64,000 nt of DNA from Nitrospira sp. GTDB taxonomy: Bacteria > Nitrospirota > Nitrospiria > Nitrospirales > Nitrospiraceae. The stretch spans positions 16,845 through 80,844 of the forward strand of contig DATIFR010000134.1 of assembly GCA_035455145.1 (NCBI GenBank). The letters are read 5' to 3'. This document shows, piece after piece, positions 1-64,000 of this stretch. A program made the translations under genes and the position numbers. Each line of letters begins with the position of its first letter. Position 1 is the stretch's first letter. The notes under the pieces were generated by a model. That model made no database searches. It was given only the letters and a program-made list of their open reading frames with translations, and was not told where the DNA came from.

Positions 1-540
1 ATAGTCCGGGCGGCAGTGGAGACCATTGCTGAGAGTACGGCGGATGGTGTGATTGCACCGCTTGTGTATCTGACGCTCGGAGGTGCGCCGCTGGCTTTGG
101 CCTATAAAGCGATCAACACGTTAGATTCGATGATCGGACATCGGGACGAGCGCTATGTGGATTTTGGCTGGGCTTCCGCTCGTCTCGATGATCTTGCCAA
201 TTGGATTCCTGCCCGACTCACTGCGGGCTTTATGGTGATCACCGCTGGATTGGCTACGGGGCAATGGGAGCGGACGATCGAGAGCTGGAGAATTCTTCTC
301 AGAGATGGGGCCAAGCATCCGAGTCCGAACAGCGGGAGGCCGGAAGCAGCGATGGCGGGTGCATTGGACGTTCAACTCGGCGGAACAAATTACTATGACG
401 GGCTCCTGCACGAGCACCCTGTCATGGGTGATGGTACGAGAATGCTCACGCCAGGCCATATCAGGTATGCCTTGCGGATTATGACGATGACGACTCTGCT
501 GGGTCTCGGCTTGGCGGTGGTGTCTTTGTGGCTCGCATGA
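1..540 (+). CDS. cbiB: Adenosylcobinamide-phosphate synthase CbiB (Pfam CobD_Cbib family), 5'-truncated by the window edge
   Basis: The frame is open from base 1. Motifs AESTADGVIAPL, YKAINTLDSMIG, ARLDDLANWIPARL and HPSPNSG..EAAMAGAL are typical. Stop overlaps the next ATG (ATGA). Confidence 0.93.
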   Translation: MVRAAVETIAESTADGVIAPLVYLTLGGAPLALAYKAINTLDSMIGHRDERYVDFGWASARLDDLANWIPARLTAGFMVITAGLATGQWERTIESWRILLRDGAKHPSPNSGRPEAAMAGALDVQLGGTNYYDGLLHEHPVMGDGTRMLTPGHIRYALRIMTMTTLLGLGLAVVSLWLA

Positions 541-1634
541 AGGCCAATGGTCATGGTGGCGATGTGTATTTTGCCTCGCGTGAACTGGGTCGTGATGTCG
601 AAAGGCTGATCGATTTTAGCGCCAGCATCAATCCGCTTGGACCCTCATCGCAAGTCTGGAAGGCGCTGTCCAAAGCTCGTATAGCGTTGCAGCATTATCC
701 GGACCCAGCCTGCAGGGATCTTCGTCAGGTTCTGGCAATGCGGTGGCACTGTTCGCCTGAGGAGATTGTCGTCGGCAACGGATCGACAGAGTTGATTCAT
801 GTGCTGCCATCGGCACTTGATATTCGGAACCTCCTGATCGTCGGTCCGACTTTTTCCGAATATGCCTCGGCCATGTCGCTGGTGGGTGGACGGGTCACGA
901 CGATATGTGCCGAGAGACACCAGGGCTATCGCCCGCCGCTTGAGGGAGTCGTGGCTCTGCTAAGCCGGAGAAAGCGTACATATCGTGATATTGGAGCTGT
1001 CCTCTTGTGTAATCCCAATAGCCCGACCGGACAGGCCTGTGACGCCGAGTCCGTTCTAGACCTGGCTCGCCTTGCGCAGCGAAGGGGCCTATGGCTGGTC
1101 GTGGACGAGACTTTTGCCGATTATTGCGAAGAGCGATCGATCCTTCCCAAGCGATCGCTCTTCTCGCGGGTCGTGGTCTTGCGCAGCTTCACGAAATTTT
1201 ACGGATTGCCGGGTTTGCGAGTTGGCTATGCGGTCGCAGCCCCAGCCGTGGTCGAGAGACTGCGGTCGCGCATGCCTCCCTGGTCTGTGAATGCCATGGG
1301 CCAGGTTGCGGCGGTGGCGGCTCTCAACGATGCAGCCTATGTTGGGAGGAGTCTCTCCTTCATGCGGAATGAACGCGCCAGGTTTATTGCAAGACTAGCC
1401 CGATTGCCGGGATGCAACGTGTTTCCGAGTCAGGCGAATTTCGTGCTTGTGGAGTTGCCGCACCGGTGGGGCGCCAGTGCAGTGGCGGAAAAGCTTCGAC
1501 CAGAAGGGCTGTTGATTCGCGACTGCTCCTCCGTGTCAGGCCTGAACACACATTCCATCAGAGTCGCAGTGCGAACGAGGCGAGAGAATGATCGCTTGGT
1601 GACGGCACTGTCCAAGTTGTTGGTTCATCGGTGA
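537..1634 (+). CDS. cobD: L-threonine-O-3-phosphate decarboxylase (PLP-dependent)
   Basis: HGGD N-terminus, DFSASINPLG, CNPNSPTG, VDETF, RSFTKFYGLPGLRVGY (PLP lysine); cob context. Confidence 0.9.
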   Translation: MKANGHGGDVYFASRELGRDVERLIDFSASINPLGPSSQVWKALSKARIALQHYPDPACRDLRQVLAMRWHCSPEEIVVGNGSTELIHVLPSALDIRNLLIVGPTFSEYASAMSLVGGRVTTICAERHQGYRPPLEGVVALLSRRKRTYRDIGAVLLCNPNSPTGQACDAESVLDLARLAQRRGLWLVVDETFADYCEERSILPKRSLFSRVVVLRSFTKFYGLPGLRVGYAVAAPAVVERLRSRMPPWSVNAMGQVAAVAALNDAAYVGRSLSFMRNERARFIARLARLPGCNVFPSQANFVLVELPHRWGASAVAEKLRPEGLLIRDCSSVSGLNTHSIRVAVRTRRENDRLVTALSKLLVHR

Positions 1635-1638
1635 CCAT

Positions 1639-2385
1639 ATGAGCCCACGCAGCAAGGCGCGCCTTCGCACTCGCTATCGAGTCGTCGAGAAGACACTGGT
1701 GATCGATCTCGGTGGCTTTAAACGGGTACTGTCTTCAGCTTCGCAAGGAGGGGGATTTCAGTCGGCTCGGTACATTCTGAATCATCAAGTCGAAGCTCAT
1801 CCGGTTTCAAGGGCCCATGCTCGATCGAAGCGGTTGATCGACCCGGCGCGGTACATGCGTCGGCTCGCCATGACGCTTGGTGTCGGGGAGAAGCCGATTG
1901 GTCTCATGACTGCAGTTCCGATGAAACAGCTGGTGACTTCATGTAAACGCTTCGGTGACACCTGGGTCGAATGTTTTGCAACAGTCGGGGTGACGAATGC
2001 CGTACGGGCAGGGGAATGGCCTGAGAGAGAGAACGGAGGAAAGCAAGGCACTGATGCCGGAACGATTAATCTGGTGTTGGTCACGAATGCCTGCTTGTCT
2101 GGTGCGGCGTTAGTGGGGGCGGTCCAAGTTGTGACCGAGAGCAAGACTGGAGTCTTGCGAGACCATGCAGTGCCAAGTTGGACTGGGGAATCGGGTGCAA
2201 CCGGGACGGGGACCGATGTGGTTGTGATCGCGTGTGGGCTGCGTGGGCAGGGGCCATGGCATCGCTATAGTGGTACTCATACAATCATCGGAGCCATGAT
2301 CGGGCGAGTGGTCTCTGATTGTGTGAGGCGGGGACTAGCTCGGGAACAACGATGGCGAAGATCTCAAGGATCACTTAAGAAATGA
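1639..2385 (+). CDS. cbiZ: Adenosylcobinamide amidohydrolase CbiZ family
   Basis: GLMTAV, TVGVTNA, GTINL and ATGTGTD motifs; lies between cobD and cobQ. Confidence 0.85.
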   Translation: MSPRSKARLRTRYRVVEKTLVIDLGGFKRVLSSASQGGGFQSARYILNHQVEAHPVSRAHARSKRLIDPARYMRRLAMTLGVGEKPIGLMTAVPMKQLVTSCKRFGDTWVECFATVGVTNAVRAGEWPERENGGKQGTDAGTINLVLVTNACLSGAALVGAVQVVTESKTGVLRDHAVPSWTGESGATGTGTDVVVIACGLRGQGPWHRYSGTHTIIGAMIGRVVSDCVRRGLAREQRWRRSQGSLKK

Positions 2386-3911
2386 AGGCTCAAGCTGTTG
2401 CGATACTTGGAACAGGATCAGATGTCGGAAAGAGCCTGATGGTCGCTGGTCTATGCCGCCTGCTTTATCGAGGTGGTGTACGTGTCGCGCCTTTTAAGGC
2501 ACAAAACATGTCGAACAATTCGTTTGTGACGCCCGACGGAAAAGAAATCGGGCGTGCCCAGGCATTGCAAGCCCACGCTTGCGGTCTCGACGCTCACGTG
2601 GACATGAATCCGATCCTCTTGAAGCCGGAGTCGGATCGGCGTGCCCAAGTGGTGGTGCAGGGGAAGGTGTGGAGCACGTCAGACGCGCAAGATTATTTTC
2701 ATCAGCACAACGAACTGGCCCAACGTGTACGCGAAAGCTATGATCGCCTGGCGGCGCAATATTCCGTGATTGTGATCGAAGGGGCAGGGAGTGCGGCGGA
2801 AATGAATCTCCGTGATCGCGATCTGGCGAACTGGTTTTCGGTCGAACTGGCCGACGCGAAGGTCCTGTTGGTGGCTGACATCGATCGCGGTGGAGTCTTT
2901 GCGCAAGTGATCGGCACGCTGGATCTGCTCTCGCCGCACGAACGGGACCGAGTCTTCGGCATCGTGATCAATAAGTTTCGCGGCGATGCCGCGCTATTTG
3001 CCGATGGGGTCTCCTTCATCGAACAGCGTACCGGGCTGCCTGTCCTGGGGGTGGTGCCGTTTCTGCGCGGTGTGGTCTTGGAACAGGAAGACAGTCTTGA
3101 TATCGAGCGTCGCCGGCACAGACGATTTGCCGCCGATCGCGTGAATATCGGCGTCGTCCTGTTGCCACGTATGAGCAACTTTACGGATTTTGATCCATTG
3201 GCAGCAGAACAGGATGTCATCCTGCGCTATGTCGCCGAACCGCACGAGCTGGCCGGGGCTGATGTCATTCTGATTCCTGGTACCAAAAATACGATCGAGG
3301 ATCTTCGGTATCTTCGGCAGGCCGGCTTCACCGATACACTTCGCGAGCATGTGGCTCAGCGGCGGGAGGTGGTCGGGATTTGTGGAGGGTACCAAATGTT
3401 AGGGCGTAGCATTGCAGATCCCGAAGGAGTTGAGGCTGGCGGGATAGCCGCAGGGATGGGATTTCTGGATGTGACGACCAGACTCCTGAAGAAGAAAATA
3501 ACTCTGCGGATCGAGGCAGCGTCACTTCACCTCAATGACGGGCCAGCTCCTTCTGTTCGAGGTTATTTCATCCACATGGGTGAAACGGAACGCGGGCAGG
3601 AATCCGCCTGTTTTCATATACAGTCTGTGATGGGTGTTTCGGATCACCAGGAGCGAACATTAGGAGATTTGATGGAAGGTGCTGTAAGTGCAGACGGACT
3701 GGTCTGGGGGACGTACATTCACGGAATATTCGATCGGCCTGCCTTTCGCCGTACTTGGCTGAATCGCGTTCGTCAGCGTCGAGGCTTGCCTCCTCTGAGC
3801 GTCGAACAATCCGAAGGAGTTACTCAACGGCTCCTTGCAGAACTCGATCGTTGGGCTGACCACCTCGAACAGCATGTGAACGTGAGTCTCATCTTTAAGG
3901 CCATGGATTAG
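2382..3911 (+). CDS. cobQ: Cobyric acid synthase
   Basis: GTGSDVGKS, PFKAQNMSNNS, EIGRAQ, MNPILLKP, EGAGS, DIDRGG, SNFTDF, GICGGYQMLG, GTYIHG. Confidence 0.96.
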   Translation: MKAQAVAILGTGSDVGKSLMVAGLCRLLYRGGVRVAPFKAQNMSNNSFVTPDGKEIGRAQALQAHACGLDAHVDMNPILLKPESDRRAQVVVQGKVWSTSDAQDYFHQHNELAQRVRESYDRLAAQYSVIVIEGAGSAAEMNLRDRDLANWFSVELADAKVLLVADIDRGGVFAQVIGTLDLLSPHERDRVFGIVINKFRGDAALFADGVSFIEQRTGLPVLGVVPFLRGVVLEQEDSLDIERRRHRRFAADRVNIGVVLLPRMSNFTDFDPLAAEQDVILRYVAEPHELAGADVILIPGTKNTIEDLRYLRQAGFTDTLREHVAQRREVVGICGGYQMLGRSIADPEGVEAGGIAAGMGFLDVTTRLLKKKITLRIEAASLHLNDGPAPSVRGYFIHMGETERGQESACFHIQSVMGVSDHQERTLGDLMEGAVSADGLVWGTYIHGIFDRPAFRRTWLNRVRQRRGLPPLSVEQSEGVTQRLLAELDRWADHLEQHVNVSLIFKAMD

Positions 3912-3954
3912 TTGATGCCCACAGCGATTTCTATTGAGTTGGGCGTTGACAGTG

Positions 3955-3991
3955 AAAGAGGCGCTGCGATGCGACTCTGCGGCGCCTCTTT
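3955..3991 (+). terminator. Probable intrinsic terminator after cobQ
   Basis: Perfect 10-bp inverted repeat AAAGAGGCGC / GCGCCTCTTT, 44 bp after the cobQ stop; only a short T tract. Confidence 0.7.
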
Positions 3992-4832
3992 ATGCGGCGC
4001 AATGAATGCTAGAAAATTCCTCATTTATTTTTGACGTTCACCGAGGATTACCGCCAGGCGATTCAACGTAGCATCCTCCTCCCTGAGTTGCCGCAATTCT
4101 CAGAGTTGGCTGAGAACGATCCCCGTATACTTCCGTTTTCAACATAGAACGTCTCATCGCTGATATCGACCTGCCGATGGGCGTCCACCACGGTCGCCCC
4201 GCCCTCCGACTGCCGCATGGCAGCGAGAACCCGTTCCTCGGTATGTTCACCTTATCGTGCCGTCGTCTGCTCCTCTTTCTTGGTGAATAAGAGGACGCCG
4301 CTGCCTTTCCTTTCGGTTTTTGGGTCGCATCGAAATGAGGAGTAGGCTTTCTTCACTACATCATGAACGAGAATCGCCGCTGGTGACACTTCGGTAGCAC
4401 GTTTCGAGGGAAGCGTTGCCGTCATGGAGTCGAATGAATGTTGTCGGCTACAGAAACATGGAGAAGGTGGTGTGCGGTGGGGAATTCAAACAGAAAACGG
4501 AATGAAAAGGCTGTTGGTCAATTTTTGTCCAAACGCCATCATTTTGTCGCAACTTGAACAATCCTGTGCCGAAGTGTGGCGAATGGTACTGCACAAGAGA
4601 ATGCTTAACTGCCTGATACAAAATGAATTTCCGCCTTGGTTTTCCGAAAAAGGAAAACCCAGCGTCGTTGAGCACGGGCTTTGCAGATTGGCCGGTTGCC
4701 TTACGTGGTCATGAGCGGGTGAATAATCAGGGATCACGCCGGTTTTGCAATAAAACCGATATTGCTAGGCGATTCTGCCAGAGAGTGGGAAAAGAGACGA
4801 TGAATCGGGAGTAAAAGCATCTAATAAGGAGG

Positions 4833-5570
4833 ATGGGTATGAACGCGACACGGTTAAGCTGGCGGATCTTGAGCGGGGTGGCAGCCCTGGCGCTCAGTGC
4901 AACCCCGGTTTTTGCTGGGAACGAAGCCGAAGTAGCGGAGCATTTGATCGATCTGGTGAAGATCGGCCGTGGCGTTATGTCCGAACAAATGGGCAATATC
5001 AATGACGCCTCGAAAGCCGACAAAGGCTTTACCGGCGACTATGTCGCGGGGCAAGTCATCGAGCGATTCAAGAAGAAAACCAAGATCGACTTACGGATTC
5101 CCAACGTCGTCCCCCAGGCAGGCCTCTATCTCGCATTGGTCGAAGCGGAAAAGGAAGTGGTCGACGAAGCCCAGCCGATCATTAATAGGCCTGGTATCGG
5201 ATTCAAGGGTTTTATCCCCGCCGTCTTTGCTCGTAAAACCGGAGAACATTTCTACAAGAAGTCGGGTGTCAGGTTGAAACTCACGGGAATCGACTATCGC
5301 AATATCAACAACCGGCCTGACGATTTCGAGGCGGAAGTGTTGCGGATGTTCAGTGATTCCCGCCATCCCAAGGGGCAGTCCTATGTGCGCAATACGATGG
5401 TCGACGGCAAGCCGGTGCTGCGTATGATGGATCCGGAATATGCCGCGGCATCTTGCTTGGCCTGTCATGGTACGCCAAAGGGGGGAAAGGACATCACGGG
5501 CGGCCACAAGGAGGGATGGAAAGAAGGGGATTTGGCTGGAGCGATCAGCGTGGTGCTTCCGCTCAAGTAA
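4833..5570 (+). CDS. Exported c-type monoheme protein, DUF3365/Tll0287-like
   Basis: Signal peptide ending VFA; RNxNNxPDxFE motif, CLACH heme motif, GxKEGDLAGAISV C-terminus. Confidence 0.8.
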   Translation: MGMNATRLSWRILSGVAALALSATPVFAGNEAEVAEHLIDLVKIGRGVMSEQMGNINDASKADKGFTGDYVAGQVIERFKKKTKIDLRIPNVVPQAGLYLALVEAEKEVVDEAQPIINRPGIGFKGFIPAVFARKTGEHFYKKSGVRLKLTGIDYRNINNRPDDFEAEVLRMFSDSRHPKGQSYVRNTMVDGKPVLRMMDPEYAAASCLACHGTPKGGKDITGGHKEGWKEGDLAGAISVVLPLK

Positions 5571-5633
5571 ACAATCGGAATCAGAACTCTTAAGCAGCCA
5601 GAGGTATCAACCCAGAACCAAGGAGAAGCAACG

Positions 5634-5996
5634 ATGAGCAAGATTGTGGTCGTAGACGATTCCTATGCCGAACTCCAAGTGATTGAAGGTGTGCTGAAGG
5701 GCGCGAGCCATACTGTGGTGTCGTTTCCGAATACTGAGAAGCTCGAAGAAAAGGTTGTCAGCGAAAAGCCCGACTTGATCGTCCTTGACGTCGTCATGCC
5801 TGGCCGCAACGGGTTCCAGGCTTGTCGAGACCTCAAGAACGACGATCGGACGAAGAGCATTCCCATTATTCTCTGTACATCGAAGGGGAACGAAAGCGAC
5901 AAGTTTTGGGGCCAACAGCAGGGTGCCAACGCCCATATCGTCAAGCCGTTCAAGGGCGAGGAACTATTGGCAGCCGTTAAGCGGGTGCTGGGGTAA
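5634..5996 (+). CDS. Single-domain response regulator, PilH-like
   Basis: VVDD, LDVVMPGRNGFQACR, KGNESDKFWGQQQGA, KPF; the DKxWG motif is typical of PilH/PixH. Confidence 0.88.
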   Translation: MSKIVVVDDSYAELQVIEGVLKGASHTVVSFPNTEKLEEKVVSEKPDLIVLDVVMPGRNGFQACRDLKNDDRTKSIPIILCTSKGNESDKFWGQQQGANAHIVKPFKGEELLAAVKRVLG

Positions 5997-6001
5997 CGGT
6001 C

Positions 6002-6526
6002 ATGGCTGCTGCACAGAGCTCCACATCGGTCATGCCGAGCGTATCTGGCACCGTGGTCCCTTCCCCGGGGGGCGGCACTGTGCAAGCAACGGGCGCAGCT
6101 ACCGTGCGGGCTGCGATCGTATCTTTGGGAGGCGAACTCTTTACCATTGATTTGCAAAACGTACGCGAAGTCTTTGTGGTGGAATCCATTACTCCGGTGC
6201 CAGGCATGCCGTCCGGCTTGGTCGGTGTAACAAACTTGCGGGGCTCTGTGGTTCCGCTGCTCGATCTACGACAAATGATCGGCCTCGCTGCCGAGACCAC
6301 GCTTAAGTATGCCGTTGTCGTGAAGCATGGCAACTGGCAAGTCGGTGTCTTGGTGGATACGGTTCCAGAAATTCGCACTCTGACGAAGGATCAGTTCATC
6401 CCAGCTCCGACCGGAACAGGGGATGGGGGAAATCCCTTCGTGTCGACGGTCGTGAAGTTGGAGGACAGGCTACGTGGAGTTCTGGAAACCTCGGTCGTCC
6501 TTTCCCATTTTGAAGGTACAGGATAG
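6002..6526 (+). CDS. cheW: CheW-family scaffold (PilI-like)
   Basis: ITPVPGMP..LVGVTNLRGSVVPLLDL, VGVLVD. Confidence 0.9.
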   Translation: MAAAQSSTSVMPSVSGTVVPSPGGGTVQATGAATVRAAIVSLGGELFTIDLQNVREVFVVESITPVPGMPSGLVGVTNLRGSVVPLLDLRQMIGLAAETTLKYAVVVKHGNWQVGVLVDTVPEIRTLTKDQFIPAPTGTGDGGNPFVSTVVKLEDRLRGVLETSVVLSHFEGTG

Positions 6527-6598
6527 ACAGGAGATCGCAATCACCGGACACCCTACTTACGGGTCGATCGCATCGCTAGCGAGAAGGAGGAGGTTCCC

Positions 6599-8473
6599 AT
6601 GCTGAGGCTCAATGTACTTCAACGGTTCGAAAACCTAAAAACACAGGCGAAACTGCTGACGGTGTTCGCCCTGGTCGGCGTCATTATCGCGGCCATGGCC
6701 GGTGTGGGCATTGTCACGAACAGCCGCCTGGCTGCACAGGCCGAAACCGTGTATGTCGACTACACGGTGCCTCTGACCGAATTCAACACGCTCCTGTTCA
6801 ACGTCAACCGCTTTCACGAAGCCTTGATTGACGTGGCCAGAACGACGCGCGCTTCGGACTTCGAAATCGAAGTGAAAGACCTTGCGCCATACCGTGGTGA
6901 GGTCGAACGGTTAATTGCTAATTATGAAGCGACGACCTTGCGCATATCAAGCACGGGACGAGATGAAGCAAAAGATCTTGCCGAACTCAAGGATGCCATC
7001 AAAAAGTTCTTCGACCAGGGCGAAGCCGCGGTCAATACGATTAAGGATAGCTATGAAAGTAAGTCGTTGACGGCATCCCAGGCCCTCGCCATGCGGGATC
7101 TAGGCCAACTCGCCATTACGGTAAGTTTGTCTCCCGCCTATGAGAAGGTGACGGAGCGCCACGCAGAATCGATTAAGACGATGGCCGAAGTTGCGAAGGA
7201 TCTTTCCGAGCAGTCGAGATCGATGGCGGCAAACGCCACATTGATTCTGATCGGAGGCGGTATCGCCGCCGTGCTTTTAGGGTTGGCGCTCGGTTACTGG
7301 GTCGCGCACAAGCTGTCGCTGGGTATCGGACAAGTCGCCAGCGTCGCGCAGCAAGCGGCGGCCGGCAACTACCAAGCCCGAGCCAAGATTACGTCGAAAG
7401 ACGAGCTCGGTCAGATGGCCAGTTCGTTCAATACCATGTTAGACCGCATTACAGCCCTGGTAACGTCAGAGGGCGAACGCGACGAAATGCAAAAACGGTT
7501 GATGAACTTTCTCGTGCTGGTGTCTGACGTCGGTAAGGGAGACCTGACGAAGCGCGGAGAAGTGACTGCCGACATGTTCGGAAACCTGGCGGACGGGTTC
7601 AACCTCATGATCGCCAGGTTCGGGCAGTTGCTCAAGCAGGTCCGTGAGGCGGCCGAACGCGTCAACAAATCTGCCGGTACGCTGCGAGACAGCGCTGGTC
7701 AGATGGCTGGAACCGCCAAGCACCAAGCGGACGAGTCAGTTAAGACGTTGAGCGCGGTCGAACAGCTGGCCGCTCAAATGCGTAAGGTCGCCGAAACAGC
7801 CGGTGCTTCTTCGGAATCAGCCAAACAGGTGTTGCAAGCAACGGAGCGCGGTCGTGTCGCAGTGCAAGAAACCGTGCAGGACATGCAGAGCATCCGTTCT
7901 GCGGTGCAACGCATGTCGAAGCAGGTGAAGGCGCTCGGTGATCGATCACTGGAAATTTCTCAAATCGTATCGACCATTCGTGATATCGCGAACCAGACCA
8001 ACCTGCTCGCGCTGAACGCCGCCATCGAGGCGGCCGGCGCAGGTGAGGCAGGCGCCCGGTTCGCGGTCGTCGCCGACCAGGTCAGAAAGCTGGCCGAAAG
8101 CTCGACGCAGGCGACGCGTGAAATTGCCGAACTCGTGAAGGTGATTCAGACTGAGACGCAGGATGCCGTGGTCGCGATGGAACAGGAAACGCAGGCGGTG
8201 GAAGCGGGATCAGCTTCCGCGCTGCGTACCGGTGAAGTGTTCAACGAAATTTCAGGCATCGCGCAACGGTCAGCCGAATTGGCACAAACCATCGCCAGTT
8301 CCGCGGCCACGCAGACGGCTTCGACGGACCAGGTCGGTCGCTCGATTAAGGACTTCACGGGCGGTGCCGTGGCGACGCAGAAAGCCACTGATGCCGCACG
8401 CATGACCGTCGAAGACATGGCCAAGCTCGCCGATGGTCTGACGGCCTCGGTTGCACAGTTCAAACTGGCCTAA
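6599..8473 (+). CDS. Methyl-accepting chemotaxis protein (PilJ-like): TM, periplasmic four-helix sensor, TM, HAMP, signalling domain
   Basis: Two hydrophobic segments, HAMP ([11 protein letters not shown]), hairpin-tip motif [37 protein letters not shown]. Confidence 0.93.
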
Positions 8474-8481
8474 GGTCTGGT

Positions 8482-8512
8482 ACCCGGGGGTGTCGCAGCG
8501 ACGCCCCCGGGT
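8482..8512 (+). other. Strong intercistronic hairpin without U-tract
   Basis: ACCCGGGGG-TGTCG-cag-CGACG-CCCCCGGGT forms a 14-bp stem between the MCP stop and the cheA RBS. Confidence 0.65.
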
Positions 8513-8526
8513 GAGAAAGGATAGGG

Positions 8527-11500
8527 ATGAGCTCCGAACTGGACCGGCAGGGCCTTCTCGATATCTTTGTGACTGAAGCCGTGGAAGCCTTGGCCGTGCT
8601 TGCGGCAGCGGTCAATCCTGCCGGCGAAGCATTGCCGAGCGCACAAGAGCTCCAGAACCAATATGTGTGGGCGCACAAAGTGCGTGGTGCCGCCGGAATC
8701 TATGGGTTTTCCGGCCTATCGCTATTGGGAGAGCTGCTCGAAACCGCGCTGGAGAATTCCACGACGATCGATCCGGCGTTGTGGCCGAAGACAGTTGGTG
8801 CATTGCGCGGGATGGTCGAGGCGTTTCAAGCTCAACTCGAGATCGTCAGGCAAGGCGGTCAGGAAGATCCCACTGTCGGTGAACGGTGGAAAGCGGAGAT
8901 GGCGGCGCTTCTGCCAGCCTCGCCCGATACATTGTCTACGGAAGGAGCTACTTCCGACCAGCTTCCTCCAGAGTATTTGGTTCCCACCATTGACGCTGAA
9001 GTCCTGTCGTATTTTTCTCCGGAAGCCGACGAATATCTGCAAACGTTGGAATTGTTGACCAATCGACTCCGAGAGAATCCCGGCGATGCAGAAACGATTC
9101 AGTCCCTTTATCGGACCGCCCATACGTTGAAGGGTTCGGCGCATACGATCGGGTTCAAGGTGATCGGGGATATCGCTCATCCTGTCGAGGCCTGCATGAT
9201 CGCGGTGCGAGACGGGCAAATTCCTGTTTCCACTGCTCTCTTAACGACCATCGGCGAGGCTGTGAACGTAGTTCGGTTGCTGATGCGCCGGGACGATAGC
9301 AAACTCGATCAGCTTCAACAGGATGTGTCGGGGGTTACGCAGACACTGCATCAGATATGCAACGGGGAGCCGGTTGGCGCACCGCCCCCCTCGTCTCCGG
9401 CCATGGCACAAGACAACTCGGCTCCACAGGTCGCGACGGCCGTCTTGGAGCCGCCTGCCGATTCAACTGAGACGAGCGAGGGCTCAACGTCATCTTCTTC
9501 ACCTCTGCAACTGACTGATGAATACCTAATGCCGAAACTGGATCCGGAGGTACTGTCCTATTTCGCACCGGAAGCTCATGAGTATTTGGAGTCGTTGGAG
9601 GCCCAATTGCTCCGGCTGGAGAAAGAATCGGAGAATTCGGAACTCATCAATCAGCTCTTCCGCACCGCTCATACACTCAAGGGGTCGGCTTATACGGTCG
9701 GTTTTCAGGCAATTGGCGACATGACCCATTACGTGGAAGACTTCATGGGAGCAGTGCGCGACGGCCGTGTCAAAGTTCTGTCGGGCCACACTGATGTCTT
9801 GCTTCGGTCGGTAGACGTGGTGCGTCTGCTTATGCGTCGCGACCCGACCTTGATGGGAACATTACGGCAGCGGTTTGTCACCGCCATGCAGGGGCTCAAG
9901 CAACTGGAGCAGCCAGCGGCGGTCGAAACGGTGACCAAGGCGGCAGTCGCTCAGCCGGCCCCAGCGCCGGTCGTCAACGAAGCACCCGACCAGCCGGAAG
10001 CTGATCAGGCGAAAGCTGGCGATGCCAGGGCCAAAGATGCGAGCGGCGAGGATCGTGAAGTCATCCGTGTCAGCCGGGATCGATTGGAACGGCTGCTGAA
10101 TCTCGTCGGCGAATTGGTCATCGGCCGCGGACGGCTTGAACAGCGGTTGCAAGTATTGGAGCAGCTCTCGCAGCAGGTGTTGGCGTGCAAGGGCCGATTG
10201 ATGGATTCGGTGCGGTCTTTCGAGGAGAAACACACCTTCACGCTTCCTTCGTCCGGAGCCAACTCCGCGGATGGAGCGAAGTCTGGTTCGGTAGTCGGAG
10301 CGGCTGGGTTCACGGGATTAAGTGATTTCGGAAGCTTGGAGTTCGACAAGTACGACGACTTTAATATTCTTGCACGGCGAATCAGCGAAGTCACGGCCGA
10401 CATTTCCGAATCGATGACCCAGTTAAGCGGATCGATTCGCCGTTCGCATGAGGACATGAGCCAATTGCAGCAATTGACTCTCGGTATGCGGGACGAGATT
10501 GCCCGCGCACGAATGGTACCGGTCGGCACACCCTTTACGCGATTCCGGCGGGCGACACGAGAGATGGCCCGGACGACGGGCAAAGAGGTGACGCTGGTGA
10601 CGTCCGGTGAACATACGGAAGTCGATACCGGAGTCGTGGAGCGCTTGGTCGATCCCTTGGTACACCTGGTTCGCAATGCGGTCTATCATGGTATCGAGCC
10701 AGCTGCCTTGCGGGTTTCAAAAGGTAAGCCGGCCGCCGGGACGATCTATCTCCATGCCTCGCATCGTGGTAACGCCGTGCTGATCGAAGTTGAAGACGAC
10801 GGGGCCGGTCTGGACATCGACAAGATCAGGGCGAAGGCCGTCGAGCGCGGTCTTGTTAGAGCCGAGGTAGCGAAGAATCTTCCGGAAGCTGAAGTGATTA
10901 AGTTCATTTTCATGCCGGGTTTTTCGACTGCTGAGCAAATCGGTGATCAAGCAGGCCGGGGCGTCGGCATGGATGTCGTCAAACGCGTCATCGAAAGCAT
11001 GAACGGACACATCGACGTGGAATCCATCCGCGGCGTCGGGACCAAATTCACTCTCCACCTCCCGTTGACTCTGCTGATTGCGACGGCGTTAATGGTTCGG
11101 TCCGGCGGCGAGCGGTACGGGATTCCGCTGCCCAGCGTACGGGAAGTGACCATGCTCACAACCGGTTCATTCCAGCAAATGGGCGAACGGTCGATGATTC
11201 AGATCGGGGATGAAGCGATCGATGTCCTGCCGTTGCAACAACTGCTATCCAGGGGCAGCGCCAGCCGGGTCGAAATCGGGAACCCCGTCGTCATCGTGCG
11301 CACCGGCGTAGGACCGGTCGGCCTTGCGGTCGATGAGCTGCTCGGTCGCCAAGAAATCGTCATTAAGCCGATCGGATCGCTCAAGTCGCTGCAGCGTTCG
11401 TGCTTCGGCGGTGCCACCATCGATCCAGAAGGCCGGGTGGTGCTCGTTCTCGATCCTGCGCGATTGCTGTCGGGGAGCGAGAAAACCGCGGGGTCGTTGG

Positions 11501-11961
11501 ATGTCACGACCGAGGGAACCACATCGTCCGATAATGAGACGCCGATTGATGAAGCGCCTGTGCAACCTGCGGTTGAGCAAAAACTGCTGCTGATCGATGA
11601 TTCTTTGAGTATCAGAAAATTCGTCGGGCGCATGTTGGAAACGGCCGGCTATGAAGTCGACACGGCCGTGGATGGCGAGGAAGGGCTCCGCAAGGCTTCT
11701 GCGAAAAACTATCGCCTGATCTTGACGGATCTTGAAATGCCAAAACTCAATGGCTACGAAGTCATTCAAGCATTGCGCAGCCGTCCGCAGACGCAGCAGA
11801 CGCCGATCATTGTCATGACGACTCGGGCAGGAGATAAACACCGACAGATGGCGCTCAATATCGGAGCCAGTTCGTATATCGCCAAGCCTGTGGAAGAGCG
11901 GGCGCTCATTCAAGAGCTTGAACGATGGATTGGGCAGGAGTCTGCCGCACGGAAGGCCTGA
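8527..11961 (+). CDS. cheA: CheA/ChpA-like hybrid kinase: 3 Hpt domains, dimerisation, HATPase, CheW, REC
   Basis: Hpt motifs AHKVRGAA, AHTLKGSA (x2); LVDPLVHLVRNAVYHGIE, DDGAGLD, FMPGFST, GRGVGMDVV; C-terminal REC (IDDS, TDLEMP, KP). Confidence 0.95.
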   Translation: MSSELDRQGLLDIFVTEAVEALAVLAAAVNPAGEALPSAQELQNQYVWAHKVRGAAGIYGFSGLSLLGELLETALENSTTIDPALWPKTVGALRGMVEAFQAQLEIVRQGGQEDPTVGERWKAEMAALLPASPDTLSTEGATSDQLPPEYLVPTIDAEVLSYFSPEADEYLQTLELLTNRLRENPGDAETIQSLYRTAHTLKGSAHTIGFKVIGDIAHPVEACMIAVRDGQIPVSTALLTTIGEAVNVVRLLMRRDDSKLDQLQQDVSGVTQTLHQICNGEPVGAPPPSSPAMAQDNSAPQVATAVLEPPADSTETSEGSTSSSSPLQLTDEYLMPKLDPEVLSYFAPEAHEYLESLEAQLLRLEKESENSELINQLFRTAHTLKGSAYTVGFQAIGDMTHYVEDFMGAVRDGRVKVLSGHTDVLLRSVDVVRLLMRRDPTLMGTLRQRFVTAMQGLKQLEQPAAVETVTKAAVAQPAPAPVVNEAPDQPEADQAKAGDARAKDASGEDREVIRVSRDRLERLLNLVGELVIGRGRLEQRLQVLEQLSQQVLACKGRLMDSVRSFEEKHTFTLPSSGANSADGAKSGSVVGAAGFTGLSDFGSLEFDKYDDFNILARRISEVTADISESMTQLSGSIRRSHEDMSQLQQLTLGMRDEIARARMVPVGTPFTRFRRATREMARTTGKEVTLVTSGEHTEVDTGVVERLVDPLVHLVRNAVYHGIEPAALRVSKGKPAAGTIYLHASHRGNAVLIEVEDDGAGLDIDKIRAKAVERGLVRAEVAKNLPEAEVIKFIFMPGFSTAEQIGDQAGRGVGMDVVKRVIESMNGHIDVESIRGVGTKFTLHLPLTLLIATALMVRSGGERYGIPLPSVREVTMLTTGSFQQMGERSMIQIGDEAIDVLPLQQLLSRGSASRVEIGNPVVIVRTGVGPVGLAVDELLGRQEIVIKPIGSLKSLQRSCFGGATIDPEGRVVLVLDPARLLSGSEKTAGSLDVTTEGTTSSDNETPIDEAPVQPAVEQKLLLIDDSLSIRKFVGRMLETAGYEVDTAVDGEEGLRKASAKNYRLILTDLEMPKLNGYEVIQALRSRPQTQQTPIIVMTTRAGDKHRQMALNIGASSYIAKPVEERALIQELERWIGQESAARKA

Positions 11962-12014
11962 CGGCTGGACTCTCACTGAGTCGCAGGTAGGCTGAATACG
12001 AAACAGAATTCCCT

Positions 12015-12533
12015 ATGAGTTTGCGAGGACATCACAGGGCGACGACTGCCACCGTGCAGACAGCCAGTTTTCTGGTCGTGCGGTTCGGCAAGAACTACTG
12101 CGCGTTGCCGTCGCAGGGAGTGCGCGGTGTGCTCACCATGGAAGAGGCAGGGCGCGCTCAGACGGTCACCGCCGTGGGCGTGATCTACCAGGATGTCGAT
12201 CTTGCCGGGCGTTTCTCGACCGTTGTGGATCTGACTCGCCCGGACACGCGCACGATTCTTTATTCCAACGGTCAGTCCCACGGAGCCATTCGAGTCGAGG
12301 AAGTCATCGGCATGATTGATGTGGAACGGCATCAATGCAAGCCGCTGCCCCCGCATTTTCAACAGGACGAACGGACTTGGATCTCCGGAACGATCTTTTT
12401 TCGCGAGCAGTTGGCGCTAATTCTAAATCCTGAATGGGTATTGGGTGAACTTGGGGAAGAGGTGGCGGTCGGTGGGGATCGAGAGAAGTCTAAGGCGATC
12501 TCTCATGCGACTGGAATCGGTGGACAATGCTAA
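12015..12533 (+). CDS. Divergent CheW-like protein
   Basis: FLVVRFG..YCALP...VRGV, GAIRVEEVIG, LILNPEWV; directly after cheA. Confidence 0.7.
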   Translation: MSLRGHHRATTATVQTASFLVVRFGKNYCALPSQGVRGVLTMEEAGRAQTVTAVGVIYQDVDLAGRFSTVVDLTRPDTRTILYSNGQSHGAIRVEEVIGMIDVERHQCKPLPPHFQQDERTWISGTIFFREQLALILNPEWVLGELGEEVAVGGDREKSKAISHATGIGGQC

Positions 12534-12994
12534 GGGCTGCGCGTCAACAGGACCAGGCCGTCGCGGCAAAGAAATCTTGGAACGTCGTGGTATTTTCTGT
12601 CGGTGGCATGAAACTGGCCGCGAGAACCGAGGATGTCGGCGGGGTGGCAGCCTGGGTTGAACCGGTTTCAGTCCCGAGCCGCACCCCGTTCATCGGTGCG
12701 ATGCTCAAGAGGGAGAAAGACGTGATGCCGGTATACGATCTGGCGACTCGTCTTGAACGCGAACCAGAGGGCGACACATTGTTGTGTCTGGTCGCCCGCC
12801 ATATCGACGGTCCCATGGCCATATGCATTGACTCTGTGATCCCGACGCTCCATACGATTGAGATTAGTCAGATTGTGCCGAGCAAGCGCATGGATCTCGA
12901 AACGCTCGGTAGTTTCACCGAAGATGGGCGAGACATCGACATCCTCGCGCTCCAGAGGCTGGGGCGCAGACGACAAGATAGCATGCGGCCATAA
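12527..12994 (+). CDS. Divergent CheW-like protein
   Basis: VVVFSVGG, VPSRTPFIGAML..VMPVYDL; overlaps the previous CheW. Confidence 0.7.
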   Translation: MLRAARQQDQAVAAKKSWNVVVFSVGGMKLAARTEDVGGVAAWVEPVSVPSRTPFIGAMLKREKDVMPVYDLATRLEREPEGDTLLCLVARHIDGPMAICIDSVIPTLHTIEISQIVPSKRMDLETLGSFTEDGRDIDILALQRLGRRRQDSMRP

Positions 12995-13013
12995 GGTCCA
13001 AGCTGAAAGGAAT

Positions 13014-14336
13014 ATGGACATGCCGAAGGTGTTAGTGGCTGACGATAGCATTGCCGTACGAAAGGTCGCGGAACGGCTGCTGACTGAGGCCGGATTGGGC
13101 GTTACGTTAGCGGCGAACGGTGAAGAGGCATTGGCCAGTCTAGCCAAGGAAGTGCCCGATTTGATCGTGTCAGACGTAATTATGCCGGATAAGAGCGGAT
13201 ACGAAGTCTGTGCATTTGTGCGTGCTCAGAGCGCGTTGGCAAACACACCGGTACTGCTCATCTCAGGGATCGTCAATGACGAAGTTACCAAGCAGGCCGA
13301 GTCCTGCCATGCGGACGGAGTGCTGAAGAAGCCCTTTCAGGGTACGTCGCTTAAGGATCGCGTCCTCGAACTGCTCGCCAAGAAACACGGTCAAAAAACC
13401 GAACCGCCAAAACAGGCGGCGCAGCCGGCTCCTCCGTCGGGGGCGGAGCGAGGTTCGCGTGTCCCGGACGAGCAGATAGCGGCCTCTCAACAAACCCTCG
13501 CCAAGCTGAAGCAGGTTGAGGAGGAACTTCACAAAGAACGGCAGCAATCGGCACAGTTGACTCAGCGCATCGCTCAACTTGAAGGCCAGGTTGGCCGTGT
13601 GAAGGAACTTGACGCCATCGTGGCAAGCGAGAGGGAGCAATCGGCGCAGGCCAAGAAGGCTGCTGAGGAACTGGCGCCGATCGCCCAGCGAGCAAAAGAG
13701 CTTGAGGCGTTGCTGAAGCAGGAGCGGGAACAGGCCGCGCAAGTCAAGAAGCAGGCGGACGATCTCCGAGGTCAAGTGACACGCCTGCATGAACTCGAAG
13801 AATTGCTGAAGCAGGAGCGGGAACAGGTTGCGCAGCTCAAGAAGCAGACGGACGATTTCCGAGGTCAAGTTGCACGCCTGCAGGAATTTGAAGCGGCATT
13901 GCAACAAGAACGGGTTAAAACCGCGCAACTCCAGCAACGCGTCACTGATATGCAGAAGTCCGTGACGCGCGTGCAAGAACTGGAAGCGGCCTTGTATGCC
14001 GAGCGTCAGGCTGCCACGCAGCTCGTTCAGCAAATGACGGCGATGGAAAAAGCCGTGAGCCGCTCGCAAGAGCTGGCACAACAGTTTGCGCGAGAGCAAC
14101 AGCGAGTGGAAGAACTGACTCGTCGGTTAGCCGTAAGCGAAGATGGAAGCGCAAAAGCAAAAGAGGTTGAAAAACTGTTGGAAACGGAGCGGGAGCGGAA
14201 CGCCGTGTTGGCGCATCGAGTGTCGGAAACCGAAGTGGCGGCGCAGCAGGCGACCAAACGATTCGAAGAGATGGCCAAGAAACTCGGAGAAATTGCAGGT
14301 TTGGCTTCCCAGTTAGGGAATGGAGCAAAGCGGTAA
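13014..14336 (+). CDS. Receiver domain fused to a long coiled coil (AglZ/FrzS-like architecture)
   Basis: REC (VADDS, SDVIMPD, KKPF) with intact phosphoacceptor Asp; Q/E/K/A-rich repeat tail. Start at ATG 13014 after GAAAGG. Confidence 0.85.
   Translation: MDMPKVLVADDSIAVRKVAERLLTEAGLGVTLAANGEEALASLAKEVPDLIVSDVIMPDKSGYEVCAFVRAQSALANTPVLLISGIVNDEVTKQAESCHADGVLKKPFQGTSLKDRVLELLAKKHGQKTEPPKQAAQPAPPSGAERGSRVPDEQIAASQQTLAKLKQVEEELHKERQQSAQLTQRIAQLEGQVGRVKELDAIVASEREQSAQAKKAAEELAPIAQRAKELEALLKQEREQAAQVKKQADDLRGQVTRLHELEELLKQEREQVAQLKKQTDDFRGQVARLQEFEAALQQERVKTAQLQQRVTDMQKSVTRVQELEAALYAERQAATQLVQQMTAMEKAVSRSQELAQQFAREQQRVEELTRRLAVSEDGSAKAKEVEKLLETERERNAVLAHRVSETEVAAQQATKRFEEMAKKLGEIAGLASQLGNGAKR
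13512..14255 (+). repeat. Intragenic tandem repeat, 8 x 93 bp (31 aa)
   Basis: Units start at 13512, 13605, 13698, 13791, 13884, 13977, 14070 and 14163 (ELExLLxxERExxAQ...). Units 3 and 4 are highly similar at DNA level (ttgctgaagcaggagcgggaacagg at 13710 and 13803). Confidence 0.9.
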
Positions 14337-14590
14337 TAATGATTCGTGCTCGGGCGCCACGGGCCAGGAGGTTGACGGCGTCCACATGGGTCCATTCTGG
14401 TCTCGCGTTGTTCAAAGACGTTGGCCGGTGGACAGAGTAAAAACGAATCGCTTCCTTGTTGCGATCTCAATTGACGGATTTGTGGATGCCCTTCGCGTTG
14501 CGTGATCGACTGCTCATCGATTCGCGCAATTCATGCATTTCGGTCGCCTCTCGGTGAGCGAACAGCGTGCATGGATGAGGATGTGGATTC

Positions 14591-15523
14591 ATGTCGGGCG
14601 ATACATCAGATGAATTCCAAAAGGAGCTGGTTGACCTCTTTGTTCAAGAAGCCCACGAGTGGTTGCAGAATATTCATGTTGCGCTCGACGAGCTGCAGCA
14701 GGCACCGCCGCCTGAGCGGCACGCGGTGCTTATCCAGACGCTGACTGCCGGCGTGACCAACCTCGGCGGATCCGCCGCCACAATTAATCTCCCCGATGTG
14801 GAACAGGCCAGTTTCGCCGCTCTACCGTTCATCGAAGCGATCAAGGATCCCCAAAAAAACTTGTCGGTCCAGGACTTTCTTTCGCTGTGCAAGCAGTTGG
14901 GACTCATTCATACCGCGTTGACGAATGCCACGGGTGTGGCCTTTGATGCGGAAGCCGAAGTCGAAGTCGTCGAGGCGGCCGCGAGTTTGTCACCGGCAGA
15001 GTTTCTCCAATCGTTGCGAACGCTTCAGCAGAATCAAGGTGCGGCCACACAGGGGGACAGAAATCTCATCAAGACGATGATCGAGCAAATGGAGGGGCAA
15101 GTCCAAGCCGGTGTCCAGCATGTGGGCGTGGACGTGATTCAAGGATTTCTGGACCGCATGTCGGATTCGGAAGACGCCTTCGTACAAAGCGTCGATGCTC
15201 AGATGCCGAACCTGGCAGCCAAACTGTCCGGTCTCGCAGCATCAGCCGATCCCGCGAGTGATGTGATCGAATCCTCGCTCAAAGAGGTTATGCAACTGAG
15301 AACCGAGGCCCAGCAGGTGAATGCCGGAATCGCGATGACCTTTTTAGGAGGATTGCAAAGCCTCTTGTCGGTCGTGGCGCAACATCGTATACGTCTTGCT
15401 TCCGCCAGGGTTGAAGCGGTGACGGCTCGTCTGGGTGTCATGAAGGAACTCATCCATCAGTGGGTGGAACGAGGACGAGCTGAGCGGACGGCGATCGGTC
15501 ATGTGCTGCCGGTGAATCACTGA
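14591..15523 (+). CDS. Hpt-like helical protein lacking the phospho-His
   Basis: ELVDLFVQEAHEWL resembles the Hpt first helix; GVTNLGGSAA aligns with AHTLKGSA but has Thr at the His position. Confidence 0.75.
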   Translation: MSGDTSDEFQKELVDLFVQEAHEWLQNIHVALDELQQAPPPERHAVLIQTLTAGVTNLGGSAATINLPDVEQASFAALPFIEAIKDPQKNLSVQDFLSLCKQLGLIHTALTNATGVAFDAEAEVEVVEAAASLSPAEFLQSLRTLQQNQGAATQGDRNLIKTMIEQMEGQVQAGVQHVGVDVIQGFLDRMSDSEDAFVQSVDAQMPNLAAKLSGLAASADPASDVIESSLKEVMQLRTEAQQVNAGIAMTFLGGLQSLLSVVAQHRIRLASARVEAVTARLGVMKELIHQWVERGRAERTAIGHVLPVNH

Positions 15524-15648
15524 TGATCATCCGACGACCCGCTCCTCTCTCCAGCGTCTCCGCACTTGACTCGTACCACCGTCGATTGCATGCTGAGATC
15601 AAATTGTCCAATAATGATACCGTTCGAGCATTTGTATAGGCATAGGGT

Positions 15649-17742
15649 ATGGAAGAGCGACGCGCATCTGACATCTACCGCAAAGCCGAAGAGCAACTGA
15701 CTGCGGTTGCGACGGCGATTCAACATCAGGATCAGATCGATTTGGACGGCCTGTCGACTTTGGCGGCGGAAATTGCCGACTCGGTCGACCGTGACGATCA
15801 ATTGGTCGTACAGGCGTTAGCCGGTCCGAGTGGCTCCACGTTGGTGACCAATTTGATCAACGTCAGCATTCTGGCCACGAAGGTGGGAATCGGCCTGGGC
15901 TATTATGGGAAAGAGCTTCGCCGTCTGACATTGGCTGGGCTCGTTCATGATGTTGGACTGTTCGCTGTGCCGCAGTCGGTGGTCACAAAGTCCGGCCGGC
16001 TGACGCGTGAGGAGCGGACCCTGATCGAACAGCACCCCGAATTGGGCTATCAGGTGATCCGGAAGCTGGGTGGTGATTGGGAGTGGTTGGCCCGTGCGGT
16101 GCGCCAAGCTCATGAACGATGGAATGGGAAAGGCTATCCTAACCGGCTCAAGAGCCGCGATATCGGAGAGTTTGCGCAGATCATCGGCGCGGTCGACGTC
16201 TTCGATGCCCTTGTCACTCCCAGGCCCTATCGTCGTCGCTTCTTTCCCCATGAGGCGGTGCGTGAATTGTTGGTGGCTGAGCGCACGGCCTTCCCTCGCG
16301 AAGTGATCAAGGCCCTTGTCGAGCAATTGTCGGCCTATCCGCTGGGAACACTGGTCCGACTGACGACCGGCGAGGTAGGCACGGTCGTCAAGATCAACAC
16401 ACGAGTTCCGCTTCGTCCGGTCGTGGAAATTGGAGGGGGAACAGGGCAGGGAGGTAGTCACGAATCCCGGCAACTGGACCTTAGTCTCCTGCCGCTTGTT
16501 GCGATCATTGAAACGATCGAGTCTCCGACAGTTGCGCGGGTGCCATTTCCATCCGGTATCGCAGCTGATCGGCGAACGCAACCTGTCCCATCCGTATCCG
16601 ACCAGTTCGCCTCGTTGCTGGAAAGTTTGGATGCGCTGGCGAGTGCGATCCAAGGGGTCGTCGAGACACGGGCTCCCCTTGCATCGAAGGGCGTGGCCGA
16701 TGCGCAGGAATCGGATCAAGGCTGGGTAACTCCCCGTCCTTCGGGGCGCGATCTGGCAGATGTGAGCTTTGAAAGAGAAGTGGTCGGGCTGTTTGCGCTG
16801 GAAGCGCATGAATGGCTGGCGCAGATCTATTCTGCCCTGAAACGGCTTGGAGAAGGCACGAACGGATCTGTTCGCCCCAAGCTCTATGGCATCATGTTGC
16901 AGGGGCTTACCAATCTGGCCAAGTCCGCGGCGACGGTTCATTTGACATCTATCGAAGATATGGCCTCAAGTCTGTTGCCGATCCTTCACGATGTCGGGCG
17001 ACAAGAACCGCGATCAATGGCTACGGCGCTGGCTTCCCTGCAAGCGGGCCTTGATCGCATCGCGGCAGCCGTGCGTCATGCGGAAGGGGGACCAGAACCT
17101 GAAAAGCAGGAGGAGTCTGTCGCTGGTGAAGGATTCCCCGATCACAAAGCGGAAAGAGATGCGGAAATTCCCATGCCATCGGCGCCAACGCTCTTGGCTC
17201 CGGTGATGGGAACCACGGGCGTGTCATTGTTGAATGCCTTGCGGGAGCTTCAACACGTCCGGTCTCGGTCGGTGCAACCGGCTCGCGACGTGTTGGAGCC
17301 CGTTATTCTTCGAGCCGAACAGCAACCGGGGATTCTTACGGTCGGCGGTGTCCGCCGGATACTGGATGAGCTGGATCGAATGGATGAGCGGTTTCTCGAA
17401 GAGGTCAACCAACGGGTTCCCGCAGTGAGCCAGCTGCTCAACGATCTGCGGAAAGACGGCACCATGGACTTTGTAACGGCTTCGCAGCTCGATCCCGTGG
17501 TGCAACACGTCGAAGAGCTGCAAGCCATTGCGGGATCGGTGCAGGCCGGCATGATGACCATGTTCCTAGAAGGACTCCGATCGTTTCTGCTGGTGGCGGC
17601 CTACCGGAAGGCCGCCACCCTCCCGCAACGATTGGCCACCGTCGAGGCGCGTATCCAGGCGCTGGTTCCAATGGCAGAACAGTGGGTCAGTATCGGCCGT
17701 GTTGAACGTGGAGCCATCGCTGAAATCCTGCCGGCTTCGTAG
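15649..17742 (+). CDS. HD-GYP domain protein with a C-terminal His-less Hpt-like module
   Basis: HDVG, QHP, AHERWNGKGYP, DVFDAL..PRPYR; the C-terminal region is homologous to the 14591 protein. Confidence 0.85.
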   Translation: MEERRASDIYRKAEEQLTAVATAIQHQDQIDLDGLSTLAAEIADSVDRDDQLVVQALAGPSGSTLVTNLINVSILATKVGIGLGYYGKELRRLTLAGLVHDVGLFAVPQSVVTKSGRLTREERTLIEQHPELGYQVIRKLGGDWEWLARAVRQAHERWNGKGYPNRLKSRDIGEFAQIIGAVDVFDALVTPRPYRRRFFPHEAVRELLVAERTAFPREVIKALVEQLSAYPLGTLVRLTTGEVGTVVKINTRVPLRPVVEIGGGTGQGGSHESRQLDLSLLPLVAIIETIESPTVARVPFPSGIAADRRTQPVPSVSDQFASLLESLDALASAIQGVVETRAPLASKGVADAQESDQGWVTPRPSGRDLADVSFEREVVGLFALEAHEWLAQIYSALKRLGEGTNGSVRPKLYGIMLQGLTNLAKSAATVHLTSIEDMASSLLPILHDVGRQEPRSMATALASLQAGLDRIAAAVRHAEGGPEPEKQEESVAGEGFPDHKAERDAEIPMPSAPTLLAPVMGTTGVSLLNALRELQHVRSRSVQPARDVLEPVILRAEQQPGILTVGGVRRILDELDRMDERFLEEVNQRVPAVSQLLNDLRKDGTMDFVTASQLDPVVQHVEELQAIAGSVQAGMMTMFLEGLRSFLLVAAYRKAATLPQRLATVEARIQALVPMAEQWVSIGRVERGAIAEILPAS

Positions 17743-17937
17743 AGGATTCGTTTTATCCTGCCGATCACATTCCCGAGGCATATTCCGTTCCATCCCGTGT
17801 GGCAAGATCTCGCAGCGTTGTTCTTCGGTGCCAAGTTGTTCGAACGAAACCACACATCTTATTGAAAAGTAATATTTTTGATTGCCCAGGACTTAGGCAA
17901 TCTGCGAAGCGCTACGCCGTGAAACGGTATTGAGTTT

Positions 17938-17983
17938 TCATCCACATGGTTATCCACATGCCATGCACACGTTTTGTGGACAG
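17938..17983. promoter_or_regulatory. Cluster of DnaA-box-like 9-mers
   Basis: TCATCCACA (17938), perfect TTATCCACA (17950), CCATGCACA (17961), inverted TGTGGACAG (17975); AT-rich patch at about 17857-17884. Confidence 0.5.
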
Positions 17984-18324
17984 AAAAACTCATGCCACCG
18001 GGGAGCTGAAAAAATTTCGTCAGACTGGTCATGCTGGCACGCAACTAGAACATCGCGAAAGCCTTGGCGGCAAGGGGTTGCGCGAACGGTCCGCCGCTTT
18101 TCTGCGATGGCGTCACAAAACACGATATGTGAGGATGAAACCTCAGAGATCACCGAGGTCGTTGCAAGAGCGCGGATGAAATAGCCATCCAGTCCCCATC
18201 GATTCCAGGTGCAGAAGGTTGGTGCTTCAATCAATGCCTCCAAGAGACCAAGAATGATATGATGCCTGACCCAAGTTCTTGCTGGTGCAGATGTCCTGGC
18301 CATCTGTTTGAAGGGGGAAGTGCA

Positions 18325-18846
18325 GTGCCTAAACTGGTGACCGTATGGCGGGAGCAAGATATCCAAGTACAGGCACGTCAGTATGTCCGATCCTATATTC
18401 TTTTTCCGTCTGGTCTTTTAGGCCTTGTCTGCATGGTCGGTGGTATCGGTTCGTTGGGGTATCAACTGGTCGCATCAAGCACCTATACCTGGACAACATT
18501 CTGGTCGAGTTCCGGACTGTTGGTCCTTGGCGCCTGTTGCGGCTGGGGGCAGACGCGATACCATCGGTACCTTCTTGCCACCTTGCCTGAAGTGTTCGCT
18601 GCGCGCATACGCAGTGCCGTCACACGGAATCAGAAGAAAAGGAAAGGGGAGTCGTCGATTCCCGCGATCGAACATCCTGGTCGTCGTCTCGTGCCGGTTG
18701 CCTATGTCCTTGGAGGCGGGCTGTTGCTGGCAGCATCGGCTTGGGCAATGTTCTACGGAGCCCTGGACATGGTCCCCGCCGTACTGATGCCGTGGGCTGG
18801 ATTTTATTGGGGAAAGCTCTTCTTTTGGCGCGGGGTAGTCAGTTGA
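18325..18846 (+). CDS. Hypothetical membrane protein (about 4 TM)
   Basis: Two pairs of hydrophobic segments; GTG start after a purine-rich RBS; converges on lpxD. Confidence 0.7.
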   Translation: MPKLVTVWREQDIQVQARQYVRSYILFPSGLLGLVCMVGGIGSLGYQLVASSTYTWTTFWSSSGLLVLGACCGWGQTRYHRYLLATLPEVFAARIRSAVTRNQKKRKGESSIPAIEHPGRRLVPVAYVLGGGLLLAASAWAMFYGALDMVPAVLMPWAGFYWGKLFFWRGVVS

Positions 18847-18869
18847 GTCGGAGAAAAGGCCGGTTTCGA

Positions 18870-19964
18870 CTACTTCCGGCGTCGTTTGTTGCGGGCCGGT
18901 GGCGGGGCAGCTGCCTGCGCGAGTTGGGATTCCAATGCAGCCACGCGTTGTTCCAGACTGCGGACGAGCTGCCGCAATTCAGGAAGACGGGGTATGACGG
19001 CCTGAGCTTTCATCCAGGTTTCATGCGGCATTACCGGCGCACCTGAAACGATCTGATTCGGTTCAAGGCTGCGGTTCACGCCCGCCCTGGCCGCAATCAT
19101 GACCTGATCCCCTATAGTGATATGATCGGCCAAGCCTGCTTGCCCTCCGATCATGACGTGGTGGCCGATTGTCGTGCTGCCGGCAATCCCGACCTGGGCC
19201 ACGATGATGTCATGTTCTCCTACCGTCACATTATGGGCGATTTGCACCAGGTTATCGACTTTGGTGCCCCGCTTGATCACAGTTTGACCGAGAGTCGCAC
19301 GGTCGATTGTGACATTCGCGCCGAGTTCAACATCGTCTTCGATCGTCACTCCTCCCAATTGGGGAATTTTGTGGTGCCGCCCTTCATGCTGTACATAGCC
19401 GAAGCCGTCGGCCCCAATGACGGTTCCGCTATGGATGATTACCCTGGCGCCGAGAGAGCAGCCCTCTCGAACGACGACATTCGGGTAGAGCACACAGTCG
19501 TCCCCGACGATCGAGTTGTCGCCGATAAACACTCCCGGGTACAGGGTCACTCTTGCTCCAATCCTGACGCGGTCCCCGATTGTCACAAACGGCCATATCG
19601 AAGGGTTCGTTCCGATGGTGACTTCAGAGCCTTGCGTGATGTTGTCCGACACGCCTCGCGGGGCTACGGTGCGTACGAAAAAGGTTTGGGCAACCTGCGC
19701 AAATGCGAGCAACGGGTTTTGGACCACGATCTGCGGCGTCGCGATCTCGGGAAAATGACGATGGACGAGGAGTGCACCGGCCACAATTGCCTTCGGGTTC
19801 TTGGCGGCTTTGTCGTTGGTAATGAAGGAGAGGGCTTGAGGCGTGGCCTCGTTGAGGCTGGCAAGCGAAAACAGGGGAGTGCCGCCGTTTCCGTGAAGGG
19901 TGCCGCCTACCAATTGTTGGATCTTCGAGAGAGTCAGCGTTGTCGTTGCGGACGGTGATCCCAT
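18870..19964 (-). CDS. lpxD: UDP-3-O-(3-hydroxyacyl)glucosamine N-acyltransferase
   Basis: Hexapeptide repeats; IGADGFGY, KIPQLGGVTIEDDVELGANVTIDRA, KVDNLVQIAHNV. Confidence 0.96.
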   Translation of the reverse strand: MGSPSATTTLTLSKIQQLVGGTLHGNGGTPLFSLASLNEATPQALSFITNDKAAKNPKAIVAGALLVHRHFPEIATPQIVVQNPLLAFAQVAQTFFVRTVAPRGVSDNITQGSEVTIGTNPSIWPFVTIGDRVRIGARVTLYPGVFIGDNSIVGDDCVLYPNVVVREGCSLGARVIIHSGTVIGADGFGYVQHEGRHHKIPQLGGVTIEDDVELGANVTIDRATLGQTVIKRGTKVDNLVQIAHNVTVGEHDIIVAQVGIAGSTTIGHHVMIGGQAGLADHITIGDQVMIAARAGVNRSLEPNQIVSGAPVMPHETWMKAQAVIPRLPELRQLVRSLEQRVAALESQLAQAAAPPPARNKRRRK

Positions 19965-19970
19965 GGCGGG

Positions 19971-20276
19971 CTACTTCTTTTTGTTGCGCTTGGCCGCAGT
20001 CTTTTTACGCGGCGACGATGCGATGTTCTCGGCTGGAGCGAGTCGACCCTGGACATAACCGGCGACGGCTCCCACGGTTGTGAGGCCAGGCAAGTCTTGA
20101 TCCGGAATCTGAAGGTTGAAGGCTTCCTCGATCTTATAGAGCAACTCGATCACTGCCATCGAGTCGAGCCCGAGATCATCCCGCAAGTGGTGTGAAGCCT
20201 TGATTGAGGCGGCATCGCGTTTGAGGTATTCCGCAAGGGCTTGAATTATTCTTCCTAGGATCGCCTGATCAGTCAT
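19971..20276 (-). CDS. acpP: Acyl carrier protein with a basic C-terminal extension
   Basis: DDLGLDSM (phosphopantetheine Ser), IEEAFNLQIPD; tail SPRKKTAAKRNKKK. Confidence 0.88.
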   Translation of the reverse strand: MTDQAILGRIIQALAEYLKRDAASIKASHHLRDDLGLDSMAVIELLYKIEEAFNLQIPDQDLPGLTTVGAVAGYVQGRLAPAENIASSPRKKTAAKRNKKK

Positions 20277-20320
20277 TATCCCGTTTCCTCGTTGCGATGG
20301 GGTCTGTCCGTCCGTAGTCG

Positions 20321-21577
20321 TCAGGCGACATAGCGCTTAAGGACGACAGCAGCATTATTGCTGCCAAATCCGAACGCATTCAGGAGCGCCACTTTGATCT
20401 TGCGCTCTTGAATGGAACGACTGATCCCTTTCAAAGCGCAGGCAGGATCAGGATCATCGTAATTGGCGGTTGGATGGATCTGTCCAGTCTGGATGGCGAG
20501 CACTGACGCAATGCCCCCGATGGCCCCGGCCGCCCCGAGCGTGTGGCCCACCAGCGATTTCGTGGCACTGATGGCAATCTTGTCCGCACGCGATTTGAAC
20601 AGTTGGCGAATAGCCTTGGCCTCGACCGCATCGCCGATCGACGTTGAGGTGGCGTGGGCATTGATGTAATCGACTTGTGCCGGTGTGGCGCCCGCGTCGG
20701 CTAGGGCAAGACGCATCGTCGTCGCTACTTCCTCGCCGTCTTCTCGTGGAATGACCATGTGATAGGCTTCGCTCGTTGCGGCATAGCCAGCCACCTCGGC
20801 ATAGACATGTGCGTGACGTTTCTTGGCGTGCGCGGTAGACTCGAGTATCAGGGCGCCGGCTCCTTCCCCCATCACGAAGCCATCCCGCAGACGATCGAAA
20901 GGCCGCGATGCCTGTTCCGGTCGATCGTTGAATTTCGTGGAAAGCGCCCGGAGCGAACAGAAGCCGGCAAAAACCAGAGGGGTAATGCTAGCGTCGGCCC
21001 CGACCACAATAACTACGTCGGCACGGCCCTCCCGAATACAGTGCAGCCCTTGTCCCACGGCATGCGCGCTGGAGGAGCAGGCGGTTGAAATGGTGAAGTT
21101 CGGTCCCTTTGCCCCGTAGGCCATGGCGACGATGCCGGAGGCAGAGTTCAGCGTAATCACGGGGATGAAATTCGGGTGTACACGGTGGGGGCGTTGCTGC
21201 TGGTAGAGTTGGGTGATCTCTCGTTCACCCATGACCATCCCGCCCATACCAGCGCCGACAATGACTCCGACACGATGCGGGCGCTCCTTAGCCATCTGGA
21301 GTCCGGAATCGACCAGCGCCTCTTTGGCGGCGACAAGGGCAAATTGCGCATAGCGGTCTACTCGTTCGGCTTGGACGCCGTCGATATAACGTTCCGGAGA
21401 GAAGTCATGGATCTGTCCAGCCACCTTGGAGCGGTATCCGTCCATCGAGAAGGGGGCGAAGGTCGTAATGGCAGAAATCCCGGACCGTCCGGCGAGCGCG
21501 GCTTTCCAGAACTCGCTGACCCCGATCCCGATAGGGGAAACCACGCCTAACCCTGTTACGACGACTCGAGCCCGCAT
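20321..21577 (-). CDS. fabF: Beta-ketoacyl-ACP synthase II
   Basis: RVVVTGLG, STACSSS (catalytic Cys), YINAHATST, KSLVGHTLGAAG, LNAFGFG. Confidence 0.92.
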   Translation of the reverse strand: MRARVVVTGLGVVSPIGIGVSEFWKAALAGRSGISAITTFAPFSMDGYRSKVAGQIHDFSPERYIDGVQAERVDRYAQFALVAAKEALVDSGLQMAKERPHRVGVIVGAGMGGMVMGEREITQLYQQQRPHRVHPNFIPVITLNSASGIVAMAYGAKGPNFTISTACSSSAHAVGQGLHCIREGRADVVIVVGADASITPLVFAGFCSLRALSTKFNDRPEQASRPFDRLRDGFVMGEGAGALILESTAHAKKRHAHVYAEVAGYAATSEAYHMVIPREDGEEVATTMRLALADAGATPAQVDYINAHATSTSIGDAVEAKAIRQLFKSRADKIAISATKSLVGHTLGAAGAIGGIASVLAIQTGQIHPTANYDDPDPACALKGISRSIQERKIKVALLNAFGFGSNNAAVVLKRYVA

Positions 21578-21752
21578 CCCGTCTTGTTCTCCAGTAAAGA
21601 CCGCTTTCTTACTTACCGGAAGCGCTGTGATCAGTCAACCAGCCAATACATGGTCGAGGGAAGCGCCTCCGATATTCTCACGTCGACAGACCATAGTTCG
21701 GTCATGCGCAATTGACCTGTGAGAGAGAGAATCTGGGGTCAATGACCATGGA

Positions 21753-22844
21753 TCAGTAGCGAACTTTGAGCATCAGATAGAGAGCATAGCTGAGGAAGAG
21801 GGTGTTCGTGGTCCATCCGGCGACCATCGGAGGGAGTGCCCCGCCGCGGCCGAAGGCGATTGCAATAGAATGCGCAGCCCAATAGAAGAAGCCGACCATG
21901 AGTGCCTGGCCAATGCCGATGGCCATGCTGCCGCCTCTTGTTCCGCTTCGCCGAAGACTGAGAGCGATTCCGACCAGTACCATGATAACGGTGACAAAAG
22001 GAAACGCGATGCGTCCATAATAATCAGTCAGCAGCCGTCTGAATTGTGAGCCGTTCTGGTACAAGCGGCTGGTGTAGCTGAGAATGTCACGAAAGGTCAT
22101 GGACTCGGATTCCCCTGCGAACGCTCCGACAAAGTCGTCGGGAAGCAGGGTCAGGGGAATCGATTGTTGTTCGAAATGCTTGAGTGTCACGGTGCCATCC
22201 GGATTGAAGCGCCGGTGGAAACCCCGATACAACGTCCAGGCGTGATCGGCAAACCGTGCTTCTTCGGCTTCGGCCATCTCGATCATGTGAAACGCGTGGT
22301 CGAAACGGAAGAGTTGCACCCCGCCGAGCGTGCTTCCCCCAATGGCCGCGCTGCTCACATGCAACAAGGTGTCAGCGTCCACCCTGGCCCAGGGCTGGGA
22401 CAATTTCAGCGCAGTGGACGGGGGTTTTTTCTCAATGCGAACGACACGGATCTCTTCAGCCTCGTTCGAGGCCAAAGGAATGACGATCGAGCTAAACAGC
22501 AGGAGCACCAGGGTGATACAGGCAGCGAAGGCCAGAAAGGGAGACGTAATCCAGGGCAGACTGATCCCGCAACTTCGCATGGCGGTGATCTCATGATTGC
22601 GAGAGAGTAAGCCGAGAGTCAGCAGAGTGGCCATCAGGATGGCGAGGGGGGCGATCTGAAAGGCAATGCCCGGCATTTTCAGCACAAAGTAAATGAGGAT
22701 GTCGAGCCACTCGGCATCGTGGCGGAGGAATCGCCGTACCCTCTCGAAAAATTCGATGACGAGGTAAATCGTCATCAATCCCGCAAAACACATGAAAAAG
22801 ATCTTGGCGTATTCGCGAAGCAGGTAGCGAAACAGGATCGGCAT
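21753..22844 (-). CDS. lptG: LPS export ABC permease LptG
   Basis: YjgP/YjgQ family signature (EITAMRSCGIS), 6-TM pattern, downstream of lptF. Confidence 0.88.
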   Translation of the reverse strand: MPILFRYLLREYAKIFFMCFAGLMTIYLVIEFFERVRRFLRHDAEWLDILIYFVLKMPGIAFQIAPLAILMATLLTLGLLSRNHEITAMRSCGISLPWITSPFLAFAACITLVLLLFSSIVIPLASNEAEEIRVVRIEKKPPSTALKLSQPWARVDADTLLHVSSAAIGGSTLGGVQLFRFDHAFHMIEMAEAEEARFADHAWTLYRGFHRRFNPDGTVTLKHFEQQSIPLTLLPDDFVGAFAGESESMTFRDILSYTSRLYQNGSQFRRLLTDYYGRIAFPFVTVIMVLVGIALSLRRSGTRGGSMAIGIGQALMVGFFYWAAHSIAIAFGRGGALPPMVAGWTTNTLFLSYALYLMLKVRY

Positions 22845-22848
22845 GATG

Positions 22849-23940
22849 CTATTGTCGGCTCATGTTGTAAAACCACACCAGCGTGACGATGGCAAACATG
22901 CCATTCGGGACCCAGGCTCCGGCAAACGGAGAGATCATCATGGTCGTCACCAGAAATTCGCAGGCAACGTTGAAGACGTAATAGATGATCACGACGAGCA
23001 CCCCGACGGCAAATCCGCCGATTCTCCCCGAGCGCTTCGAGACAATGCCTATGGGAACGCCGAGGATACAGAAAATCAAGGATGCAGTCGGAAATGCCAG
23101 ATCCTTATAGTACTCCATCAGCCGGCGGCGCGCGCCAGGATCACGCCACTGTGACTGGTTAAGTTGTGCCATCAAGGCGTCGTATGTGGGCCGTTCATCG
23201 GCAGCGGCATACCCGCTTTGATTGAGCGAGAGCCTGAGGTCGTAGCTGGAAAAGGAGGCGAATTGATACTGGTCGATTGCATCGGGGCGGCTGTGGATCA
23301 CGCCATCCTGCAGCCGCAAGGCCACTTGATCGGTCGAGCTATCCATCAGCACTTGGTAGTGCTGTGCCACGATGATGCGGGGATCGTCGGGGTTTCGTTC
23401 ATCAGAGATAAAAATGCCCGCGGCGGACGCCTCCGTACCCTCGTCGGAGACGTAAATCATCATTTTAGGAATCGGCTCAGTGAAGGAACCCCGTTCCAGG
23501 GCCAACACTAACTGATCACGAAGTAAATTGAGAGCCACTCTCTTGAGATTGGTCGAAGTCCAGGGTTGACCATATTGAGCCAGCCATAGCGTCAGTGCGA
23601 AAACCAGCAGGGCAAAGAGGAAGACTGGACGTCCGAGGCGGAACAAACTGAGGCCCGCGGCGCGCATGGCCACAAGTTCCTTGTCGAGAGACAAGCGACC
23701 GAACGCGGTGATCGACGCGATGATCCCGGCGATCGGAAGGGTTAAGACCAGAAATGAAGGGAGGAGATGGACAAAGACTTTCATGACGGCAAAGATCCCG
23801 ACGCCTTTGGAAACAAGCAGTTCCACCAATCGCAGGAGCTCTCTGGTCAACATCACGAAACAGAGAGCGCCTAGGCTAATGCTGAAAGGGGAGAGCAGTT
23901 CGGTAAAGATGTAGCGATCCAGCAGCTTACGGAGCAGCAT
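22849..23940 (-). CDS. lptF: LPS export ABC permease LptF
   Basis: LDRYIF, FGRLSLDKELVAMRAAGLS, YjgP/YjgQ family. Confidence 0.88.
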   Translation of the reverse strand: MLLRKLLDRYIFTELLSPFSISLGALCFVMLTRELLRLVELLVSKGVGIFAVMKVFVHLLPSFLVLTLPIAGIIASITAFGRLSLDKELVAMRAAGLSLFRLGRPVFLFALLVFALTLWLAQYGQPWTSTNLKRVALNLLRDQLVLALERGSFTEPIPKMMIYVSDEGTEASAAGIFISDERNPDDPRIIVAQHYQVLMDSSTDQVALRLQDGVIHSRPDAIDQYQFASFSSYDLRLSLNQSGYAAADERPTYDALMAQLNQSQWRDPGARRRLMEYYKDLAFPTASLIFCILGVPIGIVSKRSGRIGGFAVGVLVVIIYYVFNVACEFLVTTMMISPFAGAWVPNGMFAIVTLVWFYNMSRQ

Positions 23941-24215
23941 GAGGGGCTGTGTTCTCCTGGTTTAGCGCGGCAATATAGCAGGATGGTGAAAAAGTCCGCC
24001 AGCGTCGGTCCCCGCATTGTCCAACAGCACAGGGTGCGCAGCGGGTATATCGATTGCACCGCTGCACCAGCTGCAGCTGACGCCTCTCCTATCAGGCTCC
24101 GTGGTCCATTGTCCGTGCCTGTTTCAATTCGACCGACGATCGATCCGTAACCTTATAGGGGACTGTTCCGGACTTGTCTATAAGTTGATGAATCGTCCGG
24201 ACGCCAAAGTATGGC

Positions 24216-24245
24216 TTGACAAGATTTGAAATCCCATGGTACATG
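24216..24245 (+). promoter_or_regulatory. Possible sigma70 promoter of the csp gene (implies a 5' UTR of about 170 nt)
   Basis: Perfect TTGACA, 18-bp spacer, weak TG-n-TACATG -10. Confidence 0.35.
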
Positions 24246-24424
24246 CTGCGCGATTTGTAACCAAGATGGGTTTCGTGAGCACTTCTTTTTTTCTGCAAAG
24301 AGCCCGCCCATCCGCTCCTGGTCCTCGTTCTATTTTTATTCCTTCTTCATGCAATCGGTGTGCGTCAACTGGGTTGGGCCCGGTCACGTAACGGTGCGTG
24401 ATCGTTGAGGAAAGGAGGGGTTTC

Positions 24425-24643
24425 GTGAAGACAAAAGGTACGGTGAAGTGGTTCAACGATCGGAAGGGATTCGGGTTTATTCGACTGGATAGCGGGGAGG
24501 ATGTCTTCGTACATTACTCTGCGCTTCAAGGCGAAGGATTCAAGTCCTTGAAGGAGGGAGAAAACGTCGAATTCGATATCGTTCAGGGGGCGAAGGGGCC
24601 ACAGGCCGCCAATGTCATGAAGATGTCGATCGCCGCCTCGTAA
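24425..24643 (+). CDS. csp: Cold-shock protein (CspA family)
   Basis: [28 protein letters not shown]; GTG start after AAAGGAGG. Confidence 0.95.
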
Positions 24644-24671
24644 CTCCTTCACCGCTCTTGATCAGTGCAGA

Positions 24672-24710
24672 ACGAAGGCCTGCCGCAGGAAGCGGCAGGC
24701 CTTCGTGTTT
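24672..24710 (+). terminator. Intrinsic terminator after csp
   Basis: 15-bp stem ACGAAGGCCTGCCGC / GCGGCAGGCCTTCGT followed by GTTT. Confidence 0.85.
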
Positions 24711-24757
24711 CTAGCGATCGTCATGCCGTGAGTCGACCACGACGATTGGCCATTTCG

Positions 24758-24786
24758 TTGACAAAAACCATTGATACTGTTAGCGT
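24758..24786 (+). promoter_or_regulatory. Sigma70 promoter of the TPR gene
   Basis: TTGACA, 17 bp, then TAGCGT with an extended -10 TG; GGAGG RBS and TTG start at 24810 follow. Confidence 0.65.
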
Positions 24787-24809
24787 TTGTTGAACATTGG
24801 AGGTCCGCC

Positions 24810-27011
24810 TTGGGCATCGACCGTAGTAAGGTTCTGCACAGCGCCCAGCTCTTTGCCTCAAAGGGTCAATTCGACGCCGCAATCAGTGAATGGAAGAAAC
24901 TTTCGGCTGAGTCTCCCGCCGATGGGAGTATTCACAATTCAATCGGCGAACTGCATCTAAAGCGCAATGCCACCGTGGATGCGGTGAACTCGTTCATTCA
25001 AGCCGCCAATGCCTTCCGTGCCGAGGGGGCGACCCTCAAGGCCATTGCCACCTACAAGAAAGTATTGAAACTCGAACCTTCCCGCTACGATATGTATCGG
25101 CACCTGGGTGATTTGAATGCCGAGCGGGGGCTGCTGAGCAGCGCCGTTCAGGATTACCTGACGCTGGGCAAACATTATCTCAAAGAGCGCAAGACCAAAG
25201 AAGCGCTGGAAATCTACAAACGGATCGTCAGTCAAGACCCATCCAATCTCGATGCGCAGCAGCGCGTGGCCGAACTGTGTCTGCAGGAAAACATGCAGGA
25301 CGAGGCGACCAAAGTCTATCTCCAGCTCGGCCGCGAGCGGTCAGCCCAACAGCGGTATAGCGAGGCGAAAGAGGCCTACCAATCCGTCTTGCGTATCGAT
25401 CCGAATAACAGCGAAGCCCAACAATTCATCGAACACTTCGAAAAAACCGGCGGGGCGCCGGCACGACCTGCCAGGTCAAGCGCCAGCGCCGGAGTCGGTG
25501 CCGGGGAATCGCCGGATTTGCTGGCCGAGGCCAGCCGGCGAATTGAGGACAAGCAGTATGCCGGCGCCGAGGCCATTCTCAATCAATTGTTGACCAAGGA
25601 GCCAGGCAATCCCCAGGTGTGCCAATTGCTGGCGCGATTACATCTGCAACAGGGCCAACTTCAAGTCGCCTTGGGAGAATATCGTTTCCTGGCCGGAGCG
25701 GCCTTGCGGGCGCAGGACTATCAGCAGGCCGAATCGTTAATCGCTGAATTCCTTGCCGTCGAGCCCAACTCCGTCCCGTTGTTGGAGCTGCACGGCGAAC
25801 TCTACGAGGAAAAAGGGGAGATTGAGACGGCTGTTCAGCACTATGGGAAAGCCGTCGAGGTGCTGCTGACCCATCCGGAACCGGGCATGCCGACGCTCCA
25901 CGAAGAAATTTTCGAGAAAATGTGTTCGTTGGCGCCGGACAGCCCAACGGTCAAAAGACTCTCCGGCCTGATGAGCGGAGACACGGCTGCCGTCGAACCG
26001 GCCACTCCGGCACCGGCCCAATCTGCGCCAAAGGCGGAGTTTTCCATCGAAGGCGCGACACCCGACGATGCCTGGAGCAGGACGACGGCCGTCAAGCCGT
26101 TACAGGACCGGCATTCTGTTGAAGCCGGTCTCACGGTAGAGTCGTCTCAGGAGACGCAGGACGACCCCGCAACATTTTCCATCAAAAATGCCGCACCGGA
26201 TGAAGAGTGGAGCACGGTTGCGCAGCCAGCCTGTGCGACAGAACCGGAGAAACCCCCTCTTTCGACGCTGGAACGGTTCAGGGCGTATATGGAAGCAGGA
26301 CAGCTGGTGCAAGCCGAGCAGTGGCTTGGAACTGTGGTGAATGCAGAACCGGACGACGCCGAAGCTCGAGAATTGCTGGGACAGGTGCTTGAGGCGAAGG
26401 GGGATGGAGCCGGTGCAGCCTTGCAATATGCCCGTGCGCTGGAGTTGCGTACGGCCCATTCTGACAGTGCGGATACCAAGCAGCTTTCCGGATTGTACGA
26501 CAAAGTGAAGGAACTGGCTCCAGCCAGTCCGATCGTGGCGAAACTCGCAGGAATGTTTGCGCCGCCGGCACCAGCCGCAGCACCTCCCGCTTCCGAACAG
26601 GCAGCCGATGCACTTGATCCGGAGACGCATTACACGTTAGGGGTTGCCTACAAGAACATGGGGCTCCTCGAAGAGGCAAAAGAGGAATTTGTGTTGTCGA
26701 TGAAAGGCTCGGAAGTGTTCGTGGATTCCTGCCTCATGATGGCGGTCTGTCTCAAAGAACAAGAACAGTTTGAAGCGGCCTGTGCCCAACTCGAGCGGCT
26801 GCTGACCGATCCGCGCAGCCAGGGAGCCAAAGCTCAAGCCATTCGATATGAGTTAGGTCTGCTCTACGAGAAACAGGAGCAATGGCAACTGGCCACGACG
26901 ATGTTTGAAACGATTCCAACTTTCCACGACGTACCGCAACGCCTGTCATCCATTCGCGCAGTGCCTCAATCGCCAGCCGCTTCCGCCAAAGTCTTCCGGT
27001 ACGCGAACTAA
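24810..27011 (+). CDS. Large cytoplasmic TPR protein with an acidic/Pro linker and C-terminal TPRs
   Basis: Repeated TPR-like helices; C-terminal THYTLGVAYKNMGL motif; no signal peptide. Confidence 0.85.
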   Translation: MGIDRSKVLHSAQLFASKGQFDAAISEWKKLSAESPADGSIHNSIGELHLKRNATVDAVNSFIQAANAFRAEGATLKAIATYKKVLKLEPSRYDMYRHLGDLNAERGLLSSAVQDYLTLGKHYLKERKTKEALEIYKRIVSQDPSNLDAQQRVAELCLQENMQDEATKVYLQLGRERSAQQRYSEAKEAYQSVLRIDPNNSEAQQFIEHFEKTGGAPARPARSSASAGVGAGESPDLLAEASRRIEDKQYAGAEAILNQLLTKEPGNPQVCQLLARLHLQQGQLQVALGEYRFLAGAALRAQDYQQAESLIAEFLAVEPNSVPLLELHGELYEEKGEIETAVQHYGKAVEVLLTHPEPGMPTLHEEIFEKMCSLAPDSPTVKRLSGLMSGDTAAVEPATPAPAQSAPKAEFSIEGATPDDAWSRTTAVKPLQDRHSVEAGLTVESSQETQDDPATFSIKNAAPDEEWSTVAQPACATEPEKPPLSTLERFRAYMEAGQLVQAEQWLGTVVNAEPDDAEARELLGQVLEAKGDGAGAALQYARALELRTAHSDSADTKQLSGLYDKVKELAPASPIVAKLAGMFAPPAPAAAPPASEQAADALDPETHYTLGVAYKNMGLLEEAKEEFVLSMKGSEVFVDSCLMMAVCLKEQEQFEAACAQLERLLTDPRSQGAKAQAIRYELGLLYEKQEQWQLATTMFETIPTFHDVPQRLSSIRAVPQSPAASAKVFRYAN

Positions 27012-27991
27012 GCATTCACGTCCACTCGATTGGGTGCGAGGCGTCCGCCGAGCACCGCCTCGATGTTGTTGAGACAGATCATGCCCATCTCAACTCTTGC
27101 CGCCATCGTTGCTGATCCTAAGTGGGGGAGCAACACGACATGCGGTAACGATACCAACTCCGGATGCAGTGCCGGCTCCTTTTCATAGACGTCGAGTCCC
27201 GCTCCTGCGATGCTGCCATTCCGTAACGCCGCTACGAGCGCGCCTTCATCGATAGTCGCGCCGCGAGCCGTGTTGATGACAATTGCACTCCGACGCATCT
27301 GCGCCAGTTCTCGCATGCCGATGAGGTGGTGGGTATCCGCCGTCAAGGGCACGTGGATCGAGACGAAGTCGGATGCGCTGAGCAGTTCCGGGAGTGTTCT
27401 GCGTTCCCACGAGGCGGAAGCGGGCGGAGGGACTGCAGGCCGTCTCGCATGGTAGAGCACCTTCATGCGAAAGCCTGCCGCCCGTTGAGCGACGGCCTGA
27501 CCGATCCGTCCCATCCCGATAATGCCCAACGTTTTACCGGCAACGGCCGCCCCCAATAATTGAGTCGGCGCCCAGCCGGTCCATTGGCCGCTTCGCACAA
27601 GACGATCGCCTTCGACCACGCGTCGTGCCGTGGCAAGGATCAAAGCCCAGGTCAGATCGGCCGTCGCATCGGTCAACACGTCAGGCGTGTTCGTAACAAT
27701 CAGACCACGTCGGTTCGCAGCAGCCAGATCGATGTTGTTATAGCCGACGGCATAGTTCGCCAGGACTTTGAGTCGTGGAGCGGCGTCGATCGTTTCTGCA
27801 TCAATCCGGTCCGTGAGCGTCACGATTGCGGCGTCTGCCTCCATCATTCCGTCCCGAAGCGCAGGGGCGGTAGCGGGAGCATCGCTCGGTTCCTGCGCGA
27901 GCGTGAACTGTTCGCGGATCATCGCCATGACTGGATCGGGGAGCAGACGCGAGACATAGAGCAGAGGCTTCTGAGCGGTCATGGCATTCAC
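27008..27991 (-). CDS. D-isomer-specific 2-hydroxyacid dehydrogenase (glyoxylate/hydroxypyruvate reductase-like)
   Basis: NYAVGYNNID, TNTPDVLTDATAD, GIIGMGRIG, INTARG, GLDVYEKEP, PHLGSAT. Confidence 0.92.
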   Translation of the reverse strand: MNAMTAQKPLLYVSRLLPDPVMAMIREQFTLAQEPSDAPATAPALRDGMMEADAAIVTLTDRIDAETIDAAPRLKVLANYAVGYNNIDLAAANRRGLIVTNTPDVLTDATADLTWALILATARRVVEGDRLVRSGQWTGWAPTQLLGAAVAGKTLGIIGMGRIGQAVAQRAAGFRMKVLYHARRPAVPPPASASWERRTLPELLSASDFVSIHVPLTADTHHLIGMRELAQMRRSAIVINTARGATIDEGALVAALRNGSIAGAGLDVYEKEPALHPELVSLPHVVLLPHLGSATMAARVEMGMICLNNIEAVLGGRLAPNRVDVNA

Positions 27992-28133
27992 ATCTTAGCG
28001 AGTCGCGTGTCGACCCTCAACCATCACCTTCCTCCCCGTCGCCTGTACCTGTTCGCGATGCAAAGGGAATTCGTCGGGCTCACCTCTTCACCTGCTGGCG
28101 GACATTTTCAACATCCTGTTAGAATGCGCCGCC

Positions 28134-30962
28134 ATGCTGATCATGCCCGACATTTCTCGTGCAGTCGCATCCGATCTTCGCCGTCTGCTCGGCAGCGATT
28201 TCGTCAAGGACGACGAGGCGACGAAGACCGCCTACGCCGTGGATGCGAGCATCTACCGGATGACACCGCAGGCCGTCGTCCTGGTGGAGTCGGAAGAGCA
28301 TATCCAAACCGTCATCCGATACGCGGTTTCACGAGGTGTCGGACTCACGGCACGTGCCGCTGGGACGAATCTCACCGGTTCGGCGATCGGTTCCGGGATC
28401 ATTCTCGACGTTTCCCGGCTTCATCGAATCATTGAAGTGAATCGGGAAGAACGGTGGGCTCGGGTGCAGCCGGGGATCGTCTTGGCCGAGTTGAATAAGC
28501 AGCTTGCGCCCCAAGGGTTGATGTTTGGACCAGATCCGTCGAGCGGGGAGATGTGCAAGCTGGGGGGAATGTTAGCGAATAATTCAGCCGGCCCCCACAC
28601 CCTTCGCTATGGTGCGGTAAAGGACAATGTGGAGGCGCTTCGTGTCTGTCTCCACTCCGGCGAGTGGGTGGATGCGCGCGACTATGCAGTCGACGATCCT
28701 CGTCTCTCCGCACTCCTATCCTCTCATGCAGCCCTTCAAGAGACCTGGTCGCTTGTCCATGCACAGCAGGCGTTGCTCGAGCAGAAGCGTCCCACGGTCA
28801 GCAAGAACAGTTGCGGGTACAACCTCTTTGGATTGGCTGAGGGATTGATGCGCGGCCGGTTCGATCTGCCGAAGCTCTTCGTTGGCAGTGAGGGCACCTT
28901 GGGGTTGTTCAGCGAGGCGACCATCAAGCTCGTCGAGAAACCGCGGGCGAGTCTGACGGCGTTGATTCATTTCAAGCGACTGGAAGAGGTTGGCGATGCC
29001 GTGCCGAAGTTGCTGGAGTTGGCGCCCAGCGCACTGGAAGTGATGGACGCCAACACGCTCGATCTTATCGGTCGAGCAAGACACGGCATTCCAACTGACG
29101 CAGCTGCGACGTTGCTGGCTGAGTTGGACACGGGCGGCCTTCAGATCGATTTGCGGGCCCAGGCCGAGCGCATGGCCGCTCTCTGTCGTGGCTACCAGCT
29201 TTCCTCGGAGGTCGTCATCGCCTACGATCAGGAGCAGCGCGATCAGCTTTGGAAAGCCCGCAAAGCGCTTTATCCCACCCTCTATCGATTCGATTCGCGA
29301 AAGAAGCCGATTAATTTCGTCGATGACGTGGTCGTCCGGGCAGAGCGGATCAGCGAGCTCATGCGCTATCTGGAAGACTTCTTCCACGGCCAGCGCGTGC
29401 CGGTCGCGATCTTCGGACACATCGGAAACGGTAACGCCCACATTGTGCCGTTGCTCGATGTGAACAATGAGCAGGATTTCCAGAAGATGGTTCAGGGCTA
29501 CCACGAGATTCATCAGACCGTGTTGGACCGATTCGGCGGATCGATCTGCGGGGAGCATGGCGATGGTCGCGTGCGGGCCGAGTACGTCAGCAAAATGTTC
29601 GGGCCTGAACTCTATGCCCTGTTTGTCCGGGTGAAGCGAAGTTTCGATCCGGCAGGGGTGCTGAATCCCGGCATCAAGATCAGCGACCGTCCCTTCACCG
29701 AGCATATCGACTACACCAGGCTCTCAAAAGCCTGCGCCACCTGTGCCAAATGCAACGCCGTCTGTCCGGTATACGACGTATTCCGCTCCGAGGATATGAG
29801 TTCGCGTGGCTGGTTTGAAATCGTGACCGACAAGAACTACAGCTACCTTCAATCGAAACGAGTCGTCGAGGCCTGTCTCAATTGTAAGTCCTGCCGGACT
29901 GCCTGCCCGGCCGGCGTCGATGTCTCACAACTGATCCTGGATCGGCGCGCGGAGCATCCCAATAAACTCGCAGGTCTGATATTCGCATTTCATGCGCAAT
30001 CAATGCTGTTTGGCATATTCTTAAAGTTATTAGCGATATTTCAACCGATCTGGGATCGCCCGGGCATCAGGCGATTCTTGGATATTGCCACGAAGCCGAT
30101 TCTACGACATTTGGCAGAGACGGCGAGATGGTCTCCTCAACTGGTTATGCCCACGTTGGCTCGAAGGCATCTTCGCGACCGCTATGCGGGGTTGGTGCCA
30201 CAGGTTGGTCTGACTCCTCGGTCCAAGGTCGCCTACTTTCATGGCTGCGCCGCCAATTACTTCGATGACGGCGTCGGAGATGCGGTCATCGCCGTGCTGA
30301 GAAGGCATGGGGTGGAGCCGGATCTGCCGCCGCAGCGCTGCTCCGGCACGCCGATCGAAACCTATGGTCATCGCGAGTTGGCCCGGGAAGGGGCTCGCGT
30401 GAATCTTCAATCGCTCGCCGGGTACGAAACGGTCGTGACCGGCTGTGCCTCCTGCACGCTCGCACTTAGAGATTATCCGGCCCTGTTTGCCGGTGAGCCC
30501 GAGCAACAGGCGGCTCAGGCGCTGGCCACAAAGGTAAAGCATATTTCCGAATTCGTGGCGCAATCGCCAGTGAAGCCCCCGATGGCGGGTGTTGCATCAA
30601 CGACCGGCACGGTCACCTATCATTCTTCTTGCCATTTGCGGGCGGCGGGTGTGACAAAGGAGCCGCGCCAGTTGCTGCAGAGCCTGCCCGGGGTCGAGTA
30701 CGTCGAGATGCCCGATGCAGATCGTTGCGCGGGCGGGGCGGGGACGTACCTCGTGAAGGACTTCGATAGCTCTCAACGAATCGTGGAGCGGAAGCGCCGG
30801 GCGGTGGAACAGAGCGGCGCCGGGATGGTGGCCACGAGTTGCCCGGCCTGCATGATCCAGCTGCGTACGGGACTGCATGGCGCGGCCAGGGTCAAGCACA
30901 TCGCTCAACTGTTACAGGAAGCCTATGATGCTGCGGATCCAAAGAAAGCGATGACCCTATGA
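28134..30962 (+). CDS. FAD-linked oxidase fused to a 4Fe-4S/CCG domain (GlcD-GlcF or D-lactate dehydrogenase type)
   Basis: RAAGTNLTG, GGMLANNSAG, GSEGTLG, GHIGNGNAH, GEHGDG, LNPG; CATCAKC and CLNCKSCRTACP; two CCG-like domains. Confidence 0.92.
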   Translation: MLIMPDISRAVASDLRRLLGSDFVKDDEATKTAYAVDASIYRMTPQAVVLVESEEHIQTVIRYAVSRGVGLTARAAGTNLTGSAIGSGIILDVSRLHRIIEVNREERWARVQPGIVLAELNKQLAPQGLMFGPDPSSGEMCKLGGMLANNSAGPHTLRYGAVKDNVEALRVCLHSGEWVDARDYAVDDPRLSALLSSHAALQETWSLVHAQQALLEQKRPTVSKNSCGYNLFGLAEGLMRGRFDLPKLFVGSEGTLGLFSEATIKLVEKPRASLTALIHFKRLEEVGDAVPKLLELAPSALEVMDANTLDLIGRARHGIPTDAAATLLAELDTGGLQIDLRAQAERMAALCRGYQLSSEVVIAYDQEQRDQLWKARKALYPTLYRFDSRKKPINFVDDVVVRAERISELMRYLEDFFHGQRVPVAIFGHIGNGNAHIVPLLDVNNEQDFQKMVQGYHEIHQTVLDRFGGSICGEHGDGRVRAEYVSKMFGPELYALFVRVKRSFDPAGVLNPGIKISDRPFTEHIDYTRLSKACATCAKCNAVCPVYDVFRSEDMSSRGWFEIVTDKNYSYLQSKRVVEACLNCKSCRTACPAGVDVSQLILDRRAEHPNKLAGLIFAFHAQSMLFGIFLKLLAIFQPIWDRPGIRRFLDIATKPILRHLAETARWSPQLVMPTLARRHLRDRYAGLVPQVGLTPRSKVAYFHGCAANYFDDGVGDAVIAVLRRHGVEPDLPPQRCSGTPIETYGHRELAREGARVNLQSLAGYETVVTGCASCTLALRDYPALFAGEPEQQAAQALATKVKHISEFVAQSPVKPPMAGVASTTGTVTYHSSCHLRAAGVTKEPRQLLQSLPGVEYVEMPDADRCAGGAGTYLVKDFDSSQRIVERKRRAVEQSGAGMVATSCPACMIQLRTGLHGAARVKHIAQLLQEAYDAADPKKAMTL

Positions 30963-31201
30963 AGCTTCGCAAGGCCGATTGGCTGTTTGTATTGTTCGCG
31001 GTCGTCGTCGTGGCGGCGGTGTCCATGTTGCCGACGCCGAAAGACCGGAATCCGATGATTCCGGCAAGCGCCGAGCATCGCGCCATCACAACCGAGAAAG
31101 AGTGCGCGTATTGCCATCAGGCCGATGGTGTGAAACCGGTGCCGGCGCGTCACCCCAAGCGGCAGGATTGTTTCCGCTGCCATGCCCGTGCTTCGACGTG
31201 A
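30959..31201 (+). CDS. Small membrane-anchored diheme cytochrome c
   Basis: N-terminal TM; CAYCH and CFRCH; extra His in AEH and RHP; ATGA overlap with the oxidoreductase stop. Confidence 0.85.
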   Translation: MKLRKADWLFVLFAVVVVAAVSMLPTPKDRNPMIPASAEHRAITTEKECAYCHQADGVKPVPARHPKRQDCFRCHARAST

Positions 31202-31323
31202 GGGGGTACGAGGGCAAATAAGACGTGCCGAGGACTCCCGGAAGTGCTGAGCGCTGGGACGTAACTGTTGAACGAGCAGGTCTGACGGGTGAACGTCGGT
31301 AACTGATAAAGGACGCCAAAACC

Positions 31324-31602
31324 ATGGTCACAGTGCTGATATTCGGGCTGACGCTGCGCAACGCGGTCGGTGAGAGCGAACTTGATGTCGAACTTTCGGG
31401 AGTGACGACGGTGAAGAAACTCGTTGAGGCCAATCAGGACCGGTTAGGCGGGCTCGCACCGTACATGGCAAACAGAGAAGTGTTGATCACCGTGAACAAG
31501 AAAGTCAGCACCGATGATACGGCGGTGAAGTCCGGCGACGTCGTGAAATTCTCGTTCCAATCGCGCACGTCATACGACGGCACGCGTGACATTCCGACCT
31601 AA
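31324..31602 (+). CDS. MoaD/ThiS-like beta-grasp protein lacking a C-terminal Gly-Gly
   Basis: VTVLIFG..LR, ITVN, VKSGDVV pattern; ends SYDGTRDIPT. Confidence 0.75.
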   Translation: MVTVLIFGLTLRNAVGESELDVELSGVTTVKKLVEANQDRLGGLAPYMANREVLITVNKKVSTDDTAVKSGDVVKFSFQSRTSYDGTRDIPT

Positions 31603-31618
31603 GGCAACAGCTCAACTC

Positions 31619-32272
31619 CTACGTCTGCGCACCCTCAACGCGGCTCTTGTATTCCAGGAAGAGCTTGCTATGTCGATTACCGGTGAGTTCCAGCGTCAAG
31701 GTACCTTCCGCCGTCTCCCAAGCGGCATGGTAATGCAGGTGTCCGATCATCACGGCGACACCCCAGTAGTCCGGAACCGGCTGATAGAGATCGTTATCCC
31801 ACACGATACGATCGTGGAGCGGAATGCCATAGGTTTCGATTAACGTGCGTTTCAGCGCTTCGTAGTAGCCGATGAATTCATTTAACCCGTTCAAAGGCCG
31901 TTGCAGGACGATGTACTGGCCTCGCACGAGCGATTCCCGCTTGAACTCATAGCCCTCCAGCACTCCATGGTCTGAAATATTGCGGAGATAAATGAGCGTA
32001 CCCTGTTCGTCTCGCTCGATCTCGCCGGCGACAGTGGTCCGAAGCCTGTCAGGGGTCTCTCCCCAGTGACTATGGAGATTGTCCAAGAAGGCGAGTGCTT
32101 GCTTCGTGACTTCCGCCTGCAGCGTGGCGTCATCAATGTCGTCGAAAGGCACTCCGGCATCGGGAGGTCCGAAGTCAGGCAATTCAGCCAGTCCGATTGC
32201 CGGGATCGTCGCGATGGCCAGGATAAGGAAGGCAGAACGAAGACTGCGCATGGGCAGCACCTTAGATTGCAA
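31619..32272 (-). CDS. Hypothetical exported protein
   Basis: Signal peptide-like N-terminus (MRSLRSAFLILAIATIPAIGLA), globular composition. Confidence 0.7.
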   Translation of the reverse strand: MQSKVLPMRSLRSAFLILAIATIPAIGLAELPDFGPPDAGVPFDDIDDATLQAEVTKQALAFLDNLHSHWGETPDRLRTTVAGEIERDEQGTLIYLRNISDHGVLEGYEFKRESLVRGQYIVLQRPLNGLNEFIGYYEALKRTLIETYGIPLHDRIVWDNDLYQPVPDYWGVAVMIGHLHYHAAWETAEGTLTLELTGNRHSKLFLEYKSRVEGAQT

Positions 32273-32308
32273 CAGGGGGTTCGGTCTACCCTACGAAAGT
32301 GCAGGGGG

Positions 32309-34834
32309 TCAGCGCGAGTGAGACTTGGCCTTCGCGGTCGGTGGAGCCGCGAGAGGATCGTCGGGCCAGTGATGTTTAGGGTAGCGGCCACGGAGTTCTT
32401 TGCGCACACCCTGATAGGCGTTGGCCCAAAAGCTGGCGAGATCCTTGGTCACCTGGACCGGCCGCTTCGCCGGTGATAACAAATGCAGCATGACGGGAAC
32501 CTGTCCGCCCGCCACACGCGGAGTCTCCTTGCAGCCGAACATTTCTTGCAGCCGCACGGCGAGGACCGGCAGGTCCGAAGTATTATATTCGAGGCGGACA
32601 TGCGATCCACTCGGCACGGTGAGATGCGTGGGAGCCTGCCGCTCCAACTGGCGTTGCTGCTCCCACGTCAGGATCGCATGGAGCGGTGTCGAAAGATCGA
32701 GCCGTTTCACGCGGTCCAGGGTGGTGATGCCCTCCAGATAGGGGCCGAGCCATTGGTCGAGGGTCTGCAGCAACGCCTCATCCGACAGATCCGGCCAGGT
32801 TGCAGCATCACCTTCAACCCGCCTGAGAAATTGGACGCGTGCACGCCATTGTTGCAACTCAGGTGTCCATGCCAAAGCGCCAAGCCCTGCTCGACGCACT
32901 CCCTGCAAGAGCGCCGTCGCAATCGATGACGGATCCGGTTTCGAGAGCGCCTGTTCCGACAACACCAGCGCGCCGAGCCGTCGTTGTCTCGAGGCCAACA
33001 CCGCCTTGGCTCGATCGTCCCACGCGACGGCTTCGCTCTGTACGATGTCGCCGGCATACAGCGACTCGATGTCCTTGAGTCCAATCGGTGCGGCCAGATC
33101 GATTCTCGCCCACTGTGTTCCCCCCTCGAGATCGGCAATGACCAGATATGGCTCCGACGCGAGCGGATCCGGGCTGGCGAAGAGCGCGCCGCGTCCGTTC
33201 GTCAGGAGGTAGCGTGCCTCGGTTCCGGCCTGACGTTGGGCAATCCGATCCGGATAGGCCAATGCAAGCAACCGGCCGGTATCATCGACATGGTCATGAG
33301 CAACGGGCTTGGCCGGTTTCATCACTCGACCCAATTGTTGCCGCCAGAGCTTGGCCGTTCGTTTCACGCGCTGGCAGGCCCCGCGATCCACCGTGGCTCC
33401 CGCCGCATGATCCGGCTGCCCATGCAGCACGTCCAGCCGGAGGCGAAGATCGGCGTTTCGCCATCCGGACGGCCCGCGGAGAATGTCTCGCTCGCTCAAC
33501 AGCGCGGCGATGTCGCAAGCCAGAGTCGTCGACTGCGGAGAGCCAGCCTTGAGCAGCATGTGGGAAAGGCGCGGGTGGAGCGGCAGCTCAGCCATTTGTT
33601 TTCCGCGCGGAGTGATGCGGCCTGTCAGATCCAAAGCTCCCAGTCGAGTGAGTAGGTCTCTGGCCTGTGCCACGGAACCGGAGGGAGGTGAGGTGAGCCA
33701 GGACAGTTCCGACGGATCACTCGTTCCCCACAGCGCCAACTCCAACACCAGCGGTGCGAGGTCGGCATCCAGCATCTCAGGAGGCCGGCGCGCCGTGAGC
33801 GACGCCTGTTCCTTTTCCGTCCAGAGGCGGTAACAGATTCCCGGCTCCAGACGACCGGCCCGGCCCCGCCGCTGTTCGGCAGAATCCTGCGTAACGCGGA
33901 TCGTTTCCAGCCTGGTGAGGCCGGACCGTGGATCGAAGCGCGGGACTCGTAGCAGACCCGCATCGATGACGACACGAACGCCGTCGATCGTCAAGCTGGT
34001 TTCGGCGATGGATGTCGCAAGCACGACCTTTCTGGTGCCGGGCGCGGCCGGCGCAATCGCCGCATCCTGCGCAGCTTGCGGCAAGTCACCGTGCAGCGGG
34101 GCGAGGTGAATGGTCGGACTCAGGTTCGCATCGAGAAGCTTCCGTTCGACACGACGGATCTCCGCCATGCCGGGCAGGAAGACGAGCAGGCTGCCTTGAT
34201 CCTGTGCCAGTGACCGTCTGATGATCTGTGTGACAGCGACGTCGAGGTGGCCTGAGAGGGGTTGGTCGAGATAGCGCGTTTCCACCGGGAACATGCGACC
34301 TTCGCAGGTGATCACCGGAGCTCCGCCAAGGAGGTCGCCGACCGGTCCGCAATCCAAGGTGGCCGACATCACGAGGAGGCGAAGCGTCGGCCGAAAGAAC
34401 CGTTGTGTTTCGAGGCAGAGCGCTAAGCCGGTATCCGCTTGGAGGCTCCGTTCATGGAACTCGTCGAAGAGGACGGCGCCGTAGCCGTTGAGCGAAGGAT
34501 CCTGTTGGAGGAGGCGGGTGAGAATGCCCTCCGTTACGACTTCGATGCGCGTTGTTGAACTCACCTTCGTGTCCAGGCGCATCCGATAGCCGACTGTGGC
34601 GCCGACTGGCTCCTGCAGCGTCGAGGCCATACGATGGGCCGCAGCGCGAGCGGCGAGCCGGCGAGGTTCCAGGAGAAGCAGCTTCTTGCCTTCCAGCCAT
34701 GGCGCGTCGAAGAGCGCCAGCGGCACGCGCGTGGTCTTGCCCGCGCCTGGCGGAGCCGTGAGCAGGGCATTGCGGCCGGCCGTCAGCGTGTCGCGGAGTC
34801 GTGGCAGGACATCTTCTATTGGGAGTCGGTTCAT
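32309..34834 (-). CDS. hrpB: ATP-dependent RNA helicase HrpB
   Basis: APPGAGKTT, EPRRLAAR, DEFHERS, MSATL, ATSIAETSLTI, QRRGRAGR; C-terminal ELRGRYPKHHWPDDP. Confidence 0.96.
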   Translation of the reverse strand: MNRLPIEDVLPRLRDTLTAGRNALLTAPPGAGKTTRVPLALFDAPWLEGKKLLLLEPRRLAARAAAHRMASTLQEPVGATVGYRMRLDTKVSSTTRIEVVTEGILTRLLQQDPSLNGYGAVLFDEFHERSLQADTGLALCLETQRFFRPTLRLLVMSATLDCGPVGDLLGGAPVITCEGRMFPVETRYLDQPLSGHLDVAVTQIIRRSLAQDQGSLLVFLPGMAEIRRVERKLLDANLSPTIHLAPLHGDLPQAAQDAAIAPAAPGTRKVVLATSIAETSLTIDGVRVVIDAGLLRVPRFDPRSGLTRLETIRVTQDSAEQRRGRAGRLEPGICYRLWTEKEQASLTARRPPEMLDADLAPLVLELALWGTSDPSELSWLTSPPSGSVAQARDLLTRLGALDLTGRITPRGKQMAELPLHPRLSHMLLKAGSPQSTTLACDIAALLSERDILRGPSGWRNADLRLRLDVLHGQPDHAAGATVDRGACQRVKRTAKLWRQQLGRVMKPAKPVAHDHVDDTGRLLALAYPDRIAQRQAGTEARYLLTNGRGALFASPDPLASEPYLVIADLEGGTQWARIDLAAPIGLKDIESLYAGDIVQSEAVAWDDRAKAVLASRQRRLGALVLSEQALSKPDPSSIATALLQGVRRAGLGALAWTPELQQWRARVQFLRRVEGDAATWPDLSDEALLQTLDQWLGPYLEGITTLDRVKRLDLSTPLHAILTWEQQRQLERQAPTHLTVPSGSHVRLEYNTSDLPVLAVRLQEMFGCKETPRVAGGQVPVMLHLLSPAKRPVQVTKDLASFWANAYQGVRKELRGRYPKHHWPDDPLAAPPTAKAKSHSR

Positions 34835-34887
34835 GCTAGGGTTTGCCGTCACGAGGAGACTGTAGCAGAAGCCGATCTAGAGAAGGA

Positions 34888-35541
34888 ATGGCGAGAGCCA
34901 CTAAGTCGATGGTGGACGTACAACAGGTCATCGAGCACATCCGGAATGCCTTTCGCAACACGGTGCATCCCGGCGACGCGTTTTTGCAGGGCAGCCAGGA
35001 AGGCTGTGAGCCAGGAGAAGCGATTGCCCCCTTCAAGGGTCTCGCCCACTGGATGCAGGTCGATCCTGCGATTCTCGATCCCGCTTACACGGCTCTGAGC
35101 TTTCTATCGGAGGGAGGCTTCCGGCATTTTCTTCCCGCGTTCTTGATTGCCGATCTTGAAGGCCGCTTGCAAACCGCAGATCCGGTCTTCCATCTCACGA
35201 ACGGATTCTCCGACAAGGTCGTGAAGTTGCCGGCCGGGACGAGGGTTTACGAAAAGACGATCGGGAAATCGGCATTTGTGAATCCCAGACGGTACGGGGC
35301 GATGACGTGGCAGGATCATGCGCGCGGCCAGTTGTCCATTTTTGCGCGGGAGGAAGCCTGTGCCATCGTGGCCTACCTGGAATACAAGCGGGATGCCGAT
35401 CCGCACGGACTCAATTGCGACGAGATCAATGCGGCCCTCGACGGCTTTTGGCGGGATCGGGCCAAACAGGCGCCGACGCAGGAAGCGCTGCGGCAGTATT
35501 TGCAGTCGGAAGAGGAGTATTTCAAAAATCTCAGAGTGTAG
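34888..35541 (+). CDS. Hypothetical protein (resembles DUF6714-type proteins)
   Basis: LSFLSEGGFRHFLPAFL motif; AAGGA RBS. Family name recalled, not verified. Confidence 0.65.
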   Translation: MARATKSMVDVQQVIEHIRNAFRNTVHPGDAFLQGSQEGCEPGEAIAPFKGLAHWMQVDPAILDPAYTALSFLSEGGFRHFLPAFLIADLEGRLQTADPVFHLTNGFSDKVVKLPAGTRVYEKTIGKSAFVNPRRYGAMTWQDHARGQLSIFAREEACAIVAYLEYKRDADPHGLNCDEINAALDGFWRDRAKQAPTQEALRQYLQSEEEYFKNLRV

Positions 35542-35568
35542 GGAGCCTGTCCCTGCAGGAAAGAATCG

Positions 35569-35766
35569 ATGGCGATGTATCAATGGACGACGACGAAGCC
35601 CACCGAAGCCGGATGGTATTGGTTTCGGGGCCAGGCACACGAGGCCGATCCCTTTATCGTGCAGGTTGATGAGGTCGGGCAGTTTCAATGGCCGGACGGG
35701 GGATATCAGGAGGTGAAGCTGGCCAAAGGAGAGTGGGCGGGGCCGATTGAGGAGCCGGGCGAGTGA
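35569..35766 (+). CDS. Small Trp-rich hypothetical protein
   Basis: WTTTKPTEAGWYWFR...EWAGPI, a PTxxGWYW motif seen in small phage/accessory proteins. Confidence 0.65.
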   Translation: MAMYQWTTTKPTEAGWYWFRGQAHEADPFIVQVDEVGQFQWPDGGYQEVKLAKGEWAGPIEEPGE

Positions 35767-35769
35767 GTT

Positions 35770-35948
35770 GGTGAGACAGGTGCTCCCTGTGCTCGCGGAA
35801 CGCGACACGCGGGAACAATCGGATGCTTAAATCATGGGCGGTGTTCGTTCGACGCGCGCACGATGGGAGCAACCTGTCTCACCCTACAAGAAGAGCAGCT
35901 CCATTGGCCTAGGAGGAAAAGGAAAGCGAGCAAGCTTGGAAGGAGTGT
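35770..35948 (+). repeat. Structured repeat module X plus conserved 23-nt tail
   Basis: Outer stem GGTGAGACAGGT-GCTCCC / GGGAGC-A-ACCTGTCTCACC; core shared with 43084, 55183 and 57747; tail at 35926-35948. Confidence 0.85.
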
Positions 35949-36015
35949 TTGTGGGCGGAGCCGATTGAGGAGCCAAAAGAATAGGAAGTGGGTCCTGTCG
36001 CTGACCTCACAGGAA

Positions 36016-36199
36016 GCCTTCGGGTTCGGCTCACGTACCTCCCGGAGCGATCCTTTCGGGCTTCGTAGGGTGGAAGCCTTCTGGAATTCCCTCAGCCACG
36101 GTCTTCCGACCGTGGTGCTTTGGTCAGTTCCAGCTTTCCATCCCGCCTTAGCCTCGGTGGATACCTCGCTCCTCCGGTAAAGTTCGCGAGCCCGAAGGC
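36016..36199. repeat. Structured repeat family W, copy 1
   Basis: Closed by a 13-bp stem GCCTTCGGGTTCG / CGAGCCCGAAGGC; its core is homologous to 52600-52730. Confidence 0.75.
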
Positions 36200-36224
36200 G
36201 TTCCGTGAGATGAAAAGGAGTGGG

Positions 36225-36311
36225 TGGAGCGCAGGTCAGCGCCACCCGCGCTGGTGAACTCTCAATCGGCCGAAGGGGAGAAAGAAATACGAGCGAGCGT
36301 GGAGGGAGCAT
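36225..36311 (+). repeat. 3' fragment of module Z plus 23-nt tail
   Basis: GGTCAGCGCCACCCGC as in 40486-40500; tail ACGAGCGAGCGTGGAGGGAGCAT at 36289-36311. Confidence 0.75.
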
Positions 36312-36364
36312 TCAGAAGGGACAGCGGGCAGGAGTCGGTCTTTAGTCATCGAGGAAGATGATTG

Positions 36365-37828
36365 ATGCGGGAACAGCCGGTTGAGCCACATGTGTTTGTC
36401 ATTGTCGGTGGGACAGGCGATCTGACGCACAGGAAACTCTTGCCCGCTCTCTACCATCTGCGCGGTCAGGGTGTGCTGGAAAAACAGAACACGCTGATCG
36501 TCGGAGCGGCGTTGCCAGAGATGAGCGAAGAGGGGTATCGCCTCTGGGCCTACGAAGGTCTGCAGAAGTCTGGCGTGCGCCATGACAAGGAACTCAGGGC
36601 CTGGTGCGAAGCCTGTATCCATTATCAGTCCGTTCACGAGGGGAAGCCCAAGGATTTCGAAGCCTTGGCCGCCTTCATCCGGCGGTTGGAACGGTCGCGC
36701 AGCATGCCGGAAAACCGCATCTTCTACCTGGCCTTGCCGCCAGAAGTAGTCCCGAGCACCATGGAGCGGTTGGATCATACGGGACTTCTGAAGAGCCACG
36801 GCTGGGTCCGCGTCGTATTTGAAAAACCGTTTGGACACGACTTTCATTCGGCGCGGGCATTGAACACCACACTGCACCGCTACCTGGACGAATCCCAGAT
36901 CTATCGCATTGACCATTACCTGGGCAAAGAGACGGTACAGAATCTGTTGGCGTTTCGTTTTGCCAACCCGATTTTCGAGTCGCTCTGGAAGCGTGATGCC
37001 ATTGAGAGCATCGAAATCACCGTCGCGGAAGATCTCGGTGTCGAGCATCGCGGCGCCTATTACCAGCAGGCCGGTGCCCTGCGTGATATGGTGCAGAACC
37101 ATCTCACCCAGCTGATGACGGTTGTGGCCATGGAAGTACCGGTGTCGTTCGATGCGGTGGCCATCCGGAGTGAAAAACTGAAGGTCCTGCATTCTATTGC
37201 GCCGATCAACCCGCACGATGTCGTCTTCGGCCAATACACGGCCTGGAGATCCGGCAGCGTGAATATTCCTGGTTATCTCGAAGAGAAAGGCATTCCGAAG
37301 GATTCGACCACGGAGACGTTTGTGGCCTTGAAGGCGGAAATCCACAATTGGCGATGGAAGGGCGTGATGTTCTATCTGAGGACCGGCAAGCGGCTTCCGC
37401 GCAAGCTGACCCAGATTGCGGTGACGTTTCACGAAGCGCCTACGCAGGTGTTCCGTTCGCTCGATCCCGGGAGCATTCCACCCAACAAGTTGCTGGTCAC
37501 GCTGCAGCCGAGCGAAGGATTCGCGCTCTGTTTCTCCGTGAAGACGCCGGGACGCCCGTTCCGATTTACCGACCACGCACTGCAATTTAGTTATGAGGAG
37601 GCGTTTGGCGAACTGCCGGAAGCCTACGAGACGCTGCTACGCGACGTGATGATCGGTGATCAGACGCTCTTCGTCAGTGCCGAGTTTACTGAAACTGCCT
37701 GGCGTCTCTATGATCCGGTCATTGTTGGTGAACATACGGTGCACAACTATACCGCTGCGACGTGGGGGCCACGCGAAGCGGACATGCTGCTGGAACGGAA
37801 CGGACATCGGTGGCAGCTGGGATGGTAA
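36365..37828 (+). CDS. zwf: Glucose-6-phosphate 1-dehydrogenase
   Basis: GGTGDLTHRKL, EKPFG, YRIDHYLGKE, LRDMVQNH, ETFVA, RTGKRL. Confidence 0.96.
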   Translation: MREQPVEPHVFVIVGGTGDLTHRKLLPALYHLRGQGVLEKQNTLIVGAALPEMSEEGYRLWAYEGLQKSGVRHDKELRAWCEACIHYQSVHEGKPKDFEALAAFIRRLERSRSMPENRIFYLALPPEVVPSTMERLDHTGLLKSHGWVRVVFEKPFGHDFHSARALNTTLHRYLDESQIYRIDHYLGKETVQNLLAFRFANPIFESLWKRDAIESIEITVAEDLGVEHRGAYYQQAGALRDMVQNHLTQLMTVVAMEVPVSFDAVAIRSEKLKVLHSIAPINPHDVVFGQYTAWRSGSVNIPGYLEEKGIPKDSTTETFVALKAEIHNWRWKGVMFYLRTGKRLPRKLTQIAVTFHEAPTQVFRSLDPGSIPPNKLLVTLQPSEGFALCFSVKTPGRPFRFTDHALQFSYEEAFGELPEAYETLLRDVMIGDQTLFVSAEFTETAWRLYDPVIVGEHTVHNYTAATWGPREADMLLERNGHRWQLGW

Positions 37829-37877
37829 GCGTGCGATGTGCAGGGGGTAGGAGTGAAGTCATCAAGAGGAGGTTTGA

Positions 37878-38564
37878 TTGATGGGGCGTTCGATGGGCGA
37901 TCCGATACAGCGATTGATGGGTTTGATGTTCAAAGCGCATCCTTGGCACGGGGTCTCGATTGGAGACAAGGCGCCGGAGGTGGTCACGGCCTATATCGAG
38001 ATCGTGCCGACCGACACGGTAAAGTATGAGGTCGATAAGGACAGCGGCTTCCTTAAGGTCGATCGCCCGCAGCGGTTCTCAAATTTCTGTCCCGTGTATT
38101 ATGGGCTGGTGCCTCAGACCTACTGCGGCGAGAAAGTGGCAGGGCTCTTCTCCAAGCGGGCGAAGCGGAAGGGCATGGTCGGCGACCGCGATCCGCTCGA
38201 TATCTGCGTACTGACAGAAAAGACCATCCCCCACAGCGACATTCTGCTTACGGCGATTCCGATCGGCGGATTCAGCCTGGCCGACGGCGGTGAGGCGGAC
38301 GACAAGATCATTGCCGTGATGAAAGAAGATGCGGCATACGGGGACTTCACCGACATCGGAGACTGTCCGATCACGTTGATCGATCGCCTCCAGCATTATT
38401 TCCTCACCTATAAGCAAGCGCCAGGAGCGGTGCAACACAAAGTAGAAATTACCAGCGTGTACGGCCGCGACGAAGCGTTGAAGGTTATCCGTGCCAGCCA
38501 CGCCGACTATCGAGAGAAGTTCCCTGAGCTGGAATCCCTCTGGCCGAAGCAGATGGCCACCTAA
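37878..38564 (+). CDS. ppa: Family I soluble inorganic pyrophosphatase
   Basis: KAHPWHG, VKYEVDK, YGLVPQT, DRDPLDI, DDKIIAV. Confidence 0.93.
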   Translation: MMGRSMGDPIQRLMGLMFKAHPWHGVSIGDKAPEVVTAYIEIVPTDTVKYEVDKDSGFLKVDRPQRFSNFCPVYYGLVPQTYCGEKVAGLFSKRAKRKGMVGDRDPLDICVLTEKTIPHSDILLTAIPIGGFSLADGGEADDKIIAVMKEDAAYGDFTDIGDCPITLIDRLQHYFLTYKQAPGAVQHKVEITSVYGRDEALKVIRASHADYREKFPELESLWPKQMAT

Positions 38565-38591
38565 TCACAGAAAGGTCACAAATACATCCCG

Positions 38592-40340
38592 ATGAAGCAC
38601 GATCAAAACCATCCGCCCGCTGCAACCGCAATCCATGGATTCTCGCCCGGCTTCGCCGCATTGGGACTCGAAGCGTCGTTACTCACCACGCTCGAAACGC
38701 TTGGATATGAAGAGCCGACACCCATCCAGCGCGAAGCGATCCCGCCGCTTCTGGCCGGGAAGGACCTGCTCGGTCAGGCGGCAACGGGAACCGGAAAGAC
38801 CGCTGCCTTCACGCTGCCGCTCCTTCAACGGATCGCGCACGGGGCCAAGGCCAAACCGGCGGCGCTCATTCTCGTGCCGACCCGCGAGCTCGCCATTCAA
38901 GTCAGTGAGGCCGTCCAACGCTACAGTAAAGAACTGCGTACCAGCGTGTTGGCCATCTATGGCGGCCAAGCCATCGGCCCTCAGTTCCATGCATTGAAAC
39001 GGGGGGTGGATGTCGTAGTGGCGACGCCGGGGCGTGCGCTCGATCACATCAGGCGCCAAACCTTGAAGCTGATTCACGTGCAGATCGTTGTGCTCGACGA
39101 AGCGGACGAGATGCTCGACATGGGGTTCGCCGAAGATCTCGACGCCATTCTGGAGCAGACTCCCGCGACGAAGCAGACCGCCCTGTTTTCCGCAACCATG
39201 CCGACGCGCATCAAATCCATCGCGCACCGGCACCTTAAGCAGGCAGTCGAGATCACTATCGCCAAGGAACCGGTAAAAGCCGGCGCTGCGCCGCGCGTCC
39301 AGCAGACAGCCTATGTGGTCACGAGACAACATCGTGGCGCCGCACTCGTGCGCATTTTAGATATGGCGGGGCCCAAGTCTGCCCTGGTGTTTTGCCGCAC
39401 GCGCGTCGAAGTGGACGATGTCACGGCCATGCTCAATAGCCGCGGGCATCGAGCCGAAGCCATTCACGGCGGCATGAGCCAGCCCCAGCGCGATCGCGTA
39501 ATGAGCGCGTTTCGAAGCGGACAAACGGAACTCCTCGTGGCCACCGACGTGGCCGCGCGCGGTCTCGATATTCCCAGTGTCTCGCACGTCATTAATTACG
39601 ATTTGCCGTCGTCTGCCGAAGTATATGTGCACCGCATCGGGCGGACCGGCCGTGCCGGCCGCGAGGGTGCCGCCATCACGATCCTGGATCCTCGGGAGCA
39701 ACGGCTTCTCCGCAGCATCGAGCAGCACACGAAAGCCAGAGTGACGGTGGCGCCGGTCCCGTCGGTCGCAGACCTCCTCGCGAAACGACTCGAACGAACC
39801 AGGGCACTGGTCCAGGAGGCAATGCAAGCAGACGATCTTGACGGATTTAAGGGCGTCGTGAAAGCGATGGCCGCATCGGGCGATCCCATTACTGTGGCCG
39901 CCGCGGCGATGAAGCTGATCTTTCAAGAGCAGGGTGGAGAGCGGGTCGAACAGGAGATTCCTGCCATGCCGATCCCCCAGCCGGAACCCTATAGGCCGAT
40001 GCAGCGACTAACCGGCCGTCCCGATGACCGGTATCGTGGCGCACAGGCCAGATCCGGCGGGCCTCAGCCGATGGCCAGGCCTGGTCGGGGCGGACGGGAA
40101 CCAGGGATGGCGCGGGTCTATGTTGGTGCGGGACGGGAAGCCGGCATCAGGCCAGGCGATCTGGTCGGCGCCATTGCCAACGAAGCCAAAGTGAATTCGA
40201 GCATGATCGGCGCAATCCAGATCGAAGATCGCTTTTCCGTTGTGGATGTGCCGGAGGCGATGGCGCAACGAATTGTTGAAGTGCTGGGGAGGGCGAGAAT
40301 TAAGGGGCGGAAGGCGGCGGTGCGGTTGTTTAGAGAATAA
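38592..40340 (+). CDS. deaD: DEAD-box RNA helicase with a DbpA-type C-terminal RNA-binding domain (DeaD/CsdA-like)
   Basis: PTPIQ, ATGTGKT, PTRELA, TPGR, DEADEM, SAT, TDVAARGLD, HRIGRTGR; GIRPGDLVGAIANE. Confidence 0.9.
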   Translation: MKHDQNHPPAATAIHGFSPGFAALGLEASLLTTLETLGYEEPTPIQREAIPPLLAGKDLLGQAATGTGKTAAFTLPLLQRIAHGAKAKPAALILVPTRELAIQVSEAVQRYSKELRTSVLAIYGGQAIGPQFHALKRGVDVVVATPGRALDHIRRQTLKLIHVQIVVLDEADEMLDMGFAEDLDAILEQTPATKQTALFSATMPTRIKSIAHRHLKQAVEITIAKEPVKAGAAPRVQQTAYVVTRQHRGAALVRILDMAGPKSALVFCRTRVEVDDVTAMLNSRGHRAEAIHGGMSQPQRDRVMSAFRSGQTELLVATDVAARGLDIPSVSHVINYDLPSSAEVYVHRIGRTGRAGREGAAITILDPREQRLLRSIEQHTKARVTVAPVPSVADLLAKRLERTRALVQEAMQADDLDGFKGVVKAMAASGDPITVAAAAMKLIFQEQGGERVEQEIPAMPIPQPEPYRPMQRLTGRPDDRYRGAQARSGGPQPMARPGRGGREPGMARVYVGAGREAGIRPGDLVGAIANEAKVNSSMIGAIQIEDRFSVVDVPEAMAQRIVEVLGRARIKGRKAAVRLFRE

Positions 40341-40415
40341 GGAAGTGTTGTGGCGGGTCCTGTCGGTGATTGAACCCATTCGTCCTCGCTCCACCCATCC
40401 CCCAGTGGGTCCCTT

Positions 40416-40561
40416 CCGCTGCGGGCACTTGGTGAAAGCCGCGTCTCGGCGCGGCAGGGGTCGGGCGGGTGAGAAAGTTGCCCGGGTCAGCGCCACCCGC
40501 CTGTAGAGGTCGCATTTGCCGCATGAGGAAGAGGACAAACGAGCGAGCTTGGAAGGAGCAT
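40416..40561 (+). repeat. Structured repeat module Z plus 23-nt tail
   Basis: CCGCTGCGGG..CCGCGTCTCGGCGC..GGGCGGGTGAGAAAG..GCGCCACCCG shared with 55461 and 57933; tail at 40539-40561. Confidence 0.85.
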
Positions 40562-40638
40562 GTGTACCGTCAGACACGCGTATGCGAAAGTAGACCCAGC
40601 CGGTTTTGAGAACGTAGAATGTCGCGATACTGTTTCCC

Positions 40639-41373
40639 ATGCCGATCCAAACCTTTACTGCACAAGTCGACGCGATCAAAGATCTCACGCATGACGTGCG
40701 CCAGCTCGACCTGCGCCTGATTGAGCCGAACACCATCAGTTTCAAGCCGGGCCAGTTCGTCTCGTTCGAGATCCCGCAAGCCACGCCAGGCCGCTCGGTG
40801 ACGCGACCCTACTCCATTGTCTCGCAACCCAGCCGATCGGGCGGCATCACGCTGTTATTCAATCTGGTGCCAGGAGGACCTGGTTCCACCTATCTGTTCA
40901 GCCTCAAGGCAGGGGACAGGACACAGTTCAAAGGACCGGCGGGCAACTTTTATCTGCGGGAGGATCCGGGGCGCGAGCTGTTGTTCGTTGCTACCGGTAC
41001 CGGGATCGCGCCCCTCTGGTCCATGCTGCTCGCCAATGCGGAGCGCGCCGACCCAAGACCGGCGACGTTACTCTGGGGACTGCGCAGCCAGCGGGATCTG
41101 TACTACCAGAAGGAACTCGCTGGACTCGTTCGAACGAACAAGACACTGAACGCGATTACGACGCTGTCCCGACCGGAGCCTGGCTGGTCAGGCGAATCAG
41201 GCCGTGTTCTGCGGTTGATCGAATGGCAGGTCTCTTCGGTGAAGAATCTTGCCGTTTACCTCTGCGGGAACAGCGCCATGATCGTCGATGCCACGGCCCT
41301 CCTGCAGAAGAAAGGGCTCTGCCCGATCTATCGTGAGAAGTACTATGATGACAGTGGATCGCCGGAAGATTGA
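40639..41373 (+). CDS. FNR-family FAD/NAD(P)H oxidoreductase without a 2Fe-2S domain
   Basis: FKPGQFV, RPYSI, GGPGS, ATGTGIAP, YLCG. Confidence 0.9.
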   Translation: MPIQTFTAQVDAIKDLTHDVRQLDLRLIEPNTISFKPGQFVSFEIPQATPGRSVTRPYSIVSQPSRSGGITLLFNLVPGGPGSTYLFSLKAGDRTQFKGPAGNFYLREDPGRELLFVATGTGIAPLWSMLLANAERADPRPATLLWGLRSQRDLYYQKELAGLVRTNKTLNAITTLSRPEPGWSGESGRVLRLIEWQVSSVKNLAVYLCGNSAMIVDATALLQKKGLCPIYREKYYDDSGSPED

Positions 41374-41495
41374 GGGAGCCCCCCTAATTCTCCCGTGCCG
41401 CACCTGCGTCGCTATCTCAGTGGAGAGGGGAGCAGCAAGCTCGAAAGTCCACCTGTGTTGTGATGTCGCAGGACAGTCACGCGAGTGAGGTGAAG

Positions 41496-41927
41496 ATGAA
41501 AAAGCAAGCGCGCAAATCGGTCATGGTCGTCACCGGCTCCACGGCAGCCGGCTGGAGAAGGGCGGCCGAGGCGATGGCCGCGGCCTTCGACTGTGAGCTG
41601 CACCGGGTCAATCTGTCCGGGGTCGTGAGTCAGTATGTCGGTGAAACGGAAAAGCAGCTCAACCGCATCTTTGAAAAGGCCGAAGAAAGCGGGGCGATTC
41701 TGCTTTTTGAGGAAGCGGATGCGCTGTTCTGCAGGCGCAGTAAAGTCAAGGATGCGCACGACCGCTATGCGAACGTCGAAACCGCCGCGCTGTTACAGCG
41801 GATAGAAGCCTATGACGGCCTCGCCATCCTCGCGACCAACCGGAGCGCGAAGATCGATCCCGCGTGGCTCCGTCGGGCGAAGGTTGCGAAGCCGAAAGTA
41901 TCAAAGAAGAAGGCTACGGGGAGATGA
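41496..41927 (+). CDS. Isolated, degenerate AAA+ ATPase domain
   Basis: SQYVGETEKQL, FEEADALF, DAHDRYAN, ILATN; Walker A region reads GSTAAGWR, with no GKT. Confidence 0.7.
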   Translation: MKKQARKSVMVVTGSTAAGWRRAAEAMAAAFDCELHRVNLSGVVSQYVGETEKQLNRIFEKAEESGAILLFEEADALFCRRSKVKDAHDRYANVETAALLQRIEAYDGLAILATNRSAKIDPAWLRRAKVAKPKVSKKKATGR

Positions 41928-42002
41928 CGGCGGAAGCGCCTGGCTGGACCACCCCACAAAATTTATCCTGGACGCAGCGTCTCCGATGAAAGGACGAAGA
42001 CT

Positions 42003-43016
42003 ATGGCGACAAGGCAATTGACTCCGGCCGGCATCATGCGACTCGGCCTCGGCTTCTGGGGGTCGAAGACCCTGCTCAGTGCCATCGAGCTCGGTCTGTT
42101 TACGGAGTTGGCGAAGGGTCCGCTCACGCTGCAGGCGCTGACCACCAGGCTGAACCTTCATCCCCGCAGCGCGCAGGACTTCTTCGACGCCCTCGTGGCG
42201 CTCGGCATGCTGAAGCGCACCGGTACCCGCTACGCCAATACGTCGGAGACGGCGCAGTTCCTCGACCGGAATAAACCTTCCTACGTCGGTGGGATGCTGG
42301 AGATGTCCAATGCGCGGCTCTACCGCTTCTGGGGCTCGCTCACCGAAGGGCTCCGCACCGGGAAGCCGCAAAACGAAGCCAAGACGGGTGAAGATTTCTT
42401 CGGCGCGCTCTATGCCGATCCGCAGCAGTTGGAGGGGTTCCTGAAGGCCATGACTGGCCTCAGCATCGGCGCTGGCCGCGCGATTGCGAAGAAGTTTCCC
42501 TGGAAGAAGTACCGCACCTTCGCCGATGTCGGCTGTGCGCAAGGCGGCGTTGCCGTCGAAGTGGCCTTGGCGCACAAGCACCTCACCGGCTTCGGGATGG
42601 ATCTGCCCGTGGTACAGCCGGTGTTCGAAGCTTATACGCAGGACAAGGGAGTGGCGTCACGGGTGAAATTTCATCATGGCGATTTCTTCAAGGACTTGCT
42701 GCCGAAAGTCGATGTCATCATCATGGGCCATATCCTCCACGACTGGAACCTCGACGAAAAGATGATGCTCCTGCGCAAGGCCTACGATGCGCTACCACCC
42801 CACGGAGCGTTGATCGTCCACGAAGCCCTCATCGACGATGCCCGCAAGCAGAATGCGTTCGGCCTGCTTATGAGCCTCAACATGCTGATCGAAACGCATG
42901 GCGGCTTCGACTTCACCGGCGCGGATTGCCGTAAGTGGATGAAGGAAGTGGGGTTCAGGCGGACGCAGGTGGAACGGTTGGTGGGGCCGGATGGGATGGT
43001 CGTGGGCTATAAGTGA
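42003..43016 (+). CDS. SAM-dependent O-methyltransferase family 2 with a dimerisation domain
   Basis: [34 protein letters not shown]. Confidence 0.9.
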
Positions 43017-43083
43017 TGGATATGTGATGTGGTCTGGTCTGGTGAGTCCCTGTGCTTGCGGAGCATCGACAATAGAATGTGAG

Positions 43084-43403
43084 AACAGCGTCCGCATGGT
43101 CCTGTGCTCCCGGAGTGCGCACGCGGGACTCATCGTATTCTCAGATTAGGGGCGGTGCTCCCTCCACGGGCGCAATTGGACCATTGCGGACGCTGTTTTC
43201 CGAGATTAAACCAGACAAGTTCGGTGGGACCATTGATATGGTGGTTGCGCGCGAAACCTTCCATCCGCACCCCTTGAACAGGAGGAGAAACGAGCGAGCT
43301 TGGAAGGAACATTATAAGGGCTCGATCCTTCATGCAAGCCGCTGAGAAAGCCTCCTCCCCCTCACTTGATGGGATAAGGGAAGAGCGAACTTGGAAGGAT
43401 CAT
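43084..43403 (+). repeat. Stacked repeat cluster: module X, then two 3' fragments of module Y, each with a tail
   Basis: X outer stem AACAGCGTCCGCA-TGGTCC / GGACCA-T-TGCGGACGCTGTT; tails at 43211 (degenerate), 43290 and 43381. Confidence 0.8.
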
Positions 43404-43520
43404 TGAGTTCGTGGATGCAATCCAGCCCGCGTGCCACGAGACAATCTTGACATCAACGCTCGGCTCCCAGTACAAAATCATGCTTTGTCTATATGGGAAT
43501 TATTCATAAAGGAATCATTC

Positions 43521-44897
43521 ATGGAGCCTCTTGCCCTCCCTGCATCTTCCAAAGCCATCGTGATGGTCAGTCCCTCGGAGAATTGCGCGCGATGGGTCAA
43601 TGTCGATCTGCGATTCGTGATCGCCACGATCGTCGTTTTCGCCGCCGTAGCGACCACCACGATCCGGTTTTCGCATGAAGTCTTCGACCCGCTGGCCGAT
43701 TCGCTAATGATCCGGGGCTGGGCTGCAGTGATTGCTCGGCCGAGCCTGCTCTGGTTCACCATGGGTATGCTGCTCATCGTGGTCCGGACGTTGCTGTGGC
43801 TTCGCTACCATCCGTTCGCTTCCGTGAGCGCAGAAGAGGCGCCGCGGATGTCCATCATCATTCCGGCGTATAACGAAGGTGCGATGGTCAGAAGGGCCGT
43901 CGATGCCTGTGTCCGGGCCGAGTACCCGCGGGACCGCTTGGAGATCATCGTCGTCAACGACGGCAGCACCGACGACACGGGGGCGCACGTCGACCGGGCC
44001 AGGCGGGACTGCCCCGATCTCGTGCAGGCAGTCCATCTGCCCGTCAACGGGGGAAAACGCGAAGCCTTGGCAGCAGGGTTTGCGCGTGCCACAGGAGAGA
44101 TTCTTGTCACCGTCGATTCCGACAGCTTGATCGAACGGGGCGCGCTGCTCGCCCTCGCCGGTCCATTTCATGATCCGCGCGTCGGCGCCGTGGCCGGCAA
44201 AGTGTCCGTGCTCAACCGGTTCCAGTCGATCCTGCCCCGTATGTTGCACGTACGGTTCATCCTGTCGTTCGATTTTCTCCGCAGCGTCCAATCATCGTAC
44301 GGCACGGTCTACTGTTGTCCCGGTGCCCTCTCCGCCTACCGGACGTCGGTCATCAAACCTCTCATTCCCACGTGGCTTCGCCAACGTTTCCTTGGAAGCG
44401 ACTGCACCATCGGCGAAGACCGGGCGCTGACGAACGACGTGCTCGCCTCCGGCTACCAGGCGGTCTACCAGCGCACTGCCGTTGTCCACACCCTCGTGCC
44501 GGAAAGCTATCAAAAACTCTGCAAAATGTTTCTGCGGTGGGATCGGAGCTACATCCGGGAAGAAATCCGGTTATGGAAGATCATGTGGAAACTGCCGTTT
44601 CCTTCCTTCGTCCTTACGATGCTCGAAACCACCATCACCAACCTTCGCTATCCCGTCGCCTATGCCTCACTCTTCTTGATGGTCTACATGACGATGCAGG
44701 ACCCCTGGACGATCCTGCGCCTGCTGCTCTCGATCGGGCTCGTCTCCCTTTTCTATACGCTGTACTTTCTGCACAGCGAACGTTCGCGCGAGTTTCTCTT
44801 CGGCATCGTCTACGCATACTTCTACTTCGTAAGCCTTCTCTGGATTTTTCCCTATGCGCTGATGACCGTACGAAACCGGCGGTGGCTCACGCGCTAA
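43521..44897 (+). CDS. Processive GT2 glycosyltransferase, hyaluronan synthase/NodC-like
   Basis: IPAYNE, VNDGS, GKREA, TVDSD, CCPGALSAYR, CTIGEDRALTN, LRWDRSYIRE; N- and C-terminal TMs. Confidence 0.85.
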   Translation: MEPLALPASSKAIVMVSPSENCARWVNVDLRFVIATIVVFAAVATTTIRFSHEVFDPLADSLMIRGWAAVIARPSLLWFTMGMLLIVVRTLLWLRYHPFASVSAEEAPRMSIIIPAYNEGAMVRRAVDACVRAEYPRDRLEIIVVNDGSTDDTGAHVDRARRDCPDLVQAVHLPVNGGKREALAAGFARATGEILVTVDSDSLIERGALLALAGPFHDPRVGAVAGKVSVLNRFQSILPRMLHVRFILSFDFLRSVQSSYGTVYCCPGALSAYRTSVIKPLIPTWLRQRFLGSDCTIGEDRALTNDVLASGYQAVYQRTAVVHTLVPESYQKLCKMFLRWDRSYIREEIRLWKIMWKLPFPSFVLTMLETTITNLRYPVAYASLFLMVYMTMQDPWTILRLLLSIGLVSLFYTLYFLHSERSREFLFGIVYAYFYFVSLLWIFPYALMTVRNRRWLTR

Positions 44898-45148
44898 GAC
44901 ACACGTGAGTCACAGCAAGGCCCGCAGGATGAGTATCCTGCGGGCCTTGTGCTATCTGGCATCGACAACTTCAGAGACAGTTATGCCGGACAGCGGCTTC
45001 GGCATCCAATTCTGTGAGCTGCCGGATCGGGTCGCACTACCAAGCATAGGAGGGGTGTCGGGCCGATTCCGATCGTCCACACGTTGACAGCTCTGCCAGG
45101 GGATCGTAGCCTAGATTCCTCCAATCCAGTAAAACGGGAGGAACTTCC

Positions 45149-46210
45149 ATGAAATTCCTCAAACCTGATAAAGATCTCTGGTCCGACAATCTCGATCGGC
45201 GGCAGCTCTTGAAAGCCCTCGGTGTCGCTGGAGCGGTCTTGGCTCTCGGAGGCCGCCAAACGCTCGCAGAGATGGTGGTGCCGGTGTCAGAGGCGGGGGG
45301 TGCTGCGGCCGGAGCGGTTCCGACACGGGCCTTAGGCAAAACGGGTATCCAGGTTTCTGCTCTTTGTTTCGGCGGCGCCCATTGGGGCCGTACCAAAGAT
45401 GACGCCGAGGCCATTCGCATCCTGCACGAAGCGATCGAAGCAGGGATCACGTTCCTCGACAACGCCTGGGAATACAACGGTGGACGATCCGAGGAACTCA
45501 TGGGCAAAGCTCTCCAAGGCCGTCGGCAGCAGGTCGTGCTCATGACCAAACTCTGCTCGCACGGGCGGGACAGGAAAGTCGCGCTGCAACAGCTCGACGA
45601 CTCCCTCCGCCGCCTGAAGACCGACTACCTCGATCTCTGGCAAATTCACGAAGTCATCTATGAAGACGATCCCGACCGGCACTTCGTACCTGAAGGTGCC
45701 GCAGATGCCCTCCTCGAAGCCAAACGGCAGGGCAAGGTGCGGTTCGTGGGGTTCACCGGCCATAAGCATCCGAGCATTCATCTCAAGATGCTGGCGCGCG
45801 ACTTTCCCTTCGACACCTGCCAGATGCCGTTGAACGTCTTCGACGGGACCTACAGCAGTTTCGAACAACAGGTGTTACCCGTTCTGCATCAGCGAGGGAT
45901 TGCACCGCTCGGAATGAAAAGTCTCAGCGGAAATGCCGAAGCCGTCAAGCAAGGCATCGTCACTGTCGAGGAAGCCCTTCGCTATGTCTTGAGTCTGCCG
46001 ATTGCGTCGCTCGTCACTGGCATCGATTCGCGCAAGGTCCTGCAACAGAATCTGGACATAGTGCGCCGATTTAGGCCGATGACGGTTGCCGAGATGGAAA
46101 CGCTGCGTGCGCGTGTGGCCCGCTACGCAAAAGACGGGCGGTTCGAGCGCTTCAAATCGACGAGGGATTACGACGGCCGCGTCGGACGGGACCAACACGG
46201 GTTGTCGTAA
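45149..46210 (+). CDS. Aldo/keto reductase with a twin-arginine signal
   Basis: DRRQLLK followed by a hydrophobic segment; RALGKTG, DNAWEY, LKTDYLDLWQIH, GKVRFVGFTGH. Confidence 0.88.
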   Translation: MKFLKPDKDLWSDNLDRRQLLKALGVAGAVLALGGRQTLAEMVVPVSEAGGAAAGAVPTRALGKTGIQVSALCFGGAHWGRTKDDAEAIRILHEAIEAGITFLDNAWEYNGGRSEELMGKALQGRRQQVVLMTKLCSHGRDRKVALQQLDDSLRRLKTDYLDLWQIHEVIYEDDPDRHFVPEGAADALLEAKRQGKVRFVGFTGHKHPSIHLKMLARDFPFDTCQMPLNVFDGTYSSFEQQVLPVLHQRGIAPLGMKSLSGNAEAVKQGIVTVEEALRYVLSLPIASLVTGIDSRKVLQQNLDIVRRFRPMTVAEMETLRARVARYAKDGRFERFKSTRDYDGRVGRDQHGLS

Positions 46211-46320
46211 CCTTCATCAGCTTGCAGGAGTGGGCAACGCCAAACCATCCTGCTCCTGTTAATTCGGCTTTTGGAGCGGGTTGCTCCAACTGTAACTTGT
46301 GACGATGCTGGTCCCGGATA

Positions 46321-47235
46321 TCAGCCGAGCAGAGCCGAGGCCAGCCGGGGCAGCCAGGGAAGCAGCGCCACGCCGACACAGATCGACAGCGCCACGATCG
46401 AGGCGACGAGATCTTCATCCAGGCCGGTTTCCGTCGCAAAGATCACAGCTGTCACCGCAGACGGCATCCCGGCGATCAGAATCACGATCGCCCGTTCCAT
46501 TCCAGTCAGGTCCAGCAGCCAGGCCGCCATCAATCCCAGCAAGAGGCCGCCGGCCATCCTCACTGACACCCCCAGGCAGGTCAGCTGCCATGTCCGCCGC
46601 AACGCATCAAGACTGATTGAAAGGCCAAGCACGAGGCTCGCGAGTGGCATCGTCGTGAGGTGCACCGGTGTCAGTGCATCGTGGAGCCATGAGGGCAGAT
46701 GCAGGCCCGCAGCCTTCAACGCCAGGGTGATCGTTAAGGCCCAGAGCGGCGGTGCGGAGAGCAGGCGAGCCAGCGATGAGCGTGCCGACGGCGAAGCCGT
46801 GCCGTGCCACACCGCGAGGGCATAGAGGACCGTGAGCGTCAATGTGGTTTGCCCGAGGTCGAAGAGAATCGCCTGTGCGAGTCCTTCCTCGCCGAACGTG
46901 GCCAGCGTGACGGGATAGGCGAAATAGACCGAATTGATGCAGCCGATGGAGAGCAGCAAGCTGCCCTGGGTCGGACGAGAGAGACGCAGCAGGCGGACGA
47001 GCGGCCAGGAGAGCAGCACCACCGGCAGCGTCACAAGACAGGCGGCCAGCGGCAGTTTCCAAGCCGTCGGCGCAAAGCTCACGCGGTCCAGTGACACAAG
47101 AATCGTGGCTGGCAGACTGACAGAAAACACGAAGCTGCCCAGCCGTTCCGCGTGCATCTTGGTGAGCATTGCATAGAAACGAAGCGAGGCGCCGAGGAGG
47201 AAGAGAACGAGGAAGGCGTGGAGGGAAGGGGGCAT
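46321..47235 (-). CDS. AEC (auxin efflux carrier) family transporter
   Basis: VFSVSLPA, NSVYFAYP, GMPSAV; about 10 TMs. Confidence 0.88.
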   Translation of the reverse strand: MPPSLHAFLVLFLLGASLRFYAMLTKMHAERLGSFVFSVSLPATILVSLDRVSFAPTAWKLPLAACLVTLPVVLLSWPLVRLLRLSRPTQGSLLLSIGCINSVYFAYPVTLATFGEEGLAQAILFDLGQTTLTLTVLYALAVWHGTASPSARSSLARLLSAPPLWALTITLALKAAGLHLPSWLHDALTPVHLTTMPLASLVLGLSISLDALRRTWQLTCLGVSVRMAGGLLLGLMAAWLLDLTGMERAIVILIAGMPSAVTAVIFATETGLDEDLVASIVALSICVGVALLPWLPRLASALLG

Positions 47236-47286
47236 GGGACGGGAGAGTATCAGAGAGAGGGGGGAGGCGGCCAGGAGAGCAGGAAG

Positions 47287-47534
47287 AGAGGATGGAGTGC
47301 CCGCACGCTCCAGTGTCTCAGCTCGACCGCACTAAGCTTACCATCTGCTCGGCTGCGGAACTTGTTCCATCCGGGCTGCGCAGGATGGAACGGCGAACAG
47401 TCCTCGCCGTCGCGCAACGCGACCGCATCTGCTCAGCAAGTGCGGGGCCCGAGCTTTGACACAAGTCGCGTACAAAACCCTCCATCCTCTCCGCCCGGCG
47501 AGAGAAGAAAAAAGAGCAACCTTGGAGGGAGCAT
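47287..47534 (+). repeat. Structured repeat module Y plus 23-nt tail
   Basis: Outer stem AGAGGATGGAG / CTCCATCCTCT; high similarity to 51969-52216; tail at 47512-47534. Confidence 0.88.
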
Positions 47535-47684
47535 TGAAATGTGTTTTTGCGGAAGGAGCAGACTGAGCCGATGACGAAGCTTAGGTCAACCTCTTGATCT
47601 CGCCTTCTGAAGAGACGAGCGGAATGAGAGACCCTTCAGCTCACTTGCGAGAAAAGCTCACACACAAGCCTGGAAGCAGCACCA

Positions 47685-47924
47685 TCAGGGTCGGACCTGG
47701 AAGGTCTTTGGCCCCTTTTTGTGGTCCGACAGGTAAATCATGTAGCGACCTCCGGTGCCGCATGTCACCATGATTTCTCCACGCCGGCTCAAGCGATCGA
47801 TTTCGAGAAACACCTGATTCCAGGTGAACTCGGGTAGACGTTCGGCCAATGTATCCAGGTCACAACCATGCGTACGCTTGATCGTTCCGAGGATGCGATC
47901 GGTGACCGGTGTTTGTGGATCCAT
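47685..47924 (-). CDS. Small hypothetical protein, winged-helix-like
   Basis: LDTLAERLPEFTWNQVFLEIDRLSRRGEI; paralogue at 60085-60369. Confidence 0.7.
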   Translation of the reverse strand: MDPQTPVTDRILGTIKRTHGCDLDTLAERLPEFTWNQVFLEIDRLSRRGEIMVTCGTGGRYMIYLSDHKKGPKTFQVRP

Positions 47925-47983
47925 GATATGACCCTCCTGTGATGTTCGAACGCTCACTGCAATCTTCCTCACGCCCCTTCCGG

Positions 47984-48430
47984 TTACGGATCGCTTCCCG
48001 ATCGTGGGTAGACGATGCCGAACTGCTCATCCGGCATGAGCCGTTGAGACAGATCGGCCAGCTCCTCGGCTGCGTCGTCGCCCAACCCGTAGGCGCGACT
48101 AGTCAGCATGCTGAGAAACCGGCCCATTTCCCGTCTGGCCCGCCATCGATCCCCGAGAGTGACCGCGCCGCGGATGCGATCGAGTTCATCGGCATAGGGG
48201 GCGAAATCGTACGTCGGATATTTCTTCGTGAAGTACGTCATGAGCCGGTGCTCGAGGTCATCCACCCACTCGACCGGCGGAGCGAGACGGTCAGTCGGTG
48301 TAGCGACAACGAGCAGAACGGAAGGAGTCACCGTGCCGTGAATGTGCGCAGGTATGAGAAGGAAGAAGACAGCTGACAGGAGAATCAGCGCCAAGAGGGG
48401 AATGACCGTGCGGCGGCTGAAAACTTCCAT
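47984..48430 (-). CDS. Hypothetical membrane-anchored or exported protein
   Basis: N-terminal hydrophobic segment, helical C-terminus, GAGG RBS. Confidence 0.6.
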   Translation of the reverse strand: MEVFSRRTVIPLLALILLSAVFFLLIPAHIHGTVTPSVLLVVATPTDRLAPPVEWVDDLEHRLMTYFTKKYPTYDFAPYADELDRIRGAVTLGDRWRARREMGRFLSMLTSRAYGLGDDAAEELADLSQRLMPDEQFGIVYPRSGSDP

Positions 48431-48679
48431 GAGGACCCTCGTTCCAAAGGATCCGCATCCAAATGGTGATGCCTGACGTTAGTGTGTCCGGTGTGGGAGT
48501 GAAGGGGGCTGCAGCGAAGTCCGTCATGCAGGATGACAGAACGTAGCATGCAGAAGAGGCGGCAGCCACCGCCACTGGAACGTCAGACCAGCATGTTACG
48601 CCGGTGGAGATTCTTGGTCAACCGTCTCTCGATGAGCCAAGGGAGCCAGTTTCCAGGGATTGCTCGGCGCCATGGAGCA

Positions 48680-48702
48680 ACGAGCGGGCTTGGAAAAAGC
48701 AT
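48680..48702 (+). repeat. Isolated 23-nt tail motif
   Basis: ACGAGCGGGCTTGGAAAAAGCAT, without a recognisable X, Y or Z module upstream. Confidence 0.65.
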
Positions 48703-48786
48703 CCGATGCACGCGCCGCACGCAACTCCCTCATGATGTACTCATCGGAGCATATCGTGCTTGAGTCAGCTTCAAGTCGTCTTCATA

Positions 48787-49761
48787 ATGACCGGCATGGA
48801 TAGAGCGGAGCTCTTGTCGTTGTATCGTCAGATGTTGCTGATCCGCCGGTTCGAAGAGAAATCGGCGGAGATGTATGCCCTCGCGAAGATCGCCGGCTTC
48901 CTCCACCTCTATATCGGCGAAGAGGCGATTGCAGTCGGCGCCATGGCCGCCCTTCGACCGAACGATTACGCCATCAGCGCCTACCGCGACCATGGTCATT
49001 GCCTCGCGCGAGGGGCCGATCCAGGCAAGGTGATGGCCGAGCTATTCGGGAAAGCCACCGGCCTCTGCAAAGGCAAGGGCGGATCGATGCATCTTGTGGA
49101 TCTTGCGCACCGGTTCATGGGCGGCTATGCCATTGTCGGAGGCCACATCCCGCTGGCCACCGGCCTGGCCTTCGCGATCAAGTATCAGGCGCTCGACCTG
49201 GTCACGGCCTGCTTTTTCGGAGAGGGGGCGGTGCCGAGCGGGCAGGCGCATGAGGCGTTCAATCTGGCGGCCCTCTGGAAACTTCCAGTGATCTTCGTCT
49301 GCGAGAATAATCGCTACGGTATGGGCACGCCCGTTGAACGGGCCATCGCGCTCTATGCGGACGTGGCGGAGACAGCCCGTTCCTACGGGATCACGGCGGA
49401 GCGTGTGGACGGGATGGATGTGCTCGCGGTGCGCTCGTCGATGGACAAGGCGGTGAAGCAGGTGCGTGCTGGGCGCGGCCCCTGGTTTATCGAGGCGATG
49501 ACCTACCGATATATGGGCCACTCGATGTCCGACCCGGCGCACGGACATTACCGGACGAAAGAGGAAGTGGAGGAGCATCGCAAGCGCGACCCGCTGCTCT
49601 TATTGAAGGAATCGATGGTGAATCAGAACCTGGGTACCGAAGCCGATTTCAAACAGCTCGAGCGGGACGTGGGTGAGGTCGTGGCGGCAGCCGTCAAATT
49701 CGCGGAAGACAGTCCGTTCCCGAGCCCGTCGGACTTATACGACGACGTGCTGCAGGAGTAA
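48787..49761 (+). CDS. pdhA: Pyruvate dehydrogenase E1 alpha
   Basis: GFLHLYIGEEA, YRDHG, GKGGSMH, GEGA..GQ.HEAFN, TYRYMGHSMSDP. Confidence 0.93.
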   Translation: MTGMDRAELLSLYRQMLLIRRFEEKSAEMYALAKIAGFLHLYIGEEAIAVGAMAALRPNDYAISAYRDHGHCLARGADPGKVMAELFGKATGLCKGKGGSMHLVDLAHRFMGGYAIVGGHIPLATGLAFAIKYQALDLVTACFFGEGAVPSGQAHEAFNLAALWKLPVIFVCENNRYGMGTPVERAIALYADVAETARSYGITAERVDGMDVLAVRSSMDKAVKQVRAGRGPWFIEAMTYRYMGHSMSDPAHGHYRTKEEVEEHRKRDPLLLLKESMVNQNLGTEADFKQLERDVGEVVAAAVKFAEDSPFPSPSDLYDDVLQE

Positions 49762-49769
49762 GACGGTTC

Positions 49770-50738
49770 ATGTTGTTGTCCTATCGGGAAGCCCTCAACC
49801 AGGCCATGCGGGAGGAGATGCGCCGGGACCAGCGCATCTTCTTGATCGGCGAAGAAGTCGCCTACTATCAGGGCGCGTTTAAAGTCAGCAAAGGATTCGT
49901 CGAGGAATTCGGCCCCCAGCGGGTGATCGATACGCCGATCACCGAAGCCGGCTTCACCGGCCTGGCCATCGGTGCTGCCATGGCAGGACTCCATCCGATC
50001 GTGGAACTCATGACGATGAACTTCGGCATTCTTGCCCTCGATCAGATCGTCAACAACGCCGCCAAAATCCGCTACATGTCCGGCGGACAACTCTCCGTAC
50101 CGCTCGTCATCCGTGGTCCCGGGAGCGCCGCCCACCAGTTGGGGGCCCAGCACTCGCAAAGTCTCGAAGCGTGGTTCTGCCATGTGCCGGGCTTGAAAGT
50201 GATCGCGCCGGCCACGCCGCACGATGCGAAGGGCCTGCTCAGGAGCGCGATCCGGGATCCCAACCCCGTCATCTTCATCGAAGCGCAGTTGTTGTACGGC
50301 ACGAAGGGCGAAGTCCAAGAGGGCGAGTACACGATCCCCATCGGCGTAGCCGAAGTGAAACGGGTCGGGCGAGATGTGACCATCGTCGCCTATTCGAAGA
50401 TGCTCTTCCTCGCGCTGGAGGCTGCCGATCAACTGAGTCGAGAGGGCATCGAGGCCGAGGTGATCGATCCGCGCACGCTCAAACCGCTGGACCTCCAGAC
50501 GATCGTCTTGTCAGTCAAGAAGACGGGGCGTCTCGTGATCGTTGAGGAAGGCTGGCGCTTTTGCGGGCTGGGGGCGCAGATTGCAGAGAGCGTCTACTCG
50601 GCGGCGTTCGATCATTTGGATGCCCCGATCATGCGCGTCGCGGGCGAAGAAGTGCCGATGCCCTATTGTCGCCCGCTGGAGGATGCCGCCATCCCGGACC
50701 TGCCGCGCGTGATGGAGGCCGTCAAATCGCTTCTGTGA
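49770..50738 (+). CDS. pdhB: Pyruvate dehydrogenase E1 beta
   Basis: DTPITEAGF, GAQHSQ, DPRTLKPLD. Confidence 0.93.
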   Translation: MLLSYREALNQAMREEMRRDQRIFLIGEEVAYYQGAFKVSKGFVEEFGPQRVIDTPITEAGFTGLAIGAAMAGLHPIVELMTMNFGILALDQIVNNAAKIRYMSGGQLSVPLVIRGPGSAAHQLGAQHSQSLEAWFCHVPGLKVIAPATPHDAKGLLRSAIRDPNPVIFIEAQLLYGTKGEVQEGEYTIPIGVAEVKRVGRDVTIVAYSKMLFLALEAADQLSREGIEAEVIDPRTLKPLDLQTIVLSVKKTGRLVIVEEGWRFCGLGAQIAESVYSAAFDHLDAPIMRVAGEEVPMPYCRPLEDAAIPDLPRVMEAVKSLL

Positions 50739-50751
50739 CGAGAGGAGAGCC

Positions 50752-51954
50752 ATGGCGAGTCGCGTTGTGATGCCCAAGCTGACGGACACGATGGAAGAGG
50801 GTGTGCTCGTTGCGTGGAAGAAACGCGAGGGGGATCACGTGCAGTCCGGGGAGGCCCTCGCTGAAATTGAAACTGACAAGGCGATCATGGATCTGGAGGC
50901 CTTTGCCTCAGGCATTCTGCGCAAGATTCTCGTGAATGATGGAGAAACGGTCCAGTCCGGAACGTTGCTGGGCGTGATCGCCGAGGCCGATGAAGATATC
51001 ACCTCGGCCTTGACCGACACAGTCACGGCCGCCCCGTCGACCGGCGGGGGAGGCAAGCCCACCGCCCCAGCACCTGCCGTCACTCCACCCACGTCGCCCA
51101 CGCGCACAGAGGGAGCCCGCCCCATCGCGTCCCCTCGCGCGAAAGCTCTAGCCGCCGAACGAGGGATCGATCTCTCCACCATTACCGGCAGTGGTCCTGG
51201 CGGGCGAATCGTCGAAGAAGACTTGCCGAAGATACCGGCACCCGTGACGGCGGCCCTGCCCGCCGGAACCGATCAGCCCCTGACCCAAATGCGGAAGGCC
51301 ATTGCTCGGGCCACGACCCAGAGCAAAGCACCGGTACCGCACTTCTATCTGACGAGGGAGATCGATATGGAGGCGGCGGAGCAGTTCCGCGAGCAATTCA
51401 AGCAACGCCGTCAGCCCCATCCCTCAATCACCGATCTGCTGATCAAAGCGGCGGCCATAGCGCTGACGAGGCATCCCGCGATCAACGTGTCGTATGTCGG
51501 CGAGGCGATCAGACACTATGCGCATATCGATATCGGTGTGGCGGTCGGCATGGACGACGGGCTGATCACGCCCGTCATTCGCGATTGTGGCGCAAAGACG
51601 CTGGAAGCCATCTCAACGGAATCACGTGCGCTCATCGAACGGGCCAAACAGAAGCGGTTGCAACCGCCTGAATATACGGGTGCCACGTTCTCCGTTTCCA
51701 ACCTCGGCATGTACGGGGTCGACAACTTCATTGCTGTGCTCATCCCGCCACAGGCCGCTTCGCTGGCCGTTGGCGCCATTCGGGAGGTGCCCGTTGTTGC
51801 AGCGGGTAGTGTGAAGATTGGCCGACGAATGCAGGTTACGTTATCCTGCGATCACCGGGCCATCGATGGCGTGATGGGCGCGGAGTTTCTGAAAGAGTTG
51901 ACGCGCATCCTTGAGCACCCGCAAGAACTGGTCATCCCAGTGAGGACATCCTAA
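50752..51954 (+). CDS. pdhC: Dihydrolipoamide acetyltransferase E2
   Basis: Lipoyl domain ETDKA, E3-binding SPRAK..GSGPGGRI, catalytic DHRAIDG. Confidence 0.92.
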   Translation: MASRVVMPKLTDTMEEGVLVAWKKREGDHVQSGEALAEIETDKAIMDLEAFASGILRKILVNDGETVQSGTLLGVIAEADEDITSALTDTVTAAPSTGGGGKPTAPAPAVTPPTSPTRTEGARPIASPRAKALAAERGIDLSTITGSGPGGRIVEEDLPKIPAPVTAALPAGTDQPLTQMRKAIARATTQSKAPVPHFYLTREIDMEAAEQFREQFKQRRQPHPSITDLLIKAAAIALTRHPAINVSYVGEAIRHYAHIDIGVAVGMDDGLITPVIRDCGAKTLEAISTESRALIERAKQKRLQPPEYTGATFSVSNLGMYGVDNFIAVLIPPQAASLAVGAIREVPVVAAGSVKIGRRMQVTLSCDHRAIDGVMGAEFLKELTRILEHPQELVIPVRTS

Positions 51955-51968
51955 GATCCAGGTAGAAA

Positions 51969-52216
51969 GGGCGTGGATGAAACGCCTGCACGCTCCGATG
52001 CCTCAGATCGACCGCACTAAGCTTCGCACCTGCTCGGCTGCGGAACTTGTTCCATCCTTTGCGATGCGGGATGGAACGTCGAACAGTCCTCGCCGTCGCG
52101 GAACGCGACCGCCGCTGCCCGGCAAGTGCGGAGTCCCGAGCTTCGGTACAAGTCGCGCGCAGGACTTTCCATCCCCGCCACTTGGGGAGAAAAACGAGCG
52201 AGCTCTGAGGGATCAT
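51969..52216 (+). repeat. Structured repeat module Y plus 23-nt tail
   Basis: Aligns with 47287-47534 (TCGACCGCACTAAGCTT, CTGCTCGGCTGCGGAACTTGTTCCATCC, GAACAGTCCTCGCCGTCGCG); tail at 52194-52216. Confidence 0.88.
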
Positions 52217-52277
52217 TCTAGTTGGATGAGGTGTGCGGTAAAGATGGTGATCATCAGATGAGAAAGGAGGGCAGGCC

Positions 52278-52592
52278 ATGGCGTGGGGACCTGATGCGAA
52301 TACAGAAGATGAACTGGAAAAGCTGGCAGCTGTGCGTGCGTATCTTCACGAACAGTTCCCGGGTGCCTCGATTCGTGATTCGTACGATGCCGGCAGGATA
52401 GCGGAGGTGTTTCGGATCGAAACCGACGGCGTCGAGGGGCTGCGCGATGCGGTCGTCTCGACCGAATTTCTCGACGAGTATCCGCCTGAAAAAATGGGAA
52501 AGGCGTTGACCGGCTTGCGGGTTGCGGAACACCTCCGCTCAGCGAAGGGCAAGGAGGTGCTGGTCACAAGTTGGGGTGTAGAAGAAAAGTAG
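52278..52592 (+). CDS. Hypothetical protein
   Basis: Strong RBS (AAGGAGG), 104-aa acidic globular ORF. Confidence 0.65.
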   Translation: MAWGPDANTEDELEKLAAVRAYLHEQFPGASIRDSYDAGRIAEVFRIETDGVEGLRDAVVSTEFLDEYPPEKMGKALTGLRVAEHLRSAKGKEVLVTSWGVEEK

Positions 52593-52599
52593 GGTTGAA

Positions 52600-52730
52600 T
52601 CCGTTCGGCCTTCGCTTATCGACCTCTGGGCGCGATCCTTCCGGATGCGACCGGGCGGAAGTCCTTCTGGAATTCCCGCAGCCACGGTTGTGCCAACCGT
52701 GGCTGCGTCTGTCAGTTCCACCTTTCCTTC
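52600..52730. repeat. Structured repeat family W, copy 2
   Basis: GCGATCCTT..CCTTCTGGAATTCCC.CAGCCACGGT..ACCGTGG..GTCAGTTCCA.CTTTCC shared with 36050-36150. Confidence 0.75.
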
Positions 52731-52910
52731 CCGTTCACACCCCGCTTCTTGTTCAGGTCCATGAGCGCATAACTTTTGTGCCGGCCCCCGAGCAGCAAGT
52801 CAACGTGCACATTCACCTCATCGTCGTCTCTCCCATCTTTTCCTGTGCGCAGGCGAGCCGGCCTGTTAGGATGCGCTCGCGCGGGTGAATCGTCGAGCCC
52901 GCATGATCGC

Positions 52911-54152
52911 ATGACACTCTCACAGCCATCAGCCAGACCGCGACAAGCCGCGGTCCTCTTCATTCTCATCACGGTCATGCTCGACGTCCTGTCGTTCGGA
53001 ATCATTATTCCCGTCCTCCCGAAGCTCGTCGAAAACTTCATGTCCGGCGACACGGCGCAGGCGGCGGCGATCTATGGCTTCATGGGCATGGCCTGGGCGT
53101 TGATGCAGCTGCTCTGCTCGCCGATCCAGGGTGCACTCTCCGACCGGTTCGGGCGAAGACCGGTCGTGCTGCTCTCCAACTTCGGCCTCGGCCTCGATTA
53201 CATCCTCATGGCGCTCGCGCCGGACATCACCTGGCTCTTTGCGGGCCGGGTCATTTCGGGTATCGCCTCGTCGAGCTTCAGCACTGCTGGCGCCTATATC
53301 GCCGACGTCACCCCGCCGGAGGAACGGGCCGCCGGTTTCGGCATGATCGGCGCAGCGTTCGGCTTAGGGTTTGTGCTCGGTCCGGCGGTAGGCGGACTGT
53401 TAGGGGCGAGCGATCCGCACCTGCCGTTCTGGGGCGCAGCCGCGACGAGTCTCGTGAACGCCTGTTACGGTTACTTTGTCCTGCCGGAATCGCTTCCGCG
53501 CGAGAAACGGATGAACTTTTCCTGGAAGCGCGCGAACGCGGTCGGTTCGCTCGTGCTGCTGCGCTCGCATCATGAACTGTTCGGCCTCTCTGCCGTGGCG
53601 TTTCTCAACTATCTCGCCCATGCGGTGTTACCCAGCACCGCGGTGCTCTATGTCGGCTATCGCTACGGATGGGGATCGACGGCCGTCGGCTTCATGCTCG
53701 CCGCTGCCGGCATCAACGCCATGATCGTGCAGGGACTGTTGATGAAACCGCTCACCGCGCGGTTCGGGGAACGAAAGACCTTGCTCGCGGGCTTGTGCTG
53801 CGGGGCGATCGGGTTTTGCGTCTACGGCGTCGCCACCGACGGATGGATCTATTGCGCCGGCATTCCCATCATGGCCTTCTGGGGGCTCGCCGGTCCGTCG
53901 GCGCAGGGGCTCATGACCAACCGCGTGAGTGCCTCTGAACAAGGGCAACTCCAAGGAGCCATCGCGGGGTTGTCCGGCATCGCCGGTCTGATCGGGCCCG
54001 GTCTCTTCACGCAAACATTTGCGCTGTTCATCGGGCCCCGCGCCGGTTGGCATCTCCCGGGCGCGCCGTTTCTCCTTGCGTCATTCTTATTACTGCTGGG
54101 AATGGCGTTAGCCTGGCGGGCGACGAGGGGAGGGCATGAGAAGACGGGATGA
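52911..54152 (+). CDS. TCR/Tet-family MFS efflux transporter
   Basis: LDVLSFGIIIPVLP, GALSDRFGRRPV (motif A), GFVLGPAVGG, QGQLQG. Confidence 0.9.
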   Translation: MTLSQPSARPRQAAVLFILITVMLDVLSFGIIIPVLPKLVENFMSGDTAQAAAIYGFMGMAWALMQLLCSPIQGALSDRFGRRPVVLLSNFGLGLDYILMALAPDITWLFAGRVISGIASSSFSTAGAYIADVTPPEERAAGFGMIGAAFGLGFVLGPAVGGLLGASDPHLPFWGAAATSLVNACYGYFVLPESLPREKRMNFSWKRANAVGSLVLLRSHHELFGLSAVAFLNYLAHAVLPSTAVLYVGYRYGWGSTAVGFMLAAAGINAMIVQGLLMKPLTARFGERKTLLAGLCCGAIGFCVYGVATDGWIYCAGIPIMAFWGLAGPSAQGLMTNRVSASEQGQLQGAIAGLSGIAGLIGPGLFTQTFALFIGPRAGWHLPGAPFLLASFLLLLGMALAWRATRGGHEKTG

Positions 54153-54215
54153 ATTGCTCCGCGGGCTTCCGCAAGGATATTGAGCCTGCACGCAAGGCGT
54201 GATCGCTGATCGTGG

Positions 54216-55106
54216 TCAGCGTGGACTGACGAGCCTGGGCTGTTTGCCGCCTGATGCCAGTTGGGCGAACTGCTGCTTCATCGCATTGACCCGGATTAGA
54301 TAGGCGCGCACGTCGTGGTCGCCGCACCGCTGGTGGGGGCTCAGCCTGAAGCGGCGCGCGGCATAGGCCTGGCCGGCCCCGGCACCGCAAAGGTGAATGA
54401 CCGCGGCCAGATCCTGTTTGTTCCGGAGCGTGACAGTGCCGCTCCGTCTCTGTCCGACCGCACTCACAACTTGGCGATCGAGCAGTGCCGAAGTCAATTC
54501 GATGGCATGGCTCGGGAGGACGCGCTGGTAGAGGTTGTTGAACCAGCAGGATTGCATGTCGTGCCATGGGCCGTCCTCGACCACGACATGGTCGTGGATG
54601 CAGTAGCGTTTGGCTTCCTGAAAGGTACCATCGGTAATCTGGTACATGCCGACCGCACTCGACGCCGGTCGGTACCACTCCAAAGGATTCCACGACGGCT
54701 GCCATCTCCAGTAAGTTCGCGCCACCGGGTTTCCCGCGCCCTCGACCTGCGCCAGCGCCGCCAATAACTCAGGCGTGATGACCGCTGTCGCATGTTCGCG
54801 GAAGAGCAATCCATATTCTTTCCACGTTTCGGCCGGGCTCTTGTTCAGTGTACGGTCCAAGGGAAAGAGGATTTCGCTCGGCTTGTAGTACGCGTGATAG
54901 GTCCAGTTGACGCCGAGCCAGAACAGGAGGATCGCCGATAAAATCACGACGGCACGCACCGACGGCGGCGAGGCCAGCACGGCCTTCAGAATTCTACGGG
55001 ATGTTTTCCAGCGGGCGCGCAGGTAACGCCAGAAGGTTTTGAGGGTGCGGCGACGGCGGCGGGAGGGACGGCGACGGGAGGAGCGGAGGTTAGGGCGAGA
55101 GGACAT
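54216..55106 (-). CDS. Membrane-anchored lytic transglycosylase-like (SLT/lysozyme-fold) protein
   Basis: Arg-rich N-terminus plus TM; ALAQVEG (catalytic Glu) and SSAVGMYQI motifs. Confidence 0.75.
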   Translation of the reverse strand: MSSRPNLRSSRRRPSRRRRRTLKTFWRYLRARWKTSRRILKAVLASPPSVRAVVILSAILLFWLGVNWTYHAYYKPSEILFPLDRTLNKSPAETWKEYGLLFREHATAVITPELLAALAQVEGAGNPVARTYWRWQPSWNPLEWYRPASSAVGMYQITDGTFQEAKRYCIHDHVVVEDGPWHDMQSCWFNNLYQRVLPSHAIELTSALLDRQVVSAVGQRRSGTVTLRNKQDLAAVIHLCGAGAGQAYAARRFRLSPHQRCGDHDVRAYLIRVNAMKQQFAQLASGGKQPRLVSPR

Positions 55107-55130
55107 GGGGACAATATATATGAAAATGGT

Positions 55131-55850
55131 GGGAGGGTGGCCTGATCGGTCCCTGTGCTCGCCGAACGCGACACATTGAGAAGGAAGGAGGTCCGTTGGT
55201 CGCCTGTGCTCGCGCAACGCGGCACGCGGGATCTATCGAATTATCACGTAAAGGGCGGTGCTCGTTGGACGCGCGCACTGGGAGACCAATCGGCCCACCT
55301 TCCGAGAAGAGAGGGCAAGCGAGCTTGGAAGGACCATTGTATATTTCACGCGCGCACAATGGAACCGATTCAGGCCACCTCGAAGCCCGAGTCCCCATGA
55401 GGGTGAAAGAGGGAAACGAGCAAGCTTGGGGGGACCATTTTATTTAATAGTGGGGCCCTCCCGCTGCGGGCGCTTGGGAAAGACCGCGTCTCGGCGCAGT
55501 AGGGATTGGGCGGGTGAGAAAGTCGCTCGGGTCGGCGCCACCCGTGAGAATGAGGATTCGCAACTCAGGGGGTGGGGGAGGAACGACGAGCGAGCTTGGG
55601 AGGAACACGAGGATGGTGAGCCTGCTCGCTCCGGCGAGTGGTTAAGCCGCATGGCCCTATCGCTGCTTGGCTGCGCAACTTGTTCCGTCCTGGACTTCGT
55701 TCGAACGGAACTTCGGACAATGCTCGCCATCGCTTTCAGCGACCGCATCGACTCGACCATGCAACCCCTCGCAAGTCGCAGCCAGCCCCACCATCCTCAG
55801 TAGGCGAATAGGGAATGTCACGCGCACAATGGGACCGATTCAAATCTCAA
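55131..55850 (+). repeat. Largest stacked/nested repeat cluster (X split around X, then Z, Y and an X fragment)
   Basis: Tails at 55315, 55416 and 55586; modules identified by alignment to the other copies. Confidence 0.85.
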
Positions 55851-55953
55851 CCTTGAGAGGAGAAGAAAGAATCCGCCGGTGGAAGCTCTGCCGGCTACCA
55901 TCTGCAGTGGAAGAAGCCGGCGCGACTGCCGAATGGATGATCCTATGGTCGTC

Positions 55954-56100
55954 TTAGCGGAAAGATTTGCGTCGGCTCACCTGGCGACGCGCATCTCGGT
56001 TTACGGCTTTGTCTCGAATAAATGCACCGATGAGCAGGGCGGGGATTGAAAGAAGCCAGAGATACCATGGGGCCCACAATGTCGCGTCGTGCATGATCAT
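55954..56100 (-). CDS. Small membrane peptide
   Basis: AAAGGAG RBS; single TM followed by a basic tail. Confidence 0.45.
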   Translation of the reverse strand: MIMHDATLWAPWYLWLLSIPALLIGAFIRDKAVNRDARRQVSRRKSFR

Positions 56101-56426
56101 TCTCCTTTCGTGATACCAGTCGACTACGCAATCACCGTACCAACGTGAGAACACGCCCCATTCCCCGTTTATTCACCTTGATATGCGATTAGGACAACGA
56201 TCCGGAGCCCGGATCTTGTGGTGGGCGATGAGGCACACAACGCACAACGGCGTTGCACAAACAACACGGATCATGACGATCCACCACACTGCCTCCACTG
56301 CGGTGCATTTTTCTGCAGTGCATTCGTTCACAGGCTTCAACCGGACCGGTTGACTCCATGGGGGAAAGCTGAGTAGCGTGGCATTGCCTACAGGGGACTC
56401 GTCCCATCCAACGACTAGAGTTTCCC

Positions 56427-57110
56427 ATGCCACAGAATCGCTGCGCCATGATCGTCGTGGTCGGATTGCTTGTACTCACCGCCTCCTGGTCGGCCGCGCA
56501 GCAGCCTGCCTCACAAGCAGAATCGAGTCTCGAACCGGAGTTCCGGCAACTGCGTTCGAAACTCAGCGCCATGCCGGAATTCAGCGGGACCGATGCCGAA
56601 TCAAAGTTTCGTCTGGCTGAAGAACTCGCCCATCGCGGAGACGTGCAGGGTGCCGTGGAAACCTATCGCGCCGCGATTCATCTCAAACCCGACTGGCCGG
56701 ATCCCTACCGGGGACTCGGTCAGGTGCTACTCGACCATCACGACTATGCCGAGGCGATCCAGGCGTTGCAGACCAGCATTCGCTTAGGTCGCGACGATCA
56801 TCACGCTTTCTATTGGCTGGGACGCGCCTATATGGGGAAGCACGATCTGGCTGCGGCGGCAGTCGCCCTCGAGCGCGCGACGGAACTCAAGCCCGACGAT
56901 GCCGAAACTTTTGCGGACCTCGGCCTTGTTCGAATGACGCAGGGCGATGATGTCGCCGCGGAACAGGCGCTCAAGCGGTCCATTCAGTTGAAGCCGGATT
57001 ACGCCGAGGCCCACCAGCTGCGCGAACAACTGGCCAAGGCCAAAGGCAACAGGGAGACAGTCAAAGAAGCGGGCATGGCGCGACTCAGGAGTGTATTTGA
57101 TCGGGAATAA
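56427..57110 (+). CDS. Exported TPR protein
   Basis: Signal peptide and four TPR-like repeats (AIHLKPDWPDPYRGLG, ATELKPDDAETFADLG). Confidence 0.85.
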   Translation: MPQNRCAMIVVVGLLVLTASWSAAQQPASQAESSLEPEFRQLRSKLSAMPEFSGTDAESKFRLAEELAHRGDVQGAVETYRAAIHLKPDWPDPYRGLGQVLLDHHDYAEAIQALQTSIRLGRDDHHAFYWLGRAYMGKHDLAAAAVALERATELKPDDAETFADLGLVRMTQGDDVAAEQALKRSIQLKPDYAEAHQLREQLAKAKGNRETVKEAGMARLRSVFDRE

Positions 57111-57111
57111 A

Positions 57112-57681
57112 TTAGGGACGCCAGTCCGGCTGGGCATTGGAGGTCGATAATACGATCGCATGTATGGCCAACTGATGGCCGTCCGGCTGTTCCCAGGTCT
57201 TGAGCAGGAGTTGATGCATCTCCCGCACCTCGATGGCGCCGAGCGAGACCCAACCGGGTGTGGACGGCAGTTCCCCCTTCACACAAGTCTTCGCGCAGAG
57301 ATTGATCCAGGGATGGCCGGGATCTCCGCTGCCATAGGCCCATGCCGCATAGGCTCCCGCAGGCAACTGTGAGGTCGTCCGAATCGGCGAGACGCCCGGA
57401 AGAGGCTGGCGAAACATCACCACACGATCCGCGTTCTCGCGCGGCACACCGCAACGGTCCCCCTTCGCATAGACCCACAACGTGTATTCGCCGGAATTGG
57501 CCTTGCAGCCTTCGAAGGCTACGTCCGTTCCACCCTTCCAATCGGAAGCGCGAAAGATTTGCGTGGAGGGAGGTGCTGGCACATCAGCGGCGAGAAGTGG
57601 TGAGGGCCAGAATGAAAGCACAAGGGCGAGGTATGTCGTGACAAGAGTCAGAGTGGCGGTGCGGAAGTGAAAGGAAGGCAT
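57112..57681 (-). CDS. Hypothetical exported protein with paired cysteines
   Basis: Signal peptide (MPSFHFRTATLTLVTTYLALVLSFWPSPLLA), beta-rich composition. Confidence 0.6.
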   Translation of the reverse strand: MPSFHFRTATLTLVTTYLALVLSFWPSPLLAADVPAPPSTQIFRASDWKGGTDVAFEGCKANSGEYTLWVYAKGDRCGVPRENADRVVMFRQPLPGVSPIRTTSQLPAGAYAAWAYGSGDPGHPWINLCAKTCVKGELPSTPGWVSLGAIEVREMHQLLLKTWEQPDGHQLAIHAIVLSTSNAQPDWRP

Positions 57682-57740
57682 GAAGAGTTGTAGCGAAGTA
57701 GAGAAGAAAAGGTCAATGCGGGGAGTGTGGCGAGTGAGGT

Positions 57741-58110
57741 GGGAGGGTGGCCTGATCGGTCCCTGTGCTCGCGGAACGCGACACACGGGAACAAACAGAT
57801 TGATAAATTATTGGCGGTGTTCGTTCGACGCGCGCACGATGGGACCGATTCAGGCCACTTTGAAGCCCGTCTCCGCATGAGGGGGAGAGATAACGAGCAA
57901 GCTTGGAAGGACCATTTTATAGTGGATCAATTCCGCTGCGGGTGCTTGGTGAAAACCGCGTCCCGGCGCGGGTGGGCTGGGTGGGTGAGAAAGCCGCCCG
58001 AGTCGGCGCCACCCGCTAAGAGAGAGTCAACCCTTGCCCAGGGGGAGGAGCGGAACGAGCAAGCTTGGAGGGATCATCAAAAGTTCGACGCGCGCACGTT
58101 TGAGGCCAAT
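57741..58110 (+). repeat. Stacked repeat cluster: X plus tail, Z plus tail, X 3' fragment
   Basis: X stem GTGGCCTGA-TCGGTCCC / GGGACCGA-T-TCAGGCCAC; tails at 57893 and 58055. Confidence 0.88.
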
Positions 58111-58346
58111 CGGGCCACCCCACGCCATGGAGGAGATGCTCTAGTGAACGAAGTTGGATTCCCGGTGAGCGCTATCCGTGAAGAAAGTCACAACACCCGT
58201 ATCCGATAACTGGCGACATTGAAATGCACGTATTTCCTCACTCCCCCAAGCTATCTCTCTTGCGCGATCTCTCTCGTGCTCTTACAATTCGCTCCGTGAT
58301 ACTAAAAAATCTTCTTCAGCCCGGATCGGTGTTAGGTTTCGGGGCA

Positions 58347-59645
58347 GTGAAACTTCGCATCAGCGTATGGGTGCTGTGCCTGCTCGTGGTGATCGGAGGA
58401 TGCCAGATTCTGCCAGGCCACTGGCGGCCAGGGTGGAATCAACGATTGCCCGCCGGCGCGCCCGTGCCTGACACAGCCGGCTCGTGGAAATTGACCGAAC
58501 TCGAACAGAAGGATGGTAGATTTGTCGCCCTCGCCATCTCAGGCGGCGGGAGTCGAGCGGCCAACTTCGGTGCCGCCGTCATGCTGGAACTCCAACAGCG
58601 GGGTCTGTTGGAACAAGTCGATGTGATTTCAGGCGTGTCCGGTGGGACACTTCCGGCCGTGTACTATGGACTCGGGGACAAGGCCGGTGCGTTTACGGAG
58701 CCGGCGGTGCGCCAGGCGTTGGGCTACGATTTTCAGAGCAGTTGGATTCGCCGGTGGTTTCTCCCTCAGAACATCTTTCGCTATTGGCTCTCCGACTTCA
58801 CCCGTTCGGATATTATGGTGCAGGTCTTCAACAACCGTCTTTACCACAAGGCTACCTTTGCAGAGCTTCGGTTGCATCCCAAAATTCTATTGAATTCCAC
58901 CGTCCATAACGACCATACCCGCTTCACCTTCACGGACGAACGTTTCGCAGCGCTCCATTCTGTGCTCGCCAGGTATCACGTGGCCAACGCGGTGAATGCG
59001 TCGTCCGCCTTTCCCGGTGCTTTCCAGGACGTGACCCTGCAAGGGTACGTGGAACCGCCGCTGTACCTTCATCTCTACGACGGCGGTCCCATCGATAATC
59101 TTGGCGTCCAGGCCATCCTCGAATACGTGAATCGGAACATCTTGGGCACCTCGCTCGATCGTCTGTTTCCGAACGGCTGTCTGATTATCGTCGTGGATGC
59201 CACGCCTGCGAGTGAGCATCCTGAACTTAGCACGCATGAGTCTAGTCGCAAATTCATCGACTATTTCGTTGACGACAATGCCCTGGACGCGATGGATGCG
59301 ATGTTGATGGAATCTCGCAGAACCCTCTTGGCGAGGATGGGCATTTCGGTCGAGAAGCAGGACCAGGATATGCGGGGTCGGCTCCCGGTGAATGATCCCG
59401 GTCAATGCGGCTGCGAAGTACGCCATGTCGCACTTCGCCATCTGATGTATGCGGGGAACTCAGGTGATACGGGATTGGCCGAGCGCGTGACGCAGATCAA
59501 AACGAAGTTTTGGGTTTCCGAGGAGGAACAGAACGATCTCTTTCAATCCGCCAAGATCATCATGAAGCTGCTAGACGATCAAAAACTCCTGTCGGACCCC
59601 TCATTTAAGGTTCCATGCACAGTTGTCCCACCGTCCAAGCAGTGA
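58347..59645 (+). CDS. Patatin-like phospholipase, probable lipoprotein
   Basis: Lipobox-like VIGGC; SGGGSRAA, GVSGG (catalytic Ser), YDGG. Confidence 0.88.
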   Translation: MKLRISVWVLCLLVVIGGCQILPGHWRPGWNQRLPAGAPVPDTAGSWKLTELEQKDGRFVALAISGGGSRAANFGAAVMLELQQRGLLEQVDVISGVSGGTLPAVYYGLGDKAGAFTEPAVRQALGYDFQSSWIRRWFLPQNIFRYWLSDFTRSDIMVQVFNNRLYHKATFAELRLHPKILLNSTVHNDHTRFTFTDERFAALHSVLARYHVANAVNASSAFPGAFQDVTLQGYVEPPLYLHLYDGGPIDNLGVQAILEYVNRNILGTSLDRLFPNGCLIIVVDATPASEHPELSTHESSRKFIDYFVDDNALDAMDAMLMESRRTLLARMGISVEKQDQDMRGRLPVNDPGQCGCEVRHVALRHLMYAGNSGDTGLAERVTQIKTKFWVSEEEQNDLFQSAKIIMKLLDDQKLLSDPSFKVPCTVVPPSKQ

Positions 59646-59708
59646 GGGCGGGTCCCATCGCCAACGCCGCTCATTCATCCTTGTCCACGCATCCCCAATG
59701 GGTCCCTT

Positions 59709-60113
59709 TCACTCGAGGAAATCTACTCCATTATGATCGGTCAGGGGAAAGTTTTGCTCGCAGATTTGTCTCAGTTGGCTCGCATCGACCGGCTTCAAGA
59801 TGTATTGCCTGGCTCCCAGGCTTAGCGCCTCTTCACGTATCACGCGATCTTGCTCAGCGGTCATCATCACGATCGGCACATGCGGATGCTGAACCCGTAG
59901 CTCCCTGAGCACTTCAATGCCGTCCATGATGGGCATTTGCAGGTCCAGCAGCACACCTCTGATCGGAGACTGCTTCGCCTCAAGGGCCATGAGCGCCAAC
60001 CCTGTCCTTCCGTCGTGAGCCACGATGACGGTATAGCCCATGGCCTCAAGACGATCTTTTAAGGCTTCACAGATCATGGGATTGTCATCGATGATCAGAA
60101 GCCGTCGTCCCAT
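59709..60113 (-). CDS. Single-domain response regulator
   Basis: IIDDN, LLDLQMP, MMTA, KP. Confidence 0.88.
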   Translation of the reverse strand: MGRRLLIIDDNPMICEALKDRLEAMGYTVIVAHDGRTGLALMALEAKQSPIRGVLLDLQMPIMDGIEVLRELRVQHPHVPIVMMTAEQDRVIREEALSLGARQYILKPVDASQLRQICEQNFPLTDHNGVDFLE

Positions 60114-60369
60114 ATGACGCTGTCTCCAGAACCGGAGCCGGATTCGCCGCCTCCAGGGTATATGTGAAACCCTCTCGCCAAAGAATGATCTCCCCGGTGC
60201 GACTCAGCACGTCCATGGCAAGAAAGAGCTGACTCCAACTGAGGTCCGGCATCTGTTGCACAATTTCCTCAACCGTCAATTTTCCTGATGCACGAAGGAG
60301 ATCCATGATCGCGGATTCCCGTTGTGCATACTCGACGTGGTGATTCCCGGGGCGGGCCTCGCTCGGCAT
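60085..60369 (-). CDS. Small hypothetical protein, winged-helix-like
   Basis: AAAGGAGG RBS; MPDLSWSQLFLAMDVLSRTGEI parallels the 47685 protein. Confidence 0.7.
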   Translation of the reverse strand: MPSEARPGNHHVEYAQRESAIMDLLRASGKLTVEEIVQQMPDLSWSQLFLAMDVLSRTGEIILWREGFTYTLEAANPAPVLETASYGTTASDHR

Positions 60370-60416
60370 GGGATCCTCCTTTCTTCTCTCAGACGCTCGG
60401 ATCGGAGGTGAAACGG

Positions 60417-60665
60417 TTATCGATCAACGTGCGCGCTCACGGTCTGCGTCCTGTAGCTGCGGCGATTCGCCAGGATGACGGGATCGATGATCCCGCCACA
60501 TTGCACGCAACTCCATGCGTGGGCTGTTTGTGTCCCTGTAATCCTGCCCCATTCTCCATACCTGACCGGAATGAGGAACCCCTGACAGCGCGGGCAGTGA
60601 GCAGGCCGCACAGCCGGTTCACTCTCCGTCGGTGGCATTGAGGCCGGCTGTTCGTTCAGCACCAT
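60417..60665 (-). CDS. Small zinc-ribbon protein
   Basis: CPRCQG...WSCVQCG..DPVILANR. Confidence 0.75.
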   Translation of the reverse strand: MVLNEQPASMPPTESEPAVRPAHCPRCQGFLIPVRYGEWGRITGTQTAHAWSCVQCGGIIDPVILANRRSYRTQTVSAHVDR

Positions 60666-60668
60666 CGT

Positions 60669-61097
60669 TCACCTGGTTGGTTCCGGGGCCGAGATCATCC
60701 TGTCGCCCCGCGCGAGCGGAACCAGGACGACGAGCGTGCCCCGCATGACGGGATGCAACTCGCAGTGATAGCCGTAGCGACCAGGCGGCAGGGGGGCGAT
60801 GAGGAAACTGCTATCCGGCGGGACCGCGATGGATTGAAAAGCGCAGTGGTCATCCGTCAGACATCCATCGTGGCGGACGCTATGAGGAGATCCCGTTGCA
60901 TTGTTCCACCGAACAGGAGTGCCTGCCGACACGACCGCAACCTGAGGGTGGTAGTAGGGTGACGTCGTTTCGAACGCGATCTCGACGGGATCGGGTGAGG
61001 CAAAGGCAGCTACTGCGCTGCCGGTCAAAAGCATGCACGAACAGAGCAGAACGAAGACAACCGGGAATCGATTGTTGGATGGATTGGATTGGCTCAT
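60669..61097 (-). CDS. Exported cupredoxin (plastocyanin/azurin-like, type 1 Cu)
   Basis: Signal peptide; PHSV and YHCELHPVMRG supply the His/Cys/His/Met ligands. Confidence 0.88.
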   Translation of the reverse strand: MSQSNPSNNRFPVVFVLLCSCMLLTGSAVAAFASPDPVEIAFETTSPYYHPQVAVVSAGTPVRWNNATGSPHSVRHDGCLTDDHCAFQSIAVPPDSSFLIAPLPPGRYGYHCELHPVMRGTLVVLVPLARGDRMISAPEPTR

Positions 61098-61195
61098 GGT
61101 GCCGCTCCTTTCCGCGAGAGGGCCGTCTCGATCTATCGCGCCGACAGCATACAGCCAGAGGGAATAAGGACTCGATATGGAGATGGGTGGAATCG

Positions 61196-61212
61196 CATAA
61201 AGAATGTATAAA
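61196..61212 (-). promoter_or_regulatory. KdpE-type binding site upstream of the cupredoxin gene
   Basis: Minus strand reads TTTATA-CATTC-TTTATG, matching the TTTATA-N5-TTTACA layout of the E. coli KdpE site; candidate -10 TATGCT at 61151-61146. Confidence 0.6.
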
Positions 61213-61278
61213 GATCAGCCGCGGGGGGGCACACGAATTGGAGAGAGAAGGGATGGGGAATTGGATGCGGAACGGCGC

Positions 61279-61989
61279 CTAGGCAGCCGATGGGGCATTG
61301 CCTTCCAGACTGAAGCGATACCCGACACCGGAATCGGTCAGGATGAACCTTGGGCGAGTGGGATCCTTTTCGAGTTTTTTCCTCAGTTGCCCGATGAACA
61401 CCCGCAGATACTGGGCCTGGTCCACATAGGCCTGTCCCCAAACCTCCTGCAGCAGCATGCGATGCGTGAGCACTTTTCCGGCATGTTCGATCATGTATTT
61501 GAGCAGGTCATACTCAGTCGGCGTCAGTTTGACCGGCTTCTGATCCAGCGTGACCTCGCGCCGGTCAAAATTCACGCAGAGGCCGCCCGCGATGAACACC
61601 GGTTGCGAACTATGAGCACCGGCGGCTCTCCGCAACAAGGAGCGGATGCGGGCCAGCAATTCATCCATGCCGAAGGGTTTTGTCATGTAATCGTCCGCTC
61701 CGAGTTCGAGGGCTTCGACTTTGCGGGCCTCCTCGCCCATCGCCGAGAGCACGATGATCGGCACCGTGGAGGATTCGCGAATCCGGCGCACCACTTCCAC
61801 TCCGTCTATCCCCGGCATGATAAGATCCAGGACAACCACGTCGGGACGCCGGTTGAGAAAGGAACGGAGCGCGCCTTCCCCGGTCTCCACCGTCTCGACT
61901 GCATAGCCGCTTTGCTCGAGATTCACCTGAAGCGACCGCCGGATCTGGGGTTCATCGTCCACGACGAGAATGCGCGCGCCCTGTGTCAC
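61279..61989 (-). CDS. OmpR-family response regulator, KdpE-like
   Basis: DDEPQIRR, LGADDYMTKPFG, LTPTEY, YLRVFIGQLRKKLEKDPTRPRFI. Confidence 0.92.
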   Translation of the reverse strand: MTQGARILVVDDEPQIRRSLQVNLEQSGYAVETVETGEGALRSFLNRRPDVVVLDLIMPGIDGVEVVRRIRESSTVPIIVLSAMGEEARKVEALELGADDYMTKPFGMDELLARIRSLLRRAAGAHSSQPVFIAGGLCVNFDRREVTLDQKPVKLTPTEYDLLKYMIEHAGKVLTHRMLLQEVWGQAYVDQAQYLRVFIGQLRKKLEKDPTRPRFILTDSGVGYRFSLEGNAPSAA

Positions 61990-63413
61990 GACGCCCCCTG
62001 CACAGTGGCGGGTTCGGATGCACTCCGGTCACTGGCGAGTAACGAGGCGGCCAGCGGAATCTGAAACAGGATCGTGGTCTCGTGACCGGGAACCGACTCA
62101 GCGAAGATGGAACCGCCATGGGCCTCGACGATGCCCTTGCAGATCGCCAACCCGAGACCGGTGCCGGGGCTGCCGGACGACCCGCCAGATTGCACGCGAT
62201 AGAATCGCTCGAAGATCCGGTCCAGCTCGCCGGGAGGCACTCCTTCGCCGGTATTGGAGATGCGTACTTCGAGGAAGTTTTCTGCGAGCGCCGCGGTGAG
62301 CCGGATCGGGGATTCTGGTGGCGAAAACTTGATGGCGTTGTCGAGAAGATTTACGAGCACCTGTTGGATTTGCACCCCGTCGACAGAGACCGGCGGAAGA
62401 TCCGGATCCACCAGCACGTAAAGAGGCCGGCCGGCCAGCAACGGCTCGACCCGTCGGATCGCCCCTTCCACCAGTTCATCGACGATCTGCCACTCCAGGT
62501 GAGGCGTCAGCGTCCCGGCCTCGAGGCGTGACATGTCCAGCAGATTGCCGACCAGACCGTTCAAATAATCCAGTTCCCGTTCAATGCCTGTAAGAAATTC
62601 GTGGCGTACGGCTGGCGGCAGCGACGCGCCGTTGCGGCGAAGGCTGAACAGCATCGTTTTGATCGTGGTCAACGGCGTGCGGAGTTCATGAGAGACGGAA
62701 GACAACAACGAGGACTTGATCGCGTCACGCTGATGCAGAGCCTGGACGGTCATCGCCTGGCTCTGTTTCAACGCCTGCTCCGCCCGCAGAAACCGCCAGG
62801 TGCCCAACGTCGCCACCGCCACCACCATGAGCACCACCACAACTTCCCAGCCAATGAGCGTCTGGACGTTCTGTTCCGAATGTTGGGTCAAGAGCGTCAC
62901 GGCGTCATTCGCAATGGTCAGGAGTGCAGCATGGTCCCTGAGCAGTGCATCCCTCGCAACGCCGTTCTGGGTACCGGTCTGTGCAGTCTGGAGGAACGCA
63001 TCGGCGTTGGTAAACAATGCCTCCATGAGGGTCCACTGTTCGAGCAGTTTCACTCGAATCTCGTCGGTTGGAGCGGCGGGAACCACCGCAGTTCCACTAC
63101 GACCCACCTGGACAACAGTCGTGCCCCCGTGGATCAACGCCTGCACCCGCTCTTTCAGCGCGGCGCGAGTGACCTTGTACTGCGCATCCACACCCTGGGA
63201 GGCCAGCAGCACCTCTTTTATATGACGCTCCAGCAACATGCGTTGTCGGCCCGCCAGGTCAATGACGAGGGCATCGGACTCGCGGCTGTGAATGATGGTC
63301 AGGGTGAGTGGAACGATGGCGAGTGCAGTGATGATCAGGAGGCCGATGATGCCCACGACGGTCCAGTTGACATCGTGCGACTTCACAGCAGGTGGAGACG
63401 CGGCGGCAGCCAT
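61986..63413 (-). CDS. Sensor histidine kinase: NarX/PilJ-like periplasmic domain plus a KdpD-like kinase core
   Basis: TM-IDLAGRQRML (P-box-like)-TM; SVSHELRTPL, QVLVNLLDNAIKFSP, GTGLGLAICKGIVEAHGG. Confidence 0.88.
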   Translation of the reverse strand: MAAAASPPAVKSHDVNWTVVGIIGLLIITALAIVPLTLTIIHSRESDALVIDLAGRQRMLLERHIKEVLLASQGVDAQYKVTRAALKERVQALIHGGTTVVQVGRSGTAVVPAAPTDEIRVKLLEQWTLMEALFTNADAFLQTAQTGTQNGVARDALLRDHAALLTIANDAVTLLTQHSEQNVQTLIGWEVVVVLMVVAVATLGTWRFLRAEQALKQSQAMTVQALHQRDAIKSSLLSSVSHELRTPLTTIKTMLFSLRRNGASLPPAVRHEFLTGIERELDYLNGLVGNLLDMSRLEAGTLTPHLEWQIVDELVEGAIRRVEPLLAGRPLYVLVDPDLPPVSVDGVQIQQVLVNLLDNAIKFSPPESPIRLTAALAENFLEVRISNTGEGVPPGELDRIFERFYRVQSGGSSGSPGTGLGLAICKGIVEAHGGSIFAESVPGHETTILFQIPLAASLLASDRSASEPATVQGAS

Positions 63414-63542
63414 AGCGACCTCCAGTCGTCCCCATCATATCAATGAGACGATGGGAAACTCCAGGAGGGAGAATAAAAGGCTGGCGGCAATTGCTCCTGT
63501 AAGAACGGTGAGGGAAAAGAGGGAGAGGATTCGCTCGAACGT

Positions 63543-64000
63543 CTAGCGGCCCCCATGTCCGCCACCGCCACGACCACCGCCACCGCGACCGCCTCCACCG
63601 GAATGACCTCCTCCACGCCCGCCAAAATGTTGGGGACTCGTGGACGGGCTTTGGCGTGGTACCGAGAAGGGCGCGCGAAGCACAGGAGGATTCGGTTGGG
63701 CGACATGGGGTGGATGGACCTGTTGCAGTGTGGGTGGCAGAGGGCGTGAGAACTGTTGCGGCGGCGCCGGCGTCCGTAAGGCATTGGCACCGGTTCCGGC
63801 ATTGGCCGATCCCGGCAACAGAGTCTGTGGAGGTGCTGGTGCCGGCGTCCGTAATGCATTGGCACTCGTCGCGGCATTTGCCGATCCCGGGAGCAGAGTC
63901 TGCGGTGGCGGTGCAGTGACGCGCCCAGAGGCTGGCGGCGAGACCAGCAAAGAAGAATGCGGCGATGCCTGCACGGAAACTCCCGGCGATGAGGGTGGCA
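63543..64000 (-). CDS. C-terminal end of a Pro/Gly-rich protein, 5' part beyond the window
   Basis: Frame stays open to base 64000; 2 x 25-aa repeat and a GGR/RGG-rich tail. Confidence 0.55.
   Translation of the reverse strand, partial: PPSSPGVSVQASPHSSLLVSPPASGRVTAPPPQTLLPGSANAATSANALRTPAPAPPQTLLPGSANAGTGANALRTPAPPQQFSRPLPPTLQQVHPPHVAQPNPPVLRAPFSVPRQSPSTSPQHFGGRGGGHSGGGGRGGGGRGGGGHGGR

Follow-up and report, generated by a model that had tools for sequence, protein, structure and literature searches.

Among the described repeat systems closest to the one reported here, the REP/BIME elements of Escherichia coli have as their mobiliser RAYT, a Y1 HUH transposase, and the IS200/IS605-derived PATEs move by ssDNA transposition through the Y1 enzyme TnpA. 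For the BOX elements of Streptococcus pneumoniae (boxA-boxB(n)-boxC), and for the NIME (RS units bounded by the short conserved dRS3) and Correia elements of Neisseria, a mobiliser is either not established or acts in trans. Eukaryotic SINEs join diverse heads to a LINE-derived 3' tail; we know of no retroposition of this kind in bacteria. Here we describe a family of non-coding, non-autonomous interspersed repeats that is specific to the Nitrospiraceae and is built from few structured modules. In other bacteria, REP/BIME, BOX and MITE elements are similar to these repeats.

The DNA that we analysed (referred to as the window) is a stretch of 64,000 nucleotides of an ordinary Nitrospira chromosome. 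An earlier reading of the sequence alone (the sequence-only reading) had listed 13 copies of a 23-nt tail, and the motif proved to be real: ACGAGCRAGCTTGGARGGANCAT is present with 0-3 mismatches at all 13 listed positions, from 35926 to 58077, and on the + strand only. (Note that 0.01 copies with at most 3 mismatches are expected by chance, and that 13 copies were reached in 0 of 100 shuffles.) The sequence at 43211 that had been called a degenerate copy has 7 mismatches to ACGAGCRAGCTTGGARGGANCAT, and no tail copy was found in positions 1-35700 or 58130-64000 of the window. The elements of the window are as follows.

35733-35756 and 35951-35974, + strand: left and right copies of a 24-nt direct duplication, GTGGGCGGRGCCGATTGAGGAGCC, flanking the X insertion
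35757-35950, + strand: X-type hairpin, linker and tail (35926-35948), inserted into a conserved 65-aa ORF 10 nt short of its original stop
35988-36311, + strand: Z-type chassis (outer stem about 35988-36006 with 36233-36250) with a W insert of about 225 nt, linker and tail (36289-36311)
40353-40561, + strand: Z with Z-core (GGGCGGGTGAGAAAGT, 40463-40478), followed by a linker and a perfect tail (40539-40561); deaD and an FNR-like gene flank the element
43035-43233, + strand: composite X-type hairpin and the degenerate tail (43211-43233)
43234-43312, + strand: short unit of CCTTCCATCC, purine run and perfect tail (43290-43312)
43313-43403, + strand: short unit ending in a tail (43381-43403); the sigma-70 promoter of gt2 (TTGACA near 43447) lies some 44 nt further downstream
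47285-47534, + strand: Y and tail (47512-47534), the structure being better supported on the - strand
48653-48702, + strand: decayed remnant and tail (48680-48702, 3 mismatches)
51970-52216, + strand: Y and tail (52194-52216), directly 3' of the E2 acyltransferase gene
52602-52736, + strand: second W copy without tail, a recurrence of the W insert in 35988-36311
55128-55175, + strand: left arm of an outer X hairpin (right arm at 55348-55379)
55179-55337, + strand: inner X hairpin with its linker and tail (55315-55337), nested within the outer X at its tip
55348-55438, + strand: right arm of the outer X, linker and tail (55416-55438)
55445-55608, + strand: Z and tail (55586-55608)
55609-55880, + strand: third Y copy (to about 55800), then a right-arm remnant and purine run without tail
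57728-57915, + strand: X hairpin, linker and perfect tail (57893-57915)
57917-58077, + strand: Z and perfect tail (58055-58077)
58081-58123, + strand: orphan right-arm fragment behind the last tail

All tail copies had been called intergenic, and all do lie outside the reading frames taken as genes except the first; the element at 35757-35950 now stands in place of the final codons of the conserved 65-aa ORF, homologs of which show a normal C-terminus (...GEWAGPIEEPKE). A Pfam scan of the 30 larger ORFs of the window revealed no transposase, RT or integrase, in agreement with the sequence-only reading. When genomes beyond the window were searched with a looser tail pattern, at least 120 genome loci were recovered, approximately 110 of them from Nitrospiraceae or Nitrospirota; the family is absent from 16-21 kb of several related Nitrospira contigs. 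The modules gave no match to a known family in Rfam, even at E up to 5, and no match to the repeats was found in the literature. The family is Nitrospira-specific and apparently undescribed so far.

Several kinds of structured module carry one common terminal block, which closes many units and is a non-palindromic sequence of roughly 35-40 nt composed of a purine run, ACGAGCRAGCTTGGARGGANCAT and T-T-r-w-A. The purine-rich stretch that had been noted before the tail is evident in 180 copies: between positions -9 and -3, purines make up a fraction of 0.84-0.94. Most positions of the tail contain about 1.7-2.0 bits of information, and no compensatory changes were found between the block and candidate pairing partners. 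Because the block varies little and covaries with no partner, it is probably read by sequence rather than by base-pairing, which makes it a candidate protein recognition site. An AT-rich pentanucleotide adjoins the block even where nothing else follows.

The modules X, Y and Z of the sequence-only reading exist and fold stably, although their extents differ from those proposed (Z begins at 40353 and not at about 40404) and there are more than three types, since W and the small Z-core have to be added. X, a hairpin some 110 nt long and nearly a perfect palindrome, contains the conserved cores CTGTGCTCGCGSAACGCG and TCGTTSGAYGCGCGCA and is also found flipped relative to the tail or without one. 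Y is a multi-stem element of about 215 nt with conserved unpaired blocks, and Z is a chassis with an outer stem; neither is a simple palindrome. The element at 35988-36311 is orthologous to shorter elements in the loci L206 and L207, and its Z outer stem covaries among the three orthologs, which together with the 28 of 39 pairs of Y that are compensated argues that structure has been selected. For X and Y the better fold is on the strand opposite to that of the tail (in the window, the strand antisense to nearly all genes), whereas Z folds better on the tail strand, so that no single active strand is obvious. (Note that the asymmetry of X is small, averaging +2 kcal/mol with 6% G-T pairs.) Should structure in RNA or ssDNA be what counts, the supposed 3' tail may really be a 5' head.

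Modules are found inserted in the hairpin tips of other modules and also stacked head to tail. Such stacking, as described in the sequence-only reading, extends to sampled Nitrospira DNA, in which 99 of the 197-198 tails scored are followed within about 55 nt by another right-arm core; new units adjoin the end of the preceding block, and tandem arrays have a period of 85-100 nt. The polarity noted in the sequence-only reading, with copies that keep only the tail side, is also real. In about 1.1 Mb we counted 364 copies of the right-arm motif, 210 tails and 163 left arms, a ratio of right to left arms of about 2:1 when all are counted and about 5:1 for orphans, and the right-arm-only units are mostly not explained by nesting (91 as against 8). 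The unit of the window that most clearly looks truncated, 55348-55438, is by contrast the right half of a host hairpin that a nested element has split from its left half (55128-55175). Junctions fall at hairpin tips, where apical sequence is lost. The end away from the block is truncated to a variable extent, the junction distance lying between 1 and 37 nt (peaks: 11, 14 and 21). The commonest junction, CAT-TTATA-TCGTTCGA..., is itself conserved across species, which accords better with modular inheritance or site-specific joining than with random truncation.

Presence/absence polymorphism at orthologous sites, which the sequence-only reading had made a check on mobility, was observed. The X at 35757-35950 is missing from its ortholog L206; the site of the remnant at 48653-48702 is empty in L091, holds a type A element in L026 and holds a nest in L042; and the omt-gt2 spacer differs between the window, L128 and L134. 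Further ortholog pairs also show gain or loss. Orthologous sites that are empty or differently occupied between species indicate gain and loss of elements. Elsewhere a copy persists from one species to another while its stems change in a compensatory manner, and at shared sites the dominant type is, as judged by eye, conserved above the flanking coding DNA, an observation that might just as well reflect a host function. As a rule the elements lack long target duplications: flanking direct repeats of at least 8 nt occur at chance level, in 1 of 29 solitary elements, and that one is the first copy of the window, the one clean recent insertion, with its 24-nt duplication.

These findings very probably reflect a mobile mosaic repeat family, one that, as first proposed, is multicopy, non-coding and lineage-restricted and combines unrelated structured modules with one conserved terminal block. 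A second reading is that the hairpins, transcribed together with adjacent genes, are RNA elements with a host function, namely 3'-end or intercistronic stabilisers or terminators as for REP and BOX. The block would then serve an RNA-binding protein or RNase as its site of binding or processing, and copy number would be a product of selection as well as mobility. The complex Y, the persistence of orthologous copies and the many elements that by eye start 0-10 nt past the stop codon of a co-oriented gene would suit such a role, as would an approximately 2:1 excess of co-orientation with both neighbouring genes. That bias, however, is too slight for a strict tie to transcription, and some 40% of copies run antisense to at least one neighbouring gene. 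The X and Y structures favour the antisense strand, the tail near gt2 sits upstream of gt2's own promoter, promoter-like or terminator-like sites are not enriched at the elements, orthologous sites hold different modules or nothing, and Rfam is silent; we consider this role unlikely. We are similarly sceptical that the units are classical or nested MITEs, that is, internally deleted DNA-transposon derivatives moved as dsDNA by DDE cut-and-paste, with the arms as terminal inverted repeats and the tail as a passenger or remnant. The palindromic X with its slight strand asymmetry and both orientations, the nesting typical of MITEs and the AT-rich boundary are what MITEs would give, yet the conserved unit is asymmetric with a one-sided tail, right arms predominate, target duplications are at chance, Y and Z are not simple palindromes and the sampled loci yielded no transposase with matching ends.

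SINE-like retroposition (TPRT), or one-ended rolling-circle transposition of the IS91/ISCR type, with the tail recognised in cis by an RT or Y2-HUH enzyme acting in trans, was the mechanism favoured by the sequence-only reading. It would account for a constant end-block common to unrelated modules, for variable truncation of the other end, for the largely un-nested right-arm-only units and for the 24-nt duplication. The chance level of duplications overall, the conserved junction, the fragment that is a split host and the folding of X and Y on the opposite strand count against it. So does a search for the enzyme: no RT, HUH or IS110 gene adjoins a tail in the window or among 795 ORFs of tail-bearing loci, no RT or HUH gene neighbours a tail in about 1.6 Mb, those 795 ORFs contain no recurrent transposase family, and tblastn of E. 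coli RayT against 1.63 Mb returned nothing below E = 0.1. We thus regard such a mechanism as highly improbable. Hardly more credible to us is the absence of any dedicated mobility, with ancient intergenic palindromes amplified and reshuffled by host processes alone, namely slippage during replication, breakage and repair of hairpin tips, and ectopic conversion between the common cores. Apical loss at hairpin tips, tandem arrays and conserved cores that could serve as recombination substrates are compatible with these processes. In 64 of 110 units, versus 34 +/- 4 when shuffled, the variable tail position N carries the same base as the position aligned to it in the right arm before it, a result (uncorrected for kinship) that is compatible with local conversion. 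Host processes alone, however, cannot seed new unrelated intergenic sites or the 3' end of a gene, and different occupants of one orthologous site point to independent arrivals.

Our tentative preference, which we would put somewhat short of an even chance, is for a new non-autonomous mosaic family mobilised in trans by a host enzyme acting on folded ssDNA. The hairpin modules would supply secondary structure in DNA (or RNA) and the block a protein-read site, and a single- or low-copy enzyme encoded by the host would act on them with a logic like that of REP/RAYT or IS200/IS605. Hairpin tips, and the position directly beyond an existing block, would be the preferred sites for new units, yielding both nests and head-to-tail arrays, and homologous recombination between common cores would later reshuffle the modules. 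Insertion of the ssDNA type is consistent with the lack of general duplications of at least 8 nt, the AT-rich pentanucleotide at the block, units that abut the previous block, the modest co-orientation with genes and the 105 of 148 tails that lie on the locally G-rich strand (a GC-skew proxy for replication direction that is confounded with gene orientation). Several results stand against an HUH enzyme specifically, which we hold to be possible although rather doubtful. The RayT search of the 1.63 Mb yielded no Y1/RAYT-like gene, and the 795 ORFs no recurrent transposase family. We saw neither a conserved GTAG nor a canonical subterminal hairpin that keeps one short spacing from the end of the block, the modules differ in their better-folding strand, and the first element has its 24-nt duplication, which HUH transposition does not yield.

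Like REP/BIME elements, the Nitrospira repeats are intergenic hairpins in hundreds of copies, mosaics of palindromic units and conserved non-palindromic motifs that form arrays, often just past stop codons and with no target duplication (in Nitrospira, none that is general). Their hairpins measure about 110 nt, however, as against 20-40 nt for REP, and they possess a multi-stem Y and an asymmetric block of 35-40 nt common to unrelated modules, with neither the conserved GTAG nor, in the sampled DNA, a RAYT match. With BOX and NIME/Correia they share a modular, lineage-specific and intergenic character, stem-loops and, as proposed here, a mobiliser in trans, but the sequences differ, the short repeat is one-sided with fixed polarity, modules nest in hairpin tips and the TA duplication of Correia elements is lacking. 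PATEs are likewise non-autonomous, with DNA secondary structure, a strand bias, insertion beside a short AT-rich word without target duplication (again, not general in Nitrospira) and possible head-to-tail stacking if the element end recreates the target; the Nitrospira elements differ in that no subterminal hairpins at canonical distances were identified, no tnpA or tnpB was detected nearby, and the modules favour different strands. Unrelated structured heads on one terminal block, and a polar excess of block-retaining units, recall SINEs, whereas at the sampled loci a partner RT and general variable target duplications are lacking, the junctions are largely discrete and conserved, and two of the modules have their structures on the strand opposite the tail.

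The repeats studied here form a family of non-autonomous hairpin elements that is specific to Nitrospiraceae, modular and nested in build, with an asymmetric end-block in common. The 23-nt tail at the heart of this block, ACGAGCRAGCTTGGARGGANCAT, is present in 13 copies in the window (with at most 3 mismatches), every one of them on the plus strand and together spanning 35926-58077, whereas only 0.01 copies are expected by chance and a count of 13 was never attained in shuffled sequence. The tail copies listed in a sequence-only reading of this DNA are thus real, although the degenerate copy placed at 43211, when that position was examined, proved to have 7 mismatches to the 23-mer. The X, Y and Z modules described 5' of the tails were retrieved as the same families by repeat finding, and the base pairing ascribed to them was borne out in that a very stable fold was computed for every putative element. 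A motif scan of the whole window confined the signature sequences of the family to 35.7-58.1 kb.

The window has the character of an ordinary bacterial chromosome, with a G+C content of 52-63% and a GC skew that is positive all along. Its larger ORFs were assigned with Pfam as follows:
Cobalamin synthesis, chemotaxis, fatty-acid and LPS-export genes
HrpB, glucose-6-phosphate dehydrogenase, pyrophosphatase and DeaD
An FNR-like reductase, an O-methyltransferase and a family-2 glycosyltransferase
An aldo-keto reductase, a 2-oxoacid dehydrogenase E1/E2 set, an MFS transporter and a patatin-like protein

In agreement with the sequence-only reading, the 30 window ORFs scanned against Pfam yielded no transposase, reverse transcriptase or integrase. 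There are no tRNA genes in the window, and the elements match no known RNA family, since a search against Rfam gave 0 matches at gathering thresholds across the whole window and nothing relevant at E<=5 within 35500-58400. Note that tandem repeats of other kinds occur elsewhere in the window. Two 93-nt repeats (85% identical) at 13698-13883 lie within an ORF of 492 aa with a response-regulator domain (12858-14336), in which they encode a repeated coiled-coil-like ELE.LLKQEREQ segment. Close to the window end, two 75-nt repeats (83% identical) at 63763-63912 are found near CCACC-rich short repeats at 62813-63599, which suggests a gene for a repetitive protein.

A check of related genomes for the tail, as had been proposed, was made by searching a one-genome-per-species collection with the relaxed pattern AGCRAGCTTGGRRGGANCA, which at least 120 stretches matched. 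About 110 among the matches listed came from organisms named Nitrospira, Nitrospiraceae, Nitrospirales or Nitrospirota, including Ca. N. defluvii, N. lenta and comammox-type MAGs; the few non-Nitrospirota matches among those listed were without the typical context and resemble chance hits. Tails are carried by both strands in these loci. When relatives were retrieved through the glycosyltransferase gene gt2, tails were seen only in the closest contigs, L126, L128 and L134, and none was present within 16-21 kb of several Nitrospira-like contigs with 75-77% protein identity. We found no published account of the repeats in literature searched by taxon and keyword and by sequence strings.

Comparison of 180 copies indicated that the conserved block exceeds 23 nt and measures roughly 35-40 nt. 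In particular, a purine run stands just 5' of the tail (purine fraction 0.84-0.94 at positions -9 to -3), and an AT-rich T-T-r-w-A stands just 3' of it, in stacked and solitary copies alike. That sequence conservation in the block is high, uniform and without covariation points to its probable recognition by a protein. The only variable position of the tail carries the same base as the position aligned with it in the right arm before it in 64 of 110 cases, against 34 +/- 4 after shuffling, a procedure that ignores relatedness among the copies.

What most often lies 5' of the tail is the right arm of the X module, a long imperfect palindrome with arms of about 45 nt. The dominant cross-species element reads GGAGGGGATGGAGCCTGATGATCTTCTGTGCTCGCGCAACGCGCGGCCTCAGAAGGCCCTCGTTGGACGCGCGCAGTGGAAGATCAATCAGCCCCCATCCCT-GAAGAGATA-ACGAGCGAGCTTGGAGGGATCAT; the X copies of the window are related to it, and the X hairpin falls into subfamilies whose differences are matched between both arms. 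Y is no simple palindrome: 11 copies from 9 sources align at 53% identity with conserved blocks, and the alignment supports a multi-stem structure. In Z, an outer stem formed by GGGTCCTGTCG... paired with ...CGCCACCCGC encloses variable contents, often a Z-core of about 55 nt containing GGGCGGGTGAGAAAGT that is also present within X right arms and in one Y copy. X, Y and Z are accordingly real, but the number of modules does not stop at three, since a further one, W, occupies the element at 35988-36311, has a second copy at 52602-52736 and is also found in other genomes.

The modules differ in the strand that folds better. For X, the tail strand is less stable by a mean of 2 kcal/mol, the opposite strand being better in 70% of 109 copies. 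For Y, the opposite strand reaches -112.8 kcal/mol as compared with -99.5 kcal/mol for the tail strand, consistently so in 10 of 11 copies; on the opposite strand its consensus fold contains 39 pairs (28 compensated; -27.2 kcal/mol), among them a U-G pair kept in 8 of the 11 copies, whereas on the tail strand it contains 31 pairs (20 compensated; -18.4 kcal/mol). For Z, the tail strand is the more stable in 8 of 10 copies. Moreover, X is flipped relative to the tail in contig L126 and occurs without a tail in contig L128. These differing strand preferences, together with the flipped and tailless copies, argue that X, Y and Z behave as separate entities, each with its own polarity, that have been joined to a common block.

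The tails are likewise mixed in their orientation relative to genes. With crude ORF calls, 122 tails lie outside called ORFs. Of these, 41 point in the same direction as both flanking genes and 21 against both, while the flanking genes diverge around another 24 and converge on 18; thus, a strict cis-regulatory role on one transcript is unlikely. The locally G-rich strand holds 105 tails and the other strand 43 (13 of 13 are on the G-rich strand in the window), an excess that fits a replication-linked bias, though it is confounded with gene strand. The last tail 5' of gt2 is followed, approximately 44 nt further on, by the conserved TTGACA-N17-TAnnnT promoter of gt2 itself. Note that the longest gt2 ORF begins with a GTG at 43431 and shows homology to relatives only from residue 26; because the promoter (at about 43447) falls inside the supposed 5' end of the gene (43431-43510), the true start is probably further downstream.

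Copies of the family are frequently nested and stacked. One X hairpin of the window, near-identical to the intact copy at 57738-57863, has its arms at 55128-55175 and 55348-55379, and between them lies a complete inner X that carries a tail of its own (55179-55337). The seemingly truncated copy at 55348-55438 is therefore a split host. Nests are also frequent in other loci, where the dominant element often directly follows ...GCTCGCGGAAC of another left arm or where a second element lies exactly within the apical loop of the dominant one. We considered whether every 3' fragment could be a host split by a nested insertion, as holds for 55128-55438, but among 99 stacked tails (those with a right-arm core next) an unmatched left arm lies 5' in only 8. 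Since about 1.1 Mb contains 364 right arms and 163 left arms (and 210 tails), and nesting explains few of these cases, units that retain the tail side truly predominate. The polar excess of copies that keep only their 3' part thus holds as had been claimed, apart from the one window case just described. The junction from a tail to the next unit measures 1-37 nt, with peaks at 11, 14 and 21, and the commonest, CAT-TTATA-TCGTTCGA, is conserved across species. In locus L060 (JBBRRK010000079.1, minus strand, about 2930-4883), the apical loop of a hairpin repeat holds an IS3-like element with an OrfA-like product of 139 aa, an OrfB-like product of 376 aa and TG...CA ends, its family having been read by eye from the translations; this insertion suggests that other mobile DNA, too, inserts preferentially at hairpin tips.

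The elements come and go at intergenic sites, and some are retained under structural constraint. One such site adjoins orf65 (35569-35766), a 65-aa ORF for a conserved Nitrospira protein that usually ends ...GEWAGPIEEPKE. In locus L206, a single tailed Z-type element and then zwf come after orf65 (89% identical at the protein level), whereas in the window an extra X with a tail (35757-35950) is inserted 10 nt 5' of the old orf65 stop codon. A 24-nt duplication flanks this insertion, and the displaced end of orf65 (...EEPKE*) persists 3' of it, so that the repeat rewrote the C-terminus of orf65 in this genome. The Z-type elements after orf65 in the window, L206 and L207 are orthologs whose interiors have been exchanged and whose outer stems covary (GCTGACC/GGTCAGC, GTAGACCAG/CTGGTCTAC and GCCAATC/GATTGGC). 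Note that orf65 itself (MAMYQWTTTKPTEAGWYWFRG...GEWAGPIEEPGE) is a member of a family of small proteins that is well conserved, lacks a Pfam domain and gave 177 homologs at E<=1e-3, the named ones nearly all from Nitrospira, and that its usual neighbours are hrpB and a DUF6714 gene.

A second site follows conserved sequence ending ...GGAGCCAG(G/T)TT. Whereas L091 has nothing there, the window has a decayed remnant with a tail (48653-48702), L026 a complete dominant-type element and L042 a nest that belongs to another subfamily. This hot-spot of repeat insertion falls exactly at the end of a conserved stretch of about 170 nt (48480-48652), 5' of the E1 dehydrogenase gene, that shows approximately 80-85% identity and few indels among the window and these three loci; it has no Pfam or Rfam assignment and could be a small gene or an unrecognised RNA. 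Further pairs of filled and empty sites were found, with flanks too divergent for the exact ends to be read. The proposed comparison of orthologous sites therefore shows that occupancy differs, as at the X of 35757-35950, absent from L206, and at the site empty in L091. Target duplications, which were to be sought there too, are at the level of mismatched controls for lengths of at least 8 nt, the only clear case (1 of 29 solitary elements) being the window 24-mer at 35757-35950. Gene order also differs among related Nitrospira: the window has orf65-zwf-ppa-deaD-fnr-aaa-omt-gt2, L128 has omt-gt2-zwf, L207 has orf65-ppa and L149 has gt2-fnr. The junctions of gene order often carry repeats among these contigs, and the repeat-dense segment (35.7-58.1 kb) may be prone to rearrangement.

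In an attempt to identify a mobilizing partner, we clustered 795 ORFs of tail-bearing loci and found no recurrent mobility gene among them; the check for such a gene alongside the tails was thus negative. Judged by eye, the largest ORF family near tails resembles sensor kinases and the second an artefactual ORF over the W repeat. Intervals in which two arms stand far apart hold ordinary genes, plus the IS3-like insertion of L060. A tblastn search with E. coli RayT of 1.63 Mb of sampled Nitrospira DNA gave nothing below E = 0.1. No partner reverse transcriptase was found in the 30 window ORFs, in ORFs running from the reverse-complemented tail or in the recurrent ORF families, and no Y2 HUH transposase was seen in the scanned window ORFs or sampled loci. 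Nor did the sampled loci hold a parent IS with matching termini, the only IS among them, that of L060, having unrelated TG...CA ends.

Several other identities for the block were entertained. As a Shine-Dalgarno sequence with a start codon, it has a GGAGG-like core followed by CAT, with no start at a workable distance; gene starts in the window lie 27-146 nt from tails. As a sigma-70 or sigma-54 promoter, it has unsuitable hexamer spacing, GG-N10-GC is absent and a promoter scan shows no enrichment. The reverse-complemented tail (ATGNTCCYTCC...) might have begun a peptide or transposase gene, but the frames it opens are short or of low complexity and its variable sites are non-synonymous; on neither strand does the block begin a reading frame. 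The consensus of the block is complementary to portions of both arms of the hairpin, and the tail could in consensus pair with the start of the right arm (CTCGTT/AACGAG) or with an upstream CCATCC, but every variant breaks the pair and there is no covariation. Local alignment does not mark the tail as a degenerate copy of the right arm (p ~0.08), and a duplex of left arm and tail (p ~0.03) is suggestive only. Finally, an integron attC or cassette array is contradicted by element ends without RYYYAAC ... GTTRRRY core sites, and no integrase is present in the ORFs scanned.

We reasoned that an enzyme reading the block would mobilize the elements in trans, acting on folded single-stranded DNA, and that recombination between common cores would follow. 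This route is favoured by the lack of general long target duplications, by the AT-rich word at the boundary, by the stacking of new units exactly past the block, and by the strand bias together with the dependence on hairpins. We hold it with low confidence, because no enzyme was found, the strand preferences of the modules are mixed and a single 24-nt duplication is present. The sequence-only reading had instead proposed SINE-like or rolling-circle mobilization; the polar asymmetry on which it drew is real and leaves that mechanism a small probability, but the mechanism has no positive support beyond that asymmetry.

Two bolder readings, which we judge to be quite improbable, are that the block is a portable handle by which one enzyme moves unrelated modules or else that Y represents a new class of functional RNA. 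The former case would call for a trans-acting Nitrospira protein of the HUH, IS110-like or reverse-transcriptase type whose link to the block has yet to be made, and would amount to a bacterial equivalent of SINE/LINE-style parasitism or else to a new system of single-stranded DNA transposition. In the latter, which concerns Y on account of its size (about 215 nt), its 28 compensated pairs and its best fold opposite the tail strand, the RNA could be, for example, a guide- or bridge-type RNA that remains from a nuclease or recombinase gene now lost or distant.

Nitrospira are the main nitrite oxidizers and complete ammonia oxidizers of soils, waters and wastewater plants, and their genomes are known mostly as fragmented MAGs. 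Hundreds of nested repeats may help explain the contig breaks. L001 and L002, Logan short-read contigs of the same strain that carry the zwf of the window, terminate 16 nt 5' of the zwf start codon, in a unique spacer about 37 nt after the nearest tail; that they end in spacer just past elements hints that the repeats fragment short-read assemblies. The repeats also affect annotation, through spurious ORF calls over elements and the altered C-terminus of one real gene, and they mark intergenic sites at which gene order differs between species. A catalogue of the modules would improve both annotation and strain typing. Moreover, the end-block offers a concrete sequence with which to find the protein that reads it; if that protein were the mobilizing enzyme, it would show that one recognition handle can carry very different structured cargos.

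The family can be compared with several known classes of element. REPs and REPINs are short, imperfect intergenic palindromes with a GTAG-type tetranucleotide at the foot, and their RAYT gene is typically flanked by repeats. The Nitrospira repeats resemble them as intergenic hairpins in many copies, but have arms (about 45 nt) much longer than those of classical REPs and show no invariant GTAG in 180 tail contexts and 71 dominant-type copies, among which GCAGTRG is confined to some subfamilies. MITEs have terminal inverted repeats, a target-site duplication of fixed length and a parent IS sharing their termini; here the X arms are inverted repeats, but the conserved unit runs on asymmetrically through linker and tail, Y and Z are not simple palindromes, and flanking repeats of at least 8 nt are not in excess. 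The PATEs of IS200/IS605 insert 3' of a conserved tetra- or pentanucleotide without duplication and show an orientation bias relative to replication; beside the Nitrospira block, T-T-r-w-A is enriched and long duplications are absent, and 105 of 148 tails are on the locally G-rich strand, a figure confounded with gene orientation. SINEs have a constant 3' end with variable 5' truncation and an autonomous partner reverse transcriptase with the same tail; here right-arm-only units predominate and junctions measure 1-37 nt, yet there are dominant conserved junction classes and one split host and, unlike with target-primed reverse transcription, variable-length target duplications accompany only 1 of 29 solitary elements. 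IS91 and ISCR elements are defined by a Y2 HUH transposase with oriIS and terIS ends. Since the repeats do not show all the defining features of any one named family, we file them in the general class and in no single family; in kind, they sit alongside REP/BIME, BOX, NIME/Correia and MITE/PATE elements.

Follow-up and report, generated by a model that had tools for sequence, protein, structure and literature searches.

Module X copies in the window

The window, i.e., the whole 64,000-nt stretch of Nitrospira sp. DNA analyzed here (GCA_035455145.1 DATIFR010000134.1:16845-80844), holds four full copies of Module X, all on the + strand: copy 1 (35770..35883), copy 2 (43084..43197), copy 3 (55183..55303), and copy 4 (57747..57858). 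The sequences read at these sites as the original prediction had described them, and an unfiltered covariance-model scan of the window returned exactly four full copies (104–117 bits), while the reverse strand scored 7–12 bits, indicating a strand-specific sequence conservation. With up to 3 mismatches permitted, the 5′ core pattern had 4 matches in the window (3 full copies and 1 half copy, for 0.01 expected) and the 3′ core pattern had 3 (for 0.00 expected), all on the + strand. Overall, the 4 full copies are found together with 5–6 half copies and 13 Y boxes within 22 kb, and none of these elements occurs in the other 42 kb.

Copies 1 and 4 are free-standing full hairpins. Copy 1, located upstream of zwf, begins 3 nt past the stop codon that ends a 65-aa ORF; a purine-rich linker separates it from a Y box (GAGCRAGCTTGGARGGANCAT) at 35928..35948. 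A 24-nt direct repeat, a segmental duplication in appearance, is also found around copy 1. Copy 2 has an “Xm”-type core, the most divergent of the four as had been anticipated, and sits 3′ of a degenerate 5′ half copy (43030..43075) whose complementary 3′ host arm is absent. On its 3′ side, direct sequence reading identified a degenerate Y-like box (CCAGACAAGTTCGGTGGGACCATTGATAT) at 43212..43240, and a weak 3′ half copy follows at 43245–43272. A split copy, with arms matching those of copy 4, hosts copy 3 as a nested copy in its apical region: the 5′ half of this host (55128..55176) is 98% identical to 57738–57785, and its arm pairs with that of the 3′ half at 55346..55379 (TCACGCGCGCACAATGGAACCGATTCAGGCCACC), so that the Y box located 3′ of copy 3 (55317..55337) lies within the split host. 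Copy 4 is likewise followed by a Y box (57895..57915). Two further 3′ half copies are isolated, one degenerate (55818..55852) and one directly 3′ of a Y box with a copy-3-like arm (58084..58119). The weak half copy at 43245–43272 aside, all of these boxes and half copies are on the + strand.

Hairpin structure and compensatory change

For each of the four window copies, the fold is a single long, imperfect hairpin, with energies ranging from −54.9 to −63.0 kcal/mol. The folding z-score was −3.2 for the copy at 55183, for which a 131-nt stretch was folded, and −7.1, −6.4, and −6.8 for the other three. The Module X unit is this whole hairpin, about 112–130 nt long. Outermost is a variable stem of 9–20 bp, after which the 3′ arm often carries a one-base bulge, and this stem encloses a semi-conserved stem of 6–8 bp. 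Further inside lies a core of strongly conserved short helices with fixed irregularities, i.e., a U·C mismatch, a recurrent G·U pair, single bulges on the 5′ side, and a 2-nt 3′ bulge whose last base is a conserved A, and is capped by a conserved A/T-rich apical loop (GGGA..rATCrnAT..ATYAA..GGGCGG). The 3′ side usually continues into a purine-rich linker and then the conserved Y box. In line with the original prediction, the closing stems of the window copies differ in sequence yet pair, each leaving one base of the 3′ arm unpaired (A, T, T, and T in the folds), and the outer stem at 55183 is imperfect. This 3′-arm bulge is common without being universal, being present in about 11 of 21 related copies. 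The 3′ flanks of copies 1–4 read CTACAAG, TTTTCCGAG, GAGAAGAG, and TTTGAAG, with a short T run after copy 2 only. Intrinsic terminators combine a G+C-rich hairpin with a directly adjoining U-tract; since this tract is missing after three of the four copies, Module X is not a classical terminator.

The core was aligned across 58 Nitrospira copies from 42 genome and metagenome sources. In its helices, 91.3% of cells were paired compared to 78.9% in shuffles, and 12 of 24 core pairs displayed both-sided changes (179 cells). The covariation score was 0.113 in shuffles compared to 0.315 for the alignment, a value attained by 0 of 500 shuffles, and stayed at or below 0.081 in slid-register controls. 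For the outer arms, duplexes formed with their own partner averaged −39.0 kcal/mol compared to −21.6 kcal/mol for cross pairings between copies. True orthologues adjoining the polyprenyl-synthase gene kept an outer stem of 20–25 bp with arms only 56–94% identical, i.e., stem pairing is kept by compensatory substitutions at orthologous intergenic sites. The covariation in this larger alignment supports the original claim that compensatory change reflects selection on a single-stranded structure. The differing stems, for their part, mostly reflect subfamily divergence in a repeat whose unit of spread is the entire hairpin, and not four independently evolving sites.

Arms may also change jointly without selection if the element is a functionless quasi-palindrome whose complementarity is renewed by template switching or hairpin-directed repair. 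Quasi-palindromes are known to mutate by template switching. In addition, outer stems of 23–27 bp are perfect in some copies, and rearrangements cluster at the tip, the part of the hairpin on which cleavage and repair would operate. However, template switching would erase asymmetry, yet the U·C mismatch, the A of the 3′ bulge, the single-base bulges, and the recurrent G·U pair are kept across the 58 copies, and these conserved asymmetries argue against a simple homogenization of a DNA palindrome. The core sequence and loop are also conserved across species, and in the close relative L079 a host copy split by an insertion has decayed in both core and arms, as expected if selection had acted on the intact hairpin. 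We consider a functionless origin very unlikely.

A self-cleaving ribozyme or riboswitch aptamer with a variable closing stem appears even less plausible, and highly improbable overall. Many ribozymes do have a variable closing helix around a conserved core, and several Module X copies are located in leaders of co-oriented genes. Against this, conserved unpaired nucleotides that could make up a catalytic core or ligand pocket are very few, a mini-hairpin or a 170-nt insert can take the place of the apical domain, and the downstream genes are unrelated. Comparison to Rfam 15 yielded no match for the whole window at the gathering score, and no meaningful match around the copies at 35770, 55183, and 57747 even at E-values up to 10.

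Gene context and transcripts

Based on Pfam annotation, Module X neighbors are functionally unrelated housekeeping genes, and include zwf, a family-2 glycosyltransferase, patatin, CstA, toxin–antitoxin genes, and a polyprenyl synthase. Because these genes share no pathway, Module X is not a pathway-specific riboswitch, and a pathway-specific cis-regulator was rejected on the same ground. Copies nevertheless displayed a polarity relative to genes: the gap to a co-oriented upstream stop codon was −16 to +7 nt in 8 of 11 such cases, a stop-codon-proximal pattern which two L079 sites and the half copy at 43030 also fit, the downstream gene was co-oriented in 18 of 23 cases, and a convergent stop codon never abutted the 3′ side. 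Two copies in L042 are oriented against the called neighbors. At the polyprenyl-synthase locus, Module X occupies a divergent intergenic region, so that a dedicated RNA there would need its own promoter.

Metatranscriptome contigs, which are unstranded, derive from other Nitrospira populations, and do not allow depth to be normalized, contain X cores, X-linker-Y junctions, and Y-X junctions, and join the X 3′ core to the Y box of 57895..57915. Since these contigs contain Module X, the single-stranded form expected from the original prediction is plausible as RNA. The folds do not tell RNA from ssDNA, however: hairpin stability is about equal on both strands, with a modest excess of G·U pairs on the forward strand (77 vs 55), which leaves room for an ssDNA or cruciform form.

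The single orientation of all window copies would also suit integron-type attC recombination sites bounding gene cassettes. Like Module X, attC sites are imperfect palindromes recognized by their structure, in which sequences vary while the paired geometry and extrahelical bases are kept; their length is comparable, and toxin–antitoxin genes adjoin some Module X copies in other genomes. However, attC sites have conserved outer R/L boxes around a variable center, follow every cassette, and need IntI, none of which is true of Module X: its variable outer ends lack R″/R′ core sites (RYYYAAC / GTTRRRY), its copies are spaced by 2.5–12 kb enclosing housekeeping genes, and no integrase was found in the window or loci. 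An attC identity is thereby an extremely remote prospect.

Duplication, nesting, and relation to known repeats

Several patterns indicate that whole hairpins are duplicated and persist. Members of the Xm subfamily, with their own conserved arms, are found in at least 7 different contexts, and the copy-4 arm type recurs in L014 at a non-orthologous site adjoining an unrelated gene. The sequence of copy 2 is identical in Logan contigs L001–L006, while copy 1 has an orthologue at the same position in L044 and another in L079, there split by another family member. Orthologous series of copies adjoin the polyprenyl-synthase gene and lie upstream of zwf. Conversely, orthologous sites can be filled or empty, as seen between the window and L079 (between ppa and the helicase gene, and after the latter) and between L066/L060 and L010/L078. 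L066 also contains a tandem array and a chimera, and half copies are present in other loci as well as in the window. Nested copies were identified at 55128–55379 in the window and in L042, L059, L072, L010/L078, and L079, and no fewer than 6 independent hosts had an insertion in their apical loop. Besides further X units carrying their Y tail, a distinct insert of about 100 nt was found as a module in this loop, and nesting replaces the host loop instead of producing a clean insertion.

These patterns bear on whether Module X could be a dedicated, non-mobile cis-regulatory RNA or small-RNA gene, i.e., a protein-bound hairpin in a leader, 3′ UTR, or stand-alone transcript that controls particular genes, with duplicates as regulatory paralogues. 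Maintenance at orthologous sites with compensatory changes, the conserved apical loop and internal irregularities, the fixed polarity relative to genes, the divergent position at the polyprenyl-synthase locus with its need for a separate promoter, and the presence in metatranscriptome contigs are all consistent with such an RNA. Yet the neighboring genes have no common function, a given site may be filled in one genome and empty in a close relative, copies can be nested, tandem, halved, or chimeric, one arm subfamily occurs in unrelated contexts, and no conserved promoter or terminator frames Module X. We regard this explanation as unlikely.

Among known repeats, the closest likeness is to the REP/REPIN/BIME elements of Enterobacteria and Pseudomonas, which are extragenic, about 100 nt long, and occur in halves as singlets, clustered in tandem, or combined with other short motifs into mosaics. 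REPINs share with Module X two inverted halves forming a hairpin with singlets as remnants, as well as a long-lived vertical inheritance in which the hairpin is kept despite sequence variation (PMC3337134, PMC3116915). Several features differ, however. REPINs have conserved REP ends and a variable hairpin-forming spacer, whereas Module X has a conserved inner core and apical loop and variable ends. The palindromic units of BIMEs alternate in orientation, with a few other motifs between them, whereas Module X copies, although they too form a mosaic with Y and further modules, are in direct orientation. The fixed Y tail on the 3′ side and the replacement of the host’s apical loop upon nesting also set Module X apart. 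As for the single-copy RAYT (HUH/Y1) gene flanked by repeats to which REPINs are linked, the 338 ORFs next to Module X copies yielded no candidate.

One can also ask whether Module X acts purely at the DNA level, as a selfish or recombination element, with an ssDNA hairpin as substrate of a RAYT/HUH-type transposase or tyrosine recombinase, pairing selected only for propagation, and transcription incidental. The equally good fold on both strands, half copies resembling REP singlets, repeated apical-loop insertions, and subfamilies keeping their own arms would fit this model, as does the reported vertical, long-lived inheritance of REPINs with their sequence-variable hairpin-forming spacer (PMC3337134). 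On the other hand, neither a target-site duplication at nested junctions nor defined termini were found. The HUH...Y motif was not found in the 338 neighboring ORFs either, which is weak evidence because RAYTs are single-copy. The apparently low copy number, the geometry reversed relative to REPINs, the replacement of host loops, and a polarity towards stop codons and genes that is unexpected for a purely selfish element further weigh against this model, which we deem improbable.

The reading we favor, with about an even chance of being correct, is that Module X is a Nitrospira-specific palindromic extragenic repeat family, similar to REP/REPIN/BIME, which probably works as a transcribed RNA hairpin with a stability or processing role and would spread in DNA in a hairpin-dependent manner. 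Specifically, Module X would act as a single strand, most probably as a very stable RNA hairpin in a 3′-UTR, intercistronic, or leader position, and may serve as a barrier or processing site, e.g., a 3′-exonuclease block, a substrate of the RNase III type, or a roadblock close to the stop codon, through which neighboring transcripts would be delimited and tuned. Spread at the DNA level would proceed through a hairpin-dependent process centered on the apical loop, via a putative enzyme; no transposase or recombinase was detected among the 338 neighboring ORFs or in the window. The strong sequence conservation within the helices speaks against a generic barrier, pointing instead to a specific, putative protein partner.

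The RNA side of this REP-like reading has several parallels. Like Module X, the processing stems of RNase III and the REP hairpins close to stop codons combine a near-perfect duplex of at least 20 bp with conserved internal irregularities, and the large apical inserts tolerated in Module X recall rRNA processing stems, which enclose a whole rRNA. RNase III needs no strong sequence conservation, however, whereas the Module X core is strongly conserved. E. coli REPs within about 15 nt of a stop codon reportedly stall ribosomes (work by Liang, Rudd and Deutscher in 2015), and several Module X copies likewise start no more than ~15 nt from a stop codon.

For the DNA side, a more specific and rather doubtful possibility is that the hairpin is a scaffold whose apical loop forms a dedicated docking site, where a hypothetical hairpin-loop-targeting mechanism would install other small modules and also copy the hairpin to new intergenic sites. 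A recombinase or nuclease specific for the structure could be involved, or else cleavage of the tip with subsequent templated repair. If true, such structure-guided mobility of DNA would be of a new kind, in a genus of biogeochemical importance, with a possible co-option for shaping transcripts.

Hairpin-forming MITEs provide another point of comparison. The Neisseria Correia elements, ERIC/IRU, RUP, and BOX are non-coding, 100–150 bp long, co-transcribed with their neighbors as long hairpins associated with processing or mRNA stabilization, and differ in presence or absence between strains. Module X resembles them in size, hairpin, and presence/absence differences. However, MITEs have conserved terminal inverted repeats and target-site duplications, whereas Module X has variable termini and no detectable duplication except the 24-nt direct repeat at copy 1.

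Comparisons to plasmids and phages, and to the literature, yielded no match to Module X, which is an undescribed family of hairpin-forming intergenic repeats, restricted to Nitrospira, with 58 copies collected in 42 genome and metagenome sources. While REPINs number tens to hundreds per genome, Module X is apparently present at low copy number, with fewer than 10 copies per subfamily, unlike typical REP families. A strict pattern retrieved only 1–2 sites per reference genome, and arm k-mers were found at 5–8× single-copy depth in DNA runs holding this organism.

Structure and conservation of Module X

The original prediction had described four copies of a hairpin-forming intergenic repeat, Module X (hereafter X), with a shared core and closing stems of differing sequence, and direct reading of the DNA at 35770-35883, 43084-43197, 55183-55303 and 57747-57858 (copies 1 to 4) agreed with that description. 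The closing stems do pair, leaving a single base unpaired in each 3' arm, and the outer stem of copy 3 is imperfect, as had been noted. Across the window, the 5' core pattern matched four times and the 3' core pattern three times, on the + strand only (0.01 and 0.00 matches expected by chance). The fold of each copy is a single extended, imperfect hairpin (-54.9 to -63.0 kcal/mol), with z-scores of -7.1, -6.4 and -6.8, and of -3.2 for copy 3, for which a 131-nt stretch was folded. An unfiltered search of the whole window with covariance model R1 recovered the four full copies and no others (104-117 bits), while their reverse complements reached only 7-12 bits with the same model, identifying X as a directional sequence family rather than just a palindrome. 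Self-comparison of the window added half copies, i.e., one arm side of X alone, which were absent from the original list: isolated 5' halves at 43030-43075 and 55128-55176, and isolated 3' halves at 55346-55379, 55818-55852 and 58084-58119, all on the + strand.

We then evaluated the distribution of X. A degenerate core pattern, scanned against one genome per prokaryotic species, matched ~20 loci, each from a Nitrospira or Nitrospiraceae assembly once the remaining matches, in Caulobacterales and Streptomyces, were discounted as coding-sequence coincidences; a metagenome scan added 30 further loci. The covariance model search yielded 58 copies scoring ≥60 bits, drawn from 42 sources and in many cases clustered within a few kb, and the model can be used to annotate Nitrospira intergenic regions. 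The window itself derives from an uncultured soil Nitrospira whose DNA is present in soil metagenomes, and its glucose-6-phosphate dehydrogenase (zwf) is 75-95% identical to proteins labelled Nitrospira by their sources. Members of this genus are the main nitrite oxidisers and the complete ammonia oxidisers of soils, waters and treatment plants and, to our knowledge, almost nothing is known of their non-coding RNA and repeat content. No match to X was obtained in Rfam, either at the gathering score for the whole window or at an E-value of 10 around copies 1, 3 and 4, or in plasmid and phage searches; a tRNA/tmRNA scan found none, and the literature on Nitrospira repeats or structured RNA held nothing specific to X.

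Every relative shares the fold, at -46 to -85 kcal/mol. From the outside inward, the outermost helix P1 is variable (9-20 bp or longer) and is followed in ~11 of 21 copies by the one-base 3'-arm bulge. Next come a semi-conserved P2 of 6-8 bp and P3, in which UGUGC pairs with GCRCR, then an invariant U.C mismatch and P4, in which CGCG pairs with CGCG/U. P4 is followed by a 2-nt 3' bulge whose last base, a conserved A, does not vary across the 21-copy alignment, and P5, a one-base 5' bulge, P6 and P7 lead to an A/T-rich apical loop of 25-30 nt with the conserved positions GGGA-yn-rATCrnAT...ATYAA-GGGCGGTG. This strong sequence conservation in helices and loop would imply a specific partner protein. 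A short variant (L010 6392-6497, L066 11054-11159 and L042 3130-3233, also in L060 and L078, all related loci from other sources) carries a mini-hairpin, GCGCCC-TMAGAA-GGGCC, in place of P6, P7 and the loop; it keeps the lower helices, and the lower stem thus looks indispensable.

The larger alignment of 58 copies showed clear covariation, with a score of 0.315 vs 0.113 in shuffles (0 of 500 shuffles reached 0.315). Paired states filled 91.3% of core cells (78.9% in shuffles), and both-sided changes affected 12 of the 24 core pairs, for a total of 179 cells. This alignment was fitted to the covariance model and is therefore biased towards structure; given the effect size and the slid-register controls, in which moving the partner by 1-3 columns gave scores of ≤0.081, the fitting is an insufficient explanation for the covariation. 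Since the outer arms cannot be aligned by column, we instead calculated duplexes between each 5' arm and the 3' arm of the same copy, and between it and those of all other copies. Mean duplex energy was -39.0 kcal/mol for own arms and -21.6 kcal/mol for cross pairs, and where the best partner was not the copy's own arm, it came mostly from an orthologue or a copy of the same subfamily. In addition, seven true orthologues beside a polyprenyl-synthase gene retain 20-25 bp each at arm identities of only 56-94%. The proposal that the compensatory change reflects selection on a single-stranded structure, rather than neutral decay of a duplication, is therefore supported, and X is a conserved directional hairpin maintained by such change. 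Pairing generated by template-switch homogenisation alone would leave the conserved asymmetries unaccounted for, and we regard it as very improbable.

Other assignments were considered from the sequence features. Readings of X as a ribozyme, riboswitch, attC site or terminator each miss a defining feature. As for a coding role, a GTG within CCTGTGC opens short ORFs, but a core indel shifts frames between copies, and the substitutions follow an RNA/palindrome pattern with no codon pattern.

Duplication, nesting and loop-centred rearrangement

Whole X hairpins duplicate or move, and rearrangement is centred on the loop, i.e., X behaves as a repeat whose hairpin is transferred as one unit. Subfamilies take arm sequences of their own into unrelated surroundings: the Xm subfamily, whose core type copy 2 shares, has the arms GGAGGAACGACACCC..GTCGCTCC and GGAGCGACA..GGGTGCCATTCC, which pair, and was located in seven or more contexts, and the arm type of copy 4 recurs in L014, where a TPR gene of no apparent relation adjoins it. 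Copies also nest. In six or more independent hosts, the apical loop of one copy has given way to a second full copy, which brings its purine-rich linker and the conserved motif that follows (Y box); the two host halves persist on both sides and often still pair with each other (window 55128-55379, L042, L059, L072, L010/L078 and L079). Within the window, self-comparison placed copy 3, its linker and its Y box in the apical region of such a split copy, the two arms of which pair mutually and match those of copy 4. Tandem arrays and one chimera with non-matching arms were also found.

Filled and unfilled states of the same site could be compared directly. One copy is intact in L066 and L060 and split in L010 and L078. 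In L079, where zwf is 87% identical and gene order is as in the window, an Xm copy bearing a further ~100-nt insert interrupts the copy 1 orthologue, and the split host is decaying; this locus also has X blocks at two other sites, the interval from ppa to the DEAD-box helicase gene, only 27 nt long in the window (38565-38591), and the position immediately past the helicase gene. The zwf loci at 75-79% identity carry no X copy and are not syntenic, and hence are unusable as empty sites. In DNA runs containing the window organism, arm k-mers reached 5-8 times single-copy depth, suggesting few copies per subfamily. Overall, the origin, persistence and decay of palindromic repeats can be followed in X through naturally occurring compensatory substitutions and through sites in filled, empty and nested states.

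This repeat behaviour also bears on whether X is a fixed regulatory RNA, a reading that fits its conservation at orthologous sites and does not fit its duplication and movement; we consider it unlikely. Separately, a ~100-nt insert (GGGGTnTTTATCCCGTCGC...GGCTCCGGGTCGAACRAGTTCTGTTTGG) likewise occurs in X apical loops, at L079 3150-3225, in L025 downstream of 4158, and in a DNA contig of sequencing run X3 that branches after window position 55231, which seems to represent a population variant of copy 3.

Gene context and accompanying modules

Genes next to X include zwf, a family-2 glycosyltransferase, a patatin-like lipase, a TPR protein, CstA, polyprenyl synthase and toxin-antitoxin genes, and those in the window are ordinary housekeeping genes. 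As these neighbours share no common function, a pathway-specific riboswitch or leader is unlikely. Protein clusters near the copies were merely syntenic neighbours, and among 338 neighbouring ORFs no HUH/Y1 or other transposase-like motif was found near any copy. With genes called by a codon-usage score, the downstream gene was co-oriented with X in 18 of 23 cases, and in 8 of 11 cases the hairpin started -16 to +7 nt from the stop codon of a co-oriented upstream gene, both counts being inflated by orthologues. The placement also holds for two sites in L079 and for the 5' half copy that precedes copy 2, and in the called loci a convergent stop codon never abutted the 3' side of X, where the linker and Y box lie; two copies in L042 are exceptions to the polarity. 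X is a candidate post-transcriptional element immediately after stop codons.

The window has 13 Y boxes (GAGCRAGCTTGGARGGANCAT), all of them on the + strand and within 35.9-58.1 kb; matches to GAGCRAGCTTGGARGGANCATT(TTATAG) span 35928-58077 (e.g., 36291, 40541, 43292, 43383, 47514, 48682, 52196, 55418, 55588 and 58057). The final Y box ahead of a gene usually lies 32-150 nt 5' of the start codon. The Y box sequence loosely resembles the X 3' arm (GCGCGCA..GGGAGAYCA), and may therefore be a derived half copy. By inspection, the -12 GC and the -35/-10 spacing are unfit for a sigma-54 or sigma-70 promoter; a Shine-Dalgarno role was rejected because 32-150 nt separate the box from the real starts downstream of it, and because it is not followed by a conserved short ORF.

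Three additional repeated modules accompany these elements. Module Z (CCGCTGCGGG..CTTGG..GCCGCGTCYCGGCGCGG..GGGCGGGTGAGAAAG..GCGCCACCCGC) is structured, has no Rfam match, and always lies between Y boxes or just ahead of them (40414-40501, 55458-55545, 57931-58016 and a partial copy at 36220-36249). Module W (CCTTCTGGAATTCCCnCAGCCACGGT....ACCGTGG..GTCAGTTCCAnCTTTCC) contains an internal hairpin and is found at 36082-36157, 52657-52733 and L042 ~2700-2800. The short module V (GGAAGTG..GGGTCCTGTCGnTGA; 35984-36004 and 40341-40369) directly follows stop codons, that of the helicase at 40341 and that of a duplicated ORF end at 35984.

Copy 1, upstream of zwf, and its Y box are flanked by a 24-nt direct repeat, GTGGGCGG(G/A)GCCGATTGAGGAGCC, at 35733-35756 and 35951-35974. 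The second repeat retains the ancestral 3' end of a 65-aa ORF, as in L044, which indicates that a segmental duplication or insertion remodelled the C-terminus of this ORF. The ~640 nt that separate copy 4 from the TPR gene (57111-57746) contain no convincing gene; the sole candidate, an ORF on the minus strand at 57112-57786, scores low. Variable accessory genes that have promoters of their own directly adjoin X copies in other Nitrospira (L014 1461-1670, downstream of X in L022/L023, and L042 3420-3917). They encode a MazE-type antitoxin, a toxin that on sequence reading is RelE/HigB-like, and an ORF6N/Rha-like protein, and X-bearing intergenic regions may accordingly be insertion hot spots.

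RNA evidence and affinities of X

X persists for long at orthologous sites, adjoins stop codons and is present in RNA assemblies. For the window organism, RNA coverage was sparse, with one 151-nt metatranscriptome contig at 57812-57962. Two sediment metatranscriptomes with related Nitrospira contained many contigs with X cores, some running from the X 3' core through the arm and linker to the Y box, others from a Y box to the next X 5' core; these contigs are unstranded and can include DNA, so that they show only that X is present in RNA preparations. The reverse-strand hairpin is about equally stable and the G.U excess in a strand test was modest (77 G.U vs 55 A.C), and thermodynamics thus cannot separate RNA from single-stranded DNA. 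A G.U pair recurs at the base of P4 in 30 of 58 copies and, together with the U.C mismatch, is consistent with + strand folding.

Given these patterns, we suggest that X acts in single-stranded form, most probably as a very stable RNA hairpin that, by analogy with REP, Correia and ERIC elements, would end, protect or be processed from neighbouring transcripts, and that its spread may depend on the hairpin, through a DNA-level process acting at the apical loop. That X instead operates purely at the DNA level, as a REPIN-like or recombination element, strikes us as improbable. The nearest known kinds are REP/REPIN/BIME elements and hairpin-forming MITEs. In REPINs it is the ends that are conserved and the hairpin-forming spacer that varies (PMC3337134), whereas in X the layout is reversed, the core and loop being conserved and the paired ends variable. 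Because, in addition, its tandem units are directly oriented and neither terminal repeats nor target duplications were seen, we assigned X to neither kind. The reversed layout and loop-directed nesting may reflect an undescribed recognition or propagation mechanism, and the interest of X would rise sharply if the nesting reflects a dedicated enzyme.

Depth was also uneven along X. In metatranscriptome run X30, summed word depth for copy-3-type sequence was ~8400 over the 3' core and arm (55261-55296) vs ~180 over the 5' core (55189-55224), compared to a 3'/5' core ratio of ~6 to 1 in DNA runs. This excess could stem from more numerous 3' half copies, accumulation of processed fragments, or collapse of the assembly graph. 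In soil metatranscriptome run X25, contigs of depth ~10 matched 47750-47947 and 48349-48543 at 95-99% identity, the remainder of the 20 kb examined being almost uncovered. Finally, a very high metatranscriptome depth of ~700 was observed at L066 10396-10471, just 3' of a tandem X array; the signal may come from a small RNA or from the 5' end of a strongly expressed gene.

Follow-up and report, generated by a model that had tools for sequence, protein, structure and literature searches.

A structured intergenic element of Nitrospira bacteria with a conserved fold on the strand opposite to the one first read

Module Y, which occurs in three full and two truncated copies in a 64,000-nucleotide stretch of Nitrospira DNA (the window), is a strongly structured element, not described before and restricted to Nitrospira bacteria, and its fold is maintained on the minus strand of the window, the reverse complement of the sequence in which it was first noticed. 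At orthologous sites (purQ|purL and 3' of purC) it is polymorphic for presence and absence. We tentatively read Y, with a probability of roughly 0.4, as a new lineage-specific (Nitrospiraceae) structured insertion element resembling REP, BIME and ERIC sequences, which has settled behind stop codons or at the edges of foreign DNA. Nitrospira play a key part as nitrite oxidisers and as complete ammonia oxidisers and, to our knowledge, almost nothing has been learned about their non-coding genome.

Copies, range and novelty of Y

The window contains the following copies of Y and of the tail motif, where plus denotes the strand as presented:

43222-43318, minus strand: truncated Y copy, comprising the last ~55 nt of Y as read on the plus strand, a linker and the tail motif
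43319-43409, minus strand: second truncated Y copy with tail motif, more diverged, recognised by alignment to the 3' part of Y
47287-47490, minus strand (the folded strand): Y1, full copy; core 47335-47451; covariance-model match of 104.2 bits on the minus strand
47507-47538, plus strand: tail motif 3' of Y1, consensus ACGAGCRAGCTTGGARGGANCAT, followed by an AT-rich stretch
51972-52179 (start approximate), minus strand: Y2, full copy; core 52020-52137; covariance-model match of 102.7 bits
52189-52220, plus strand: tail motif 3' of Y2
55581-55612, plus strand: tail motif directly abutting the plus-strand 5' end of Y3, part of the preceding G-rich module (55449-55544)
55609-55798, minus strand: Y3, full copy, from another subfamily that most resembles the L015 type; core 55653-55770; covariance-model match of 119.4 bits

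The three full copies claimed in the preliminary description are homologous over their whole length (76% mean column identity in a full-length alignment), and each exceeds its dinucleotide shuffles in folding (z of Y1, Y2 and Y3: -5.6, -2.8 and -3.2 on the plus strand, -7.1, -3.4 and -6.3 on the minus strand). A covariance model built from 90 homologous Y cores matched the 64 kb window exactly three times (102-119 bits, E 1e-26 to 1e-31). Two 3' fragments, each ending in the tail, had been placed at 43234-43403 and were recovered as the truncated copies listed above.

Beyond the window, about 90 further distinct copies were collected, all of them from Nitrospira or Nitrospiraceae genomes or from metagenomes of soil, groundwater and sediment (Nitrospira MAGs contributed 21 copies, and 77 loci are metagenomic) and none from viral contigs. 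An exact-pattern scan gave few matches per genome and at most four in any one MAG. No family of Rfam 15 reached its gathering threshold anywhere in the window, in agreement with the earlier impression that Y is no known riboswitch; at E<=10 the regions around Y1 and Y3 gave chance-level matches only, the best being to THF-II (see below). A tRNA/tmRNA scan was likewise empty, and nothing relevant on an RNA motif or repeat of Nitrospira emerged from literature searches. A coding role was rejected, the open frame differing between Y1 and Y2 and the core being invariant at all codon positions; on the minus strand of Y1 there is no ORF of at least 80 aa. In CP126122 one database gene call runs across Y, as do several mechanical ORFs in the window.

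The fold and the strand on which it is kept

Y folds into a long rod of ~205-235 nt, closed by a variable outer helix and tipped by a three-way junction, at which ~60 nt form a nearly invariant core. Covariation is strong, with about 90% of cells paired overall, compared with 30-45% in slid controls. Among 16 full-length copies the figures are 89.8% and 33-45%, and 34 pairs have changed on both sides; none of 500 shuffles reached this. A conserved multi-stem structure with real covariation, as inferred initially from the copies in the window, thus holds in further homologues, and most of its individual helices do as well: the outer stem changes on both sides in 12 of 19 pairs, the GTTCCRT/AYGGAAC helix occurs with GC (63), AU (18) and UA (3) pairs, which bears out the GTTCCAT/ATGGAAC pairing, and the small TCGCG-loop-CGCGA hairpin shows both-side changes in all five pairs. 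The sequence of this hairpin, TCGCGGAACGCGA, recurs in module X (families D4 and D6), as had been noticed. One proposed helix, GCG-NA-ACTTG/CAAGT-CGC, has to be redrawn: ACTTG is invariant in 90 copies while its supposed partner varies freely (CAAGT, CACGT, CAATT, TCATT, GGCC), and the partner of GCGSA is instead USC.CGC, with C-G cleanly swapped for G-C (60/24). Reading GUUCGAA as a T-loop was also rejected, since the counterpart of A58 is variable. The ends of the element read GAGGATGG.../...CCATCCTC or TGAYGGCC.../...GGCCGTCA; beyond a semi-conserved GGATGG...CCATCC no conserved terminal sequence was found.

The preliminary description read this structure on the plus strand, whereas the base-pair statistics place the conserved fold on its reverse complement. 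Mismatches and wobbles at Y pairs, as seen on the plus strand, are A·C or C·A in 145 cases and G·U or U·G in only 44, and the core pairs that are mismatched as C·A on the plus strand become U·G wobbles on the minus strand; pairs 27-71, 37-55 and 38-54, for example, alternate between CG, CA and UA on the former and between CG, UG and UA on the latter. Such C·A mismatches in the core helices of the plus strand affect 29, 28 and 16 of 90 copies. Across the 90 cores 88.2% of cells are paired on the plus strand and 90.9% on the minus strand, the folding energy is lower on the minus strand in 80 of 88 copies, and the mean folding z is -5.8 there versus -4.9 on the plus strand. The minus strand is G-rich, and its loops are purine-rich with tandem G·A pairs (40 tandem GA/GA loops). 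Mutation bias does not account for the strand signal, since G>A changes are not in excess in unpaired columns. The case calls for caution with folds of this kind: taken from the wrong strand, a convincing covarying structure leads to an entirely different biological interpretation.

Genomic setting and companion modules

In 23 loci a co-oriented gene has its stop codon 0-20 nt from the plus-strand 5' end of Y, and these preceding genes belong to at least 11 unrelated protein families; the genes upstream of Y are mostly core housekeeping genes, functionally unrelated to one another, and stand on the other strand in 20 of 65 cases. In the window, Y2 begins 18 nt past the stop codon (51954) of a 2-oxoacid dehydrogenase E2 gene, and on the minus strand an AEC-type transporter gene (46321-47235, identified by a Mem_trans Pfam match) starts at 47235, 52 nt downstream of Y1. 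Some copies lie inside operons that need to be read through, such as purQ-Y-purL and E2-Y2-next gene. With respect to replication strands, orientation is only mildly biased (37:21).

The purQ|purL spacer measures 47 nt and is empty in L109-L112, and it holds Y in L016, L020, L024, L094, L103 and L113; the site 3' of purC is empty or occupied by X modules or by Y, depending on the species. Y3 is itself an insertion relative to a paralogous module array (57738-58140), which has no Y3. No direct repeat was seen in the comparison of the filled Y3 site with the empty paralogous one, the divergence between empty and filled orthologous sites precludes their alignment, and no target-site duplication could be defined. 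In orthologous copies behind purQ, compensatory changes preserve the fold and the core does not vary, although the C-termini of the neighbouring proteins have diverged, which argues for selection on each resident copy, that is, for a host or RNA function.

The two flanks of Y differ. GC content is 0.549 in the far (distal) flank and 0.578 in the proximal one (p 0.0016), and 10 of 42 distal flanks fall below 0.52 as against 1 of 42 proximal ones. Genes in the distal flank include Avs2, ThsB-like TIR proteins, type III RM, DruA, ParA-like and IS110-like genes. In L029 three tandem Y copies of the same orientation alternate with RelE/ParE-like cassettes (identified by eye); most copies, however, are solitary and sit behind housekeeping genes. 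No transposase, RAYT or integrase was seen beside any copy in the flanks examined.

Y stands in module arrays that form a mosaic of X, the G-rich module, Y and the tail, one X module being nested in another X. The tail is a separate module, which accompanies about a third of the Y copies. It is not a plain ribosome-binding site: in the window other modules or a gap precede the start of the next long ORF, and in L021 and L026 the next long ORF (a mechanical call) lies on the other strand. A reading of the tail as a sigma-54 or sigma-32 promoter was rejected from the spacing, judged by eye.

A proposed insertion element and the rival readings

As an insertion element, Y would be one module in a mosaic of intergenic repeats (Y, X, the G-rich module and the common tail), and in the course of evolution it would have come to rest at permissive sites immediately after stop codons and along the borders of variable, foreign DNA. 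A lineage-specific protein that mobilises, duplicates or recombines Y may recognise the conserved core and the single-strand fold, acting either on single-stranded DNA, as with REP/RAYT, IS200/IS605 ends and integron attC, or on an antisense transcript. Copies would survive mainly where, and in the orientation in which, the neighbouring gene is undisturbed, and this would explain why Y lies flush with the upstream stop codon and leaves the downstream leader intact.

Among known systems, the REP/BIME sequences of enterobacteria and pseudomonads, folded single strands on which RAYT acts and targets of IS insertion, are likewise intergenic imperfect palindromes, situated for the most part at the 3' ends of genes and between convergent ones; they too combine with other short conserved motifs into mosaics, as Y does with other intergenic motifs at gene 3' ends, and keep their structure by compensatory change. 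REP units, however, measure 20-40 nt and number in the hundreds, whereas Y is far longer and, by exact pattern, rare in any one MAG; it has a branched tip and a 60-nt invariant core and lacks a GTAG-type head motif, and no HUH transposase or RAYT was found among the neighbour genes scanned. ERIC/IRU elements resemble Y as large imperfect palindromes (ERIC 127 nt) of transcribed intergenic regions, with cross-species conservation beyond the needs of pairing, internal insertions and truncated forms; Y nevertheless shares no sequence similarity with ERIC, which forms a simple hairpin lacking a three-way junction and is found in either orientation, and Y occurs in Nitrospiraceae only. MITEs and small dispersed repeats (Correia/NEMIS, RPE, cyanobacterial Nezha, SDR) are also non-coding, structured intergenic insertions; they nest within one another, and orthologous sites may carry or lack them. 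Unlike in these, no conserved terminal inverted repeat sequence and no target-site duplication was detected in Y, whose outer helix is an inverted repeat of a sequence that varies with compensatory change. Low copy number, high divergence between copies (only ~76% identity inside one genome, unlike a recently active MITE) and long-term conservation of individual copies set it further apart. The omega-RNA or right-end scaffolds of IS200/IS605 (TnpB) are comparable in being multi-stem structures of ~150-200 nt at one end of inserted DNA, strand-specific and with the 3' end at the junction with host DNA; in contrast, no tnpA, tnpB or iscB was found beside any copy of Y, the neighbouring ORFs are housekeeping, defence or TA genes and none is TnpB-like, the cargo is heterogeneous (Avs2, Thoeris-like, RM, TA), and no match to HEARO or related Rfam models was obtained.

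Possible, though on the whole unlikely, is that Y is a true non-coding RNA made from the minus strand, either a small or antisense RNA ending at the stop of a convergent gene or a 5' leader, as could be the case for the AEC transporter gene, with the invariant junction binding a protein or ligand. The G·U wobbles that preserve pairing on this strand, its purine-rich loops, tandem G·A pairs and G-richness, and the invariant core with compensatory arms in orthologous copies all agree with such an RNA, and the next gene on the minus strand is co-oriented with Y in 20 of 65 contexts. Transcription at least at a low level follows from two metatranscriptome contigs that coincide with Y, one of 151 nt, read-sized, inside Y2 (51976-52126) and one of 210 nt on Y in L040; in the soil metatranscriptome runs the loci appear as sparse, strandless contigs, too thin to give boundaries or strand. 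Several points speak against an RNA gene. Folded single-stranded DNA likewise tolerates G·T wobbles and tandem G·A pairs, the genes beside Y have unrelated functions, and presence/absence in the pur operon, truncated copies and nested companions would be unusual for such a gene. In 74 copies there is neither a -10-like box upstream nor a T-run downstream at constant spacing from the outer helix, scans for sigma-70 promoters and intrinsic terminators gave no excess over shuffles and no hit coinciding with Y or the tail, and one class of Y is preceded, ~35 nt upstream, by an intrinsic terminator on the minus strand.

In this last class the convergent gene has its own terminator and Y lies on the side of the other gene, as would suit an improbable second reading in which Y acts in plus-strand mRNA as a 3' UTR or intercistronic element, that is, as a 3' exonuclease barrier, processing site or unusual terminator, like REP/BIME and ERIC in enterobacterial operons. 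The position just behind co-oriented stop codons, the operons transcribed through Y and the good folding of the plus strand are in line with it; yet selection on pairing, judged by the C·A mismatches, is visibly stronger on the other strand, the upstream gene is on the other strand in 20 of 65 cases, and neither strand is enriched in T after the outer helix, hence no hairpin with U-tract as in an intrinsic terminator.

It is distinctly improbable that Y is the folded-single-strand recombination site of an unrecognised Nitrospira cassette-docking system, analogous to integron attC and unrelated to it in sequence. This idea stems from the fold on the ORF-complementary strand, the flush stop codon, the tandem copies with TA-like ORFs in L029 and the Avs2, Thoeris-like, Druantia and type III RM genes on one specific flank. 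In attC sites, too (e.g. the Vibrio VCR), an imperfect palindrome directly follows an ORF stop, the fold of the complementary strand is the one that matters, copies of the same orientation enclose toxin-antitoxin or defence genes, and long sites have branched tips. Y, however, lacks the R''/R' boxes (RYYYAAC ... GTTRRRY) and has no AAC/GTT boxes at its ends, its centre is conserved and its ends variable where attC shows the reverse, no intI or attI was seen in the flanks examined, and most of its upstream genes are core housekeeping genes. If true, toxin-antitoxin and anti-phage defence genes would be parked directly behind housekeeping genes.

A plus-strand riboswitch or self-cleaving ribozyme, towards which the preliminary description leaned in comparing Y with a ribozyme or large ncRNA, is very improbable: the complex structure with invariant unpaired junction nucleotides stands, and the hairpin CAACUUGUUCC...GGAACU has a weak partial likeness to THF-II, the folE motif (one hairpin only, model positions 6-32 of 39, 16.6 bits, E 2.1, far below the gathering threshold of 41 bits), but the folded strand is the opposite one, Y lies mostly 3' of genes with no consistent downstream class and none related to folate, Rfam gave no riboswitch or ribozyme (hammerhead, twister, HDV-like or other) at E<=10, no hammerhead-type CUGAUGA/GAAA core was seen by eye, and the context is unfit because of the unrelated genes, orthologous presence/absence, truncated copies, nested companions and foreign defence-gene borders.

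Whatever its mode of action, the Y family now consists of ~90 sequences, a covariance model and a defined fold, which can be used to annotate Nitrospira genomes and would prevent spurious ORF calls across the element. Its placement at stop codons and defence islets suggests that Y marks, or creates, entry sites for foreign genes in otherwise conserved operons; if so, it would help to locate variable regions and to trace an unknown machinery of recombination or mobility in these bacteria.

A mosaic of structured repeats between housekeeping genes

The window is chromosomal, has a G+C content of ~59% and carries ordinary housekeeping genes, among them G6PD, pyrophosphatase, DeaD, an MFS transporter and the E1a/E1b/E2 operon of a 2-oxoacid dehydrogenase. 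Neither tRNAs nor Rfam 15 matches at gathering thresholds were found in it. Between 35.7 and 58.2 kb, its intergenic regions form a mosaic of repeated modules, namely the structured element Y and three companions:

47287-47490, ~51972-52179 and 55609-55798: Y1, Y2 and Y3, the full copies of Y
43222-43409: two 3' parts of Y, with a tail after each
35762-35890, 57738-57866 and 55128-55440: X, a rod of ~130 nt (outer helix 18 bp, tip AT-rich)
40404-40499, 55449-55544 and 57921-58016, with a 3' piece near 36225-36260: G-rich module, ~96 nt, a tail after each copy
40539-40557, 43290-43308 and 57893-57911, plus strand: examples of the tail, 22-30 nt, consisting of ACGAGCRAGCTTGGARGGANCAT and then an AT-rich stretch of ~8 nt

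Y1, Y2 and Y3 are homologous end to end (76% mean column identity in alignment A1) and fold beyond their own dinucleotide shuffles (plus-strand z = -5.6, -2.8 and -3.2, respectively), which bears out the preliminary description of them as homologous structured copies; its claim that the two pieces at 43222-43409 are 3' parts of Y holds as well. A covariance model (R1), built from ~90 distinct cores of Y, gives exactly three matches in the window (102-119 bits).

The tail occurs at 12-13 sites, all on the plus strand and confined to 22 kb (35926-58073), with 0.02 expected by chance. Its core CAAGCTTG is palindromic, purine-rich sequence precedes it, and 62 further copies, almost always co-oriented with Y, were found in 630 kb of related loci. 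Comparison with sigma-70, sigma-54 and sigma-32 gave no match and its position is not tightly coupled to start codons; operator, promoter part and leader are candidate roles. Both strands of X fold strongly (z -5.5 to -7.6). One X with its tail is nested within another X at 55128-55440, and lone 3' halves of X come after tails at 55347, 55820 and 58083. In the G-rich module, unlike Y, it is the plus strand whose folding energy is lower (-45 to -55 vs -34 to -41 kcal/mol), and only one of its copies clearly beats its own shuffles. Two paralogous arrays (X, tail, G-rich module, tail, X 3' half), 55128-55860 and 57738-58140, each precede a plus-strand gene, and the former carries two extra insertions, the inner X with its tail, and Y3. 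Elsewhere in the window, tandem direct repeats of 93 nt (85% identical; 13698-13883) and 75 nt (83% identical; 63763-63912) apparently lie within long ORFs and are probably repeated protein segments.

Fold and folded strand of Y

Every Y copy forms a long rod. Its outer helix is variable, spans 10-25 bp and often reads GGATGG.../...CCATCC; next come one or two further helices and, at the tip, a three-way junction. The tip comprises a helix CGGCUGCGSA/USCUCGCCG, in which S switches cleanly from C-G to G-C (60 vs 24 sequences), a hairpin GUUCCRU...AYGGAAC past an asymmetric internal loop with invariant nucleotides, and a small hairpin with fully covarying pairs. Across 16 full-length copies 89.8% of the cells are paired, compared with 33-45% when partners are slid by 1-3 columns, and 34 of the 70 pairs show changes on both sides, values reached by none of 500 shuffles; the pairing pattern of the 90 cores is the same. 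Three of the four pairings originally proposed are right, the exception being ACTTG/CAAGT, where ACTTG is invariant while its supposed partner varies.

The strand on which Y had been read, the plus strand, could not be upheld. There, the consensus pairs of the 90 cores contain 145 A·C/C·A against 44 G·U/U·G combinations, and the complement folds better. The three most variable core pairs are CG 61/CA 29, UA 47/CA 28/CG 12 and CG 58/CA 16/UA 8 on the plus strand; on the minus strand they become CG/UG, UA/UG/CG and CG/UG/UA, which traces the classic wobble path from one Watson-Crick pair to another, and pairing in the core helices reaches 95-99%. The minus strand folds better in 80 of 88 full-length copies and has the more negative z in 65 of them (means -5.8 vs -4.9), G·U pairs in the minimum-energy folds number 557 on the minus and 324 on the plus strand, and the conserved UC/UC internal loops of the plus strand correspond to tandem G·A pairs on the other. 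Since unpaired columns of Y show no excess of G-to-A changes, the asymmetry reflects selection rather than mutation bias. Taken together, the wobble path, the better folding and the lack of mutation bias lead to the conclusion that the folded strand of Y is the window minus strand, either as RNA or as single-stranded DNA. Both kinds of molecule tolerate G·T wobbles as well as tandem G·A pairs.

Distribution, orthologous sites and neighbouring genes

Scanning one genome per prokaryotic species with an exact pattern yielded 26 loci, 19 of which belong to Nitrospira, Nitrospiraceae or Nitrospirales MAGs and hold 21 true Y copies. The other seven, in unrelated taxa, are chance matches sharing nothing beyond the pattern, and none was scored by the covariance model. 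A looser pattern added 77 loci in metagenome contigs from soil, rhizosphere, groundwater and sediment, bringing the total to ~90 distinct cores, and found no match in 2.9 million viral contigs. The window's own genes are present in soil metagenomes.

The pur operon allows a clean comparison of orthologous sites with and without Y. The purQ|purL spacer of one Nitrospira type, represented by four contigs, measures 47 nt and contains no Y by the covariance model, whereas in six other species or strains it carries Y flush with the purQ stop. In the complete genome CP126122 (locus L113, 3734-3961) a 75-aa antitoxin-like ORF lies between purQ and Y, and the spacer also contains a low-GC 238-aa gene. 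The TGA stop of the 75-aa ORF is located inside the Y outer helix (GTGATGGCCAGGGCC) and the same junction is found at purQ itself in a related species, so the outer helix supplies a stop codon to whichever ORF reads in. One species has nothing at the site 3' of purC, another has nested X modules there and three others have Y; in CP126122 the site is taken up by X modules (L113 2100-2330). Truncated Y copies retain the reader-strand (plus-strand) 3' end together with the tail.

The flank on this 3' side is lower in G+C (0.549 vs 0.578, Wilcoxon p = 0.0016), falling below 0.52 in 10 of 42 cases compared with 1 of 42 on the other side. Such low-GC flanks (L025 3976-7866; L029 3239-6300; L106; L084; L016 985-1884; L028 218-1699) carry Avs2, three ThsB-like TIR proteins, a type III restriction-modification methylase, Druantia DruA and a ParA-like ATPase. 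A helicase-like ORF beside the methylase and an IS110-like ORF, the latter recognised by eye, were also seen in them. The link between Y and such defence islets may be causal, with Y as a docking site, or may merely reflect sites permissive to both. Three co-oriented Y copies share 2.1 kb of L029 (742-2857), separated by a RelE/ParE-like toxin with an antitoxin-like ORF and by a second antitoxin-like ORF (all assigned by eye), a layout that may be compared to a cassette array. In the window, Y1 and its tail are followed only by small ORFs (145 and 148 aa on opposite strands, 47540-48680), and Y2 and its tail by one of 104 aa (52278-52592). No Pfam, NCBIfam or PADLOC match was obtained for these, and the G+C of both stretches is somewhat below that on the opposite side of Y; they may be cargo like that adjoining Y elsewhere.

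In 23 loci the reader-strand 5' end of Y lies 0-20 nt past the stop codon of a co-oriented gene. The genes ending there are unrelated (PlsY, PurQ, PurC, SucC, cytochrome c, M20 peptidase, glucose dehydrogenase, a SnoaL protein, a methyltransferase, DUF4112, and E2 in the window). Of 65 cases, 45 have a co-oriented upstream gene; on the downstream side, neither the orientation nor the distance of the neighbour shows a preference. Viewed along the folded strand, the end of Y usually meets the stop codon of a convergent gene, but in 20 of the 65 cases Y is followed by a co-oriented gene. One of these is Y1, where an AEC-type transporter gene begins 52 nt further along the minus strand. Eight loci (L007, L022, L033, L048, L049, L059, L086, L097) have a conserved GC-rich hairpin, GGCGACG...CGTCGCC, with a T-run on the minus strand only, ~30-90 nt past the reader-strand 3' end and just upstream of the folded-strand Y; it resembles an intrinsic terminator that serves the convergent gene in one direction only.

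Possible nature of Y

We tentatively regard Y as an insertion element, structured and lineage-specific, of the REP/BIME/ERIC/MITE kind (probability roughly 0.4), which it resembles in its modular mosaic, its truncation and its presence or absence at orthologous sites. This reading fits better than a riboswitch, a ribozyme or an ordinary small-RNA gene because of the mosaic, the truncation of Y, the nesting of X, the gain and loss at orthologous sites, the strand-specific fold and the association with foreign DNA.

A real non-coding RNA transcribed from the minus strand, though somewhat less likely, is a strong rival, since pattern matches are few per genome, copies within one genome are just ~76% identical, and orthologous resident copies preserve both fold and core despite divergence of the adjacent protein termini, all of which argues against a purely selfish element. 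Along the folded strand, no -10-like box or T-run is conserved at a fixed distance from Y, and one class of loci has a good minus-strand intrinsic terminator ~35 nt upstream. The metatranscriptome material consists of very sparse contigs without strand: one of 151 nt falls inside Y2, and at L040 one of 210 nt (3909-4118) nearly coincides with Y (3924-4131), the adjacent contig ending at 3900. This shows that some RNA covers Y at about the level of its neighbours, and nothing beyond that. We rate a plus-strand mRNA element, i.e. a 3' barrier or processing site, as less likely, given the visibly weaker protection of pairing on that strand. For a riboswitch or a ribozyme, nothing speaks except structural complexity.

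In line with the preliminary description, which did not recognise Y as a known riboswitch, Y has no match in Rfam 15; no description of such an element in Nitrospira was found in the full-text literature, with subscription journals outside coverage, a negative which is not proof of absence. Y constitutes a new family in a broad class that is already known. As an insertion element, Y would offer its invariant junction as a recognition surface for a protein acting on the folded single strand, and its copies would persist mainly where neighbouring genes stay intact, that is, placed flush with the upstream stop codon and sparing the downstream leader.
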